Shown: positions 1-64,000 of the stretch, in pieces
How positions within the stretch are numbered: the stretch's first letter is position 1
Layout: the number at the start of each line of letters is the position of its first letter
Assembly (NCBI GenBank): GCA_951406725.2
Contig: OX597830.1
Span: 21,948,001 to 22,012,000 of the forward strand
DNA from: Octopus vulgaris
Lineage: Eukaryota
Direction of reading: 5' to 3'
Length of the DNA: 64,000 nucleotides
Position numbers and translations under genes: made by a program
Notes under the pieces: generated by a model
What the model saw: the letters and a program-made list of their open reading frames with translations, nothing else
What the model was told of the DNA's origin: nothing
The model's database searches: none

Positions 1-209
1 ATAAATCAATTTCAGAAGTGGCTTGGAATCACTATCAACACTGATATGCTCCAGAAAACAGCACAACTCAGAATAGCCAGGATTTTGAGAAGATTAATGT
101 CGATATAACTGGAATGAGAAAGCTAACAGGATCCATAGTCGTTAGTTATGACCCACTCCTGATCAAAAAATATCGACATACATTCAATCTGAGAAATTTG
201 ACAATAATA

Positions 210-1070
210 CTCATTATCATCATTAATGTCCGTTGTCCACGCTGGCATGGATTGGATGGTTTGACAAGGGCTGGCAAGCTGGAAGGCTGCACCAGACTCC
301 AGTCTGATTTGGCATGGTTTCTACACCTGCATGCCCTTCCTAATGCCAACCACTCCAAGAATGTAATGGGTGCTTTTACATGCCACCAGCATGGGTGCCA
401 TTTGCATGACACCAGCATCTGCCACGACTGTGATTTTATTTGGCTTGATGGGTCTTCTCAAGCACGGCAATAATTCCAAAGGCCTTGGTCATTCGTCATT
501 GCCTCCATGAGACCCAACACTCAAAAGGTGCTTTTCATGAAACACCAGCATCGGCTACTTTGAAGGCCCAATGCTTTTTTTTACATGCCACCGGCAGGGG
601 TGCCAGTTACGTGACACCAGCATCGGCCACAACAACGATTTCACTTAGCTTGACAGGTCTTCTCAAGCACAGCATAATCGCCAATGGTCTTGGTCACTAG
701 TCATCACCTCTGTGAGGCCCAAAATTCAAAGATCATGCTTCACCAGATCTTTGAATTTTGGTCGGGACGAGGTGGTGAAGCATGATCTTTGAATTTTGGG
801 CCTCACAGAGGTGATGACTAGTGACCAAGACCTTTGGCGATTTTTTCCTGGGTCTGCTTCTACCACGGGTTCTCTCCACAGTTAGAGAATGGCACTTCTT
901 TACACAGCTGTCCTCGTCCATACGCATCATACGACCACACCAGAGCAGTCATCTCTCTTGCACACCACATCTGATGCCTCTTATGCCAAACTTTTCTCTC
1001 AAGATGTTTACAATCTGTCATACATAACCACTGACATTGCACATCCATCAAAGCATAATGGCTTCATTTT
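210..1070 (-). mobile_element. RTE-type LINE 3' fragment with its 3' UTR/(ATG)n tail
   Basis: Minus-strand translation remnants LVWSY/MMRMDEDSCVKKC...RGRSRPRK resemble the RTE C-terminus; near-identical arrangement at 63237-64000. Confidence 0.7.
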
Positions 1071-1077
1071 ATGAAGA

Positions 1078-1082
1078 TGATG

Positions 1083-1130
<48 letters not shown>
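1078..1130. repeat. (TAA)n microsatellite
   Basis: Direct observation. Confidence 0.95.
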
Positions 1131-1134
<4 letters not shown>

Positions 1135-1276
1135 GAAAGTAGTGTGTGGATAAAATTTACTTCCCTTATATCACACAAAGGACACTGAGATTTCAACATC
1201 AAACTCAAAACAGATTAAAAATTGATGGTGCTGATGGGAACTATGGATTAAAAAAAAAAAAAAAAGAGAGACAGAC

Positions 1277-1311
<35 letters not shown>

Positions 1312-1370
1312 TGCAGGTGTTCTGCCACTAAGACTGTTTCCAATCTCAGCATCGGCATGTGTTTCCAATC

Positions 1371-1792
1371 TCAGAACCGACGCATGTTTGTGTAGCTCTC
1401 ATAATGTGAATCCCTCATCTGCCCTCCCATGCCCCCACCACCTCCGCCTCCGCCGCCGCCGCCACCTCCGCCACCGCCACCACCACCACCACTCATCATT
1501 CCGCTGTGGTGCGAGTATGAAAATACATTGCCAGGTCCTGTGTTCAACATCAGCCCGCCACTGCCACTACCACCAATCCCTCCGCCGCTGCTGCCACCGC
1601 CACCCATGCCGCTGCCTCTACCAAGATAACCGGAACTGTTCATACTGCTGCTTCCTCCCGCTTGATGGTCATGGTTGGCACTCATACTGCTGCTTATCCA
1701 CCGGTCACTCTGTCGAGATCCTCCACCGCCGCCGCCACCACTGCCCACATTTCCAGACATATTTGACCACTCATCCATTTTCCAGTCAAGAT
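1371..1792 (-). CDS. SAFB: SAFB-like terminal coding exon, Gly-rich tail with ~20-residue poly-Gly
   Basis: tttctag acceptor (ct at 1793-1794), phase 1; [13 protein letters not shown]...[18 protein letters not shown] at 1371-1373. Confidence 0.9.
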
Positions 1793-2272
1793 CTAGAAAG
1801 AAAAAAATAAATCATCATCATCATCATCATCATCGTTTAACGTCCGTTTTCCATGCTGGCATCGGTTGGACAATTCGACTGGTGTCTGGGAGGCCAGGAG
1901 GCTGCACCAGGCCCCAATCTGATCTGGCAGGGTTTCTACAGCTGGATACCCTTCCTAACACCAATCACTCCGAGTGTAGTGGGTGCTTTTTACATGCCGC
2001 TGGCACAGGTGCCATAGGAACTGGCATCAACCACAATCAGATGGTGCTTTTTACATGCCACTGGCATGGAAGCCAGTCAAGGCGGCACTGGCATCGGCCA
2101 CATTCGGATGGTGCTTTTTATGTGCCACCAGCACAGGGGTGGGGTAAAATAAAATGAATAAAATTTTAAAAAATAAAATAAATATTGCTGTTTTTAAATC
2201 TCTTTAAAATGCAATGGGGGAAGACAAGCTGACCAAAACCTTGTTAGATTTGGTGGACAAGCACAAAGAAGC

Positions 2273-2309
<37 letters not shown>

Positions 2310-3765
2310 TGGTTTTGACATTGCATGATAGTCATAAATGAGCATCACCTTAACTAAAACCAATGATGATGCATCTTTCACCTTTTACTTGTTTCAATCA
2401 TTGGACTGTGGCCATGCTGGGGCACCGCCTTGAAGAGTTTTTAGTCAAATTGTTAGGGTTAGGGTTAGTACTTTTATTTTTGTTAAGCCTGACACTTATT
2501 CTATCAATCTCCCTTGCTGAACTGCTAAGTTACAGGGATGTAAACACACCAACACCTGTTGTCAAGTGGAGGGGGCAAACACACACACACATATATATAT
2601 ACAATGGACGTCTTTCAGTATCTGTCTATCAAATTCATTCACAAGGCTATAGAAGAAAACATTTGCCCAAGGTGCTATGCAGTGGGACTGAACCCAGAAC
2701 CATATGGTTAGGAAGCAAGTTTCTTACCACATATCCATGCCAGTGCCCCTGTGCATACATTTATGTAAAAATGTCCTGGGTATGACTAAACTGCACCAGG
2801 AAGCAGGGCTCTAGTTCAGGGGTTCTGGCGTTTTGAGGAGTGTGGAACCACCCCTTAGCCACTATAGCTCACAGGTCAATTGTGACTCAGAGTAGTAGCA
2901 CCTGTCGAGATCCCAGCTAAGGGTCAACTAGCATATGTGATGACATTTCATCTGAGCACAGGGACACAGAAATACTCTTTGTTAGTGTCAGAGCACAAAA
3001 TAAAACCACTGGGAATGAGGGACCCTTGGCTGTTGTCATAGCATCCTTGTTAAAAGAGGGACACTCTGATGTAAAACCTATGGTTTTTTGTGATTGCTGG
3101 TCATCTCACTTTGACCTGTCGTTAGGCACTAATCGCTGAGAGCAGTACTTGTGCTATACAAGTGTTTATCATTATAACACAATGGTGTACATATGTTTCT
3201 TTATAGTGACCTCATTTGTCATTCCATTGGCTGAAAGTCGCATTACGATAGAAGAGTAGACGACATGTGCAGACCTAACCAGTAAGAAGTATGCAATATG
3301 TTACAGCTATGTCTGTTACCTATGCTTCGAACCTTGTAGATGTGCATTGGGACTAAATAGTCATATGGGAGGTCATGAATGGAAGGTCAGAAATGCTACT
3401 GCCAAGGAAGCGCAAGGAGATGGCAATCTTCTGTGAAGATGAAGCAATCACCATATGTGTGTGTGTGTGTAATATACACATACATATATATGTGTGTGTG
3501 TGAGTATATTGGGTTGGTGCATAATTATTGTGGCCTTTTTCTAAAAAAATTTATTCAACAAAAACAATAACAATATTTAGCAAAAACATCTTTAAAAGAC
3601 GGTCTGACCATCTGCCAAGCAAATAGAAAGCAGTAATTAAAGTAGATGGAGAATATGCTCCAGGATAATCATTTAAAGATGTTTTTGTTAAATGTTGTTA
3701 TTATTTTTGTTGAATAAAAGCCGCAATAATTATGCACACAACACAATATATATATGTATGTATGC

Positions 3766-3798
<33 letters not shown>

Positions 3799-6700
3799 CA
3801 TGTATATGCATATATATATATATAAATACATACACATGTGTATGCATATATATATACATACATACACATATGTATGCATATATATATGCATACATACACA
3901 TATGTATGCATATATATATATATATATACACATGTATACATATATATATATATACACATATGTATGCATATATATATATATACACATGTATACATATGTA
4001 TATATATATATATATACATACACATATGTATGCATATATATACATACACATATGTGCAGATATATATATGTGTATTTATATATGTGTATATGTGTGTGTG
4101 TCTGTGAATATATATTCATATATATAGGCTGTGTGGTAAGAAGCTTGCTTCCCAACATGGTTCCAGGTTCAGTCCCACAGCAGCGCACCTTGGGCAAGTG
4201 TCTTCTGCTATAGCCTCAGGCTGACCAAAGCCTTGTGAGTGGAAAGAAGCCCGTCATATGTATGTATGTGTGTGCGAGTTTGTCCCTCCACCACCACCGC
4301 CTGACAACTGATGTTGGTGTGTTTATATGTTGGTGTGTTTATATACATACACATATGTATGCATATATATACATACACATATATATGCATATATATACAT
4401 ACACATATATATGCATATATATACATACACATATGTGTGTATATATATATCGGCAAAAGAAACCGATGAAATAAGTACTGGGTTTACAAAGAATAAGCCC
4501 TGGGGTCAATTTCATTGACTAAAGGCAGTGCTCCAGCATGGCAGCAGTCAAATGACTGAAGCCAGAGAAAGAAAGAATAAAAGAAATGTGTGTGTGTGAT
4601 TATATAAAGAGGGGAGGTTTTACCTGGAGAGTTTCTCATTCTGCCAAGACGGTTGTGAGCTGATACACTTCTGTGGTCAATGTCTCTGCTGTGCAGCATA
4701 TTTCGACGGTCAGACTCATACACAATGTGGTCTGGATCTCTTCTAAAGCCAGTGTCCATTCTGGAGAAGTGGGAAATAAAATGCATACAGTAAGGTAACA
4801 GGGATGAATATAGTGATACACATACACACATTACACAGGATTAATGACTGAAAGACTTAGGCATTGATTTACTGACCAGAACATCATCAGTAAGGTGAGG
4901 GTTGACAACAAGTGCAGTGTTGAAGAATTCAGGATACAAATAGGGGTTCACCAAGGATCAGTCCACAGCCCCCTCTTGTTCATCATAGTCCTCCAAGCAA
5001 TAACAGAAGAATTTAAGACAAGCTACTCCTGGGAGCTCCTCTATGCTGGTGACATTGTTCTTATAGCTCAATCACTACCAGAAGTAAAGAAGTTTCAGGT
5101 ATGGAAGCAAGGTCTAGAATTGAAGGGCCTTACAGTTAACCTAGCAAAAACCAAAGTCTTAGTAAGTAAGAAGGCAGACAAATGATAAATCCCTTCAGTT
5201 AGATGGCCCTGCTCTATCTGTAGAAAAGGCACAGGTAGAAACTCCATAAGATGTACCCAGTGCAAGCTATGGACATATAAGAGGTGCAGCAATATCAGAG
5301 GAAGGTTAACAAGGAAAATAGTTTTTCTGTGTGGAAGACACACAGATACAATACACACCGAAAATGTATAGAAAATAGACTCCATCAAACTGCCAGTGGG
5401 GTAAGCTAGAAGTAGTAGATAGCTTCTGTTCCCTAGGTGACCGAGTTAGAAGCAGAGGTGGATGCTCCAAGAGCGTAGCTGTGAGAATAAGATTAGGCTG
5501 CACAAAGTTGAGAGCTCCTACCTCCGCTGGCAACAAAGGGCCTCTCCCTCAGAGTGAAAGGCAGATTGTAATCGATCTGGCTAGCAAAGTCACTTGATTT
5601 GTAGGTTATCAGATGGTTGGCTGGCTTTCTGAAGTTTGTGTTGCAGATCAATAGGTTAATCGTATCACAGAACTCCAGTAGCCTTTTCCCCTCTTTCTTT
5701 TGGGAACCAATTCCATGGGCCTCGTGTACACCAGGGAAGATACCAGGCTGCAGACGACATGCCCTAATAGCAGTGAGCAGGGATATGGTCTGGAGGACCA
5801 AGGATGCCAGGGGTCTGAAATGCCACAATCTCAACTATAAACCTGTCAGAGAGGGACCGATACCTTGACAGTTTGCTTTTCTCAGTCTGACGAAGAGCAG
5901 AGCCTGGGCTGGTAGCTGACAACACCAAGATACCAGGCTGCAGACAACATGTACAGAAGCAAGGCAGTAGGGGTTTCCAGTATAAGAGAAGAGATTTTTG
6001 GTATAGATGGTGGGGCACATTGCAGACAAGCAATGGCCAGCTTCACCTCAGGAAATACCAGTAAGAAGAGAGAGAGAGAGAGAGTTGAAATACTTTATTG
6101 CTGGAGGAATCATGGCAAGTATGAGAAAGACACAAGATATAGAGAGAGGGATCACTGAGGAGAGTATGGAAACACATAGGTTCTGAAACGGAGAAAATAT
6201 TGCAAAAATTTAAAGAATTACGAATTATGAAAGTTATTTTATATTGAACACAAAATTTTACCTGTCAAATTTATCGGAATTCAAGTGCATGTCTAATCTG
6301 GAGCTGTTGTCAAGTGGAGCATTGTATCTATCATGAAGCCGTGAAGAACTTTCACCAACTCTACCCAGGGGCACATCATAGTGGTCTGAGGAGCCAAGGT
6401 TTTTGCTTTCTCTGCCATAATAGGGACCACCTCTTCGGCGATATGCATCTTTCAAGTCACTGTATCTGTGGAAAAGATATAGGGGACAGGTCAATTAATA
6501 ACAATACAGAGATATTGTATGAAAATATAAAACTAGAGTTCAAGAAGTCTAGATTGGTAAAGGATCAATTGTGACTGTGTTGTAAGAAGCCTACTTCCTA
6601 ACCACATGATTTCAGGTTTCAGTCCCACTCCATGGCACCTTAGGCAAATGTTCGTAGCTTCAGGCTGACCAAAGCTTCATGAGTGGATTTGGTAGACAGA

Positions 6701-8992
6701 AACTGAAAGACGCCCATCATATATGTGTGTGTGTGTGTGTTTTGTCTTGATATCACATGATAGTTGTAAATGAGTGTCACCATCATGCAAGTGGTGTCCA
6801 TTTCCAATCTTCCATGGAAACATGGTTGGTCATGGAGGGAAATGTAACCTTGCTTGGAAACAGGTGAGGGCTGGTGACAGGTAGGGCATCCAGTTGTAGA
6901 AAATCTGCCTCAATCAAAAACTACGGCCAAGCCAGGCAAGCATGTAAAAGAAGATGTTAAAATAATGATGATAACAATAATGATGATTACTTCCTTTCTT
7001 GTTTACCAATTTGAGAGGTGGTCCAGGCTGGGAGGGCCTGCAAAGACCATGGCCACTGCTACCTCATCTACACTGAGTATCTCATAAGAAATCATGATCA
7101 TCATCATCATCATTTAGCATCTGTTTTCTGTGATGGTATGGTTTGGACAGTTTGTGAGGAGCTGACCAGCCGGAGAACTGCCCAGGCTCCAGTTGTCCAT
7201 TTTGACATGGTTTCTACAGCTGGATGCCCTTCCTAATCTCAACCACTTTACAGAGTGTACTGGGTGCTTTATATGTAGCACTGGCACAGATGCAGTATAT
7301 GTGGCACTAGGCACAGGTGCTTTTGCAACACCAGACAGGGGTGCTTTATACATGCCACCCACACAGGTGCTTTATACATAGCATTGGCACTAGTGTTTTA
7401 TATGTGGCACCAGCTTTAGACATGGCATTGGTGCAGGTGCTTTATACATTGCACCGGCTCAGGTTCTTTATGTATGAGACCGGCACAAGTGCTTTATACT
7501 TGGTACATGGCACAGGTGCTTTATATGTAGCCCCAGCATGGACGCTTTAGGCATGGTACTGGTGCAAGTGCTTTATATGTGACACCGGCACAGGTGCTTT
7601 ATACGTAGAACTGGTAAAGGTGCCTCATACGTGACACTGGCATGGGTGCTTTATATGTGGCACCAGGCACGAGTACTTTATACATGGCACTGGCATGGAC
7701 ACTGTATGTGTGACACCAGCATGGGTACTTTATTTTGGGTTGTCCAGAAAGTTTGTGTCGATTTATAGTAGCTTACCTTTCGACTTATTTTAGAACATGG
7801 TTGAGTCCATAGAATAGGATTTGACTACACCTCCATTTAGAACACAGTTTAAGCTATCTTTTCATGGAAGAAGGTTTATGTTCCTATAACCTGTGTTAAT
7901 TCTGTAACCCTTTAAAATGGAAGATAAGAAAGAAAGTTCATTTTCGGCACTTGATGCTTTGGGAACCAGACAAAAATTGCTGCAGCTCAGCTTGGATGTG
8001 TTACCCCACCCTCCATATTCACCAGATTTCCACTTATTCAGATCTCTGCAGAATAGTCTTAATGGTAAAAATTTCAATTCCTTGGGTGACGTAAAAAGAT
8101 ACCTTCATGAATTCTTTTCCATGAAACACCCACAATTCTGGGAAGAGGGTATTTTCAAGTTGAAGGAAAGATGGAGACGCATTGCGCAACAAAATGGTTC
8201 GTATTTGGTTGATTAAAAATGTAATGACAAGTATTTATTGACCTTTTTCTTTCCTTTAAAAATCGGCACGCACTTTCCGGACAACCCAATACATATCACC
8301 AAACACAGAAATGGCATTTGATAATGGAAAAGAATTAAAAATATTAAAAAAAAAAAAAAAACACAGCAAGAGAGAGGTGAAGCAACATTTAGTTTAGACT
8401 AAACTGGCCTAACAGAATCTCCCAAACTGCATACCTTGATTCAGGAATCAGAGAACCGTATCGGAGAGATAAGCTACCACCATTGTCCTCCATACTGTGG
8501 TCGTTCCAGAATGAGTCACCATGCATGTGATTTCTATCAAAGGATCGCTTCGCAGACCTTTCGTCTTCATACCGCAAACTAAGAAACGAGAAAAATTTAA
8601 TGATTAAAATGATCATTGTAGAGGATAAGAGAGCATGTGTGTGTGTATATCTATATATTATATATATATATATATATGTAAATCGGAATCGAAATTGAAC
8701 CAATCCTATGACTGGCACCCGGCAGATGCCAGGACCCCTGGACTGGAGATACGTAAAAAGCACTATCCAAATCGTGGCCGATGCCAGCACCGCTTTGACT
8801 GGCTTCCGTGTCGGTGGCACATAAAAAGCACCCACTACACTCTCGGAGTGGTTGGCGTTAGGAAGGGCATCCAGCTGTAGAAACTTTGCCAGATAAGACC
8901 GGAGCCTGGTGCAGCCTTCTGGCTTCCCAGATCCCCGGTCGAACCATCCAAACCATGCTAGCATGGAGAACGGACGTTAACGATGATGATGA

Positions 8993-9045
<53 letters not shown>

Positions 9046-9511
9046 TTAATTAAATTAGAAGGACACATTAGTATAATTTTACCCAAAATCTCCAAGAGGA
9101 TAAGGAGAAAGACAAAGAACATGTTTTACCAACAACATCATGGTTCTAACTCCAAATTGACTTTTTGACGTACACAATATTTTAATCATTTAGAAATATT
9201 TTTAACTGAATGTGAGTTCATCTTCCGGAGTTCGCTAATTTCCGTAAAAATTTTTTTATTTATTTACTTTTGTTTTAAAGTGAAAGAGAGGAAAAAGTGA
9301 AAGATGTATGTACGTGTATATGAATTGGACATGTGTGTGAGAGAGAGAGAGAAAGAGAGAGAGAGTGAGTGAAGGGGTGTGTTGTCATGTATACGTACAT
9401 ACATCAATACATATGCATACATCTTTTTTGTATGTACGTGTGTGTCTGAGAGAGAGGGAGAGTGAGTGAACGTGTGTGTTCTCATGTATGTGTAAGTGGC
9501 ACACACACACA

Positions 9512-9542
<31 letters not shown>

Positions 9543-12500
9543 ACACACACATCCATTTCATATACACGTTCATACATCTTTCACTTTGTCCTCTCGTTCA
9601 CTTTAAAACAAAAGTAAGTGATTTTCAGGATAAAAATTGTTACAAAAAAAAAAGCTTCTACTCATGTAAATTGATGAATATTGTTTGGATAGTTCCAATT
9701 AAACAAGTCCAGAAGTTAGGTTAAATAAATATATATATACATGCATAAGTACCGTGAATTCCCATTCTACAAACTGGCAAACAATTCCATGAATACTTTA
9801 CCGGGCAATGCTGTGTAGTAAGTGTAGTATACATAAAAAAATAATAAAAAAATTTGAAAAGGGTATATAGTCAATTAAATTGACTTCAGCGTCTTGAATA
9901 AGATTTGAAATTAGTGTATAAAGGGACATAACTGAATATGGCAAGGCACTTTGCCTGAGACGCTCCTAATTCTGCCATCTCACCTCTTAATAATAATGAT
10001 TGTCTGTAACATTAGTAAAAAGCCACAAATATGAAGAAAGAGAGTTAGCTGATCACCATATTTGATGGCATAAAAGACACACAGACATATTAAATGTGGC
10101 AAGCTGGCTGAATCATGAGCATGCTGAGCAAAATGCTTAACAGTATTTCTTCAGACTTTATGTTCTGAGTTCAAATTTCACCAAGATCAACTTTGCCTTC
10201 CATTCTTTTGAGATAGATAAAATAAAGTACCAGTTGAATGCTGGGGTCGATTTAATCGACTTGGTCCCGCCTTCAAAACTGCTGGCTTTGTGCCAAAATT
10301 TGAAATCAATATTTAAAGTAACTTTGCATATAAGCTCCAGGGTGATTTTTTTTTGGCAACATTTTTTTGTTCAAGGAAAAAAAAATGCATCTTATATGCC
10401 AACAAATACAGTTAATCAAATATTTGATACATATTTATTTTATTCACTCCTGAAGGACAGAAGGCAAAGTCTACTACAGCAACATTTGAACTCAGAACAT
10501 AAGGATTGACAAACCCTGCCCAGAAAATTGCAGACCTTGTGCCTAAATCATATTATTGACAGCAAGCTGGCAGAATTGTTAGCATGCCAGACAAAGTATT
10601 AGTAGCATATCTTTCAGCTTCATGTTCTGAGATCAAATCCCAGCAGGGTCAACTTCACATTTCATCCTTCCAATGGTCAGTAAAATAAGTACCAGTTGAT
10701 GTGATCGACAAGCTCCCTCCCATCAAATTTCTGGCCTTATGCCTATAGTTGAAGGGCTTATTTTATTAAGTGAACAGGGGTACTCTGACAGAATCTTTAG
10801 CATATTGGACAAAATACTTAGAAGCATTTCTTAAATCTGCTGAGGTCAACTTCACCTTTACAAATATTGCAAAGCATTATATCCAATACTCTAACGACTT
10901 TATCAATCGAATCCAATGCCTTGTTAATATACATTTCAGATTAAATAAAGTGGGATCTTTTCGGCTTGAACGACAGTTTTTTCTAGCGGTGTCATATAAA
11001 ATTGTCACCCATAATTATGACCCTAGTATCGATCTATTGCATTTCAATCTGTTTTAGGGTTAGGGTTGGTTAGGGTTAGGGGTGGGGGGAAGGGTATCTT
11101 TTTTCTTCACAAATGTAAATAAACCCAATCTGTTTCTTAAACAAGGGACATATTCATACGGCACAGAATGTTTTTTACCTCAATAGACGTCACTGATTGG
11201 TTGAAATTGCAGAAATTGAAGAAAAAAACAACAAATATCTTACAAACTACAGAATTTTCTCAATAAAGCCAAGAGAAAAAGATGTTTTATAAACACATTC
11301 TACCAGTGTACGAAGTTTAAAATTTTTTAGTTACCTAGAAATTATGTTAGAAACTGCCATTCAAACCGAAAAGATCCATAAAGTGTAATTCCAGTGTGTA
11401 ATGTAGTTACAAGCATCTCTTACCTGCTCAAAGAATGTGCCCGCTCTCTTTTGGACCACAAGTTACTTTCATTAACAGTTGCCAGTTTCCTTCTGGCTCT
11501 ATCCAGTTTTTCTCTTTCTGTCCTGAAATTAAGTGTTACAAATGTTAGAAAATATATACATTTTTATCTTATACTAGTTTCAGTCATTGGACTGTGGCCA
11601 TGCTGAGCTACCACTTTCAACCCTGAAAGGTTCAGTTAAACAAACCAACTCCCCTCCTCCAGGACTTATTTTTAACCTTATAGCATTCAGATTATTTTAT
11701 CAAGCATAATTCGGCGTTCCTTCGTTTTGACTCAACAAAACCAAAACAAAACCTCGGTTGTTTCCGTGGCAACTCAACAATTCACTTCGGATATCTTCAT
11801 GACCTCCGTGACAGCTGCTAAAATGTGAGGAGGAGAAGAAAGCTAATGGGTTGTGTGTGCGTGCTTGTTCTTGTCTGTGTGTGCGTGCATACGTGCTTGT
11901 TCTTGTCTCCTCCTCACATTTTAGCAGCTGTCATGGAGGTCACGAAGATATCTGAAGTGAATTGTCGAGTTGTCACGGAAACAACTGAGGTTTTGTTTTG
12001 GTTTTGTCAAGTGAAAACGAAGGAATGCCCATAATTCTTATTTATTCACGTGGTTTTGAATTAATCATACATTATCTCATCAGTTCAAGATTGCAATGAT
12101 GTGATTGTTTATTTTTAGAAAAATAGAATATTACAGGGTAGGTGTGAGAAGCTAGATCTGACTGGCTTGAATATAAAACAGGTAGTGTATTTAGGCTTCA
12201 TATCAAGTGATCGCATGACCGACCAGGCTTATCAGATGTTGTTACATATTGCTAGTCACAATGCACTATTGCATTGTTTTAGCCTTCAAACAACACCACC
12301 CCACAGGCTAGGCGAACAGGGCCAAAATCCCTCCCTGATCAAAGGGGAACTGGAGCAATGTGAAATGAAGTGTTTTGCTTAAGAACACAATGCACTGCCC
12401 AGTCAGCGACCATGAGTGCAACAACCTAAACACTAAGTTACAGGGATGTAACTTCGCATCATCAGTTTGGAATCCCTAGCTGCAATATCATATTGACCAG

Positions 12501-15500
12501 CCACAGAGAAAGTACCAAAGAACTGAAGATATTGCCATATTGTTAGATATGTGGTTGTTTTTTTAACCCTTTTCAAAGTAACCGACCTGAAACTGACCCT
12601 GGTTCTACAATACAAAATTCTTGCTTTAACACTGATCTAAATCAAAGCTGTCCACCAAAATTTAGTGCTAATTTATGTTCCAGATTTCAGTTTAATAATG
12701 GAGTTATTTTACAAAATTCTTCAATATTTTCAATATTAATTGAAATAAAGGCTGTGTATTGTATTTCAACATTAAAAGCCTATATATCTGTGTGTGTGTG
12801 TGTGAGGTTGCATGTGTGCATGTGTGAGACTGTGTATGAGGTTGTGTGTGAGAGATATTGTGTGTGTGTGCATGCGTATGTGTGAGGCTGTGCATATGTG
12901 AGGTTATGTGCGCATGTGAAGTTGTGTGTGAGAGGTTGCATGTGTGCATGTGTGAGACCATGTGTATGAGGTTGTGTGAGAGATTGCATGTGTGTGTGTG
13001 CATGTGTGAGTGTGTGTGTGAGGCTGTGCATATGAAAGGTTGTGTGCACATGTGAAGTTGTGTGTGAGGTTGCATGTGTGTATGTGTGAGACGATGTAAA
13101 CGAGGTTGTGTGCGAGAGAGATTGTGTGTGTGTGTGTGTGTGCATGTGTGAGGCTGTGCATATGTGAGGTTGTGTGTGCATGTGTGAGACCATGTGTATG
13201 AGGTTGTGTGTATGTGTGTGTGCACGTGTTGTTCTTGAGCTCATGGTAAGAAGTATTTCAGCTCATAGCCAACCCATTTTTTCTTCAGACATATTGTATA
13301 TGACCCACTCACCCACCCCGTCCGCCAATAATCTCAACAAAGCTTGAACCATTTATTTTTCGTCTGTATTGTTTTGGCAAGACACAGGCATGGCTGTATG
13401 GTAAGAAGTTCACTTCCTAACCACATGGTTCCGGGTTCAGTCCCACTGCATGGCACCTTGGACAAGTGTCTTCTACTACAGCCTCGGGCTGACCAAAGCC
13501 TTGTGAGTGGATTTGGTAGGTGGAAACTGAAAGAAGTGTGTGTGTGTGTGATCCTCATCATCATTTAACATCCACTGGCCATGCTGGCAAGCTGGGGAGC
13601 TGCACCAGACTCCAGTGTGATTTGGCATGGCTTCTATGACCGGAGGCCCTTCCTAACACCAAACACTTTACAGAGTGACACCACATGGGCACTTTCACAT
13701 GGAACCCATGAGCTTTTATGTGGCCCTATGCACATTTACATTGCACCAGGTGCTTTTACGTGACACTGCCATGAGTGCTTTTCACTGCCAGAGAGACCAG
13801 TCTTAATACTTCGGCTGTGGAATATGGGTCATGTGTTTGTTCCCCCACCACCACTCAACAACCAGTGTTGGTTTGTTTACAACCCTGTAAATTAGCGATT
13901 GATTCAACAACAAAAAAACCAGTAGACTTAAGTACCAAGCTTTAAAAAATAGTACTGAGGTCAATTTGTTCAATTAAGCCAGTGGTTCTCAATGGGGTCT
14001 ACATGGCCATGGAGGGTGGGTCCATATAAGGTTTGGTTGTTGAAATTTATCTGCAATAAATCAATTATACTTTTACAATATACAGAATATTTTGATAATT
14101 ATTTTTTATCCATCTTCTAATAATATTTAATTATAAAAATGTAATAGGATCTTTTTTTTAACACCAAATGACTAGGAGGGTCCAGCTGAGCAAAATAGAA
14201 ATCAAATGGTTATGAAACACTGAAGTAATCCCTTTAGGGTTGTCTCTCAACATGGTCACAGTCCAATGACTGAAATAAGTAAAAGATTTAAAAGAAAATA
14301 AAAAGTAGAAAATTAGTCAGGAGTTCAATCAAGAAGCAGCAAGAGTAGACAAAGAGAGAGAAAACAGAAAGATGGTAATGGGTTACCTAAGTTCTTTCCT
14401 GGCTTTCTCCAGTCTATAAGTTTCTTTGTCGTAGCTGGATTCCCTCCTTGAAGACAATAGCTGCCTGAGCTCACTTGTTCGGCGGCGTTCGCGTAGGTGA
14501 GGAGGAATATCAGGCTCAGCATTGGCAAGACGGTGGTGATGGCCATGGCTATGGTGATGTGAACGATGTGGTTCCACGGGGCGATGGCGCCGTAAACTGG
14601 ACCTGACTTTTGCTCTTTCTTTCCTCCTTCTTTGGCTTTCTTCAAACTACAACACAAAAGGCAGGACACGTACACAATTAAGAAAATATAATAATTAAAA
14701 TCTCTCAAGTCATAATCATGCTCTTACATGACACTGGCACAGACATTCTTATGTGACACTGGCAAAGGCACAGACACTCTTACACGACACTGGCACAGGC
14801 GTTCTTATGTGATGCTGGCACAGTGCTTTTACGTGACACTGGCACAGGTGCTCTTACATGACACTGGCACAGGTGCTCTAACATGAAACCAGCTCGGGAA
14901 CTCTTATGTGACACCGGCAGAGGCGCTCTTACGTGACACTGGCACAGGCGCTCTTATGTGGCACCAGCACAGGTGCTCTTACGTGACACACAGTCACTCT
15001 AACATGACACTGGCATAGGTGCTCTTGCATGACACTGGCACAGACACACTAAAGTGATACCAGCACAGGCGTTCTTACATGACACCAGCACAGGCACGCT
15101 TATGTGACACCAGAAACAGGCGCACTAACGTGGTACGGGCACAGGCGCTCTTACATGACACCAGTACAAACGCACTTACATGACACCGGCACAGGTGTTC
15201 TTACATGACACCGGCACAAGCAAGCTTACATGACACCAGCACAGACGCACTAATGTGACACCAGCACAGGCGCTCTTACGTGACACCGGCACAGGTGCTC
15301 TTACGTGACACCGGCACAGGCGCTCTTACGTGACACCTACACAGGCGCACTTACATGACACCGGCACTCTTGGCTGAGAGAGGGACATACATGACAAACC
15401 TGTATGCATGGACAGCCATAGTTTTACTTAGCTTGCCATGTCTTCTCAAGCACAGCAAACCATCAGAAATCTCAGTTCTTTGCCATCTCTGATGATGACA

Positions 15501-15777
15501 ATGATGATGATGAAGTCTGAGGAAACTAGTGGTGTCCTACACCAACAAAATTAAGTCAGTTTATTTCACAAATCAATATAATAGTTCCAAACATGGGCAC
15601 AAGACCAGAATTTTAATAGGGAAAGGATTTGTTAAGAAATATATATATATTTCTCATCCGGACCCAAGGCCAAACAGTTTTGAAGAGAAAGGGACCTCAA
15701 TTACATCAACCCTAGAGCTTTCCTGAAGTGCGCATACATTTTTTTTAGCAGACTCTGTATGCATATGTATGTATATA

Positions 15778-15859
<82 letters not shown>

Positions 15860-16018
15860 TAAATACGAGATTCTTATCAATCAAATCCACTCAAAAGGCT
15901 TTGATCAGCCCAACAGTATAGTAGAAGACACTTGCCCAAGGTGCCAAACAGTGGGGCTGAACCTGGAACCATGTGGTTGGGAAACAAGCTTCTTACCACA
16001 CAGCCAGCCATGCTTGTG

Positions 16019-16073
<55 letters not shown>

Positions 16074-19000
16074 GAGATGTCATGGCTGGAAGTTATTCCA
16101 GTAACTTAAATTCAGTCACCATTTATCCCAAATATCTTCATGCTTCAGGCTCCTTGTTCCCCCCCTACCCACATACACACAGATAAAAGCACTGTGCCTA
16201 AAATACTTACCTTAGCTTTAGCCCATGGATCCTTGGAGGCTTTAGGATCCAGTAAGGCATGGGACCAATTTTTCTTATCTGATTTAGATTTACTCTGAGT
16301 AGAAGCCTTGCTCTTTGCAGCAGTTTTCTTCTCGCCCTCCGTCTTTTGGGGGCTTTTCTTAACTACCTTGTTGGATTTTTCTGTACCATCTGCTGGTTTG
16401 CCTACAAAACAATAACAGCAACAGTCTTAATTATCAGTGTTTTCACCATCACAGAATATCTGCCTCAATAAAATTAGTCCAATGTATGAAAGCATGGAAA
16501 AGTAGACATTAGAAAATCATAACGATGACATTACAACTTCTTAAACTCTACCTTTGTGTTAATCCTTTTGTTACCATATCTATGTTGAACTATCCTGTCT
16601 TCGTTTCAATTAATTTTGAAAATAATGAAAAATTTAGTAAGATACCATAAATCCTCGAGTATAATCCACATTTTTTCCCCAAATTTAAAGGTCAAAATCC
16701 CTAGTGCGTACTATTTACGAGGTTCAAAATGAAAAATATTTTCTAAGCAATGTCCAAGTCTCTATTTGCTGTCCGGCAATGTTTATTCAGAAGCATTTTG
16801 TGATGTTGGGTGCGAAAATACCTTAAGCTAAGCCTGAAAGCAATGAAGTCATAAAAGAATCATCCATAACTTGCAGTAAGCAACATTTATTAAACGCTAT
16901 TACTGTTACTTCTTTATTTTCTGCAAACAAAATGCACAAAAAAGTTACATGTTTGCATATACAATAATAATAAAGGACATTACTGTATACATTTTTACAA
17001 ACCAAGGACGTTATACTGACCTCCTTGACTCAAGTTAGAGAAGGGGTGCGTATTATACACAAGGTTTAGGTTTTTCAGAGGTACAGCCCCCTAAAAATTC
17101 CCTGCGTATTATACTCAAGGGTGGACTATACTCGAGGATTTACGGTAACTTTATCATTTAAGCTGGTATCTAGAATACAAATTAACATGAAATTTTAATA
17201 GATTTTCATTTAGATCACTTTAACACAGGGAATTTGTATCATAGAACTGAAGGCGGTTTCAGGGAGGATGGTATTAAGAAGGTTAAGGCGTATTTTGCTA
17301 ATGGCCTTTTGTAGTATGTATATTGCCACTACAATCAGTACAGTCCTTTTGTCTTCCTCCTCAACAAGGTGTATATCTTCAGGTCAGCTTTCACCACTTC
17401 ATCACAATTCTTCTTTGGTTTCCCTCCTTCAGGCGACTACTAACTTGGAGTGCTTGGCACTTTTGTATGCCACAATCACCGTCGAAACTACGATGACCAC
17501 AACCAGTTTCTGTACACAGTTGAAAATCCATTATCCGATACTCATGGGACAGAGATTGTTGCAGATTTTTGATTTTTCTAATTTTGGAGTGCTTTATTAA
17601 AAAAGAAATTGAATCTACAAAACGGAACAGTTTGAGGATAGAAAGCAGGTCTAAACACAATAGCTTATATGTAGTTCTATATAAATCTTAAATAATTTTT
17701 GTTATACTTCAGACCATCAGAAATGTTAAGATATCAGTCTCTACCCACATTGTCATACTTTGATTAAAAGGTTATGGCATAGATATTGGCCGAAGTTGAC
17801 TTAGGCCATGTCTAATTTAATAGCACCACCTGGAACCGTAGCCCATTCAAGCAGAGGGTCATTGTTTTCAGAGACATATCTGGGTATGGGTAGTTTATTT
17901 GGTATTTGTTGGGGGTAATCATCTAGTAATCATTTGAATGCTGTGTAGTCACTTTCCTCCTTTATGTGTGTTTGGCAATGATGTTGAAGAGAGAAGGGCC
18001 AATTGAGGTGAAATAGTTCTATCATAGTGTTGTGATACGACCCGAACATTTCTGTAGTGGACGGATGCCACAAGGGCCAAGACTTGGACAAATTTCAAAG
18101 ATGGGCAATGTTGATAGAATATTTTCCACATCATACAGAAAATATAGAGCTAACAGCAGCAGTAGAGGAAGCAAAACCTGAGCTTTTTGAGTCAATTCCA
18201 ATAGTCAAGGCTTGTCATGTCATCCTCCGCAGACCTCCGCCAAGCAGCTCATTTTAAGATAGATACGTGAGTAAAATCACCAATAGAGAAACGAAAATAA
18301 ACTTTGGAAACAGCAACGCCACCATTAGGTTACGTGGAAACGATGAACGTGTTTTCAAGGGAGAAAAATCAAAGAATGTAACATTGTAATACTTCATGTA
18401 AAGTAAATATAAGAAATGAAAAATCTTTCAAGAATCCATGAAAATTTCCGGATCACTTCCAAAATTTCATCATCTGTTTCTTGTGTCGTTACCAACAACT
18501 TTTCCTGCAAGTTTCATTATATTACCGTTCACAACTTTTTGAGTTATTTTGCACACAGACGGACAGACAGATAAACCAACGCTGATGAAAACATAACCTC
18601 CTTCCTTGGCGGAGGTTCAAAAAAAAAAAAGCAAAAGAAATCAAAAAAATAAAAACAAAACAAAATGTTACTTACTTTCTTTTTTAGTATTAACCAGTTT
18701 CTTTGCAGGATCAGCAGCTTTCTTTTGTATTTGCATTCCCAAAGCATTTCTGGCCTGCAAAAACATTATAGGTTTGAGTGTGTGTGTGTATGTATGTATG
18801 TATGTGTGTGTGTGCCAGCCCGTCAAGTTCAACCTTCGCATATTCCCGGTGCACCCGCCCTTGCCCACCCCCACCACCAATACCGGATATCTCTATATTT
18901 TTGCTCCATCTATACCGGATGTCGCTTCTCCCACCACCATTATAGGTGTCTACTCTTCGAACCCCACTCTTCAATACGCTATTTCACCATGCATTACCCC

Positions 19001-19815
19001 TCTCGTGATATCCTACGTTCTACTTGTCTAGAACCTGTCATCGTTTCTCCGAACACCCCTCCCCACTGGTGCTCCCCTATATTTCTGCACCCTCCCCCCA
19101 CATAAAAAGCACCATCCGAACGTGGCCGATGCCAGCACCGCCCCGACTGGCTTCTGTGCAGGTGGCACATAAAAAGCACCAACTGACCGTGGCCGATGCC
19201 AGACCCCTCTGGCACCTGTGCAGGTGGCACGTAAAAAGCACCCACTACACTCGCGGAGTGGTTGGCGTTAGGAAGGGCATCCAGCTGTAGAAACACTGCC
19301 AGACCAGACTGGAGCCTGTGGCAGTCCCTGGCTCCCCAGACCCCGGTCGAAACCGTCCAACCCATGCTAGCGCGGAAAACGGACGTTAAACAATGATGAT
19401 GATGATGATATATATATATATATATATATATCTCTATATATAAACGGCAGTTTGTCTGTGCGTGTTTCTGTGTGTCTGTTTTCTCGTACCCTCACCCTGA
19501 CCACGGCTTTCAACCGATTCTGATGAAACTTGACACACGCATAGCCCAATGTCATAATTCAAAACTAACGCAGCGAAAATTTTGAAAAGTTCCCCCAGTT
19601 CTGAAAAAAATCGATAAATTCGACATGGGGTCGAGAATAAAAACAAACAAACCACAGACTGTCTAGGGGACGCAACTCAACCTTTTTTTACTCTCAAAAA
19701 AAAATTTACCATCATTTTTTTTCCATTTTTTTTCTATTTTTTTGGCTATAACTCTCTAAAGATGCTTTATAGTTATTTCCCTTACAAACCTGAGCAACGC
19801 CGGGCGATACTGCTA

Positions 19816-19869
<54 letters not shown>

Positions 19870-20149
19870 TTTACTTTTCTTCTATTCTTCTACTTGTTTC
19901 AGTCATTTGACTGCAGCCATGCTAGAGCACCACCTCAAAGGGTTTTAGTCAAAGAAATCAACCCCCAGGACTTATTCTTTGTAAGCCTAGGACTTATTCT
20001 ATCAGTGTCTTTTGCTAAACCGCTAAGTTATGGGAACATAAATTCAGCAACATCGGTTGTCAAGCAACGGTGGGGGTACAAACACAGACACACATACAGA
20101 CCAAAATATACACATATATTCGAGTCTTCTTTCTAGACACATATATATG

Positions 20150-20198
<49 letters not shown>

Positions 20199-20406
20199 TT
20201 ACATATATATCCACATATATACATATATATACTTACATTATATATCCACATATATACATGCATATATATATACACACACACACACATATATATACATGTA
20301 TATATACATATACATAAATATATATATATACATAAATATATATACATATATATATATATGCATATTTATGTATATATATATATGCAAAACCTGACGTGTC
20401 TTGTCA

Positions 20407-20441
<35 letters not shown>

Positions 20442-23400
20442 CATGTGTCTGTGTGCATTTTATTGTGTCACTATAAATATATAAGGTGCTTAGTCTAGTG
20501 ATTAGGGGTTGCACCCATCATCATAAGATTGTGATTACAATAAAAAACATTTTATCTCATGTCGCTTTGTGATCACTTTGACACCTGATATGTGGCACCT
20601 GTACAGGTAATGCCAACATTATGGAGACAGTGAGCTAATCTACAGCACATACATTTGATCACTAGAAACAGATAATTTTGTGCAGGTTATTCAGTAAGAA
20701 ACTGCAGAACCCTCTGTCTCAGACTTGATACTACCATAATTATATCATATTATACAAGACCCCCTTCAAAAATTAATGACAATGGGATTACACCTAGAAA
20801 GTTCTCCTCCGGGCAAGGTTGTTTATGGAAGACCAGTAGTCGCCCATGCATACCAGCCACTCCTCTCCACACCGCCAATGTTATCCAAGGGAAAGGCAAA
20901 GGGGCAGATACAGCTTGGCACCAGTGACATCACAACTTATTTCTAAAGCTGAGTGAAGTAAGCAATGTGAAATAGTGTCTTGCTCAAGAACACAACACAC
21001 AACCTAGTCTGGGAATCAAACTTACTACCTCATCATTGTGAGCCTAACACTCTAACCACTGAGCCATGTGCCTTCAGACACACACACACACACACACATG
21101 AACCATAGTCATTATTTGCAAGTGAGTATGACACTAGTAGAATGTACCATGCTTTTGCTAATTGCGTTAGATTGTCATTGTAGATCTGAGCATACATAGA
21201 CACCCCCTTATCCCTTCAACCAGCAGAACATTGTGGATGTGACAGCTGAAGAGAGGGATAGGGCTGCACCAGTATTAGACTGGTACTCATTTACAAGGTT
21301 TCAGTCAGCCTAGGGCTGTAGTTGGAGACACTTGCCCAAGGTACCTTGTAGTGGGATTGAACCCAAAGCCATGTGGTTGGGAAGCAAACTTCTTACCACA
21401 CAGCCATACATACGAATTAAAAAGAAAAAAAACATTCTTGAGCAATGATCACCACTCCAATCCTATTCGACAGCACTCAACTCCACTTCGCTCCACTTAC
21501 CATCTTCACAGTAATAACTGTGCCATTGAATTTGGTCTGGTTGAGATGACGGATGCAGTTGTTTGCGTCTTCAGTTGAAGCCATAATCACAAAACCATAA
21601 CAGCGACGACTTGGAATCCGTGCAGTTGTCACAACTTTGGCAGCAACAACCTGGAAAAAAAAAACAATTGAGAAAAACCAAAGTTAGAAAACCCACCATC
21701 ATTGACAAAAGGTGGTTATAAGGTGACGAAAGAGATTAAATGAGACAATTGTTCATTTTGCATACATTTTACAAGCACAGGGGTGGCCATCCATACACTC
21801 TGAGTGGCCACACCTGTGCTTTGAATGTAGAGTTCAGTTGTTTTTCTAAAATAGAGTACTGGTGTGACATAAAAACCACTCAGTCTACTCTGCAAAGTGG
21901 TTGGTGTTAGGAAGGGTATCCAGCTGTAAAAACCACGCCAAAAGAAACAGTGAAGCATGGTGCAGTCTTCTGCCTAGCCAGACCCTGTCAAACCATCCAA
22001 CCCATACCAGCATGGAAAGCAGACATTAAATGATGATGATGATAATGAGAGTTACTTAATCCAGCATCTTCATCTTAACGCTATGGTACTACATTACCAT
22101 CATCAGTTAACATTCATTTTCTGTGCTGGTATGGGTTGAATGAGTCGACAATGCCATATCATTTTACAGAGCTAAGCTGGTGTAGGCTGGATGATTCAAC
22201 AGAAGCTGGTGAACTGGTGGACTGTACCAAGCTTCAATGTCTGCTTTGGCATAGTTTCTTCATCTGGATGCTCTTCCTAATGCCAACCACTTCACAGAGT
22301 ATACTGGGTGCTTTTTATATGGCATCAGCACCAGTGAAGTCACCAACTAACTTGCAAGACAAGACCCCTCGATACTGAGTAGTATGGAGCGAGGCGGCTT
22401 TATGCCAGGTAATATCATCATCATCCATCACTTTGAATCCGGGTTTTGTCCCTGTTAACAGGGGTGGCTGGATCTACCTCAATACCATACAACTGCCCTC
22501 ACACCATCTCACTATCTTGCCCAGTTTTGGGTGTGCTCCCTTCTCAAGCCAACCCTCCCAATCTTCTCCTCCACATGTCCTCTTCACATTTTCCTCAGTC
22601 TACCTCACTCTCGCTGTCCATTTACCTCAAAATCTAGCACCCTCTTCAGAACATGCTCAGCGGGGCTCTGAAAGGGATCTCAGGGAGTAGCATCCCAGCC
22701 ATCCTGAACTAGTTTTCCATCAAATTTCTTAAAAATCATGGTAGGGGCTTTGTTCTCGGGACCACTGATGTCTAGAAACTGAGGTTGGCTGTAAGCAAGG
22801 GCATGCTCCCCATAGAAAATCCAGCTACGAAAAAGTCTCATGATAATAGCAAAGGAGGTAATGAGAAGTTTAAATATGATAGAGAGACAAGAACAGATGT
22901 CTAGCCAAAAAAGAGATACATGGTTTCCCCCCCATTGGAGAAGAGAGAAGATGGTGGTGAAGACTATATGATCCAATTTTACAAATCTAAGCCATTTACA
23001 TGAAATTTTAAAACTGAATGTGAAGCAGATAAAATATTTATATTTTTAATTTAAATAATTTACAAACCCATCCATGTTTGACAAACAGTGCTTTGAGATT
23101 TGCAGCTTTGGTATTGGCTTTGAGTCCAGTAATCCACAAATTACAAGTTTTGGCAGATTCTACAAAGGAAAAAAAAAGAAAAAAGAATTTTGGTTTAATA
23201 ATCTATCTTATAATTTCATTATAATTTCAAAAATATTTAACCCTTTAAAACTCAATGCAACTGGTAAAAGTCTAAATGTTGTTCACAGTAAAATCTGAAA
23301 TTATTTTTTGTATAATTTCCATTCCAGTTTAACATATTGAATAGTTGTATGTAGTAGTCAATATTAAACATGTAGCAGTGCTCATATCTGTAGATTTGAA

Positions 23401-26400
23401 GGGAAATTAAAAAGGTTTAAATGTTGTGGCTGCATGGTTAAGAAAGCTTGCTTTGCAACCATGTGGTTTTGGGTTCAGACCTGCAGTGCGACACCTTGGA
23501 CAAGTGTCTTCTACTACAACCCTAGGCCAGCCAATGCTTTGCAAGCGAATTTGTTAAATAGAAACTTTGTGAAAGCCCATCGTGTATGTGCATGTGTGTG
23601 TGTGCGCGCGCCTGTGTGTGTCTTAATATTTGCCACCCCACTACCACTCAACAACTGCTGTTGGTTTGTTTATGGCCATGTAACTTAAGTGTTCAGCAAA
23701 AGAGAGCAATAGCAAAAGTAGCAGACTTCAAAATAAGTACTGAGGTTGATTTGTTAAACTAAACACCTCACAGCAGTGCCCCAGCATGGTCGCAGTCCAA
23801 TGACGAAAATAAGAGAAGATAAAAAGAAGATCAGTTTCAAGTTTTCCATGATGAGATGAATTGCTGGGATCTGCAATCCAGTGTCTTTCCATTTGTCACA
23901 TTAAGATATCCTCATATCATCCGTGAAAGCCAATTAGATGCTTATTTTATTTGTTATTATATTTACGGAGGTGTACTTGCATAGCAAGTGATTTGATCTG
24001 AGATCGTGTGCTGAAACGTAAACAATTGCAGCGTGGAAGGTGTTTGTAAGCCATTTAAGAAACACACAAAAGCCGTTCAATTCACTTCAACATTTAAGTT
24101 TATTTTGTCAGTGAACAGGTCGCGGATTTTAGCGACAAAAATATTTTGACAAAATAAACTTAAATGTTGAAGTGAATTGAACGGCTTTTGTGTGTTTCTT
24201 AAATGGCTTACAAACACCTTCCATGCTGCAACTGTGTTATATTATATTATATATATTATTATATTTGTGTGAAAGCGCATGGCTCAGTGGTTAGAGTGTC
24301 GAGCTTACGATCGTGAGGTTCAGAGTTCAATTCCAAGACTGGGCTGCGTGTTGTGTTCTTGAGCAAGACACTTTATTTCACGTTGCTCCTGTTCACTCAG
24401 CTGTAGAAATGAGTTGCGACGTCACGGGTGCCAAGCTGTATCGGCCTTTACCTTTCCATTAGATAACATTGGTGGTACAGAGAGGGAGGCTGGTATGCAT
24501 GGATGACGGCTGGTCTTCCATAAATAGCCTTGCCCAGACTTGTGCCTCGGGGGGGAAACTTACTTGGTCATTCATGACCAAAGGGGGTCTCCTCCTCAAT
24601 TATATTCTACATGGGAACTGGAAAACCAGTGCTATGAGTCCTAAGACATATGACTGGTGTGCAGGAAATGATGATGATGATGGCTGGTGATAAGGAGGGA
24701 TGTAGAGGCTATCAAGAAAATCGTCATGGGCTCACAAGGCTAACCCATGCTTTAGCAGGAAAAATGGCCTTAAAACACTTGCTTTTTTCACAGCATGTAG
24801 TAACTAAAGTAGTGCTGGATTAACAATTAATCAAAATAAGGACCTGCTTAGGGCATCGAGGGAAGAGAACACCACAGAAATGGTAAATGGTTTACAGCAC
24901 AAAAGAAATCACTTTAAACTTGCTAAAATAATATTAAGGATGCCTTATCTCTACTAAGTGTAGAAGCAGATGTGTTACACAAGATTAATCTTGAGGATCT
25001 GATCAAAGACTCTGCAATTTAAAAAAAAGTAGAAAACCTTTCAAATATAAATAAAGTGGAAGCACACAAAAATAAAGATTATTTTCCACCTTACTGTTAG
25101 TTTTGTTTCATTTTGAAGAATGAAAATTTATTTTATGGTTTATCATTGTTTATATTTTGAATTACATATATATGAGAGGCACCAAAATCTTGTAAGTGCC
25201 AAGGGCCTCTCTTGGGTTTTAATCCACCTCTGAACTAAAACCAGTATTCTTTTATTCTTTTATTTGCTTCAGTCGTTTGGCTGTGGCCATGCTGGAGCAC
25301 CACCTTTTAGTCGAACAAATTGACTTTTTCTTTGTAAGCCTAGTACTTATTCTATCAGACTCTTTTGCCGAACCGCTAAGTTACAGGAGATGTAAACACA
25401 CCAGCATCGGTTGTCAAGCGATGGTGGGGGCACAAATACAAACACATACATACGACAGGCTTCTTTCAGTTTCCGTCTACTAAATCCACTCACAAGGCTC
25501 TGGTTGGCTCGAGGCTATAGTAGGAGACACTTGCCCAAGGTGCCAGGCAGTGGGACTGAACCCAGAACCATGTAGTTGGTAAACAAGCTACTTACCACAC
25601 AGCCACTCCTGCACCTAAGATTTGGACCTAAAAGATTATAACAATGTATATGGTAAGAGAACAAAGGATTCTTACTTGGTGGTTTACCCTTCTTTGTTTT
25701 AGATGTGTCTTCAGAACTGGAAAAAAAAAAAAACAGAAATATCACATTAGAATATTGACAAATCCAGGCAATATATCCAACATAAAATTATTACGTGTGA
25801 CATATCACAAGCAGTAAAACAGTTAGAATATTTACATGTGATGTATGAATTACAGACAATACAACATGGTTAGGATATTGCTACATGTGACATCATCATC
25901 ATTTAAGGTTCACTTCTCCATGCCTGCATGGGCCAGATGGAATTTATTGAGGAAGATTTTCTTCTACAGCTGAGTACCTTTCATGTCATCAACCCTCATC
26001 AGTTTCCAGGCAAGATAATATTTCTCAATGGGCAAACATGTTTTTCGTGGAAGACTGGAGACAAACAACACTGCTTGTATGATGATGCTCATTTGCAATC
26101 ATCACATGATGACAAAACAAGAATATAAACACACACATACGTACATGTGAGTGTGTATATAGTACACTTATTATTATTAATAATGGTAATGGTATCTATT
26201 TAACTTTTATATTGTGCGGTGCAGTACTGTACTGTACTATACTATATTATATTATGTTATATTATATTATATTATATTATATTATATTATATTATATTAT
26301 ATTATATATATACAATGGGCTTCTTTCAGTTTCTGTCTATCAAATCCACTCACAAGGCTTTAGTCAGGCTGGGGCTATAACAGAAGACACTTGCATAAGA

Positions 26401-29400
26401 TACCTTGCAGTAGGACTGAACCTTGTAGCCATGCGGTTCAGAAATTTGCTTCTCAACTACACATCCACGCTAGGAAAAGGGACGGGACTATTAGAGAAAG
26501 AGGACAGAGTTATTAAGAGAAGGGAGCAGGGCTCCTGGAAAAAGAGGACAAAAATATGTAAAGAATCCAATAATAAACTTCACCTTTTGGTCTTGACATC
26601 TTTATTATCTTTCTTCTGTTCAACCTTCTTATCCGTCTTTTGGTCTTTCTGGCTTTTAGCACCAGCATCAGCTTCAGTAGTGCTGACAGTGGTGGACGTT
26701 TTGCCATTTGCTTGCTCACTTTTCTTTTCATTTGTCGCTAAATCAGCATCCAGGTCATTGTGGATGTCATCAACGAGTACAATTAACGACTCGTTCTCTT
26801 CAGATTTTGCAGCTGTTTTCAGCAGCGAAGACTTGTTAATGACTTTCGAAGCGTTAGACGCTGCATCTGGCTCTGAAGTACTTTGGTTTAAGTTATTGTT
26901 ATTTTTGTTTTCTGGCTTTTCTGACACCTGATCTGAAGAAGAACCATTGCTGGCCTCTTTAGAACCAGCATCTTCAAGCTTGCTTTCCATCTGTCCTGCA
27001 GGGTCACTGGTCACTGAAGAAGAATTATTGGTGTCTACGGTTTGATCTTTACTCTCAGCCTTGATCCCTGACTCCACTTTGTCTCCAGTGTTCAACTCTT
27101 CCTAAACAATATACAAACAATTGTACGCATTAAGAGCACTACTCAACACATGCATGTAAAGAGATGGAGATTGGAGATGGAGTGTGGAGATGACGGTGTC
27201 TATAATTGTATCATTTTGTTTCCAATACTTGTTTCTTTGTCTCCTCTATAATCAATTCTGTAAATATCCTACTGGCTTTGTAATTTGTCCTTGCAATATG
27301 CCCTCGTCCATGGCCCTTGCAGTCAAGAAAAGGAAATATTATTGTTGCTGTTGTTGTTATTGAAGGCAGTGAGCTAACAGAATCTTCGGTGTGTCAAATA
27401 AAATACTATGCAAACATTTCTTCAGGCTCTTTATGTTCTAACTTACTACTTGTACTTGTGGCGACATTCACCCTGGGCGGGTTGAGTCGGCTTCTTCTAC
27501 CGAGTAGTGTCAGAGCTATGCCGTCGGGAACTTCGGTTCTTGGTAGGGCCACCTAAGGAGGATTGGTCTGACACCGAGTGGTACTAGGATCACAACCCGG
27601 CAGACGGGGCTCTGGTGAAAATCCTCGGAGTGTCTGTTTTGGCAACCGGCAGCTCCTCGGTCGTTCTGTCCCTGCGACTGCGGACAATCTGCAGCAAACA
27701 GGATGTCTCTACATATTCCCACGAAACTTCTTCTTTATGTTCTAAGTTTAAATGCCACTGAGATCAACTTTGCTTCTCGTTCCATCAGGGCCAATAAGAT
27801 AAATACGAGTTAAGCACTAGTAATCAACTAGTTCTCTACTCCCAAAATTTGATACTTTGTACCTATAGCACAAAGAATTATTATGAGTGTTAAAACAGAA
27901 TCATTAAAGTATCAGAGTAAACAAAAAAATGCCTTGTAGTATTTGCTCTGGTTTTTCGCCTTCTGAGTTCAAATCTGAGCAAGGTAAACATTGCATTTGC
28001 CAAGGTCAGCTTTGCCTTTCATCCTTTCAGGGGTCAAAAAAAATAAGTATCAACTGAGCACTGGGGTCGTGTCAATATAATCAACTAAACCCCTTGCTCG
28101 AATTTGCTGGCCTTGCACCAAAATTTGAAACTATTATTATTATTATTATTATTATTAAGGCATAGATCTGGTAGAATCGTTACTGTGCTGGGCAAAATGC
28201 TTAGAAGTATTTCATCCATCTCTAGGTCCTGAGTTCAAATTCCACCAAGGTCAACTTTGCCTTTCATCCTTTTGAGGTCGATAAAATAAGCACCAGTTGA
28301 GTACTAGGGTCAATGTAATCAACTTATCCCCTCCCCTGAAATTACTGGCCTTGTGTCAAAATTTGAAACCATCATCATCATCACAACAATAATAATGTTA
28401 CTATCATATTAGCAATATTATTATTATTATATTGATAATTTTTACTTGTCACAAGGCTGCAAATTTAGAGGAAAAAACAGTCATTCAAATCAACCCAATG
28501 CTTTACTGATATTTATTTAATCAACTAAAAAACCTTTTTTTTAATTCTGGCTGGATTTGAACTCTGATGGTAAAAGAGGATAACTAAATACTGCAAGACA
28601 TTTATTCCACCACTACTACCACCACCAAAAACAACAATAACAACAACACTAATCTAAGGCAATGTAAGAATCTAATGGCTGTGAAATTAGAGTAGGTTGA
28701 CTGCAGGTAACAGTCATCTCCTGATTTCTAGTTCTACTACTACTTCTACCACCACCACCTCCTCCTCTTCAAATATACTGATGCCTTGAACCAACAAGGA
28801 AGTCTCTATGTGGTCAATCAACCAATTAGAAGTGGTATCCAAATCTTCCTCCAATCTAAAATAAGGAAAGGACACGAAGAACAGACACTTCTGGATACTC
28901 CCAAAAAGACAAGGATGGCCATGGATGGAATGTCACTGGTCGCAAGTCTGCTTAATCAAGTTTGATCTAGAGCTAAATAGCAAAAAAAAAAAAAACCTCA
29001 CACATGTCACAAGTGAGCAGAAAAGACATCCAGCTGTCAGAAAAAACAATTTGTCAATCCACCAATGTTATAACAAGTGGCAAGTAAATTACTGAATCAG
29101 AAAAAATGCAGGATAAAAACAGAAAAATTTTCAAATTATCTACACTGACCTTCTTTTCAGCCACGTTTACAGATTCCTCTAGAAAAAAAAAAAGAAAGAA
29201 AAATGCTTTAGAAATATGATACAAAAAAATTTAACAGTTTTGTTGTTTGCTGAAATTTACTCCCTTCATTTTCGAAAATAACAAAGGATTTTTTAGTAAA
29301 ATAACTTTGTTGTTAATTCATTATTAAGCTGGAACATAAGCAGTCATGAAGTTTTTATTTAACCTTTTAGCATTCAGGCCATTCGGTCAAATGCAACACT

Positions 29401-31230
29401 TACTTATTCATTCACATTATTTTGAATTAATCAAGCGTTATCTCAAAGCTTCAAGAAGATTATGATGATGTGATTGTTTATTTCTAGAATGACATTGTAG
29501 AGCAGGTGCGAGAAGCCAAATTTGGCCAGTTTGAACACAAAACAAGTAGAAAATTGGGGCTGGATATGGTCAGTTTAAATGCCATAGCAGGGAACCAGAG
29601 GCAGTCTCAGGCAGTTTGGTTCCAAAACCCAGATGACGCAGGCTTGATTACATGAGAATTTACTTTCAAAAGTAAATTAACAACACATCATCATCATCAT
29701 CCAGTGTTTTAAATCCAAGTTTTCTCCCTGTTAACAGGGGTGGCCAGATCTACCTCAATGCCATAGCAACCAAGGTAGGCAGGTGCAGCCCACCCCAACC
29801 TTTAGGTTGGCTGGTGCCCATTCTCCTTTGCTATCATGAGGCTTTTTTTGGAGCTGGATTTTCTACGGGGAGCATTGTCTTACTTACCCACAACCTCAGT
29901 TTCTAGACATGAGTGGTCCTGAGACCAAGGCCTCTACCACAATTTTTAAGAAATGTGGTGGAAAACTAGCTCAGGAAGGCAAGGATAATAACACCAAAAA
30001 TATATTATCATAAAAGAGATTCTTACGTCCTTTTGTTTTCTTGTCATCTGAATTGGCAGGACTGAAAAATAAAAATTTTACTCCATGACATCACCATTCA
30101 TTAATATTATTATTATCATAATCTTCATAACAACAATCATGCAGGGGCACCACCTTGAAGGGTTTTAGCTCATCAAATCGACCCCCAATGCTTATTCTAT
30201 CAATTTCTTTTGTGACTGCTAAATCATAGAGACATAGGTATGGCTGTGTGGTAAGAAGCTTGCTTCCCAACCACATGGTCCTGGGTTCAGTCATACTTGA
30301 GCAAGTGTCTTCTATTACAGCCTTGGGCTGACCACAGCCTTGTGAGTGAATTTGGTAGACAGAAACTGAAGAAGCCAGTTGTATATACATATATATGTGT
30401 GTGTGTGTGTGTTTGTCTTTCACCATGGCTTGACAACTGGTGGTGTTGTGCTTACAGCCCTGTAATTTAGCAGCTCAGCAAAATACACTGGGAGGGTACC
30501 AGGTTTAAAAAAATGAAAATACTAGGAGGTCGATTCATTTGACTAAAAAGTCTTCAAGGTGGTGCTCCAGCATGGCCACAGTCTAATGACTGAAACAAAT
30601 ACAAGATAAAAGATAAACCAAAAGCAGTTGTCAAGCAGAGATGAGGGACAAACACACACATACATACATATATAACAGACGACAGAGATAGAAAATGGAA
30701 TACACAAGAAATTTTATTGTTCACAATGATCACTTCAACACATTCTGCATCGATAACCTCGCAGGTAGGAAACTATACAACTAGTGGTGGTGCATCCCTC
30801 AGTGTAGAAGTGTCTCATCAGGAGACGTAATCCAATAAAAACTGTGCAATTATCATGGATGACACCAGGTAGTCATAGGGAGAGAATATGCTTTATTGGC
30901 ATACTACTAGGAACAAACCCAACACTTAAATATTAACTTACATATTAACTTACATATTAACTTATACTTAAATATTAACTTATACACCTACACACAGTTT
31001 CTGGCTTTAAGGGTATTGTGAAAAGCCTAGTTGGAGGCCCAACCTTCTGATTTCGTTTACAGGGCCCAGAAAAACTAAAGGACCACTGCAATAAGTGTTT
31101 GAATCTGAGAGAGGAATATGTTGAATAAAATCATAATTAACTGATCCTCCTGTATTTTCTTTTGTTTAAAGCCAGAATCTTTTCAGCACCCTTTCGTGTG
31201 TATGTATGTATGTATGTGTATGTATGTATG

Positions 31231-31273
<43 letters not shown>

Positions 31274-31442
31274 TATGAAGTACCATGGAAACCAAACCAA
31301 TTCTGATCGTGAGGAAATTTTACTTTGCTTTGAAACAAGTGGGGATTGGTGAAAGGAAAGGCATCTAACTGTAGAAAATCTGCCCTAACAAATTCTCTCC
31401 AATCAGTTTGAACAAGGAAAAAATGGACATTAAAACAATGAT

Positions 31443-31476
<34 letters not shown>

Positions 31477-34400
31477 GTCATCCCATAAATAATGTGGTTT
31501 TTTCAAATGCATGAACTAAAACTCTGATGGACACGGGATAAACTACCTGCATCAACTCGCTATGAAAGCAGTTGTACTTATTGTTAGTGCAAGTTTTAAA
31601 AAGGCAGATCGATTTTGACAGTTATTTTTTCAAAGCTATAATGGAAATGACAAAGGAGCATATTTGGCATATTTTGTTTTATGAGTTCAACAAAGGCAAC
31701 AACACAACAGAAAGTGTGAGGAATATTAATGCAGTATATGGGGATCAGATAATAAGTGCAAACCAGTGTCAATGGTGGTTCCAGAAATTCTGAGCCTGAA
31801 ACTACAACCTACAAGACGAACATCGTCCTGGAAAATCTGCAGAGCTCAATGAGGATGTCCTGTAACCCCTGGTGGAACAAAATCCCATTGTAACTACTGA
31901 GGAACTAGCAGAGAAGCTTGGATTTGGTCATTCAACCATTGACTGACACCTGTGTGCCATCGGAAAACTCAACAAATTGGATCAATGGGTTCCTCACAAA
32001 CTTTCCAAGTCTAATCTTGTGCAGAGAGTGAATGTGTGTTCTCCTTTGCTGTTATGTCTCACGAATGAACATTTTCTTGGACCGAATAGTGACTGGTGAT
32101 GAGAAATGAGTTCTCTATAAAAATGTCAAGTGCCAAAGACAGTGGGTAGGAAAAGGAGAAACACCAGCACCCCAAGCTAAAGAAGGTCTTCACCCATATA
32201 AGGTGTTGTTGGATATGAAAGGTTTAGTCTATTTTGAACTTTTAAACTTAAACCAAAAGATAACAAAGGAGATCTACAGCAAGCAGCTTGAGTAGCTAAA
32301 GTCAGCACTAGAAGAAAAACGACCATCTTTGGTTTCAAGATGAAAGATGCCCTTCCTTCAGGATAGTGCTCAGCCACATACAGCAAGGATAGGATTCCAG
32401 AGGCTGGAGCAGTTTGAATAGGAAATGATACCCCACCCACCATATTCATTGGACATTGCCCCATCTGATTATCATTTATTCTACACTCTTCAAAATCATT
32501 TGAACAGAAAAAACATGAATTTTGTAGTTGAGGTCAGAACAGTACTGGAGGAGTATTTTCCATTACGGGCAAGTGAATTCTGGAAGAGGGGCCTTGCAAG
32601 TCTACCAGATAGATGGAAGAGCATTGTAGAAAATGGAGGAGAGTATATTTTGGATAAAAAAAGAACTTTGTTTATATTGATTTTTAAAAATAAAAGAAGT
32701 ATAAACAAACTGTATTATTTATGGGATGACCCAATATATATATATACATAACCAAAATGTGTTTGAACTGCTAGCAACTCACCACCAGCATATAACTTGA
32801 AGCGAAAAGAAAATGTAAATCTGGTAACTTTTGAAGCATGTTGTGGTGACAGAACTGTTTAACCACTTCTAATTAAAATCCTGACATAATCTTAATCCTT
32901 ACATAGCTTTCATACCTACATTCCTACAATAAACTACTTTGGTTTTGAAGCAGAACAATGCCAATTGTCATTGAACCATAGGAACCAAATACATGTTACT
33001 GGAATATATTTATTCTGGATTAATTGAACCATATGAACTAAATACATGTTATTAGAATACCTTATCAATTCTAGATTCTATTAAAAACTGAGAGATTAAG
33101 TAAATTCCGTAAGATATTTAACCTGTTGTCATTTTCAGGACTTTTGTCAACTCAGCATAATCTTTTTTACTATAGGCACAAGGCTTGAAATTCTGGGGGA
33201 GGGGGCTAGTCGATAACCTGAACTCAGGTGCTTGACTGGTTTATATTTTATCAACCCTGAAAGGATGAGAGACAAAATCAACATCTACAACAATTGAATT
33301 CAGAATGTAAAGAGGGAAGAAATGCCACTAAGATTCTGTCAGCTCACTTCTTCGTCATCATCATCACCACCACCACCACGTTCGGATGGTGATTTTTACG
33401 TGCCACCAGCACAGGTATCACAACTACAATCTCCATTTGATTTTGATTTTTGATGTTGATGTACTTGACTCAATAGGTCTCCTCAAGCACAGCAGGTCGC
33501 CCTACAATCCAAGGTAAGCACAGCTTGGAATGTTTTTTTCTATTCACATTGTTTTGAATTATTCATACATTATCTCAAAGCATTGAGATTTTTATCATTT
33601 AACTGAGGACTGGCGAACCAGCTGGCTGATCTGGCAGAGTTTTTACAGCTGGATGCCCTTCCTAACACTAACCACTCCGAGAGTGTAGTGGGTGCCTTAC
33701 GTGCCACCGGCACAAGGGCCAGTCTGGCAATGGCTACACTCAAATGGTGTTCTTTATGTGCCACCCGCACAGGAGTCAATACAACAGGCTTCTTTGAGTT
33801 TCTGTCTACCCAATCCACTCACAATGCTTTGGTCAGCCCGAGGCTACAGTAGAAGACACTTGGCCAAGGTGGCAAGTAGTGGGACTGAACCCAGAACCAT
33901 GTGGTTGGGAAATAAGCTTCTTACCACACAGCCACAACCCACAAATCATGAAAGGCAAAACAGGATTCGAATGGAGAACACACAGAACTGGAACAGATAC
34001 TACAAGACAATTAAAGCAGGTACTCTACAAAAAGAACAAGAACAAGGAAGAGAAGGAAAAAAGAACAAGAGGAGGAGGGAAAAGAAAAAAGAGAACAAAA
34101 AAGAAGCAAAGTCCATCCTCTCCTCACCGTGGTGGGGACGCTGGCAACGAGTAGTGTCAGAGCTATGCCGTAAGGAACTTTGGTTCCTGGTAGGGCCACC
34201 CAAGGCGGATTGGTCTGACACCGAGTGGTATTAGGGCCACAACCCGGCAGACAGGGCTCTGGTGAAAATCCTCGGAGTGTCTGCTTTGGCAACCGGCGGC
34301 TCCTCGGTCGTTCTGTCCCTGCGTCTGCAGACAATCTGCGGCAAACAGGATGTCTCTACATGTGGGATTGTTGGGGACCGCTTATGAAATCCACATATTC

Positions 34401-34564
34401 CCACAAAACTTCCTCCAACTTCTACGAGATACCTCGAGGGTGGTAGAAGAAGCCGACTCAACCCGCCCAGGATGAATGTCGCCACAAGTAAGGAGGAGGA
34501 AGATATATTGAAATAGTGAGTAAGGGAACATGGGTAGTTGCAGTAACCAACCACAAAACCCAAC

Positions 34565-34601
<37 letters not shown>

Positions 34602-37600
34602 CAATACCTTTTGGTCTTTCCTTCTTTACTGTCTCTCTTCTGCTCAGTTTTCTGGATTTTAGCAGGGGTGGCACCTTCAGTGGTATTCGTAGTGATGCCC
34701 TTTTTGCCACCGGCCAGCTGTTTAATTTTCTTTCCGCTTGCAGTTAAATCAGCATCCAGGTCGTTAGGGATATCATCATCAAGTACAATTATTGACTCGT
34801 TCTCTTCTGATTTCACTGCTGTTATTCAAGAATGGAAAGCCCTGGTTAATAATTTTCAATGCAATGGTAGGTAATAGTGTGTGTTGGTGGCGGTGGCAGG
34901 GTGTTTGTGATGAATAGTAGTGTATTGGTTGTAGTAATGCAGGTGGTAGAATACTGGTGGATGGTAGTGTGTAGGTGATAGTTGTATATTGGCAGTAGTG
35001 GAGTGGTGGTGGTGGTAGTAATAGTAGAGTAGTTGTGGGTGGTCCTGTACAGGTAAAAATAGTGGTGGTGGTGGTAGCGTGTTGGTGGTAGTAAAGTGTT
35101 AGTTGGTATTAGTTTATTTGTGGTTGAATTGTGTTAGTAGAAGTAGAAGGTTGGTGGTGAATGATAGTGTATTGGTTGTAGTAGTGGCTGTGGTAGTATG
35201 ATGAGAATGCAAGTGTGGTGGTGGTGATGTATTATTGCATAGTAGTGGTAGAAGTGTGTTGATGGTAGTGTGAAACAAGTGGTAATAATGTGTTGGTAGT
35301 GGTACAAAATAAGCAGCTGTAGCGAAAGAGATGGGAGATCAGATAAGAACAGGAGAAAGAAAGAGAGAGGGGGTAAGTAGCCCCAACACACACAACCTGT
35401 ATGTAGTTACTCAACCTGCTAGAAATAGCAGCCATTTCTCGATCAAATCATACTCTACCATCTTGAAAAAAAAAAGAGGACACATTGAATAATGCAGACC
35501 AAAATATTCTTAAAAGGACAACATGATACTGGGTGGAATACTTTTGATTACAGGGAAGCTCAATCAAGACTAATTAACAGTAACTAGTTAGCAACTGTGG
35601 TTTACAATTTCAACACAAGGCCTACAGTTTTGAAGGGTCTAGGGTAACATGATACCACTGATCCTAGAACATAACTGCAACTTTATTTTATCAACCCCAG
35701 GAAGGCGGAGAGTAAAGATGACCCCAGCAGAATTTGAACTTGGAACACTAAGTCTGCCTCATCATCAACATTTAATATCCACTTTTCCATGCTTGCATGA
35801 GTCAGAGAGGAACTTTTTAAGGCAGATTTTCTATGCTAGATGCCCTTCCTTTTCACTAGCCCTCACCTGTTTCCAAGCAAGACAATACTTCCCCATGGCT
35901 AGACATGTTCTCACAGAATACTGGAAATGAATGCAACTGCTCGAATGGAAAATGACATTCATTTACAACTTTCACATGATGTCAATACAAGGAGAGTCAA
36001 GCATCCACACACTTACACACGCATATATACATACATGTGTATATGTGTTAAGTGATGAAATAGAAGAGGTGAGCAGTTATGCATATCTTGGTCAAGAAGT
36101 GACTATGAGGCATGAGATGGAGAATGAGATCTCGCGAAGGGTAAGAGCAGGATGGAGAGCATTCAACTCAATGAAGGATGTGCTGAAGGCAAACCTAGAC
36201 AAGGCAAGTTGCGCCAACCTCTTCAACAGTACAGTCTTGCCTGCAATGCTATGTGCATGAGAGACTTGGGCCTTGACTAAGAGAGAACAACAACATCTGC
36301 TTATGGCGCAGAGAGCCATGGAAAGGTCAATGCTGGGAATTTCGCTAAGAGATCACATCCAGAATGAAATCAAAGGCAGAACTGGAATGAAGGACATCAT
36401 CGCAGAATACCACCATGCAAAGAAGCTATGACAGACTGGTCATGTCGCAGGTTCACAGATAATCAGTGTACCTGTGCCGTTGTCAAGTGGTACCTGCGCG
36501 AGCAGAAGAGACCACTCGGAAGACTGCCAATCAGGTGGAAAGATGTTTGGAGCAACATGGAGGAGAATGGCAAGAGCACAAGGGGAACGTAGCAAATGCT
36601 GTGGCCAGCAGATCCAACTCAGCGACAACAGCCTGGCTGATCCAGGTGATGTTTGTGTGTGTGTGTGCATATTTTTTTATATATTACTCAGTATCAACAT
36701 ACTAATTGGTGGACAAACCTAGGATTTATAAATTGGACTGGTGACAGCTTGTTAGGTTTGGATTACTTGGATTCCATCTAACAAAGGATAAATTCGGTAG
36801 CCTCAGGTATCTACCTGTACTGAGAGCTTATTAAGTTTTTTGCCTGGATTATCAATTCCTCTATGTATATATATATATACACACACAAAAGGTTTCTTTC
36901 AGTTTCCATCAACCAAATCCACTCACAAGACTTTGGTTAGGTTGGGACTTATAGTAGAAGACACATGCCCAAGTTGTCACAAGGCATTTTGGTCGATGCC
37001 AAACAATTCTGCCAGCGCATCAGCTTATAGTAAACAATAATTGTAACAATACATCCGAGATACAAACATTTGATCTTTTGCACTGGTTATCCCGACCAGT
37101 ACCTCATCAAGCTCTGGCCAACACCCCACCAAACTCTGGCCAAGACTCCACCAAGATTTCAACCAAACTGTAACAATTAAAAACCAACAAACCTAAGGAT
37201 TCAGCAGTGCCATCTTTCTTTGGTAGCTGTACAACGAAAGAGAAAGTAGAGGTCAGTTAAGAGGTGGAGAGTAAAATGTTCAGATCATTGGAACAATATA
37301 AGACAGCGGATAAAATGAAGTCTTTGTCTTCACAGATGTGCAGAGAAGTGTATGAATAGGATGAAGTCTTTAACAGGAATTTTTTTTTTTGGGGGGGGGG
37401 GTTTATACACACCTTGCAACATGTATGTATATAGTCTGTTTATAGAAACATCAAAACTGAGGTGTTTTTGTAAGTTTAATAGTTTGAACAAGAATAATGT
37501 CATTAAGTAAACAAAAGAGCCCTGTGAGATCATTCGATCTGCTAGAAATAGCAGCCAAATACCTTTCTAATTACACTCTAGAAACTTAGAAAATGTAGTC

Positions 37601-40600
37601 CTAGATAGGCAGTGCTTAATATGGTTACGGCTGGAACACCTTCAACCAAAGGTTTACTTAGTGTTAAACTGGAGTTGAATTACAAAATCAAAGTAAAGAT
37701 CTGCAAGCCATGAAAAGGAGGAGACTCAAGAGTAAACATGTCATCATCTGCTTACAGTTAATGAAATGCTCGTTAGTTATACGTATCACTTGTTAGACTG
37801 GATCCAATCCATTGAGAGTTAACTGTTTTTGCCAGACAGCAAAACACCAGTGTTGGAATACAAACCAACCGACTCTTTGACCAGAAAGGCCGGAACCCTA
37901 TCAATACAAACTGCTTACACTCAGACAATATACTAGACCTGTCACCTAGTTTAACGCCATCAACACCTGGTATTTGTGCACTTTTAACTCTTTTGTTACC
38001 TTATTTCAGTTGAAATACACAGCCTTTCTTTCAATTAATTTTGAAAACAAGAATTTAATAAAATAACTATCATTATAAAGTGTGTGTTTGGAACATGAAA
38101 CTTAGGTGGGAGGCTTAAACTTAGATCCCTTTAATCTTTTTGCTGCCATATCTCTGTTGAAAAACAGTAATTCCTCGCCATACCACAGTGCACCTGTCAT
38201 GGTTCACCTATTGCCGTTTATTATTTCAGCTTACACCAATTCCTCTGTGATGTTGTTTTGCATTTATAATAAAATAAATATATACAAATTATAATGTACA
38301 GTACAGTTTCTACTTCATGGATTTTCACCTATCGCGAAGGATTTTGGAACTTAACACCCATGATAGTTGAGAGATTACTGTACGCTGCCTTTGTTTCAAT
38401 TTTGAAAATAATGAAGAATTTATTAAAATGACGTTATTTAAATGGTATTTAAAATATAACGAGATTGTTGGATAATATCAACTCAGCTGGCCATGCTTGG
38501 GAATCCAGCCAGAAAGTGTAAAAACGGTTGCTTTTGATAGGACCCAAAGGAGGAGTTGCTCAAGGACTCTATCCTCACAACCCTCCCAAGAATAGTGGGA
38601 GAAGAAGATGATGGGTGGATGAAATTTTGATGGAAGGTTTCACAGAATCCAAGGGCAGTTTCAGGCAGGTAGGTATCAAAATGTTAAAAAAAAAAGGAAG
38701 TTTATTTCATAGAACCAGAAGTAGTCTCAAGAGGATTGGTATCAAAAGGATGTTAACCAGGGTCTATGTATTTACTACCATTTGGTACTGGCTCTCAATT
38801 CTTTTCATGCCCATACTTTTCATACTGTTAGCATTCAAACTGGACATCAACTGCTCCAATCTAATAAGATCATGAATACTTCTCCTCCTCTACTGATTAA
38901 ATTATAATCTAACCCTTTAGCATTCAGATCATTCAGTCAAATGTAGTGCCTTTTCATTCATATTGTTTTCAATTAATCATGCATTATATATAGCTTCGAA
39001 ATTTTGATACTGTGGTTGTATATTTTATAATGGCACTGAAGAGTAAGTACAATAGGCTGGGTAGAGCATAGCACAGGTAGCATATTTGGGCCAGATATGG
39101 ACAGTGTAAATGCTCGGGGATTAAATAAAAAAAAGAATGACAAGAGATTGGTGTATAATACTTGGAGAATGTTGAATAACCTCTTTTAGGATTGACTATA
39201 GACACTTATAAAGACATAAAAGGTGGTAGATAAGGCATGGCCTAAAGTAGATTCATATTTATGTATTTTTCTTTTTGAGTTTTTTACTTAAACGTATTCA
39301 AAATGAAAGATTAGATGATTTCCTTAACCTAGTTTCTCCTTTTTTTAACAAATGCTGGCATGAAGCTTGCTTTGCAGTAACATGGTTTCAGGTTCAATCC
39401 CACTACACAGCATCTTGGACAAGTTGTTTTCTACTGTGTCCCTGGGCGAAACAGTGCCTTATGAATGAATTTAGTAGATAGAAACAGTGTGAAAGCCTGT
39501 TGTGCGCGTGTGTGTGTGTGTGTGTGTGTGTAAATGTGTCTTTATGTTTGTATTTGTCTTCTCACTGTCAGACAACCAGTGTTGGTTTATTTATGGCTGT
39601 GACTTAGCAGTTCAACAAAAAAGAGAACGATAAGTGTTGGGTAGATCTGTTCAACTAAACCCTTGAAGGCAGCATGGTCACAGCCCCATAAGTAAAACAA
39701 GTAAAAGATAACAAACAAACCCACTTCACATTCACTTAAACTTTGTCCAATCCAAACCAGACACAATTCTCTTTCATTGTACACTGCAAAGTAAGCAGAA
39801 GTGCATGGCTTCAGCATTTGATGGCATTTCAACAAGCGCTCAATTGCTTTGTATCTCTGTGCCACCATCACACACAGCATCATTAGTGAAGCTATACTCT
39901 CATCTGTCAAGTGTCAATTTGGCCCTGACAACTCTGGTTCTCAACCAATTAAAGCATTTCCACTTTGTCCAGCTTACATCAACTGGTAGCTGTTACATGC
40001 TACAATTTCCATTATTGTTGAGGGTGTTTGCCTGCTATTTTTTGTTCTAAGGTATCGACTTCAAAGGGAGTGATACATTAACATGTTAAGCACCACATCT
40101 ACCATCAGTGGTTCATCACAAAATTCACACAACCACCATATGCACCACCACTGATACATTTTCATGATTTTAAAAAATATTTTACTCTGTATCTTTGACA
40201 TGGTTTCAAGGATATTTAACCCATTCATTACCAACCCGGCTGAAACCAACTCTGGCTCTGAGTACAAATGTCTTGTTTTCATAAGTTTTGAATTAAAATC
40301 TTCCACCAAACCATAGTCACAATTTATGTTCCTAACACTAGCTGAATGATAACCAAGTAATTTTACTAAATTCTTTGTTATATTTAAAGCAATTGAAAGA
40401 AACACAGAGCATCTCAAAATAAATACAGTAACAAAAGGGTTAAATAACATGATGCTAAATATTAAAGTTTACTTGTGAAATATTATAAAAAAATTTTTTT
40501 AAATGACATTTCTTCATAGTTAAACAATATGCAGCATGATCAGAAATGTGTGGCATCACCAGTAAGTTCCAGTAACAGGCCATGGTGGTTAACATGTTAA

Positions 40601-43600
40601 AAGAAGATTTTCATTGACATCAGGCAACATTATTGGCTTGAACATATGACCTCATTCATCTATTTACTGCCACTAACACTATTTCACAGTGGTTGCTGAT
40701 CAAACACCTACCAGAATATAAAAGCTATCAGCGTCTGATATCCTAAAACAGCTATGGCCAAGGGTTTAGTTGTACAGATCTACCCCTCACTTACTTTTTT
40801 CTTTTTTGCTGAACTGCTAAGTTACAGAGCCATAAACAAACCAACACTGGTTGTCTGGCAGTGGGGAGACAAGCACAAACATAAAAACACATTTACGTAT
40901 ACACATACATACATACAACAGGCTTCCACACAGTTTCTGTCTACTAAATTCATTCATAAGGCACTGTTTGGCCCAGGGACATAGTTGAAAACACTTACCC
41001 AAGATGCTGTATAGTGGGATTGAACCTGGTAAGAAGTATTAAGAGCTAAATCTAGCTTTTAGAGCAGTGGTTCTCAAATGAGGTTGATATAAGATTATTG
41101 GGGGTCCACACAAGTGAAATAGTAAATTGGATCTACAGAAGTATTTTAAGGGTCCATAAAAAAAACTTTTCTTTTCATCATCATCATCATTTAACGTCCG
41201 CTTTCCATGCTAGCATGGGTTGGACGGTTCAACTGGGGTCTGGGAAGTCCGAAGGCTGCACCAGGCCAGTCAGATCTGGCAGTGTTTCTACAGCTGGATG
41301 CCCTTCCTAACGCCAACCACTCCGTGAGTGTAATGGGTGCTTTTTAGATGTATTTATTGCAAGAAACAGCCAAGTTTCTTTCTCTGATGTTTTACATAAC
41401 TCAACCTAAACACGTGAGTGTGTAATAAACAAAATAGGAATTCTTGAAAGAAACATCTCTAAAGCTAAATACTAAATGGCTATGGGGGTCCACCAGAATA
41501 AAATAGTAATCAAAGGGGTCCATGGGTGAAAAGTGGTTGAGAACCACTGATTTAGAGGAATGAGTTGAATATAATGACTAGACATAAAAATGTTTGGCTT
41601 AGTGAGATTAACATAAAAATGTTTGGCAGGAGAGATTAACAATGTTGGTAGAGGTATCTTATGTGGATAAATGATACATAATTGATACTGTGAGGTTGTG
41701 ATGGAGGTGGAAAATACCCATGTGAAAGGTAGACTAATGTGTCTTGGGGAAAATTTAGACCATTTTTGAAAATGCTTGGCTCCACAGATGATGATGATGA
41801 TGACCTGATTCAGGATTTAGAAACATGCAAAGATGAAGTAATGAGGGAGACTCCACATGGTACTCCACCCTGCTAGTAATAGCAGCTAAATCTCCTTCAA
41901 ATCACATCCCACCATCTAAAAAGGCTGGAAGAAAACATTGTGTGATATAGTCCCGATTATACTATACCTGAAAAAAGAAAATGAAAAAGGAAAAAGATGA
42001 ATGATCCTCGCTGAAATGCTTTTGGTCATAAATCTGCTGGATTAGGAAAGGCATGGGATTAAACAACAACAATACACAGGGATATTGTGATGCACCAATC
42101 CAACTTGTTTAGGACATGAAAAAAATATAAACATTAAATCAATGACGATAATAACAATGATGATAATGAATAGACTGACTATGTTGGTATTCTTGAAACT
42201 GGCCTCAAGGGCAGCAATATTTCAATAGGGTTTTTGGTTGGTTGTTTTGAGGGGAATTTTTAACAGCTTTTGAGAGAAGCTGATATAAATGTAGTAGTTA
42301 TTTATCCACCAAATGGAAGTGAGTGAGGTACCTTAATGTGAGGTACCTCAAATCATGTACATCTGCTCGTGAGCAGAGGTACATCATTTCTTCTACAAAA
42401 TAAAACTTTATACTTTGATACCGCTGCCGACGACCGAGAACTCGCCGCTTCGTGCCTCGTCGATAACACACGGACACACACGCTCGTGGTCTTTTTTCCT
42501 GGCCGACTACTACTCAGACTTACTCCCCGCCGACCGACCGGCCGCACTCATGCTTGATACCGCTGCCAACGACCGAGAACTTGCCGCTTCGTGCCTCGTC
42601 GATAACACACGGACACACACGCTCGTGGTCTTTTTTCCTGGCCGACTACTACTCAGACTTACTCCCCGCCGACCGACCGCACTCATGCTTGATACCGCTG
42701 CCAACGACCGAGAACACGCCGCTTCATGCCTCGTCGATAACACACGGACACACATGCTCGTGGTCTTTTTTCCTGGCTGACTAGCTGACTACTACTCAGA
42801 CTTACTCCCCGCCGACCAACCGGCGCACTCGTGCTCGATACCACTGCCGACGACCGAGAACTCGCCAGAACAAAATAAAACTTTTTAAAATATTACAGTG
42901 ATCAAAACCAAGAAGGTAAAACTATAGACTGACTTTACCTTCTCAGTATTACAAACATCTTCCAAAGCAGTGGTAGTCACCATATTTTCCTCTGGGGTCA
43001 TTTTACTCAAATTGTTTTTGTTTTCTACCTTCACAGACACTTGGCCAACAGTGCTGGCCTCTTTGGAACTGTTACCATTGCTGGTGTCATCAAGCTTAAC
43101 TTCCATTGGTTCCACAGGGTCACTGGTCATTGTAGAAGAATTATTGGCATCTACGACAACTTCATCTCCAGTTTTCAACACTTCCTAAACAATATATAAA
43201 CAATTCCATACATTTATAGCTCTATCCAACACATGCTTATATATATATATAGCCATCAACACCACAACCACCATCAGCAGTTTCATATCCATTGTCTATG
43301 TTCTCATGGTCTTTCACAGATATTAGCTTAGCAAATAATTGGAGACCTACTCAAACCCTTTAGCACTCAGATTACTGTCAAATGTAATTTTTATTTATTC
43401 CCATTGTTTTGAATTAATCATACATTATCTCATAGCTTTGAGAGTTTGATTAATGTGATTGTTTATTTTTAGAATGATATCGTTGGGTAGGTGTAAGAGG
43501 CTGGATCTAGCCAGACTGAACATAAAACAAATAGAACAATTTGGGTCACATACGGCCAATTTAAATGCTAAAGGGTTAATACCAGTAATCCCTCAGCTGG

Positions 43601-46600
43601 ACTCACTACTCCAATTTTCTTAAGGGTTTGGTTTGGTACTAGATTTCATCAGTTGTTCTCAAAGAGAGATGCAAAAAAACACTAAAATATAACCATCCCA
43701 GAAGGGTTTCAAGTGTTGGCATATTCAATCTATTCATCATCATCATTATTGATTTAACATGTTTTTTTTTGTTTTTTTACATTCCTTACACAAATTGAAT
43801 TGGTGCAAAACAACATCTTTACATATTATTTTAGCCCTCAAGTCTTTACCGATCAAAAACATTTCAGCTAAGACCATATATTTTCTCTTTTTATTTTTAT
43901 TTTCAGGTATAGTGTAACTCATACTACATTATCCAATGTCTTTACCCTATATTTTAGACAGTAAGGAGTGATTTGAGGGAGATTTAGCTACTATTACCAT
44001 CAAATCTTTCTCATTACTTCATCTTTGTAAGATTCTATATCTTGTATCAGATCATCATAGTCATCCCATCCATCCATCCATTCACTTTGTCCACTCTCTA
44101 TTCCCAGAAGGTGGTGGGGGCCCTGAGGCATCTCCTCCATAGGATTCTATCAGAAGCATCTATCATTACACGATAGTGGGATTTGAAATTAGAATGCAAT
44201 GAACCAGAGCAAATACTACAATACATTCCATTTGAAGCTCTAATGATTCTACCAGTCCACTGCTGTAGCATTAAGCATAGGCATCTTTCTTAAGCATTAT
44301 GGACTCGTTAGGACTAGCTTACTGGTTCCCATGCCATATATATATATATTTACCCCTGGACAAGAAGCCAGTCTATCACAAGATTATTCATTTTTGCCAG
44401 CTGAGTGGACTGGAGTAAAGTGTTTGCTCAAGATCACAACGCATCATCCGGTCCAGGAATTGAAACCACAATCGTACAATCATGAATCCAACACCCTAAC
44501 TACTAGGCCACACACCTCCACCCACTGCTCTAAACTCGTATTTTATCTACTAACTCCAGATGGATGAAAGGCAAAGTTGACCTTGTCAGGATTTGAACTC
44601 AGAATGCAAAATGTGGAAATAAATACTGCAAGATATTTTGTCTTATGGTCTAACAACTGCCAATTTGTTACTTACATGCAAGGTTGTCAAGACATAAACC
44701 AAATAAAATGAGTAATGTAACATTAGGATCTGAGGAAACTAGAGATGGTCTGCATTGGCTATTAGTAAATATAGAAGGTTTGTAAAGTGGAGTAAATCAG
44801 TTTACTATAATGAAGAGGAAAAGTCTAATATTTCAGACAACAGGACCCTTCATCAGAGAAAACTGAAAGGTTTTCTGACAGTATTGAATAGATTGAAAGT
44901 AGTAAGAGAAAATATTGAAAATTAAAAGGCAGTGGAAAATAAAAGAAGAGGAGTTAACAAGGAGAAACAAATGTTAGTAGAAGACAACTAATTATGCTGT
45001 TATTAGGATTGAAGAAATAAAGAAGCAAGTTAGAACAGTAACAAAAAGGGGAAATGGTAGATTCAGAGACAATTCTTGGTACAAAATGGTTCCATTTATA
45101 AATATAAGCATAGCTGTGTGTGGTTAAGAAGTTTGCTTCCCAGCTACAATGGTTCTGGATTCAGTCATATGGTATGGTACCTTGAGCAAGTGTTTTCTTC
45201 TATAGCCCCAGATCAACTAAAGTCTTGTGACTAGATAAGGTAGATTGAAACTGAATGAAGCCTGTTGTATACATATGTGTGTGTGTGTACGTCACCTTGT
45301 TTTTGACATAGCATGATAGTTGTAAATGAATGTCACTGTCATACAAGCAATGCCATTCATTTCCAATATTCAACAAAAACATGTCTGACCATGAGGAAAT
45401 ATTACCTTGCTTGAAAACAAGTGAAGGTTGGCAATAGAAAGGAGGAAGGGTGACCCATGCAAGCATGGAAAAGTAGGCATTAAAACAACAATGATGGTAA
45501 TTTCTCTTTCATCCACCTATATGGGTGATGACCATGCTTTCAATAATCAATGGCAACAAAGTAATGTTTATTTTTATTTTTGCTAATAAACAGATGGCTT
45601 TGAACGTACTCAGCTCCCTCTTCCATTCCTAGCTTGCTCAAACACTCTGAGCCCTTTCCTGGTTTGCATTGTCCTCCAACTGATCCCCTTCCACCTTGCT
45701 GCAACAAAGAGGGTTCAGAAGCTGTTCATCAACCATTTTTGGTAAAGTGACCCCCACAAGCAAGACTGGGCTCTGTGTTGGAGCACGTGGATACTGGGTA
45801 ACACAGTACAATTGAGGCCTGTGCATAGGACCATGTTTTGCCAACAAATACATACATACTTCCATGTATACATACACACATCAATAAGGGTGCTTCTACA
45901 TGGTTACTCAACCTGCTAGAAATAGCAACCAAATCTCCCTCAAGTCTCTATGTTTAAAAAAAAAGCTGGAATAGTCAGGGTTGGAATGCTTTTTGACTGT
46001 AAAGTACTCAATCTTTCTCTTTATCTATGAGGATTTATCCCAATTTATAAAAGCCTCCAACATAGCGCCCCCTTCCAAAAATGGGCAACATACCTTACCC
46101 TAGGAACTACCATCCTATTGCTCTCCCTACAATAATTGTCATTTATAAATAATAGGCATGAGGCATGCAATTTTTGAAGTGAAGGGGACCAGTTGATTAT
46201 ATCAACCCCAGTACTTGACTGGTACTTTAATTTATCAATTCTGGATGGATGAAAGGCATAAATCAAACTTAGCAGGATTAGGAACTCAGAACATGAAGTG
46301 AGGTGACTGAATATTGCAGAACATTTTATCCAACATTCTGCCAACTAACCTCCCTTCAGAATAAAATTAATAATTTCTTTCAAATTCTGGCACAAGACTT
46401 GTATTTTGAAGGGAGTGGGTGAGTCAATTGCATCAATTCAAGCATTTCACTGGTACTTTATTTCATCAACCCAAAAATATTAAAGGCAAAGTTGACTTTG
46501 GCAGGATTTTAAACTCAAAATGTAAAGAGTCAGAAATAATAATAATAATGATAATCCTTTCTAATATGGGCATAAAGTCTGAAATTTGAGGGGAGGGGGT

Positions 46601-46770
46601 AGGTCAATCATATCAACTCCAGTACTTGACTGGTACTTAATTTATCAACCCTGAAAGGATGAAAGGCAAAGTCAGCATTGGCAGAATTTGAACTCAGAAC
46701 ATTGTGATAGGCGAAATACTGCTAAGCATTTTGTCCAGTGAGCTAACAATTCTGCCAGCTTGCTGCCTTA

Positions 46771-46801
<31 letters not shown>

Positions 46802-49714
46802 TATTCTCAGACATGACAGTGTTGGGACTTATATACAATGGAAGCTATAACAACACTATGAAATTACAACAGAAAAAACAATGGTATAGGCACACCCTAG
46901 AAAAGGTCACAGAAAATGAGAAAGTAACCATACTCTGGGATATGCCAATACACACAGTGAAATCAAGGCTAATAGACTGGATGTAGTTGTCAGAAATCAC
47001 CAAGAAAAAAGATGCCTTCTAATCGATGTATCAATACCAACAGATGATGTTTCTCTAAAAGAAATGGAGACACTTTCAAAATACAAAGATCTGGAAATAG
47101 AGGTAACTCGAATGTGGAGCCTAAAATCAGAAACAATTCCTATAATAGTAGGTGCATTAGGTATGATAAAAACATTCAGACAAATACATAACAAAAACAT
47201 CAGGACTTACAAATATATAGCACTACTATATACAGAAAATAGCACTACTAAGCGACACACATATCCTATGTAAAACACTTTCAATACAGTGGAAATAAGA
47301 GCACCACAAGCCATGGCACATACCCAAGGCACACAGAGCTGTGATCAGTGCAGTGAAAGCATGTGATAAAACTAAGACTACTGAATAATAATAATAACTG
47401 GTTGGACCCGTGAAAAATTCACATGAAACATAAAAAATGTAAGCATATGTAAATTGTGTGCCAGTGCCATGAGAAATGTTTCTATATTGTAACAGTTACA
47501 GAATATAGAAAGTGTAAAACCAGTAACCATATATAATCCAACCAAAATATCTCAGTTACACAAACATAAGCAGAATTACTATTTAGCCTTAAACAACATC
47601 ATACGAGGGACGTTCAATAAGTAATGCCTCTGACCCACTTGCAGTTGTTTGATCTAGGTGAAATTTTGCATGTGCAATCATTTATATCTCTATAGAGTAA
47701 GTGGCAAATTACAGCTCTGAATTAATTGTGGTTTCTGATTTACAGGTGTTTGAACCGAGTCAAGTGTGAAATGGAGCCTGTTGAGTGTCAAGCAGTGATC
47801 CGGTTTTTGTATTTGAAAGGACGCACACCACGGGAGACTTTTGATGAAATGAAAGTAACTTATGGTAATGATGCCCCATCATATGACCTTGTAAAACGCT
47901 GGCATCGTGAATTCAAACATGGTCGGAACTCTGTGGAAACAGCTCCCAGATCTGGTCGCCCCCTTCTGCCATTGATGAGGCATCTGTCCGTCAAGTTGAG
48001 GCTGCTATTTTGGAAGATCGACGCATAATTATTCGCCAAATAGCCCATGAGGTCAAGATTAGTACCGGGTCTGTGGAAACTATCATTCATGACCATTTGC
48101 ATATGCAAAAGGTGTCTGCCAGATGGATTCCCAGGTTGCACACGCCTTTCCAGAAGCAAGAACGCGTCGAGAGCTCGAGGGTGAATTTGGAGATGTGCCA
48201 AGAAGATGAGTCAAAATTTTTCAAAAGACTGATTACACAGGATGAAACCTGGGTCCATCACGATGATCCAGAGACCAAAGCCCAGTCAATGCAGTGGAAG
48301 CACCGTGACTCACCCCCTCCAAAGAAGGCAAGGGTGCAGCCCTCCACTGGCAAGGTCATGCTCACAGTCTTCTGGGACCAGGACGGAGTAGAGATGACAG
48401 ATTTCCTGGCGAAGGGTACCACAATTGCAGGAGCCTATTATGCTTCACTTTTGAGGAAATTAAGAGAAGTTATCAAAATCAAGAGGCGGGGCAAGATCAG
48501 CAAAGGCATCCTCCTCCTGCAGGACAACGCTCCGGTCCACAACTCGCTTGTCGCCAGATCAGAAGCACAGGCGTATGGCTATGAACTCCTCCCCATCCCC
48601 CCTACTTTCCTGACCTTGCACCCTCTGATTTTCACCTCTTCCCAATCATGAAGTTGTTTTTGAAAGGAAAGCGTTTCCCAGATGATGCAGCCTTGATTTC
48701 TGAAGTCACGTTGAGGTTGGAGGACCAAGCTGGGTTCTTCTACAAAAACGGTCTCCAGAGCCGCATCAAACGATGGGAGAAATGCGTAACTCTGGGTGGT
48801 TCCTATGTAGAAAAAGACTAACTGTGCCAAGTTTTGTTCCTCTACTGCTATGGGAAGTGGGTCAGGGGCATTACTTATTGAACGCCCCTCGTACATATTC
48901 AAAGAACCTTCTTGGTTTAGTGGTACGGAACTTTCTTCTAGTATTCTTTTACTTGTTTCAGTCATTTGATGGTGGCCATGCCGGAGCACTGCCCTTTAGT
49001 CAAAGAAATGGACCCCTGAACTTATTCCCTGTAAGCCTGTTGCTTACTCTATGAGTCTCTTCAGCCGAACAGCTAAGTGAAGGTGCATGGCTTAGTGGTT
49101 AGGAGTATTCGGCCTACAATCATAATGTCATGAGTACAATTCCCAGTGATGTGCTGTTCTTGAGCAAGGTACTCTACTTCACCTTGCTGCAGTCCACTCA
49201 GATGGCAAAAATGAGTTGTAACTGTAATTCAAAAGGGCCAGCCTTGTCACATTTTGTGTGAGGCTGAATATCCCTGAGAACTATGTTATGGTATGCATGT
49301 CTGTGGAGTACTCAGCCACTTGCACGTTAATTTTATGAGCAGACGGTTCTGTTGATCAGATAAACAGGGGCCTTGTTGTTGTAAGTGACAGAGTGTCATT
49401 TTTTTAAAAAAGAGTGAAAGCAAAGGAAATGTTCCATATTGTAAGGCAAAAATGTCACGTGTTTAGTCATAAGCAGTGAAAGCTAAGATGAAATAATTGC
49501 TATAATGCCATGTAGTGACTTTGCCCTGGACTCACAATCAGTTTGATAACAACAGCCTGCACATAGGTGTTTATCTGTCTTTGATTTAACAATGTCTATG
49601 TATCTGTGTATCAACTTTTCTTTCGATCTATGTATCTACTTTTCTTGCGATGTGATAAACATTTAAAAACACAAAACAAACGCTGTCACCACTCACTGTC
49701 TCTTTCATTCACTC

Positions 49715-49757
<43 letters not shown>

Positions 49758-50164
49758 TACTTCCTCTCTGAAACATTTGAAAACACAAAACAAACGTGGT
49801 CACCACTCACTGACTCTCTCTCTCTTTTTCTCACTTACTCTCTGTCCTCCTTTCTCTCGCTTTGCCACTCACTTCTTCTTTTGAAGTGTGACACACACTA
49901 CAGGTACGTACAAAAACAAACAAAACTAAGCATATTAATATTATCGATAATCCTTTCTACTACAGGCACAAGACCTGGAAATTTGGGGGAGGGGACTGAT
50001 CGATTACCTCAAACCCAGTGCTCAACTGGTACTTATTTCATTGACCCCAAAATGATGAAAGGTAAAGTCAACCTTGATGGAATTTGAGCTCAGAACATAA
50101 AGATGAGTAAAATGCTGCTATGCATTTCATCCAACATACTAACAATTCTGCCAGCTAGCCACCT

Positions 50165-50220
<56 letters not shown>

Positions 50221-52247
50221 CCTTTCTACATTAGGCATGAGACCTGAAAGTTTGAGGAGAGGGGTATGTTGATTGCATCAACCCTAGTATTCAACTGGTA
50301 CAGTTATCTTATTGACCCCAAAAGGATGAAAGGGAAAAAAATCAACCTCAACGAAATTTGAACTCATAATGTAAAACCAGAAGAAATGTTGCTGAACATT
50401 TTACAATAACAATAATAATCCTCTCTTCCATAGACTCAAGGCCTGAAATTTTGGTGGGAAGGGCTAATCGAACCCCCCCCCCCCAGTACTTTAGTGGTAT
50501 TATTTTATCAATGCCGAGGTTGACTTTGCCTTTCACCCTTTCAGAGGTCAATAAATTAAGCACCAGTTGCATTTTGGGATCAATCTAATTGACTGGCCCC
50601 ACTCCCCACAAATTTCAGGCATTGTGTCTATAGTAGAAAGGATTATTTTATCAATGCTAAAAGGATGAAAGGCAAAGTCAACCTCAGTGGAATTTGAACT
50701 CAGAACACAAAAACAGGTGAAATGCCACAAAGCATTTTGCCCAGTGTGCTAACAATTCTGCCAGCTTGCTACCTTTTTTTTTTTTTTTTTTTTTTTTTTG
50801 CAATAATAATAATAATAACCTTTCTACTATAGGTACAAGGCCTGAAATTTCAGGAGAGAGGACTAGTTGATTATACTGACCCCATTGATCAACTGGTACT
50901 TATTTTATTGACCTTGAAAGGATGAAGGGCAAAGTTGACCCTGGCAGAATTTGAACTCGGCACGTAAAGACAGACAAAATACCGCTAAGCAGTTTGCCCA
51001 CCATGCTAATGATTCTTTTCTACTCTAGGCACAAGGCCCGAAATTTTGGGGGAGGGGTACCAGTTGATTAGACTAACCCCAGTACACAACTGGTACTAAT
51101 TTATCGACCCTGAAAGGATGAAAGGCAAAGTCAACCTCAGCGGAATTTGAACTCAGAACATAAAGACAGACGAAATACCGCTAAGCATTTTGCCCAGCAT
51201 GCCAATGATTCTGCCAGCTTACCGCCTTTGCACTAATAATAACAACAATAAGCTATACTCACCACACTTTCAGCCATATTTGAATTGTCTACAAAAGAAA
51301 AAGAGGGAATAAAGAAAAACTTTTAAAAGCTTGAAAATGAAATATCTGAACAAACATTGTTACTTTCAAATAAACAGTAAGTTATAAACTCTTGAAAAGG
51401 TTGTTTCCTGATTTTCCACTCCACTACAGACAAATTACATTGGTCAATAAGTATTTTTCATCAAGCATATGTCAAGGTATACTCAGTGTAGTTTTTAATG
51501 CTGATTTCAAATACACAATTAGTTTTTTTTTGACATCACGTACAGTTTTCATGAGAAATTTTTTGTTTTGGTTTTAGCTCATGTGTGGAGGCGCATGGCT
51601 TAGTAGTTAGGGTGCCAGCATTATGATCGTAAGATTGTGGTTTCGATTCCTGGACTGGGCAACACGTTGTGTCCTTGAGCAAAACACTTTATTTCACATT
51701 GCTCCAGTCCACTCAGCTGGCAAACATGAGTAACGCTGTGATGGACTGGTGTCCCGTCCAGCTGGGGAACACATACGCCACAGAAACCGGGGCCCATGAG
51801 CCTGGCTAGACTTTAAAAGGGCGCACTTATTATTTATTTTTAGCTCATGCATTATATAGAGCTTCCAGTTGATGACATATATGCATGTATTACATTTACA
51901 TCATGGAAACATACCTTTAAAATAAACTGCATTATTCATTGCTGCATAGTTCAGAGGCAATATTTCATCATCTTAAATCAACCAATCAAAGTTTTGTCTG
52001 ATGAAATAGGTATTTCAACATCTTAAATTGTCGTCATAATTGGTCTGATGAAATATCTCATCAAATTCAATATAAGTGTAGACGCAGGAGTGGCTGTGTG
52101 GTAAGTAGCTTGCTTACCAACCACATGGTTCCAGGCTCAGTCCCACTGCATGGCACCTTGGGCAAGTGTCTTCTACTATAGCCTCGGGCCGATCAAAGCC
52201 GTGTGAGTGGGTTTGGTAGACAGAAACTGAAAGAAGCCCGTCGTGTG

Positions 52248-52288
<41 letters not shown>

Positions 52289-55200
52289 GTATATGTTTGT
52301 CTCCCCAACATCGCTTAACAACCGATGCTGTTGTGTTTATGTTCCCGTAACTTAGCCTAGTACGATAGAATAAGTACTAGGCTTACAAAGAATAAGTCCT
52401 GGGGTCAATTTGCTCGACTAAAGGCGGTGCTCCAGAATGGCCGCAGTCAAATGACTGAAACAAGTAAAAGAATAAAAGAGTATAGTATAACTGTTTGTAT
52501 CTATTTCCTTACTTGCTTTACAGTGTTAACAATGTCAAGACAGTGTAGAAATTGTTTTGTTATGTCTGCAGACAATTTATTGTAAAAGTTCAAAAATGTA
52601 CAAAAGAAGATTTATAAACTATACATTGTCTGTTCTCTTGGAGATCAGGACAAGTTATGGACACCACATTTTGTCTGCTCAGCTTGCTCAAATGGCTTAC
52701 GTGACTGGTTCATTAAGAAGAATGGCAAAAGTCCATGCCTTTTGCCATTCCAATGATATGGAGGGTGATGAAAGACCACTTTAATGACTGCTATTTTTGC
52801 AAAATAAATGTCACAGGATTCTCTATGAAGAATAAACACAAAATTGTGTATCCCAATTAGGATTCTGCAATGAGACCTGTGCCTCACAATGGAAGTCTGC
52901 CAATTACAGTTCCACCAGATGATGGTATTGAAACATCAGATGATGATGCTGACTGTCACGATAGTGCTGCCAAGGAAGATTACATGGCTGATGATGATAG
53001 CTTTGAACCTCAGAAATTTTCCCAAGCTGAACTGAATGACCTTGTCAAAGACCTATCTCTCTCAAAAGATAAAGCAGAATTGTTGGCATCAAGACTGAAG
53101 GAGAAGTATCTGCTAGAGTATGGTGTTCATATAACTTATTTTTGGCAGAGAAATGTGTTTCTACAAACATGTTTTTCAGTTGAGAGCTTGCTTTGCTTTT
53201 GCAGTAACATCGATGGACTTTTCCATAATGGTAATTTGAAACTCTCCATTCCTACTGCACACTCTGTTCATCTTCATGAATCATGAAGAATATGGAACTT
53301 TTACATCATGCCACTGCCTATGAAAGATACTCATGGAAAATAGATGGAGATTTAAAAATCATTGGAATGTTAATGGGAATGCAGTCAGGTTTACTATTGT
53401 TTCTCGTGTCTATGGGATAGTCGGGTAACTGACAGACATTATTCGGAATCAAACTGGCAGACAAGAACATCATACAAGCCAGGACTGTCTACCATCAAGA
53501 ATACATCTCCTGTAGATCCATGTAATGTCCTACTGTCTCCTTTACACATAAAGCTTGGACTGATGAAACAAGTTTCTAAAGACACTAGGGAAGAGAAATG
53601 CCAGAAGGTTTGAGTATATTATAGACAAGTTTGCCAAAATCACACAGGCGAAGTTGAAAGAGGGTATCTTTGTCGGACCCCAAATTAAAGAAGTACTCAA
53701 AAATGTCAACTTCAAGACAATACTGGACGAACTGAAACAGCCTGCCTGGAAAGCTTTCAATTGGATCTGAGAGAATTTCTTGGGCAACAAGAAGGAAATG
53801 AACTGCAAGGATGGCATCAAGAATCTTCTGATGTTACTCAGCAATGGGTTGTTGCATGTCACTGGAAGTTCACTTCTTGGACTCCCATCTGGATTTCTTC
53901 GCAAATAACCTTGGAGTAGTGTCTGATGAACATGGTGAAAGATTTCACCAAGACATTAGTGCTATGGAGAAACAGTACCAAGGCTTCTGGAATGACAGTA
54001 TGCTGGCTGACTACTGCTGGATACTTTACCATGATCAACCAGATTAGGAACACCGCAGGAAATCTAAATCTCAATGTTTCTAACTTTGTTGTTCTAACTT
54101 TGTCTGTTTTGTCCATCCCATTTTTTTGTGTATTCACTCTTTGTAGAATGATAATGAGGATTTTTAACTCAATAAACTCATTTACTTTCTAAAAATGATA
54201 TGTCCTTAATTATTACGTTAATGATTTCATATATACAAATATGCAAATATTTGCATGTATCGACTGAAAAACTGATATACGCTGCATACAAATGGAGTGA
54301 AATTTTGAAATCAGCATGAAAAAATAATCTAAAAAAAGTTGGGTTGGCATTCATAATGAGAATAATACATTTAATTTTGTTGACCAGTGTTATTACTGGT
54401 GTTGACATTTATCTCCAGGTCAACTCTGATCACACAGACCTATGACAAAAAGCACTCCACCCATGACCACCATCTCTTTTGTGTATCCAATATGCCTTTT
54501 TTTTTATAAGATGGTTGGAGAGCTGTGATTTTAAGATTTGGCTGCTATTTCTATTGGGTTGAAAAACTATGTAAGAGACCTATGTTGCTGGTTAGTTTTT
54601 GGTGATGCTGTGCTATTGTTGTTGTTGATCTCCAAGTCAATAATAGTCATTATCTTCCAGAATTACATTATTCTAATGTATCTTCTTGTTATTTAAGATG
54701 GTAGTGTATGACCTGAAGAGCGATTTGGCAGCTATTTCTAGCAGGTCAAAAAACTGAGTAAGAGGGTCTTTCACTGGTTAGTTCTTGATATTGCTGCTGC
54801 TGCAGCTGCTATTGATCCCTGAGTGTTTTAAACCTACAATCGAAGGCATTCTGGTCATAATCTCCCCACAACTACATTATCTAATGTGTTTTTTTTCTAT
54901 TTAAGATGGTAGTATGTGTTCTGAAGGAAATTTTGGCTGCTATTTCTAACATATGGAGCAACTACATAGTGTTTGGTTCACTGCAACTGATGCTTATGCA
55001 ATACACTAGGTAAGCTTATTTCGATAATGTCAGTTAAGTTGGCATGTATTAGATGAAACTTACCGAGACAATATTCTATGAACAGATGCTCTTGTTGTCA
55101 CCAACCTTTAACTGTTTTGTCAAGTAAATAATTTTTATTCCACTGGTCCTCACATGAAACTGATGTAACTACCAAACTACAGATGATATTGTTTACAAGT

Positions 55201-58200
55201 GATGTAATCAATTGTACCACTGCTCAGATATACACATATATATTCATGCATAAGACTGATCCTGCTGGCAGCGTAAAGCACTTGTGGAGGTGCCACGTAA
55301 AAGCACTCATGCAATGCCATATAAAACTGCCCATGTAGTGTCATGTAAAAATGCCTGTGTAACATAACATAAAAGTGCCTGTGTAGCGTCACATAAAGCA
55401 CCCGTGCACCGCCACGTAAGAGAACCTGTGCAGGGCCATGTAAAAGCACCCATGCAGTGCGCATATTATACACATTGTGGCGTTAGGAAGGGCATCCAGC
55501 TGTAGAAACACTGCCAGATCTGACTGGCCTGGTGCAGCCTTCGGGCTCCCCAGACCCCAGTTGAACCGTCCAACCCATGCTAGCATGGAAAGCGGACGTT
55601 AAATGATGATGATGATGATGATGATTATAGACAGGCAGACAGTTCTGCAATTTCTTCTATGTAACACCACATTAAAGCACCCATGTAGTGCCAGGTAAAA
55701 ACAGCAAGCTAAATCAAACTGGAGTCTGGTGCAGCTCCCCAGCTTGTCAGCTCTGGTCAAACTCTCCAACCCATGCCAGCACGGAAAACAGATGTTAAAT
55801 GATAATGATGATGATGATGATGCACATATTATAGACAGACAGACAGACAGACACAGATAGATGATGGTGATCTCTCGTAGTCTGAGAAAGACAGCTGTGC
55901 AATTTCTTGCTGAACAACCTGCACAAATGACTGGTTTATATTGATCGAATGTATGTGCTGTACATTAGCTCACTTCCTCCAGCAAATCAATGTTGGCTAA
56001 ACAGAGGCATGGTGTACCACACACCAGGTGTTGAAGTGAGCACAGAGCAATCTGGGATGAAGTGTTTTGCTCAAGAACACAACACACCACTCAGTCCAGG
56101 AATTGAAACCATGACCTCAGAAGCATGAGTGCAACACTCTAACCACTAGACCATGCACCCTCGTATAGATATATACATACATATCATCATTATGATGGTT
56201 CCCTATTAATGTCCACTTGTCCATGTTTGCACAGGTCAGGCAGTGTATTGAGGCAGATTTTCAATGGCCAGATACTCTTCCTGTTGCTAACCCTGACCTG
56301 TTTCCAAGTAAGGTAATATTTACCCATGGCCAGGTATCATCATCATCATCATCATTTAACATCCACTTTCCACGCTGGCATGGGTTGGATGGCTTGAGTG
56401 AGGACTGGCGAGCCAGATGGCTGCACCAGGCTCCAATCTGATCTGGCAGAGTTTCTACAGCTGGATGCCCTTCCTAACGCCAACCACATCCGAGAGTGTA
56501 GTGGGTGCTTTTACGTGCCAGTCAGGTGGTACTGGTAACAGCCACACTCAAATGGTGTTTTTTATGTGCCACCTGCACAGGAGCCAGTCCAGCGGCACTG
56601 ACAATGACATGCAGAATGTTGGAAGTGAATGACATGGCTTATATAGTAGTGTCACTCATTTACAACTATCATGCATTATCCAAACAAGGAGACACAAATG
56701 TATACACACTCCCACATGCTGTCCTCATTCATACACATCACATGACCAAACCATTATAGTCTTCTCTCTTGTAAACATCTGATTCCTCTTATGCCTAACT
56801 TTCTCAACACATTTCCACTTTGTCAAACTTGCACCCTGATGTTGCCCATCCATCGGGGCATACTAAATTAATTTCTCTCTGCAGGTCTTCACAAGTCTCT
56901 TGCATTCAGGGCCCACGTATCACTACCACAGAACATAGACATTTATAAACAAGCATCATACAATCTGAGAAAGAGGTCTTCTGTTGCCAACAGATGTAAT
57001 AGCTCTTTGGACTTCCTCCATCCTATTTTTATTCTTGCAACTATATTTTCAGAATATCCCCCTTCCACTGCTAATTTGGTCACCTAGGTAACATAAACTA
57101 ACAACAGCGGTTCTCAACCAGGGTCCATATAAGATTTTGTTATTAAAATTTACCATCAATAAATTTGTGTCGGTGGCATGTAAAAAGCACCATCCGAATC
57201 GTGGCCAAAGCCAGTGCCGCCTTGACTGGCTTCCGTGCAGGTGGCACGTAAAATGCACCAATCCGACCGTGGCCGATGCCAGCCTCGCCTGGCTCCAGTG
57301 CAGGTGGCACGTAAAAAGCACCCACTACACTCACGGGGTGGCTGGTGTTAGGAAGGGCATCCAGCTGTAGAAACATTGCCAGATAAGACCGGAGCCTGGT
57401 GCAGCCTTCTGGCTTCCCAGATCCCCAGTCGAACCGTCCAACCCATGCTAGCATGGAAAGTGGATGTTAAACGATGATGATGATGAAATTTGTTATATAT
57501 CTATAATGCACAAAATATTTTAACAATTATTTTTATGCAACTGCAAACTATTTACTTATAAAAATATAATAGGATTTTTTAAACACTGAATGGTTATGAG
57601 GGTTAACCAAAGCAAAACAAAAATCAAAGGGGTCCATAAATAAAAGAATTGTTGAGAAACACTGATCTACAAACTCTAGGGATCCTCCTGAATACCTAAG
57701 AAAATCTAAGTCTACTGTTCCTGCACATCTGCCACATACAAATGCTACTTCCTCTGTTAACCTGTGCATGTGTGCACGTGCACAAGTACACATGTGCACA
57801 GAGCTTCAATTTATTTCTGCCAACGAAATAAATTGATCTGCGAAAGGTTATAGCAGAAGAAACTTGCTCAAGGTACCATGTAACAGGACAGAACCCAAAA
57901 TCAAATGGTTGTAAAGCAAACTTCATATATACTTATGTCTGCACCTGATATACAAAAGAGAAAGTACTATGCCATCAATTATCCAGACATTCCACACCCT
58001 GGTTAAAGGGCTGAATATGGCCCCTTTTACCCTTTAGCATTCCGATTATTCTGTCTAATGTAATGCTTATTTATTCCCATTGTTTTGAATTAATCATGAA
58101 TAATCACAAAGCTTTGAGATTTCAATAATGTGACTATTTTTAGCAAGGCATTGTAGGGTAGGTGTGAGAGGCTAGATGTGGTTAGTTTTAACATAAAACA

Positions 58201-58804
58201 GAATATTTGAGCTGGATATATGACCAGTTTAAATGCTAAAGGGTTGACTTGTGAGGTTAGTCAAAGGCTGAAGAAGAACACTGACCATGACATTTAGAGG
58301 ACTGCTCACATTTTGCTTCCCAGCCACATGGTTTCAGGTTCAGTTCCACTGCATTGCACCTTGGGGGCAGGTGTCGTCTACTATAGCTCTAGACTGATCA
58401 AAGTCTTATCAAAGTCTGATCAAAGAAGGACATTGTGTGTGTGTGTGTGAAGGGGTGATGTCTTGACATCAAATCTAAGTTGTAAATGAGCATCACCATC
58501 ATACAAGTGGTGTTGCTCCTTCCAATCTTCCAAGAAAGGTAATAGTTCCAATAATGGGAAAATACTACCTTGATTGTAAAATAGGTGATAGGAAATGCAT
58601 TCAGCCATAGAAAATCTATCTCAACAAATTCCATCAGACCCATACAAGCATGGAACAGTGGATGTGAAAATGATAATGATATCTGTTAGTGAAGTAACTA
58701 AGCCAATACTTGCCAGTTTAGCAAATCGAGTGACAAAAGTTTCTATAATTACCTGAAATCTGCAAATTGTCAATTCCACTATGGTTTTCTTCCTCTAAAG
58801 GAAT
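1371..58804 (-). CDS. SAFB: SAFB/SLTM-family RNA-binding protein gene, 5'-partial, 19 exons (join 58804-58753, 51288-51263, 43184-42939, 37226-37193, 34818-34608, 30061-30027, 29178-29150, 27101-26584, 25716-25676, 23159-23068, 21650-21501, 18754-18676, 16401-16211, 14646-14387, 11522-11424, 8578-8435, 6465-6262, 4760-4624, 1792-1371)
   Basis: Hand-traced GT-AG exons with consistent phases, total 2970 nt. The [78 protein letters not shown] matches the SAFB RRM as I recall it ([48 protein letters not shown]). Domain order acidic-RRM-R/E-Gly-rich and the C-terminal RRF fit the family. Confidence 0.88.
1812..2135 (-). mobile_element. RTE-tail SINE/short retroposon, (ATG)n tail; family also at ~8700-8995, 19100-19408, 41177-41345, 55480-55625, 57168-57485, 63075-63222
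   Basis: Recurrent motif catcatcatcgtttaacgtccg...ctacagctggatgcccttcctaacgccaaccactccgagagtgtagtgggtgc. Confidence 0.8.
3509..3746. mobile_element. Tc1/mariner-type MITE
   Basis: TIR ttgggttggtgcataattattgtggc / gccgcaataattatgcac...caa, flanked by TA. Confidence 0.75.
3747..4125. repeat. Degenerate (TA)/(CA) microsatellite with higher-order repetition
   Basis: Direct observation; source of several spurious YI/MH ORFs. Confidence 0.9.
4624..4760 (-). CDS. SAFB: SAFB-like exon (137 nt)
   Basis: ttctccag acceptor, G|gtaaaa donor; [19 protein letters not shown]...RNSP; phase 2 to 1. Confidence 0.85.
4880..5770 (+). mobile_element. Decayed RTE-type LINE: RT fragment (+) joined to an inverted endonuclease fragment (-)
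   Basis: [14 protein letters not shown]...LLYAGD and VNLAKTKVL on +; EGKRLLEFC...[10 protein letters not shown]...SQIDY on - from about 5570. Confidence 0.8.
6262..6465 (-). CDS. SAFB: SAFB-like exon (204 nt)
   Basis: tccacag acceptor, AG|gtaaaa donor; [20 protein letters not shown]...DKFD; phase 2-2. Confidence 0.85.
7260..7730. repeat. ~26-bp minisatellite grown from a SINE internal unit
   Basis: Repeated ggtgctttatatgtggcaccggcaca, directly continuing the SINE at 7095-7260. Confidence 0.85.
7735..8289 (+). mobile_element. Internally deleted mariner element
   Basis: TIRs ttgggttgtcc(a/g)gaaagt; ORF 7917-8216 with [19 protein letters not shown] (transposase C-terminus). Confidence 0.88.
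8435..8578 (-). CDS. SAFB: SAFB-like exon (144 nt)
   Basis: tttcttag acceptor, AG|gtatgc donor; [15 protein letters not shown]...LIPES; phase 2-2. Confidence 0.85.
10953..11377. mobile_element. MITE with 8-bp TSD and internal (TTAGGG)n
   Basis: TIR ggatcttttcgg(c/t)ttgaa; TSD ataaagtg at 10945-10952 and 11378-11385. Confidence 0.88.
11424..11522 (-). CDS. SAFB: SAFB-like exon (99 nt), R/E-rich region
   Basis: atttcag acceptor, AG|gtaaga donor; [32 protein letters not shown]; phase 2-2. Confidence 0.85.
11713..12029. mobile_element. Foldback MITE with ~120-bp TIRs and 8-bp TSD, nested in a piggyBac-like MITE
   Basis: Arms ggcgttccttcgtttt...gaggaggaga / tctcctcctc...aaaacgaaggaatgcc; TSD cataattc at 11705-11712 and 12030-12037. 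Confidence 0.9.
12788..13225. repeat. Degenerate (TG)-rich satellite (tgtgaggttg units)
   Basis: Direct observation. Confidence 0.9.
14387..14646 (-). CDS. SAFB: SAFB-like exon (260 nt), Arg/His/Glu-rich
   Basis: gttgtag acceptor, AG|gtaacc donor; [23 protein letters not shown]...[10 protein letters not shown]; phase 0 to 2. Confidence 0.85.
14716..15368. repeat. 25-bp minisatellite, ~26 copies
   Basis: Unit gtgacac(c/t)ggcacagg(c/t)gctcttac; period 25 (e.g. 14831 to 14856). Confidence 0.92.
16211..16401 (-). CDS. SAFB: SAFB-like exon (191 nt), Lys-rich
   Basis: ttttgtag acceptor, AAG|gtaagt donor; [15 protein letters not shown]...KDPWAKAK; phase 1 to 0. Confidence 0.85.
16645..17145. mobile_element. 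pogo/Tc1-mariner superfamily MITE, nested in a piggyBac-like MITE
   Basis: TIR cc(a/g)taaatcctcgagtata(a/g)tcc; TA TSD at 16643-16644 and 17146-17147. Confidence 0.88.
17700..18260 (-). mobile_element. Decayed CR1/L2-like LINE 3' fragment
   Basis: Minus translation [31 protein letters not shown] resembles the CR1-group C-terminus FKxxLDxxLxxIPDxP...NSLLDW. Confidence 0.5.
18290..18617 (+). mobile_element. Helentron/DINE-like non-autonomous element
   Basis: (CAGA)n followed by the terminal hairpin aacctcc...ggcggaggtt. Confidence 0.5.
18676..18754 (-). CDS. SAFB: SAFB-like exon (79 nt), immediately after the RRM
   Basis: ttttgcag acceptor, A|gtaagt donor; [26 protein letters not shown]; phase 0 to 1. 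Confidence 0.85.
19431..19816 (+). mobile_element. Non-autonomous Helitron
   Basis: 5' TC start in a TA tract, subterminal hairpin cctgagcaacgccggg, 3' CTAG at 19813-19816 followed by T; no TSD. Confidence 0.8.
21501..21650 (-). CDS. SAFB: SAFB-like RRM second exon (RNP1 RCYGFVIM)
   Basis: ttccag acceptor, ATG|gtaagt donor; [50 protein letters not shown]. Confidence 0.93.
22414..22855 (-). mobile_element. Short retroposon with internal inversion; family member at 29690-29990
   Basis: Shared start catcatcatcc...ccctgttaacaggggtggc; 22690-22855 is reverse-complementary to 29825-29990; 7-bp direct repeat aggtaat at 22407-22413 and 22856-22862. Confidence 0.65.
23068..23159 (-). CDS. SAFB: SAFB-like RRM first exon (RNP2 LWITGL)
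   Basis: tttgtag acceptor, TGG|gtttgt donor; [30 protein letters not shown]; phase 1 to 0. Confidence 0.9.
24026..24231. repeat. 85-bp near-perfect inverted repeat (arms 24026-24110 and 24147-24231), probably a Penelope-like element remnant
   Basis: Arms are reverse complements with one mismatch; the 36-nt spacer is a hammerhead core. Confidence 0.9.
24107..24150 (+). ncRNA. Minimal type I hammerhead ribozyme, variant core GUGAACA (C3G:G8C), G12A in this copy
   Basis: gtca-GTGAACA-g-gtcgc(ggatttta)gcgac-AAAA-atat-TT-tgac: stem I, core, stem II, GAAA changed to AAAA, palindromic stem III, UH. Confidence 0.65.
24272..24600 (+). mobile_element. tRNA-derived SINE; family also at ~49080-49400, 51584-51837, and on - at ~20760-21075
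   Basis: A-box tggctcagtggttag, B-box gagttcaattcc, conserved tgttcttgagcaagacactttatttcacgttgctcc. Confidence 0.8.
25676..25716 (-). CDS. SAFB: SAFB-like micro-exon (41 nt; alternative in-frame donor at 25688 gives 29 nt), module B
   Basis: Poly-T ccag acceptor; [13 protein letters not shown]; A|gtaagaatc donor; phase 2 to 1. Confidence 0.75.
26584..27101 (-). CDS. SAFB: SAFB-like exon (518 nt), acidic/low-complexity, module B
   Basis: attgtttag acceptor, AG|gtgaag donor; [12 protein letters not shown]...[18 protein letters not shown]...DVKTK; phase 0 to 2. Confidence 0.88.
27442..27731 (-). mobile_element. RTE-related short retroposon with 5' inversion and 14-bp TSD
   Basis: TSD tctttatgttctaa at 27428-27441 and 27732-27745; tail 27442-27501 is inverted relative to the body when compared with copy 34111-34490. 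Confidence 0.85.
29150..29178 (-). CDS. SAFB: SAFB-like micro-exon (29 nt), module B
   Basis: Poly-T ctag acceptor, AAG|gtcagt donor; ESVNVAEKK; phase 1 to 0; similar to micro-exon 51263-51288. Confidence 0.75.
30027..30061 (-). CDS. SAFB: SAFB-like micro-exon (35 nt), module A
   Basis: ttttcag acceptor, C|gtaagaatc donor; [11 protein letters not shown]; phase 2 to 1, needed to join 34608 to 29178. Confidence 0.75.
31473..32734 (+). mobile_element. Full-length decayed mariner (transposase pseudogene ~31646-32660)
   Basis: TIR ttgggtcatcccataaataat, TA flanks; WVPH, VTGDEK and [17 protein letters not shown] motifs with stops and frameshifts. Confidence 0.92.
34111..34490 (+). mobile_element. 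GC-rich RTE-related short retroposon, uninverted copy
   Basis: Highly similar to 27442-27731; ends gccgactcaacccgcccaggatgaatgtcgccacaagta (RTE-like 3' end, by recall). Confidence 0.7.
34608..34818 (-). CDS. SAFB: SAFB-like exon (211 nt; NAGNAG acceptor 34818/34815), module A
   Basis: [24 protein letters not shown]...KEGKTK, paralogous to the 3' part of exon 26584-27101; AG|gtattg donor. Confidence 0.82.
34870..35320. repeat. Degenerate (GTA/GTG)n low-complexity tract
   Basis: Direct observation. Confidence 0.85.
36050..36640 (+). mobile_element. RTE-type LINE 3' fragment
   Basis: [12 protein letters not shown]...[13 protein letters not shown]...[16 protein letters not shown]...[11 protein letters not shown]. 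Confidence 0.85.
37193..37226 (-). CDS. SAFB: SAFB-like micro-exon (34 nt), module A
   Basis: ctttcgttgtacag acceptor, G|gtttgt donor; [11 protein letters not shown]; phase 0 to 1, bridging the flanking exons. Confidence 0.7.
38165..38380. mobile_element. Tigger-like MITE
   Basis: Ends cagtaattcctcg / gagattactg followed by TA. Confidence 0.6.
40220..40439. mobile_element. piggyBac-like MITE (family 2; related pieces at ~12565-12780, 16560-17280, 37985-38760)
   Basis: TTAA at 40216-40219 and 40440-40443; CCC...GGG termini (cccattcattac / gtaacaaaaggg). Confidence 0.8.
42410..42869. repeat. CpG-rich ~139-bp tandem repeat (3.3 units) inserted with a 15-bp TSD
   Basis: Units start at 42415, 42554, 42689, 42835; flanking acaaaataaaacttt at 42395-42409 and 42870-42884. 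Confidence 0.92.
42939..43184 (-). CDS. SAFB: SAFB-like exon (246 nt), module A
   Basis: attgtttag acceptor, AAG|gtaaag donor; [23 protein letters not shown]...VCNTEK, paralogous to the 5' part of exon 26584-27101. Confidence 0.85.
43356..43575. mobile_element. piggyBac-like MITE (family 1; copies at ~11675-12190, 29360-29590, 38913-39120, 58030-58243)
   Basis: ccctttagca...tgctaaaggg followed by TTAA; repeated internal ttattcacattgttttgaattaatcat. Confidence 0.8.
44824..44859 (-). ncRNA. Decayed minimal hammerhead ribozyme in a Penelope-like terminal repeat remnant
   Basis: Minus strand tct-CTGATGA-agggtcctgttgtct-GAAA-ta-tt-aga; stem I tct/aga; stems II and III weakened by apparent CpG decay. 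Confidence 0.55.
46801..47383 (+). mobile_element. R4/Dong-like non-LTR retrotransposon 3' fragment (restriction-like endonuclease) inserted in (TAA)n
   Basis: RHDSV...ILWD...NRLDVVV...LIDVSIP...[13 protein letters not shown]...PIIVGALG; (TAA)n on both flanks. Confidence 0.8.
47604..48891 (+). mobile_element. Full-length mariner (irritans/Himar-like), transposase 47771-48821 broken by two frameshifts
   Basis: TIR cgaggg(a/g)cgttcaataagtaatgcc(t/c)ctgacccactt, TA TSD; [27 protein letters not shown] motifs. Confidence 0.95.
49935..51230. mobile_element. Dense cluster of one SINE family (about 6 copies on -, one fragment inverted); family also at 10095-10760, 27880-28370, 46150-46770, 59885-60100
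   Basis: Repeated aaaggatgaaaggcaaagtcaacct...gaatttgaactcagaa...ctaagcattttgccc separated by (TAA)n. Confidence 0.85.
51263..51288 (-). CDS. SAFB: SAFB-like micro-exon (26 nt), module A
   Basis: ttttcttttgtag acceptor, GTG|gtgagt donor; NSNMAESV; phase 1 to 0. Confidence 0.72.
51438..54389 (+). mobile_element. Chapaev3-type (CMC superfamily) DNA transposon, decayed transposase ~52532-54100, two nested SINEs
   Basis: TIR ca(c/t)tggtcaa, 3-bp TTA TSD (51435-51437, 54390-54392); motifs [54 protein letters not shown]. Confidence 0.8.
52083..52480 (+). mobile_element. Full-length tRNA-derived SINE (most abundant family; many copies on both strands, e.g. 4126-4580, 25250-25612, 30235-30615)
   Basis: tggctgtgtggtaag...ggttcagtcccactgc.tggcaccttgggcaagtgtcttctactatagcc...gactgaaacaagtaaaaga. 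Confidence 0.85.
58753..58804 (-). CDS. SAFB: SAFB-like exon (52 nt), most 5' exon found in the window
   Basis: ttctttatccttacag acceptor, G|gtaatt donor; [17 protein letters not shown]; phase 0 to 1. Confidence 0.7.
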
Positions 58805-59187
58805 CTGTAAGGATAAAGAAGAATCAAAAATCTAATTGTTATTTTTTGTTTATTTAATATCTGTAATTTAATTGAAGTTAACTTTGATTAAAGTTAATTA
58901 AGACAGACCAGTGATAGATTTAGAGTGAGAAGTATACATGTTTGAAAACAATGGACATTGGCAGAAGGGAGAAAGGAAGAGTTAAGGGTAATCAAGAAAT
59001 ACACTGAAGATTGTAGGTTAGCAATATGCAGGCTCATGCAAAGCTGGTTATAGGTCCATGCCAGATGTGAGATGTAGATCTCATGTCAAAAGATAACAGG
59101 CCAAGACAAGATGTGAACTCCAATTTCACACTGCCCATCAAGTGTTTTAATACTCAGTGCTAAATATAGGATTTACATACGAGTCAC

Positions 59188-59225
<38 letters not shown>

Positions 59226-60779
59226 ATATGGTATGTATGATGTACTTACAAGTCATACATTAGAATAAAAGCCCTACGTAGAACTATTTATAACAAAACA
59301 ATTCTTTACCAAAGGAGCCCCCATTTGCTACTAACTGGGGAAGAAGAGAGAAAAAGGCTTTCTTGAAAATCTTCAGCTGATATGTGCCTCCTACCCCATC
59401 CCACAGACATGCACAAAAACATCTGCTCAAGCCTAATAATATATGCATTAGACCCAAACAGACTGACAGGAACACAAAATGGTATGAAAAGCTATGAAGT
59501 GAAGATTACAGATTACTTCAACGGAAGTAAAAGGTAAGTTCTATTATACTGAGGATGTGGATATTGCAAGTAGAGTTAATATAGGAGGTAGAATTAATAA
59601 TAAAATAACAGGTTTCACAAAACACAGACATGCATGTTGAAATGTATGTAAGTAGCAGGTTTGCTTCCACTGTTGTAAATACTTGTCTTCTATTACAATT
59701 CCATTCATGTATACTGTATCCCAGTTTTAGAAGAGATATGCTACATGTTGTAAGAAGGGTGTTTTTATGTTATAAGAAGGATTGCTAATAAGATAAGCAC
59801 CTGATCATAAAACACTGTTTCAGAAAAACTGTTGACCCAACCCAGCATCGAAAAGCAGACATAAAACACAGGTGACAATAAATATTGCTTTCAAATTTTG
59901 GTACAAGGCCAGCAGTTTTGGTGGAGGGGGAAAATCAATTACGTCGACCCCAGTGCTCAACTGGTACTTATTTTATTGACTCCAAAAGGATGAAAGGCAA
60001 AGTCGACTTCAGCAGAATTTGAACTCAGATTGTTAAGATGAATGAAATGCTACTAAGCATTTTGCCTAGCATGCTAATGATTCTGCCATCTCACTGCCTT
60101 GGTGACAATGAATATTATAATTCCATTCCCATCTGAGGTGCCCTGTTCAAGTAAAAGACCAACCCTAGTACTTGGCTGATGCTTTTAATTTTATCAACCC
60201 CAGAAGGATAACAGACAATGTCAACTCCAGTGGGATTTGAATTCAGAATGTAAAGAGACACAATTGACTAACAACAGGCATTTGTTGATAAGTCTACCAA
60301 AGCCACCACCTGAGTGTAATCTCCTGGATGTTCAGTATAAACTTGTTGTTCAATTGCTCTAATTTATTTTCATTTCTTTTTTTTTTTTTAACCAAAACAC
60401 TCATGAATACCTGGGAATGTTGTTTCTAAAGGGATTAACTCAGTTTACCTATAGATTCCATATTTAAAAAGGTCAGGGGAGAAAACATTTTTTTTTCTTT
60501 GTTACTTGTGATTTGTGATGTTTGTAAGTCCATACCTGTTACTAATTACATTTAATTCACTACATCGTGTAACACAATTTTTGCCCTTGGATAGTAACAG
60601 TTATTTCTTATTTGCTTAGCCATAGAAAGAATCAAATATGGTTAATATTTCCTTCAAACTTTGCTTTTGTAAAATTTATTCAAACCCCTAAGAATCCCTC
60701 CCAACATATGGCTATAATGCTCCCCCACTACTCCTGCTCGTGATCAGAGATGCACATATTGTCAGCCACTAAGGGACAT

Positions 60780-60911
60780 AATACAGTTCTATATTTAAGA
60801 GATGAGGAATTATGTATATTATTTACATTTGACGGATATTTGTCCTCGTCTTGTTTGTTTGTTAACAACAAACAAAATGAGGATAAATATCCGTCAAATG
60901 TAAATAATGTA
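60780..60911. mobile_element. Small palindromic insertion with 12-bp TSD (possible Penelope-like fold-back remnant)
   Basis: Hairpin 60818-60908; TSD actaagggacat at 60768-60779 and 60912-60923. Confidence 0.7.
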
Positions 60912-61149
60912 ACTAAGGGACATGTTCAAGTGGATAAGGTCAAGCAAATCTGTGCTATTGAGCAGAATATTTGCTATAATGATATCTCTGCTTCAGCAAC
61001 TCAGTATCGAATCTATCTGAAATGTAATGAAAAATAGGTCAGTTTCAAAATACTGATGTTCAGGTCACAAAAGCAAAATCTGAAGGGAATAGCAGTCACT
61101 TCTTTTGATTTCTAGATAGAGGCAATTAAGAAATAACACTTACTGACTA

Positions 61150-61560
61150 AAGACAAAAAAAAATTTAAGTTTTGTTACAGTGTATTGAACCTATAGTTTT
61201 CTTCTAGGCATAAACTACAGAATTTATTGTTAATTTTGTAAGAAGGTGCAAATGTTACAATTTTCCATTGAATTATGAAATCAACATTGTTTTGTTTTTT
61301 TTGAGAGTACAGTACAGTTCGCTTTGCTTTGGTCCCTAAATGTTGATTCATGGTTCGCTATTCTTGATTTTATCCAATTTTGTGTACGTCCAATATAATA
61401 TTTTGAGGAATCCTGTATTATAATTGCTGCTTGGTATACTACATTTTTTCTTTTACAATCTCTGTCAAACATACATGCACTTGGGTCTCTACAAATACAG
61501 TTTTTATGTGTAGGTAATGTTATGTTATTACTAGACTTTGTTGATTTATATGGGTTGTAA
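61150..61560 (-). mobile_element. Penelope-like element GIY-YIG endonuclease fragment
   Basis: CICRDPSACMFDRDCKRKNVVYQA...YYIGRTQNWIKSRIANHESTF: Cys-rich linker followed by VVY...YIG and R..NH...F. Confidence 0.8.
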
Positions 61561-61572
61561 TTATTAAGAGTA

Positions 61573-61693
61573 CAGTAGTTCCCCAGTATTTGCAGGGGTT
61601 ATGTTCCAAGAACACCCACAAATAGTGAAAAACTGCAAATATTGGACGTAGTCCATAAAAATGCCTATAAATGCCAAAATATGAAAAAAATAT

Positions 61694-61724
<31 letters not shown>

Positions 61725-62900
61725 TTAATAATTTAATAAAAATTAAAGTAAAATGTACTGTTACTCACCAATAATGAATGATATTGATTTAAGACGATAA
61801 TGATGAAAATAATGAAGGTAATGACTGCACAACAAAGAAAATTTAAAGCTCTTCAGGTGTTTTAGGGGATGTCATATTTTCATCCAAGGCTTTCTTGGTG
61901 GGTTTGAGGAACATTGTGAGGGGAAGTTGCTGTCGTTGTTTCTTCATGGTGATGAGGAGAGTTTTATACGTCTGCATGACCGAACCATATAGGGATCCCA
62001 TGCTCCCGCCTTCCCTTGAAATTCCTTTGCTATCCTTAAAAGCTCAGACAGACGTTCAATTGCCAGGCCCACCTCATACTCCTCTTCCTCTGGATCTGAC
62101 GCTTCCTCCTCCTCTTTGTTGGCAAACTTCATTAACTCCAACAAATCTTTGTCTATCGGGGTTTCAAAGTGGGCATCCATGAGGTCGTTGACCTCATCTT
62201 CTGTGATGTCAAAACCTTTGCCAGTTTCACCACATTGTTAACAGCCTCATGCTGAATATCTTCAGGTGAGAAGCCCTCGTAGTCCTGGACATACTCTGGC
62301 CACACCTTCTTCCAGCAAACAATGAGGGTTTCTTTGCTGTCAATGGTCTTGGTTGCAGTTCTTCAGTACCTTCTGTTCTGTCTCCTCTGTCAAACTGCTG
62401 GTATAATTTCCGAGCTTTCTCACAGATGATTTTATCCCTCAGGGAGATGTTTTTCTTCTTGCAGTCACTGATCCACAATGCCAAGGCAGATTCCATCCTG
62501 ACGAAGTGCTTATTTCTCACTATCATTATCTTTTTGGCAGTTTCACAGAAACTTACTGCTACGATAGTCCTGATCGCCATCTCGTTTGTCTTTACATAGC
62601 GTATGATGCTTTTGTTGACAACATAATAGTGACCAACTGCAGCATAACTTTTACCTTCTGGGAACATACCCAGCAGTTGTGCCTTCTCATGGAGCGTCAT
62701 AACCTTTTTCTGGTGCTTAGGTTCACTGCCAGAAGTTTTAGAAGGTGTAGGGAATTTGGGCAACATCTTAAGGCTTTAATAACACATTGTGAAAAACACA
62801 GACTCAACAAAATACTGGAGAAAGCTACTGGACGCAGTCTTTCCAAACAAAAAAACTTCATTGCATCTAATATTGCGCTTACCACCAATGGGAAATTGAG
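61573..62900 (-). mobile_element. Tigger/pogo transposon, internally deleted
   Basis: ORF 62227-62766 CENP-B-type HTH (KVMTLHEKAQLL...SYAAVGHYY...MESALALWISDC); TA followed by cagtagttccccagtatttgcaggggttatgttccaag TIR at 61571. Confidence 0.85.
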
Positions 62901-63236
62901 CAGAGATTAAAAATAATCATGGTTTTGAAAAATTTAGTTTGTATTACCAATAGATATAGTAATCTATACTATAATAATAAGAGAGAGAGGGGGACCAGCA
63001 AGTAACCTAATTTCAATGAGGCTATATTGGCTCACAACCTTAAAAATTATCCTGTTGAAATAAATGTTGTGTATTCATGGCGTTAGGAAAGACATCCAGA
63101 TGTAGAAACTCTGCCAGATCAGATTGGAGTCTGGTGCAGCCATCTGGTTCGCCAGACCTCAGTCAAATCATCCAACCCATGCTAGCATGGAAAACGGACG
63201 TTAAACGATGATGATGATGATCTATATATATATATA

Positions 63237-64000
63237 CATCATCAGCATCGTTTAATGTCCATTTTCCATGCTGGCAAGGGTTGGATGGTTTGACTGAGGT
63301 CAGGAGAGCCAGCAGCTGTACCAGGCTCCAATCTTATCTGGCAATGTTTTTACAGCTGGATACCCTTCCTAACGACAATCACTCTGAGAGTGTAGTAGAT
63401 GCTTTTTATGTGCCACCAGCACAGCAGCCAGTCAGGCCGACCTGGCATCGACCACGTTCAGATGGTGCTTTTTATGTGGGAGACAATCAAGCGGACCTGG
63501 CATCAACCACGTTCAGATGGTGCTTTTTCTGTTCCACCGGTACGGGAGCCAGTCTGTGGGAATTGACCACAGCTACAATATTGGTTTTATTTGACTTAAC
63601 AGATCTTCTCAAGCATATCATATCGCCCAGCACATCAGGGGTATTCTTTACAGGGCCAGACATGCATGGCTGCGATATCACTTTAGTTGCTGGTTCTTCT
63701 CAATCACAGCATAGCTCCAAAGGTCCCGGTCTCCTGTCAATGCCTCTGCGAGGCCCAATCTTCAACGGTCATGCTTCACCACCACATCCCATGTCTTCCT
63801 GGGTCTACCTCTTCCACAGGTTCCTTCTACAGTTAGGGAGTGACACTTCCTCACACAGCTGTCTTCATTCATATGTAACACATGACCGTACCAGCGCAGT
63901 TGCCTCTCTTGCACACCACATTTGATGCTTCTTATGCCCAACTTTTCTCTCACGGCACTTACACTGTCGTGTATGTACACTGACATTACACATCCAGTGG
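63237..64000 (-). mobile_element. RTE-type LINE 3' end with UTR and tail
   Basis: ERQLRWYGHVLHMNEDSCVRKC...RGRGRPRKTWDVVVKHD, followed by the shared 3' UTR and (ATG)n. Confidence 0.85.

Follow-up and report, generated by a model that had tools for sequence, protein, structure and literature searches.

A tandemly duplicated exon block in a divergent SAFB-like gene of the octopus

Upstream of the RRM exons of a SAFB-like gene in Octopus vulgaris lie two blocks of exons, A and B, that resemble each other. The original prediction read them as tandem copies that could be switched between, tuning the length of an acidic region. Are the blocks copies of one another, are they used together or as alternatives, and which part of them has selection kept? 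The window, a stretch of 64,000 nucleotides from contig OX597830.1, holds the gene on its minus strand, and all positions given here are those of the window.

Gene model and SAFB family placement

All eight block exons were found where they had been predicted, with the predicted lengths, and each is preceded by AG and followed by GT. The features of the gene are:

58753..58804, minus strand: exon U, 52 nt, outside the duplication, phase 0 to 1, with AG/GT edges and an open frame
51263..51288, minus strand: exon A1, 26 nt, phase 1 to 0 (paralog exon 32 nt, same phases)
42939..43184, minus strand: exon A2, 246 nt, phase 0 to 0 (225-243 nt in the paralogs, with the same phases)
37193..37226, minus strand: micro-exon A3, 34 nt, phase 0 to 1 (identical in length and phases in the paralogs)
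34819..34862, minus strand: final stretch of the A3-A4 intron, homologous with the interior of exon B2 (anchored alignment)
34608..34818, minus strand: exon A4, 211 nt, phase 1 to 2, with motif copy 1 at about 34810-34745
30027..30061, minus strand: exon A5, 35 nt, phase 2 to 1 (41 nt in the paralogs, with the same phases)
29150..29178, minus strand: exon B1, 29 nt, phase 1 to 0, copy of A1
26584..27101, minus strand: exon B2, 518 nt, phase 0 to 2, with motif copy 2 at about 26804-26739
25676..25716, minus strand: exon B3, 41 nt, phase 2 to 1, equal in length to the paralog exon
21501..23159, minus strand: RRM in two exons (23159-23068 and 21650-21501), with Pfam RRM_1 in the second
1373..18754, minus strand: eight further exons up to the stop, encoding a K/S-rich linker, a short R/E-rich stretch and a Gly-rich tail

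Starting at exon U, the 19-exon model is open over 989 codons with AG/GT at every intron/exon edge, the edges downstream of the RRM being provisional ones placed by hand from sequence and tblastn. Pfam recognized RRM_1 in the second RRM exon (E = 2.2e-7, 31 bits), and the RRM is 58% identical to that of the conserved paralogs. The R/E-rich stretch could be aligned over 39 aa to the ortholog from cuttlefish (46%, E = 0.015) and is far shorter than in the canonical copies. Exon U is likely coding exon 2: it shares its phase with exon 2 of the paralogs (40-46 nt), and it matched the cuttlefish ortholog weakly directly after the SAP of that protein (p = 0.03). A Pfam search with the candidate first exon upstream of U (22015224-22015129 in contig numbering, minus strand) gave no match. 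A1 has an in-frame ATG, the equivalent codon in B1 being GTG. This ATG is likely an internal Met. Its use as the start codon, which would rule out a B-only form, was discarded in view of the open, in-frame exon U and of a better candidate for the first exon further upstream.

The window gene is not canonical SAFB, which the original prediction had wrongly taken for comparison, but a divergent paralog. It is one of eight SAFB-like loci within ~360 kb of the octopus genome, a recent-duplication hotspot in which paralog pairs share 92-94% identical stretches of 5-7 kb. It grouped with a second cuttlefish SAFB in both trees (support 100/99) and fell inside the coleoid SAFB clade in a tree built from SAFB proteins alone (100/100). 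A position among the octopod canonical copies was disfavoured (AU p ~1e-4), a result to be read with the long branch of the window gene in mind and with the group under test having been chosen once the first tree was known. Its branch length was 1.25-1.46 and the whole gene evolves fast. Analysis of the locus for a SAP revealed no Pfam match, and paralog and wider profiles detected none in a search extending beyond the neighbouring tektin gene; the best score among 596 candidate exons was 5.5 bits, compared with 33-36 bits for held-out divergent SAPs. Protein searches using B2 and the RRM exon gave no matches, and further searches returned no octopus ortholog of the window gene.

Homology between the blocks and transcript evidence

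Homology in exons and in intron flanks indicates that the duplication of the exon block is real and took place at the level of DNA, as predicted. The peptide matches originally quoted are present, and the two proteins are identical at 91 of 172 aligned residues (53%). Their alignment scored 308.5, while none of 500 shuffles exceeded 101, and the DNA of the blocks is ~70% alike. Ahead of A2 and B2, the introns agree at 49 of 64 nt (score 68, best shuffle 38), and the last micro-exons of both blocks use the donor gtaagaatc. A1/B1 and A5/B3 with their flanks narrowly exceeded all 200 shuffles (scores of 55 versus 50 and 43 versus 36, respectively). Block A spans 552 nt and block B 588 nt; both are multiples of three, run from phase 1 to phase 1 and are open in one frame, and A-only, B-only and A+B forms would all be in frame, in agreement with the original prediction. 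The phase series of the paralogs (1-0, 0-0, 0-1 at 34 nt, 1-2, 2-1) is that of block A, which has five exons compared with three in block B. Skipping of A2 alone could keep the frame.

Two features of the pair had been overlooked. No counterpart of A3 was found in block B, where its score of 21 equals the shuffle mean. The last 44 nt of the intron that precedes A4 match the interior of B2, with a score that none of 300 shuffles and none of 17 other acceptors attained. B2 consists, in order, of an A2-like part, 40 nt resembling the intron of A (26852-26813, ending in the same AG) and an A4-like part.

To examine how the blocks are joined, we used contigs from four runs, presumed to be RNA, with A4 and short flanks as the query; contigs of this kind drop rare forms. 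A single contig covered A4 end to end in 4/4 runs, and A3 was joined to A4 in all of them. A4 and B2 lay on one contig, 348 nt apart, in 3/4 runs (X9, X12 and X19), which come from three studies, one of them on a second organism. The distance equals A5 (35) plus B1 (29) plus part of B2 (284) and requires the length of B1; other joins give 319 or 1196. The A5-B1-B2 join is read from the length of the spacing rather than from the letters of the 348 nt. Among the remaining joins, A1-A2, A2-A3, B2-B3 and any into the RRM exon were not directly observed with this query. The X4 contig continues 92 nt beyond A4 and ends 28 nt into B2, and its loose end equals A5. In 3/4 runs a contig starts 1 nt before A3, which fits either an A1-A3 join or a variant base. 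A genome search with B2 returned three places only, all inside the window, so a processed copy does not explain the contigs. The form carrying A and B in one mRNA is likely the main form; skipping of either block was not seen in the four runs, and A-only or B-only forms may exist at a low level.

These contigs bear on the proposal that the blocks are regulated cassettes yielding A-only, B-only and A+B proteins in different tissues or stages. Each of these forms would keep the reading frame, 79 inverted repeat pairs of at least 40 nt across the introns could loop out a block, and the contig starts before A3 and the end of X4 within B2 place branches nearby. Neither the end of A5 nor the start of B1 coincided with a contig break in any of the 4/4 runs, however, and both break points fit A2 skipping, an unspliced intron or single-base variants rather than whole-block skipping. 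With A4 and B2 together in one contig, mutually exclusive use is not observed, and the run from A4 to B2 is unbroken in X9, X12 and X19. We therefore regard switchable isoforms, which the original prediction had inferred, as unsupported and a cassette function as quite unlikely. That the blocks reflect an assembly artefact, pseudo-exons or two separate genes is extremely improbable: the region is a hotspot of recent duplication, but the copies are just ~70% alike, one spliced contig holds both blocks in three studies and two organisms, and block A has no RRM of its own.

Selection, the conserved motif and the origin of the blocks

Comparison of A with B gave a dS of 0.99, a dN of 0.27 and a dN/dS of 0.27 (bootstrap 0.14-0.47; 125 codons), values to be read with dS close to saturation and a region low in complexity. 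The blocks are under purifying selection, and the strongest constraint in the block falls within one motif (dN/dS 0.10). Two allele differences lie within A4, both synonymous. The suggested tuning of acidic length appears weak, as constraint peaks on this short motif and the blocks are mildly acidic (35 D/E versus 25 K/R in the 184 aa of A; 38 versus 30 in the 196 aa of B).

The motif, 22 residues long, is the best-kept part of the blocks. It is conserved from molluscs out to amphioxus, a profile search having found it in mollusc, sea-spider and amphioxus SAFBs, and it occurs once in every relative seen and twice in the window gene. Its core reads SIIVLDDD in copy 1 (A4) and SLIVLVDD in copy 2 (B2), with profile scores of 28 and 41 bits, respectively. 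Pfam gave no match to the 22 residues. The SUMO-interacting motif (SIM) pattern applied here occurred in the protein model at residues 129 and 318 only, as an acidic-flanked hydrophobic core in a disordered region; in its pattern the motif resembles a SIM and is a putative one. It shares with SIMs the hydrophobic core and acidic neighbours by which PMC3395311 describes them, and the SAFB-family motif differs in being longer, in its conserved DLDADL end and in the His in the core of canonical copies. A search of the genome identified no whole single-exon SUMO gene, and a complex prediction for motif and RRM (cuttlefish P0062) scored 0.08, a value that argues in neither direction.

The second motif could also be redundant, and the duplication a tolerated filler, a longer disordered linker retained for being in frame. 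Low complexity, many indels, the loss of A3 from B and the fast evolution of the gene would be expected of such a linker; the dN/dS overall and within the motif at a dS near 1 would not, and the family profile still recognizes both motif copies. We consider filler a minority possibility. Our preferred reading, which we hold with good confidence, is that a frame-neutral block of five exons was duplicated in tandem long ago in a SAFB paralog with no recognisable SAP, that both copies are spliced into one mRNA, and that a short conserved protein-binding motif has likely been doubled as a result.

Under this preferred reading, unequal crossing-over between flanking phase-1 introns would have copied the block in frame. 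An in-frame deletion in B would then have fused an A2-type exon body with the final 40 nt of intron ahead of an A4-type exon, removing the 34 nt micro-exon from that copy. In A, a 10 nt look-alike occurs at either end of the corresponding stretch; B2 has it a single time. Selection would have preserved both motif copies as the disordered spacer drifted. RNA binding via the RRM would persist, and the paired motifs, ~190 residues apart on a flexible tether, would bind a partner with higher avidity. The residue pattern makes SUMO chains a conceivable partner, though a doubtful one. A precise, cDNA-type loss of introns in B was rejected, as B2 has no match to A3 and holds intron-like sequence.

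The order of events could also be the reverse, with the fused B2 ancestral and A split later by an insertion of ~8 kb that brought two introns and micro-exon A3. The intron end of A matches the interior of an exon in B, the 10 nt look-alike flanks the gap as a target-site duplication would, and outgroup proteins align slightly better to B than to A; for the region before the motif, comparison with two outgroups favours neither copy (p 0.09-0.8, B slightly better). The canonical paralogs have a long exon in this region, and the intron of A has an 11 nt exact match to one of them that is not significant when anchored. A new micro-exon would, however, have had to acquire the 34 nt length and phases of the paralogs by chance, along with two matching intron phases. 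Two cuttlefish protein records differ by exactly 14 residues starting at the A4 boundary, as expected from an intron there, which points to an old splice site at the start of A4. An ancestral B2 is thus unlikely. An acceptor that moved in A may be a further alternative to the deletion in B. With the deletion in B preferred, the pair would preserve an exon-fusion event in which the old splice site can still be read.

Comparison with SAFB proteins and known exon duplications

Compared with the SAFB family (human SAFB1, SAFB2 and SLTM; fly Saf-B; worm PHM-2), the window gene is alike in its SAFB-type RRM and Gly-rich tail and possibly in its R/E-rich stretch; it differs in having no detectable SAP, a diverged RRM, a short R/E stretch and a doubled motif. 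Its sister group is the second coleoid SAFB lineage (Sepia pharaonis CAE1316075/6, or P0102/P0061, and P0008). In both, the first half of the two-part motif is absent and the core carries Leu for His, and they have C-terminal blocks in common. In contrast to the window gene, members of that lineage have a single block with a single motif, and Pfam still detects a divergent SAP in them (21 and 32 bits). A literature search outside subscription papers found nothing on SAFB in octopus or cephalopods.

SAFB, a family characterized by binding to purine-rich transposon RNA, excludes transposon sequence from mRNA in mammals and flies. For this reason the octopus copies, with repeated SAP loss and RRM divergence, are natural variants for asking which SAFB parts exclude transposons. 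The duplication serves as a marker, singling out the 22-residue motif as the part that selection kept twice. A more far-reaching and improbable proposal is that SAFB, as an RNA-level guard against transposon exons, has expanded in octopuses into a fast-evolving cluster, with the DNA-binding SAP domain lost from 4/8 copies, in which the window copy would have traded its SAP for a doubled, putative SUMO-binding-type motif and be recruited to RNA via SUMO-marked nuclear sites instead of scaffold DNA. It would then serve a repeat-rich genome as a specialised control on transposons or splicing. According to PMC10901741, there is just one SAFB in invertebrates; the eight octopus loci run against this printed claim, which is what makes the cluster and its SAP-less paralog noteworthy and more interesting than the duplication.

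The duplication itself is like a constitutive tandem exon duplication (internal gene duplication), with homologous tandem exons in one gene and both in the transcript. Retention of a frame-symmetric tandem copy in one transcript is the usual outcome according to PMC8373072. Here, by contrast, the copied unit comprised five exons together and encodes a largely disordered region, and its copies have come to differ in exon number (five versus three), with 40-44 nt switching between intron and exon. Mutually exclusive exons of the Dscam1 type also consist of homologous, frame-compatible tandem units, but here both units lie on one contig and no one-or-other use was seen. Always-included duplicated exons are a known kind, and the duplication taken alone is clean but ordinary.

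Paralogous exon blocks in a divergent SAFB gene

The original prediction held that two exon blocks of a SAFB-like gene are paralogous, phase-symmetric and multiples of 3, and that they arose by duplication at the DNA level. All 8 block exons of this divergent SAFB paralog were found at the predicted coordinates, flanked by AG and GT.

58804-58753, minus strand: exon U, upstream of block A
51288-30027, minus strand: block A (exons A1-A5)
29178-25676, minus strand: block B (exons B1-B3)

Blocks A (552 nt) and B (588 nt) lie in one shared open frame, with phase 1 at both ends of each. Comparison of their peptides revealed 91 identical residues of 172 (score 308.5; the highest of 500 shuffles was 101), and the intron ends upstream of A2 and B2 were identical at 49 of 64 nt; the duplication therefore took place in DNA. 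These data confirmed the predicted duplication, an event of known type with a well-preserved history. A 19-exon model (U, both blocks and ten downstream exons, the edges of the latter placed by hand from sequence and tblastn) was open for 989 codons, with a stop at about 1373.

The following repeats and transposon remnants also lie in the window.

24022-24235: near-perfect hairpin in the B3-RRM intron; its 89 nt arms are 98% complementary and separated by 36 nt
42415-42866: 3.2 copies of a 139 nt unit, immediately downstream of A2
61287-61598 and about 61950-62700, minus strand: remains of transposons, intron above U

The hairpin was single copy in the 414 kb examined; we take it to be MITE-like, and it is a possible editing substrate. 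The stretch at 61287-61598 resembles GIY-YIG only weakly, in a match (E 0.0045) that falls short of the cut-off, and the broken minus-strand stretch at about 61950-62700 is presumably transposase-like.

Transcripts containing both blocks

Contigs from four sequencing runs in four studies (three presumed RNA, the fourth of unspecified type and from a second organism) were compared with exon A4. One contig in each run spanned A4 end to end, and the sequence upstream was A3 in 4/4 runs. In three runs (X9, X12 and X19) the A4 contig showed a second match 348 letters further on, with B2 sequence beyond it. This is the spacing expected for A5, B1 and the first 284 nt of B2 (348), compared with 319 for a direct A5-B2 join and 1196 for a retained intron. 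No processed copy was present in the genome, where a B2 search gave three matches, all inside the window; the contigs are therefore spliced transcripts holding A and B together, the join being read from spacing and not from the letters of the 348-nt stretch. In the remaining run, X4, the sequence downstream of A4 was A5, and the contig stopped 28 nt into B2, which fits an unspliced intron, an out-of-frame join or a variant.

A-only, B-only and A+B isoforms had all been envisaged, an interpretation upheld in part. The A+B form was borne out in three of the four runs, while no contig break was seen in any of the four at the A5 end or B1 start, the branch points of the A-only and B-only forms. 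Since contigs lose rare forms, A+B is shown as present and the other forms are not shown absent. Three of the four contigs started one base before A3 (window 37226), possibly reflecting in-frame skipping of A2 (42939-43184), or an allelic or edited A at its second-last base. The A4 acceptor (34816-34821) is a weak tandem CAGCAG, of which the first AG was used in the contigs.

Divergence of the blocks and the doubled motif

The matching exons of the paralogs have phases 1-0, 0-0, 0-1, 1-2 and 2-1 and lengths of 32, 225-243, 34, about 550-590 and 41 nt. These phases recur in block A (26, 246, 34, 211 and 35 nt); block B has three exons (29, 518 and 41 nt). Exon B2 consists of an A2-like part, 40 nt, and an A4-like part; no match to A3 was found in it. 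The 40 nt matched the last 44 nt of the pre-A4 intron (0/300 shuffles, 0/17 other acceptors). On the simplest reading, one in-frame deletion in B would have pulled the intron end, its old AG included, into B2, and block B is probably the derived state. Alternatively, the pre-A4 intron end may be the remnant of a longer canonical exon, and the outgroup proteins, which do not favour A, count against a derived B. However, two Sepia protein records differ by 14 residues starting at the A4 boundary, the difference expected if an old intron lay at that point. A 214 nt element sits at 27501-27714 in B and at 34148-34361 in A (93% identical), in introns that do not correspond to each other; the 414 kb examined held no further copy, and the element is much younger than the block duplication.

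Across 125 codons, a simple counting method gave dS 0.99 (near saturation), dN 0.27 and a ratio of 0.27 (bootstrap 0.14-0.47) between A and B. The ratio was 0.10 over the 23 codons of the conserved acidic motif, which spans 22 residues in A4 and B2. Tuning of acidic-region length, also proposed originally, found little support, as both blocks are just mildly acidic. The motif had no match in Pfam and occurs in mollusc, sea-spider and amphioxus SAFBs; canonical copies carry it in two parts, of which just the second remains in the lineage of the window gene, with His replaced by Leu. The duplication would most likely serve to provide a pair of predicted binding sites joined by a flexible tether. 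The motif core fits what we take to be the SUMO-interacting pattern. SUMO-interacting motifs are described in an excerpt of PMC3395311 as a core with acidic flanks; SUMO itself is a rather doubtful candidate partner.

The SAFB cluster, SAP loss and descent

Using the conserved SAFB RRM exon as query, 8 matches were obtained among 14 candidates scored, all at 21.97-22.30 Mb of the same contig.

G000:C17:21.95-22.31 Mb (window, L004-L011, L018-L043), five minus, three plus: eight SAFB-like loci
L005-L006, G000:C17:about 22,026,700-22,039,900, minus strand: tektin gene (Pfam E 1.3e-33), separating the window gene from the next SAFB locus
L004:3224-3129 (G000:C17:22015224-22015129), minus strand: best candidate for the window gene's first exon, 3.1 kb outside the window

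The plus-strand copies are close relatives of two minus-strand copies, with 5-7 kb stretches at 92-94%. In three of the eight loci the RRM shows just about 42% identity with the conserved type. The window gene has two motif-bearing exons, against a single one at each of the 7 other loci. Public annotation already includes several octopus SAFB proteins, and named Octopus proteins matched a nearby locus, for most exons at 94-100%. Our literature search found no account of the octopus cluster or of the block duplication. The P0003 cluster, a 370,689-nt ENA contig, carries three different SAFB-type motif exons, which suggests a SAFB cluster in another cephalopod.

Pfam SAP matches were found at 6 places in the cluster (four intact, one with TAG, one with a frameshift and without ATG), and 4 of the eight loci lack an intact SAP. 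Neither the window gene nor the SAFB locus closest to it had such a match. With a broader SAP profile, 596 upstream candidate exons of the window gene gave at best 5.5 bits, compared with 33-36 for held-out divergent SAPs. The window gene is a SAFB by descent but, since no SAP was detected, is not classed as a canonical one; its protein is a new SAFB variant. The candidate first exon (96 nt, ATG to a strong donor) has the same length as the 32-residue N-terminus of the ortholog from cuttlefish, with which it also shares its first three and last two residues. It ranked 1/237 against this protein (ungapped p = 0.06), but not against P0008 of the same lineage. CpG is not depleted in the surrounding 3 kb (o/e about 1 at 66-69 kb), and the X9 contig would extend 87 nt into this candidate if every exon were included. 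The candidate is likely a decayed SAP exon.

Trees were built on the RRM-to-C-terminus region from 17 rows, and then from 15, with P0009 and P0083 dropped as long branches. Of the two RRM copies in the canonical cuttlefish SAFB (P0062), the first was removed. The window gene grouped with Sepia P0102 and P0008 at 100/99, and placement among octopod canonical copies was rejected (AU p about 1e-4), for a long branch and with the group named after the first tree. As both lineages also occur on one Sepia contig, the second SAFB arose before the octopod/decapod split. In decapods, members of this second lineage carry a single block together with a SAP, and among 121 proteins (many isoforms or fragments) the motif occurred once in 74, had no pattern match in 47 and occurred twice in none; block duplication and SAP decay thus likely took place on the octopod side.

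Two further records bear on canonical copies. P0062 (Sepia pharaonis CAE1316081) has two tandem RRMs at residues about 395-590, which represent either another internal duplication in a cephalopod SAFB or a mistake in annotation or assembly. P0005 (Argonauta hians GAB1609388) is without most of the SAP-to-motif-exon region; in canonical copies the exons concerned may therefore be optional, or specific to certain lineages.

The significance of these findings rests mostly on three features: the clustering of SAFB loci, the loss of SAP and the doubling of the motif. Excerpts of PMC10901741 define SAFB by SAP, RRM and an ER-rich tail, assign invertebrates a single orthologue, and show that SAFB excludes transposon sequence from mRNA in mammals as well as flies; PHM-2 is given as the sole worm SAFB in part of PMC12767362. 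According to the same excerpts of PMC10901741, the sole construct wholly failing to rescue was the ER-rich deletion, and a portion of a preprint (10.1101/2025.09.09.675111) reports that a fragment of SAFB2 containing the RE-rich domain sufficed for microRNA cluster assistance. Given these results, a SAP-less SAFB copy could still act on RNA.

Follow-up and report, generated by a model that had tools for sequence, protein, structure and literature searches.

A short inverted Penelope-like terminal-repeat insertion with a probable G3-C8 hammerhead motif in Octopus vulgaris

A 64,000-nucleotide stretch of Octopus vulgaris DNA (the window; contig OX597830.1, positions 21,948,001 to 22,012,000) was found to carry a hairpin that we read as a short, folded-back insertion derived from the terminal repeat of an abundant Penelope-like element (PLE). 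Its G3-C8 motif would be a likely real but slow hammerhead ribozyme needing a dimer or an element protein, and this copy was probably killed by the change G12A. Taken whole, this reading is considered probable.

The arms of the hairpin (24022-24110 and 24147-24235) were 89 nt long, 98% complementary and 36 nt apart, and the RNA folded with z = -25.5 (0 of 200 shuffles equally stable). An 85-bp hairpin beginning at 24026 had been predicted; the near-perfect inverted repeat was recovered, its arms were longer than stated, and alignment to family copies (span ~23963-24238) carried the element about 60 nt further left. The spacer agreed letter for letter with the predicted reading: GTGAACA (24111-24117), G (24118), GTCGC (24119-24123), an 8-nt loop, GCGAC (24132-24136), AAAA (24137-24140), ATAT and TT (24145-24146). 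Element positions were numbered from the core G3 (window 24111 = 0), and features are collected in Table 1. An Rfam scan of 23500-24800 returned no hammerhead match up to E = 10 and only sub-threshold miRNA-hairpin matches, the latter because of the long hairpin. Directly abutting the element, at 24266-24590, is a repeat headed by tRNA-like sequence (words resembling A and B boxes), and short matches related to this repeat lie at 21047-21080 and 51582-51614.

Table 1. Features of the hairpin and its surroundings in window coordinates.
Feature	Position	Strand	Basis
Left arm: terminal repeat in inverted orientation, between the predicted cleavage position (+36) and the outer end of the tail (+183)	23963..24110	-	Alignment to family copies; same layout in the 6-kb ORF-bearing copy L101
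Tail of ~57 nt, left arm only; equals 5' coding sequence of the element ORF	23963..24020	-	Bimodal 3' ends; ORF runs on past the tail in L231
Right arm, sense copy of the terminal repeat, -8 to ~+127, without tail	24103..24238	+	Alignment to family copies
5' strand of hammerhead stem I; the two arms overlap and join here by 7-8 nt	24103..24110	+	Sequence; 19 exact junction matches in the genome
Core G3-U4-G5-A6-A7-C8-A9 and one inserted G	24111..24118	+	G3-C8 in 94/100 among the matches listed (of 6,548)
Stem II, 5 bp, opening G10.1-C11.1, 8-nt loop	24119..24136	+	RNA fold and covariation
G12A change of the window copy, CpG context	24137..24137	+	Family: G in 99/105, A in 4
Palindromic stem III AATATT, then U17; predicted cleavage between 24146 and 24147	24140..24146	+	Sequence; family copy co-folds as dimer through the palindrome (predicted)
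Stem I, 3' strand	24147..24154	+	Sequence; compensatory changes in sister families
First codons of the element ORF, which breaks off here; start codon lies 92 nt beyond G3	24203..24238	+	L230 and L231 run on into a long ORF
Likely target-site duplication, left copy, 11 nt, AT-rich; overlaps element end by at most 2 nt	23954..23964	.	Sequence; duplicated flanks of ~11-12 nt noticed by eye in several other copies with this junction
Likely target-site duplication, right copy; AT-rich filler of ~17 nt precedes it	24256..24266	.	Sequence
Host-gene exon downstream of hairpin, second half of RRM domain	21480..21653	-	Pfam RRM_1 E = 2.2e-7, above cut-off
Charged open frame of 173 aa, probable exon of the host gene on the upstream side of the hairpin	26583..27101	-	Exon status inferred; no database match

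A 31-mer from the hairpin arm had 7,646 exact matches in the genome, and the core pattern of this family (family A) had 6,548. Among the core matches listed, C3-G8 was present in 0 of 100 and the G3-C8 pair in 94. Further counts were taken from 86 loci (129 arms) among the first 100 places listed on contig C1 in chromosome order; 43 of the 86 loci held a single arm. G12 was found in 99 of 105 arms of this sample and G12A in 4, A13 in 107 of 107 and U17 in 112 of 112, and GAAA was present in 20 of the 25 motifs parsed among the 30 loci most like the window copy. Membership in a family with intact GAAA, as predicted, was thus borne out. G12A occurred at the rate of other CpG guanines (41/635; p = 0.38), which fits its description as a CpG-type transition, and in the window copy the change is that copy's own, ordinary CpG decay. 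G12 is the general base of the hammerhead (PMC8495972), and owing to its loss the window copy is probably dead as a ribozyme. The UUU cleavage triplet had also been offered as a ground for inactivity; the family as a whole has UUU, and the published PLE hammerheads of the PMC4209133 supplement often have U17 and include UUU, so the triplet gives no such reason. None of the 18 subfamily-diagnostic columns of family A fell within the 28 columns of the core, stem II and stem III (p = 0.06 only), and one fell in stem I, where a U-G pair was kept; within-family conservation is weakly informative because copies are neutral after insertion. Contigs of four sequencing runs (four organism labels) covered the motif with no core difference of 10% or more listed, a comparison that bears on presence only. 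Seven loci on C1 (L129, L160, L161, L164, L165, L169 and L187) had a common two-arm junction and right flank, which suggests one insertion re-copied inside a larger repeat.

The repeat was traced to a coding element. Inverted pairs of the repeat 2-4 kb apart enclosed a reverse transcriptase (RT) thumb and a GIY-YIG domain, and in 16 of 19 fetched ORF-bearing loci the motif-bearing repeat lay downstream of the ORF piece on the same strand. In a tandem copy (L231) the motif preceded the ORF start codon by 92 nt and the first ~30 ORF codons formed the 3' end of the element. The predicted linkage to a Penelope RT/GIY-YIG ORF was confirmed by these two results. A 6-kb copy (L101) had the layout of the window copy (an inverted arm with the tail, joined to a sense arm without it) and held an open frame of 1,025 residues with DKSG, SLYP, QxxG and YVDD motifs, a CX3CxxC linker (CQSNCAVC at residue 896) and a GIY-YIG domain above the Pfam cut-off. 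The RT motifs were read by eye. The general RT model of Pfam (RVT_1) gave no match to this frame (P0002), and no match to P0002 was found in PDB. The element is best classed as an EN+ PLE of Neptune/Nematis type, with the repeat as its pLTR, because the CX3CxxC linker stands before a C-terminal GIY-YIG domain; a CX2-5CxxC linker marks the Neptune and Nematis clades (PMC8557442). A single ORF with RT and C-terminal GIY-YIG, the linker, and tandem and inverted pLTRs with a one-sided tail were all found, and both pLTRs were present in 5 of 5 full copies examined of a related family (family B, below).

Other element classes were tried and rejected. A MITE or foldback DNA transposon with equal terminal repeats was excluded by the unequal ends of 39 of 41 inverted pairs, and a non-LTR retrozyme (non-coding tandem hammerhead units) by the copies being dispersed solo or inverted fragments of a coding element. 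Several further open frames were noted. A 19-codon upstream ORF (L231:1180-1239) runs from just after the putative transcription start through the hammerhead to a TGA immediately after the cleavage site. A different, unrelated frame ending in GIY-YIG adjoins a family A copy (L090:7068-8000, minus strand) and probably belongs to another Penelope-like family. An annotated O. vulgaris protein isoform (P0111) contains a stretch 71% identical to part of the element ORF, probably an exonised or mis-annotated repeat.

Two sister families, B and C, had a motif in the corresponding position ahead of homologous ORF starts. Family B was 55% identical to family A over the RT-EN region and had 4,805 matches to its downstream 30-mer; C3-G8 was present in 22 of 22 motifs parsed from 30 loci, with A9C in 19 and C17 in 14. 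Family C had U3-A8 in 92 of 100 among the matches listed (of 2,342). Across families A, B and C, stem I read TCA/TGA, CCA/TGG and CTA/TAG, stem II GTCGC/GCGAC, GTCAC/GTGAC and GTTGC/GCAAC, and stem III AATATT, AGAACT (an imperfect palindrome) and AATT; H17 was U, or C in older family B copies. Covariation was scored on 15 hand-picked copies (6 A, 5 B and 4 C, with duplicates from family A and another copy of C omitted); stem I was left out of the pair count because family C was shifted in the alignment. The 3-8 pair was paired in 15 of 15 copies and stem II in 96% of cells, with double changes at 3 of the 5 stem II pairs, so that the prediction that stem II pairs and covaries held in three families. 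The covariation score was 0.63 vs at most 0.14 for slid-partner controls. The number of pairs changed on both sides was not significant (81/500 shuffles); across these three families, which are related, the covariation comes down to two independent swaps, and relatedness is not taken into account by the shuffle control. A family A copy was predicted to co-fold as a dimer through the stem III palindrome.

The hammerhead fold of the family motif is well supported by comparison, because the sisters carry C3-G8 or U3-A8 at the same position together with compensatory changes in stems I and II, and the fold is likely a real ribozyme. The family shows the features of a minimal type I PLE hammerhead (a Watson-Crick 3-8 pair, GAAA, stem I with U16.1-H17, G10.1-C11.1 after the insert, a palindromic stem III and a pLTR location); the literal CUGANGA consensus is absent from family A, and GAAA is absent from the window copy through G12A. 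Family B looked very young, with many copies ~99% identical, intact frames of 1,312 residues and both pLTRs (L203, L204 and L212; e.g., G000:C5:115840523-115845895). Its young copies have A9C and U17, and some older copies keep A9 and C17; since family B is mostly A9C though young, core letters can drift in active families. A minimal hammerhead with U3-A8 was carried by at least 2,342 copies of family C (L315, L320 and L325; e.g., G000:C1:16753799-16753828).

Copy ends were scored in the 129-arm sample. The 3' ends fell into two groups, at +120 to +128 and at +178/179, the latter being the end of the reference used. Short inverted pairs had exactly one long (tailed) end in 39 of 41 cases, none in two and both in 0. 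By analogy with an element that has two start sites (PMC11167929), the tail in the left arm of the window copy likely marks a second reverse-transcription start site. The 5' ends lay at -30 to -16 in 55 of 129 arms and further upstream in only 7. The base before -23, C where templated, was non-C in 414 matches, and among those listed it was G in 79 of 100 vs 24% expected; a few of these extra Gs could be templated by the partner arm. A reverse-transcribed cap leaves such an untemplated G in LINEs. We infer that the extra G may be a reverse-transcribed cap and -23 the transcription start, an indirect argument, as the sequence before -21 resembles a splice acceptor. With 5' ends near -23 and a cap-like G, the usual template would have been capped and uncut, and copies were likely made from such RNA; uncut RNA is also the main substrate in the Anolis element (PMC11167929). 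A spliced exon as the source of the extra G was rejected: of 30 loci, the 25 that bear the G had no letters conserved upstream. Just before the putative start, L231:1155-1180 and its equivalents hold a branch-point-like CTAAC, a pyrimidine tract and CAG, resembling a 3' splice site, at which read-through transcripts from upstream tandem copies might be spliced.

The same ends were examined for a mark of ribozyme cutting. One arm of 129 began at +34 to +38, the cleavage site, and genome-wide breakpoints were estimated at ~75 for the cleavage position +36, ~35 for +35, ~47 for +37 and ~139 for +40 (from 30 loci classified at each position, by patterns that differed in strictness). Neither the 129 arms nor these estimates gave a clear peak at the cleavage site, +36 lying within the range of its neighbours. 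Family B ends at its own cleavage site numbered ~47 of 4,805, a share like that of family A, counted with no neighbour control. On these counts the genome would seem neither to show nor to exclude cleavage.

The scarcity of such ends and the capped, uncut look of the templates would also suit an element of the same origin whose motif no longer cuts, a hammerhead descendant kept as a structural 5'-UTR element for protein binding, translation control or as a downstream promoter element. Published work leans the same way: insertion in vitro did not depend on cleavage by a PLE hammerhead, no RNA-seq read had its end at the cleavage site (PMC11167929), and minimal PLE hammerheads cleave weakly (PMC4209133). 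We nevertheless think loss of cutting unlikely. The Watson-Crick 3-8 pair was kept through two independent swaps and belongs to the active fold (PMC3088659), and the similar share of cleavage-site ends in family B, where the pair is canonical, means that their scarcity is not specific to G3-C8 (subject to the missing neighbour control).

The preferred reading, a slow ribozyme in a short fold-back insertion, would involve the following steps. The RNA would start ~23 nt before the core and be capped; the element protein would nick both strands of an AT-rich target; two cDNAs would be primed from two start sites on mostly uncut RNA (twin priming) and joined head to head, which in the window copy would have used the self-complementary stem I. 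This scheme of twin priming and head-to-head joining is proposed, from structure only, because one tail per pair matches the two start sites and both-strand nicking of the Anolis element. No twin-priming model specific to PLE inversions was found in the literature searched.

At the junction of the window copy the left arm begins with +36, the right arm begins with -8, and the two overlap within stem I. The stem-I junction pattern had 19 exact matches genome-wide (window included; tail left in 13, right in 5 and unclassified in 1), and a junction at the centre of stem III had 3 matches by a pattern of different strictness. The same sequence would result from annealing at insertion, from a later deletion between direct repeats or from run-off where the RNA was cut. 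The original prediction ascribed the fold-back to template switching at stem I; the exact joint does use stem I, the inverted layout itself is the normal insertion product of the family, and switching is one of three possible origins of the joint. Deletion after insertion is an alternative we judge as improbable as loss of cutting. In it, a longer head-to-head palindrome with two motifs would have lost its centre by slippage between direct TTTGTCA repeats, to give a product identical to the window sequence, and head-to-head copies with both motifs and the TTTGTCA direct repeat were common in the sample. No result speaks against it directly; joining at insertion through the same overlap explains the joint equally well, and many junctions had the filler or other short overlaps typical of joining at insertion. 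Quite unlikely is a course in which the left arm ends at +36 since the template RNA was ribozyme-cut, the run-off cDNA end having annealed to stem I of the partner cDNA. The left arm does begin exactly at the predicted cleavage position, stem-I junctions outnumber those at the stem III centre (by patterns not equally strict), and +36 breakpoints are about twice those at +35 and +37, but the +40 breakpoints (looser pattern) exceed them, and the stem I overlap would place the apparent breakpoint at +36 with or without cleavage. A MITE or foldback DNA transposon, or a miRNA-like hairpin with a hammerhead look by chance, would account for the long inverted repeat, the TA-rich flanks and the Rfam miRNA matches, but is very improbable given the unequal arms with one tail, the variable centres and the many single-arm loci, and is refuted by sequence continuous with the RT-endonuclease ORF.

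Hammerheads in PLE terminal repeats, and U3-A8 cores, are already known. U3-A8 was described as a natural 3-8 covariation by Perreault et al. (2011, PMC3088659), whose text reports only this one, and as a natural variant among PLE hammerheads by Cervera and de la Pena (2014, PMC4209133). The engineered C3G/G8C double mutant is partly active (PMC8495972) and partly rescues a PLE hammerhead (PMC11167929), and G3-C8 is said, as data not shown, to work better when position 17 is not C (PMC3884650); by analogy the U17 of family A may suit G3-C8 function. Like the hammerheads of Cervera and de la Pena 2014 (PMC4209133), those of octopus have a pLTR site, a nucleotide inserted after A9, G10.1-C11.1, GAAA, a short palindromic stem III, U-rich 5' and AU-rich 3' flanks and opposite-strand motif pairs; U17 is frequent there (oyster example UUU), and family C resembles their U3-A8 variant. 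Unlike them, the family A motif has a G3-C8 core (in the rows of Fig. S3 compared, every core has C3 or U3 and cephalopods are absent), G as its inserted nucleotide (H in their consensus) and a longer stem I (7-8 bp).

The Poseidon element PAc of Anolis carolinensis (Frangieh et al. 2024, PMC11167929) likewise has its hammerhead where pLTR and ORF meet, AT-rich targets, and two sites within the ORF start at which reverse transcription begins and which define the tail; in PAc both strands are nicked, uncut RNA is the main template and the C3G/G8C double mutant is partly active. The octopus element differs from PAc (PMC11167929) in that the swap is natural rather than engineered, the tail is ~57 nt long, the ORF start lies 92 nt beyond the core instead of within stem II, and the linker is of the Neptune/Nematis Zn-finger-like kind. 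It shares with Neptune/Nematis (Craig et al. 2021, PMC8557442) the RT, the CX2-5CxxC linker and the C-terminal GIY-YIG, and also 5' truncation, partial tandems, an inverted 5'-truncated partner, a tail at one end and a bias to microsatellite or TA targets. This placement follows the descriptions in PMC8557442, without named reference sequences, and does not separate Neptune from Nematis. In the portion of the PMC8557442 supplement covered, two Octopus rows of 4 occurrences were Naiads, and neither family's core string was found.

The literature searched, which covered few subscription papers, gave G3-C8 only as an engineered mutant and in no natural hammerhead; Lünse 2017 may list G3-C8. That work (Lünse, Weinberg and Breaker 2017, RNA Biol 14:1499) reportedly, to go by its title, concerns small PLE-associated hammerhead variants that cleave as dimers. 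We advance tentatively, as a possibility, that family A is a natural, high-copy and still cleaving G3-C8 hammerhead, undescribed before and missed by CUGANGA searches and Rfam, that one octopus PLE lineage carries three Watson-Crick 3-8 pairs (C-G, U-A and G-C), and that its insertions record capped, uncut templates and two-site twin priming. If true, the octopus copies would be a natural test set for the role of PLE ribozymes and for the formation of PLE inversions. G8, the source of the general acid, was for a long time regarded as invariant. A G3-C8 family of thousands of copies beside C3-G8 and U3-A8 sisters would show selection on the pair, not on the letters, and motif searches would undercount hammerheads. 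The three motifs would offer a ready comparison for whether and when PLE hammerheads cut, and the cap-like G and the one-tail-per-pair rule give genome-scale support to the recent two-start-site model of PLE insertion.

Frames on the minus strand to either side of the hairpin fit a single host gene, whose RRM frame we take to resemble SAFB/SLTM; protein searches with the presumed host exons gave no match. The motif lies on the plus strand and the RRM-protein gene on the minus strand (Pfam RRM_1), as the predicted antisense orientation requires, so the pre-mRNA would hold the hairpin only, and the antisense motif could not act there as a ribozyme. The locus is a probably inactive intronic copy without sign of host function. 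Two similar charged open frames on the minus strand (26580-27101 and 34382-34825) suggest an internal exon duplication in the RRM host gene. Elsewhere in the window, frames at 47911-48651 (plus strand), 52861-53286 (plus strand) and 62227-62775 (minus strand) presumably represent mariner-type and other DNA-transposon fragments.

What the first reader, a model, noticed from the sequence alone, without database searches (positions are those of the whole stretch)
34808..42976. Exon fusion or fission caught in the act: intron tail of copy A equals coding sequence of copy B
Seen: three exons in module A (246+34+211 nt) correspond to one 518-nt exon in module B. The intron just upstream of A's acceptor (minus: gcattgaaaattattaaccagggctttccattcttgaataacag|CAGTGAAATCA, 34819-34862) aligns with coding sequence of B (GCTTCGAAAGTCATTAACAAGTCTTCGCTGCTGAAAACAGCTGCAAAATCT, ~26803-26852), with 4 extra nt in A. 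The segment 34851-34870 also matches 42957-42976, inside A's upstream exon, at 15/20 nt. Inference: either a microhomology-mediated ~8-kb deletion fused exon + intron tail + exon in B (exonisation), or an ancestral long exon was split in A by intronisation and recruitment of a new 34-nt micro-exon. Caveat: the 20-nt match abuts a TGGTAG-rich tract and could be chance.
Basis: partly seen in the sequence, partly recalled or inferred. Interest (0 to 1): 0.72.

Follow-up and report, generated by a model that had tools for sequence, protein, structure and literature searches.

The report
Exon fusion inside duplicated gene module
An animal gene for an RNA-binding protein carries an old internal duplication in which one copy keeps three exons and the other has one long exon, most likely because a deletion between two similar short sequences welded two exons together: a well-documented but known kind of gene-structure change.

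Summary
The A3 intron tail aligns with B coding sequence (0 of 1000 shuffles as good), and contigs from 4 of 4 laid runs show B as one unbroken exon and A3 starting at 34818. The direction can be set. Six neighbouring SAFB-like paralogues have the exon chain X (225-243 nt), Y (34 nt), long exon L (487-601 nt), with the phases of A1, A2, A3. So three exons are most likely ancestral, the 34-nt exon is not new, and B is likely an in-frame deletion-fusion of X and L; its best crossover lies inside the 15/20 match. The intron tail matches paralogue coding sequence (P-F-A-L-K), so it is ex-coding DNA that became intron when A3's acceptor moved, not exonised intron. Weak point: A1/X and A2/Y share order, phase and length but no significant sequence. 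dS of about 1 between modules makes the event old, not 'in the act'. The mechanisms are known (imprecise intron loss, boundary shift). An earlier scan note described one paralogue of the cluster, not this fusion.

The parts
58753..58804 (-). Exon W1-like (52 nt, phase 0>1), single copy, upstream of the duplicated module
   Evidence: paralogue W1 is 52 nt in P3, P4, P7; DNA similarity marginal, 12-14 of 500 shuffles as high
51263..51288 (-). Module A first exon (26 nt, 1>0), counterpart of paralogue W2 (32 nt) and of 29178-29150
   Evidence: aligns with 29178-29150 including flanks
42939..43184 (-). A1 (246 nt, 0>0), positional counterpart of paralogue exon X (225-243 nt, 0>0); source of the 5' half of B; probably skippable in frame
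   Evidence: upstream intron and exon align with B; a 41-nt A1-like piece in contigs of X1 and X16; no significant sequence match to X
42957..42976 (-). Left arm of the 15/20 match (14-nt core 11/14): inferred left breakpoint region
37193..37226 (-). A2 (34 nt, 0>1), positional counterpart of paralogue exon Y (34 nt, 0>1); absent from module B
   Evidence: contigs of X6 and X19 both begin 35 nt upstream of A3; no significant sequence match to Y
34871..35314 (-). C/A/T-rich low-complexity tract (15 G in 444 nt) where the 5' part of long exon L would lie; no remnant of L detectable; stops in all three frames
34819..34870 (-). Intron tail = former coding sequence of L (matches paralogue P-F-A-L-K codons); holds the right arm of the 15/20 match, a branch-point-like TATTAAC (label recalled) and the present acceptor AG
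34608..34818 (-). A3 (211 nt, 1>2): 3' part of long exon L, read from a shifted acceptor; same donor position as L
30027..30061 (-). Module A last exon (35 nt, 2>1), counterpart of paralogue t (35-41 nt)
29150..29178 (-). Module B first exon (29 nt, 1>0)
   Evidence: joint 27100>29149 in 4 of 4 runs
26584..27101 (-). B (518 nt, 0>2): fused exon, A1-like 5' half plus L-derived 3' half
26841..26853 (-). Inferred fusion junction in B (best crossover after B nt 249-252)
26812..26840 (-). Latent, unused counterpart of A3's acceptor inside B's coding sequence (CAG at the same aligned place)
   Evidence: contigs run through it without a gap
25676..25716 (-). Module B last exon (41 nt, 2>1), counterpart of paralogue t
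   Evidence: joint 25716>26584 in 4 of 4 runs
21501..23159 (-). Two RRM exons (23159-23068, 92 nt; 21650-21501, 150 nt); paralogues have 95 and 150 nt

Best explanation
Module A has three exons where module B has one, and B most likely arose after the internal duplication by an in-frame genomic deletion that joined exon X to the inside of long exon L, while A likely lost the 5' part of L by moving its acceptor. Steps: (1, shown) the block small exon / acidic exons / small exon is duplicated in tandem as a phase 1>1 unit. (2, inferred from paralogues) the ancestral block was W2, X, Y (34 nt), L, t. (3, inferred) in copy B a deletion of some 5-8 kb ran from a motif near the 3' end of X to a similar motif inside L; both motifs are read in the same frame (A-L-E-D and A-L-K), so the product stayed open and two introns, the 34-nt exon and L's 5' part were lost at once, probably by microhomology-guided break repair. 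(4, inferred) in copy A a latent 3' splice site inside L's coding sequence, in the phase that keeps the frame, replaced the old acceptor; about 50 nt of old coding sequence survive as intron tail and have since gained 4 nt. The protein effect is a length change in an acidic, low-complexity linker ahead of the RRM.
For: Paralogue chain W1 52 (0>1), W2 32 (1>0), X 225-243 (0>0), Y 34 (0>1), L 487-601 (1>2), t 35-41 (2>1), RRM 95 and 150 nt against the window's 52, 26, 246, 34, 211, 35 and RRM 92 and 150 nt with the same phases. Rough chance of the two inner phases, the 34-nt length and the X-like length together: about 1.5e-4 (a crude uniform model of my own). A3 and B are sisters against the 7 paralogues, 100/100, so B's state is the odd one. 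B starts at an A1-type acceptor (phase 0) and ends at L's donor (phase 2). Best crossover in B after nt 249-252, at A1 42972-42969 and A3-upstream 34862-34859, inside the 15/20 match; fixed-register chance of the 11/14 core 8.6e-5. The intron tail matches paralogue coding sequence. B keeps the ancestral frame across the segment and A is 4 nt longer. X-to-L distance in six paralogues 5.0-7.4 kb against 8.1 kb in A. Spliced contigs in 4 of 4 runs agree with the exon ends tested.
Against: A1 against X and A2 against Y show no significant protein similarity (92-374 of 500 shuffles as high for A1/X) and at best marginal DNA similarity (A1/X 11-159 of 500; A2/Y 110-203 of 500); paralogue exon profiles did not pick out A1 or A2 in the window. 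The paralogue exons are called from conserved splice sites and open frames, not from RNA. The paralogues are close kin of each other, so they count as about one outgroup. A1's tail resembles L's interior (A-L-E-D..N against A-L-K-D..N), and its donor flank matches A3's start at 8 of 10 nt, which leaves room for an L-derived A1. The register test is partly circular, because the shared 9-mer helps to set both alignments, and CTACCA occurs 9 times in the adjacent tract. The A3+B branch joins long branches (warning). The order of steps 3 and 4 is not fixed by the data.
Confidence: 0.72

Rival explanations
1. Same fusion in B, other order: L's acceptor had already shifted before the duplication, so the deletion pulled a once-coding intron tail back into an exon (coding, then intron, then coding again).
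For: A and B share changes in this segment that the paralogues lack (a 3-nt deletion and a longer spacer before S-E-E-N). B carries the same CAG and a similar upstream motif at the aligned place.
Against: B keeps the ancestral frame across the segment while A is 4 nt out; the shared 3-nt deletion is in frame, as expected of coding DNA. A ready-made acceptor inside B would compete and shift the frame, yet contigs run through it.
Confidence: 0.13
2. Fission: a fused X-L exon was ancestral to both modules; in A a short internal duplication (the 15/20 match) gave a new donor and a new acceptor, and a 34-nt exon was recruited to restore the frame.
For: A1's tail and donor flank resemble L's interior and A3's start; no significant A1/X or A2/Y similarity; intron gain by tandem duplication is on record (search listing: PMC4974935, PMC2891723).
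Against: It needs a fusion and then a re-split that restores the ancestral phases, an X-like length and exactly 34 nt (about 1.5e-4 by the crude estimate). Beyond 10 nt no remnant of L follows A1's donor (43 of 400 random GTRA starts score as high), and no third copy of the A1/B 5' half was found.
Confidence: 0.1
3. B lost the two introns by recombination with a spliced cDNA, or the deletion was blunt and the 15/20 match is chance.
For: cDNA-mediated loss removes adjacent introns together (PMC3020277, passages). The free-search significance of the match is modest (21 of 1000).
Against: A cDNA copy would keep the 34-nt exon and omit the intron tail; B lacks A2 (no alignment beyond noise) and holds the tail. 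The crossover falls inside the match.
Confidence: 0.05

Closest known systems
Imprecise intron loss by genomic deletion with microhomology (Farlow et al. 2011, PMC3020277; five passages read)
   Same: Introns removed by a deletion whose ends sit at short similar sequences away from the splice sites, with loss of flanking exon sequence.
   Different: The paper speaks of one intron at a time and 1-6 bp of identity. Here two introns, a 34-nt exon and part of a long exon go together, the arms are 14-20 nt of imperfect identity inside two coding exons, and the unfused sister copy survives in the same transcript.
Intron boundary movement and intronization (Roy 2009, PMC2740785; abstract and Results section 6 read)
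   Same: Exonic sequence becomes intron when a splice site inside the exon is used; the paper finds such changes rare (5 intronizations, at most 10 clear boundary moves, no de-intronization among 28,256 introns).
   Different: Most moves listed there are within 9-12 bp; A3's acceptor lies about 240-380 nt downstream of where the paralogue acceptor would be (194-338 nt of L ahead of the A-L-K motif, plus the 44-nt tail). No new intron is made; an old one is lengthened.
Intron gain by tandem genomic duplication (PMC4974935, PMC2891723; search listing and abstract starts only)
   Same: A duplicated stretch at both ends of an intervening sequence is its signature, and the 15/20 match looks like one.
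   Different: The paralogues show both introns and the middle exon as pre-existing, so this is not a gain.
SAFB family (SAFB1, SAFB2, SLTM; Ilik et al. 2024, PMC10901741; passages read)
   Same: Central RRM followed by an R/E/K-rich region; neighbouring paralogues carry SAP plus RRM with the same exon chain.
   Different: No SAP exon found for the window's gene; its RRM exon is 59% identical to the four closest paralogues; the acidic region is internally duplicated.

Membership tests
Imprecise intron loss by microhomology-guided deletion | Introns present in the ancestral state and absent in the derived copy | tested here: met
   Paralogue chain and sister module have both introns; orthology of X and Y rests on order, phase and length only.
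Imprecise intron loss by microhomology-guided deletion | Flanking exon sequence lost with the intron | tested here: met
   B lacks A1's last ~20 nt, A2 and L's 5' part.
Imprecise intron loss by microhomology-guided deletion | Short similar sequence at both breakpoints, kept once at the junction | tested here: inconclusive
   Crossover inside an 11/14 core, but the arms are imperfect today, free-search p is 0.005-0.02 and the register test is partly circular.
Intron boundary movement / intronization | Sequence now intronic is coding in outgroups | tested here: met
   Tail matches paralogue coding sequence and B.
Intron boundary movement / intronization | New boundary used in transcripts | tested here: met
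   Contigs of 4 of 4 runs stop at 34820.
Exonisation of intronic sequence | Captured sequence non-coding in the ancestor | tested here: not met
   It encodes P-F-A-L-K-like residues in the paralogues.
Intron gain by tandem duplication | Outgroups lack the intron | tested here: not met
   Paralogues have phase-0 and phase-1 introns around a 34-nt exon.
SAFB family | Central RRM | tested here: met
   PF00076, E 2.2e-7, over the cut-off; 59% identity to paralogue exons.
SAFB family | N-terminal SAP domain | tested here: inconclusive
   Found for six paralogues but not for this gene within ~63 kb upstream; contigs hold 23-107 unplaced letters upstream of the 52-nt exon if all predicted exons are included.
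SAFB family | ER-rich region after the RRM | tested here: inconclusive
   Exons 14646-14387 and 11522-11424 are 41% R+E+K, without clean ER dipeptide repeats.
SAFB family | Orthology to named SAFB proteins | not testable with these tools
Protein searches returned nothing; solved-structure hits are generic RRMs.

The most novel reading that the evidence does not exclude
A full round trip preserved in one transcript: coding sequence of a long exon was first turned into intron by a shifted acceptor, then brought back into coding use in the sister module by a deletion guided by two same-frame motifs. This would be a de-intronization by deletion, with the before and after states side by side, in a divergent member of an eight-gene SAFB-like cluster.
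Probability: 0.13. Interest if true: 0.55.

Novelty: new member of a known kind. Interest (0 to 1): 0.32.

Why it matters
Imprecise, deletion-type intron loss and long-range acceptor shifts are accepted but seldom seen with the ancestral state, both derived states and the junction all readable. Here one gene keeps the unfused and fused versions in tandem, and adjacent paralogues give the direction. It is a clear teaching case and a caution: intron-tail-equals-exon matches can be ex-coding DNA, not exonised intron. The change falls in a low-complexity acidic linker, so little effect on function is expected. The surrounding SAFB-like cluster may be of more interest than the fusion, since SAFB proteins suppress transposon exonisation in mammals and flies (PMC10901741, passages).

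Tried and rejected
My first reading was that B is ancestral, because six paralogues have one long exon around the E-E-N-E-S motif; I dropped it when searches showed exons X and Y upstream of that long exon. Protein searches gave nothing: exon B against longer proteins (0 of 2223 candidates), the RRM exon (0 of 6), exon B against cluster representatives (0) and the Atlas; no other species could be used as outgroup. No holder was on record as RNA; that blank is not used as evidence. Reads were laid on 25600-35950 only, so the A1>A2 and A2>A3 joints were not seen directly. A remnant of L after A1's donor: not significant beyond 10 nt. A remnant of L's 5' part or old acceptor upstream of A3, or a third A1/B-like copy: none. 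A pyrimidine-rich acceptor-like site near 35317 would give a 709-nt exon of the right phase but with four stops: rejected. A2 as a copy of t or W2: no similarity. A SAP exon for this gene: not found. Literature: 'octopus'+'SAFB' gave 2 unrelated papers, 'scaffold attachment factor'+'cephalopod' 0, a SAFB gene-structure search nothing pertinent among 15 of 21 listed. Four look-ups for two recalled papers on internal duplication and duplicate-gene structure found nothing held; they are not cited as evidence. No supplements were opened.
Full report
Observation. Fifteen predicted minus-strand exons from 58804 to 11424 join in one frame and include an RRM. The duplicated unit is larger than the finding: [26 nt, A1, A2, A3, 35 nt] and [29 nt, B, 41 nt], each entering and leaving in phase 1, with the small exons and their flanks alignable. 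A DNA search of the 2.8-Gb genome with B found only B, A3 and A1. The intron tail ahead of A3 aligns with B coding sequence: anchored score 14, reached by 0 of 1000 shuffles, by 2 of 1000 random YAG-ended 70-mers (the top one B's own site) and by none of the other 14 acceptors. The 15/20 match is as stated; alone it is modest (21 of 1000 shuffles for all of A1, 5 of 1000 for its last 60 nt).

Transcripts. Of 20 listed runs I laid 4, from three studies and two closely related organisms, on 25600-35950. They are not on record as RNA, but their contigs skip introns 25717-26583 and 27102-29149 with splice-type ends. In 4 of 4, one contig covers B without a gap and also covers A3 up to 34820; 67 letters lie between the pieces, as predicted for the two small exons. 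In X1 and X16 the same contig has a 41-letter piece that fits B at 26999, and A1 matches B there at 37/41, so A1 is in those contigs. In X6 and X19 the contig begins 35 letters ahead of A3. That is A2 plus one letter, the point where an isoform joining the 26-nt exon directly to A2 would merge; A1 skipping is thus inferred, not seen.

Direction. The RRM exon found four close paralogues on the same contig; 340 kb of neighbouring DNA showed seven (P1-P7), six with a SAP exon. Six have a long exon L of 487-601 nt that ends at the donor used by A3 and B. This first looked like support for fission. But L starts in phase 1, and upstream the paralogues carry X (225-243 nt, 0>0; 6 of 7) and Y (34 nt, 0>1; measured in P2, P3, P4, P5, P7; a profile hit in P6 not measured; none in P1), preceded by exons of 52 nt (P3, P4, P7; my pattern gave 55 in P5 and nothing in P1, P2, P6) and 32 nt (31 in P6), and followed by t (35-41 nt) and RRM exons of 95 and 150 nt. 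The window's gene reads 52, 26, 246, 34, 211, 35 with the same six phases, and RRM exons of 92 and 150. A crude estimate for the two inner phases, the 34 nt and the X-like length by chance is 1.5e-4. A3 and B are sisters to the exclusion of all seven paralogues (100/100, with a long-branch warning). The economical reading is that A keeps the ancestral chain and B is a derived X-L fusion. Against it: A1/X and A2/Y show no significant sequence similarity, the paralogue exons are called from DNA alone, and they amount to about one outgroup.

Junction. Treating B as a chimera of A1 and the A3-upstream sequence, the best crossover is after B nt 249-252 (26853-26850), at A1 42972-42969 and 34862-34859, inside the 15/20 match and in its register of 8106 nt. 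The 14-nt core is 11/14 (fixed-register chance 8.6e-5, partly circular; the 5' hexamer is common in the adjoining tract). Both arms are read in the same frame (A-L-E-D in A1, A-L-K in L), which explains why the fused exon is open. In six paralogues the matching points are 5.0-7.4 kb apart, so the lost piece was probably 5-8 kb. Microhomology-guided repair is inferred; Farlow et al. (PMC3020277, passages) propose it for imprecise intron loss. A cDNA route is unlikely, as B lacks A2 and contains the tail.

The intron tail. It matches the paralogues' coding sequence for P-F-A-L-K, so it was exon before it was intron. A3's acceptor aligns with a CAG inside B's coding sequence: a latent site, used in A and ignored in B. 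The rest of L's 5' part is not detectable in A; a G-poor low-complexity tract lies there. B keeps the ancestral frame through the segment and A is 4 nt longer, which favours B capturing it while still coding and A intronising it afterwards. The reverse order is not excluded and is the most novel reading; Roy (PMC2740785, abstract and section 6) found no de-intronization among 28,256 fungal introns.

Age. dS is 1.06 for A3/B and 0.93 for A1/B, with dN 0.22 and 0.42, while the second organism differs from the window at 3 of 517 letters of B and has the same structure. The event is old and both modules look constrained.

Identity. SAFB-like by the paralogues' SAP plus RRM order (family definition from PMC10901741, passages). 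No SAP exon was found for this gene, and no named orthologue was retrieved. That the animal is an octopus comes from earlier notes and my recall of its repeats; I did not test it. Three literature searches found no account of this gene or cluster, within a library that lacks most subscription papers. The scan's earlier notes hold one paralogue of the cluster and nothing like exon B.

Verdict. Real, well supported and polarised with fair confidence: a new member of known kinds of gene-structure change, in a linker region. Interest 0.32.

Noticed in passing
G000:C17:22,050,000-22,305,000 (L012-L038): Seven more SAFB-like genes follow the window's gene: four on the minus strand, three on the plus strand. 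P3, P4, P5, P7 have near-identical RRM exons; P2 and P6 have a divergent RRM. P1, P6 and P7 show stops or frameshifts in the exons examined.
   Followed up: partly
window 43184-42939: A1 is a 246-nt phase 0>0 exon that is probably skipped in some transcripts: two contigs from two organisms break exactly where that isoform would merge.
   Followed up: partly
L018/L022/L025/L038, ~100 nt upstream of long exon L: The intron ahead of L's acceptor and the 3' end of L are almost identical among paralogues whose other introns differ by 20-30%, which suggests gene conversion or a splicing element.
   Followed up: no
paralogue exons X and L: The end of X (T-L-D-T-N-K-E-T in P4) resembles the inside of L (T-L-E-D-T-I-N-M-D-T in P2): possibly an older internal duplication that supplied the two junction arms. 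Not tested for significance.
   Followed up: no
window 42440-42860: A G+C-rich tandem repeat of about 120-nt units begins some 70 nt after A1's donor.
   Followed up: no
window 47726-48651: Mariner-type transposase-like reading frames in the intron upstream of A1 (label recalled).
   Followed up: no
window 1371-1811: Gly/Ser-rich minus-strand frame ending in R-R-F, probably the last coding exon of the gene.
   Followed up: no
window 58805-64000 and L009-L014: No SAP exon was found for the window's gene, although it is expressed and spliced.
   Followed up: partly
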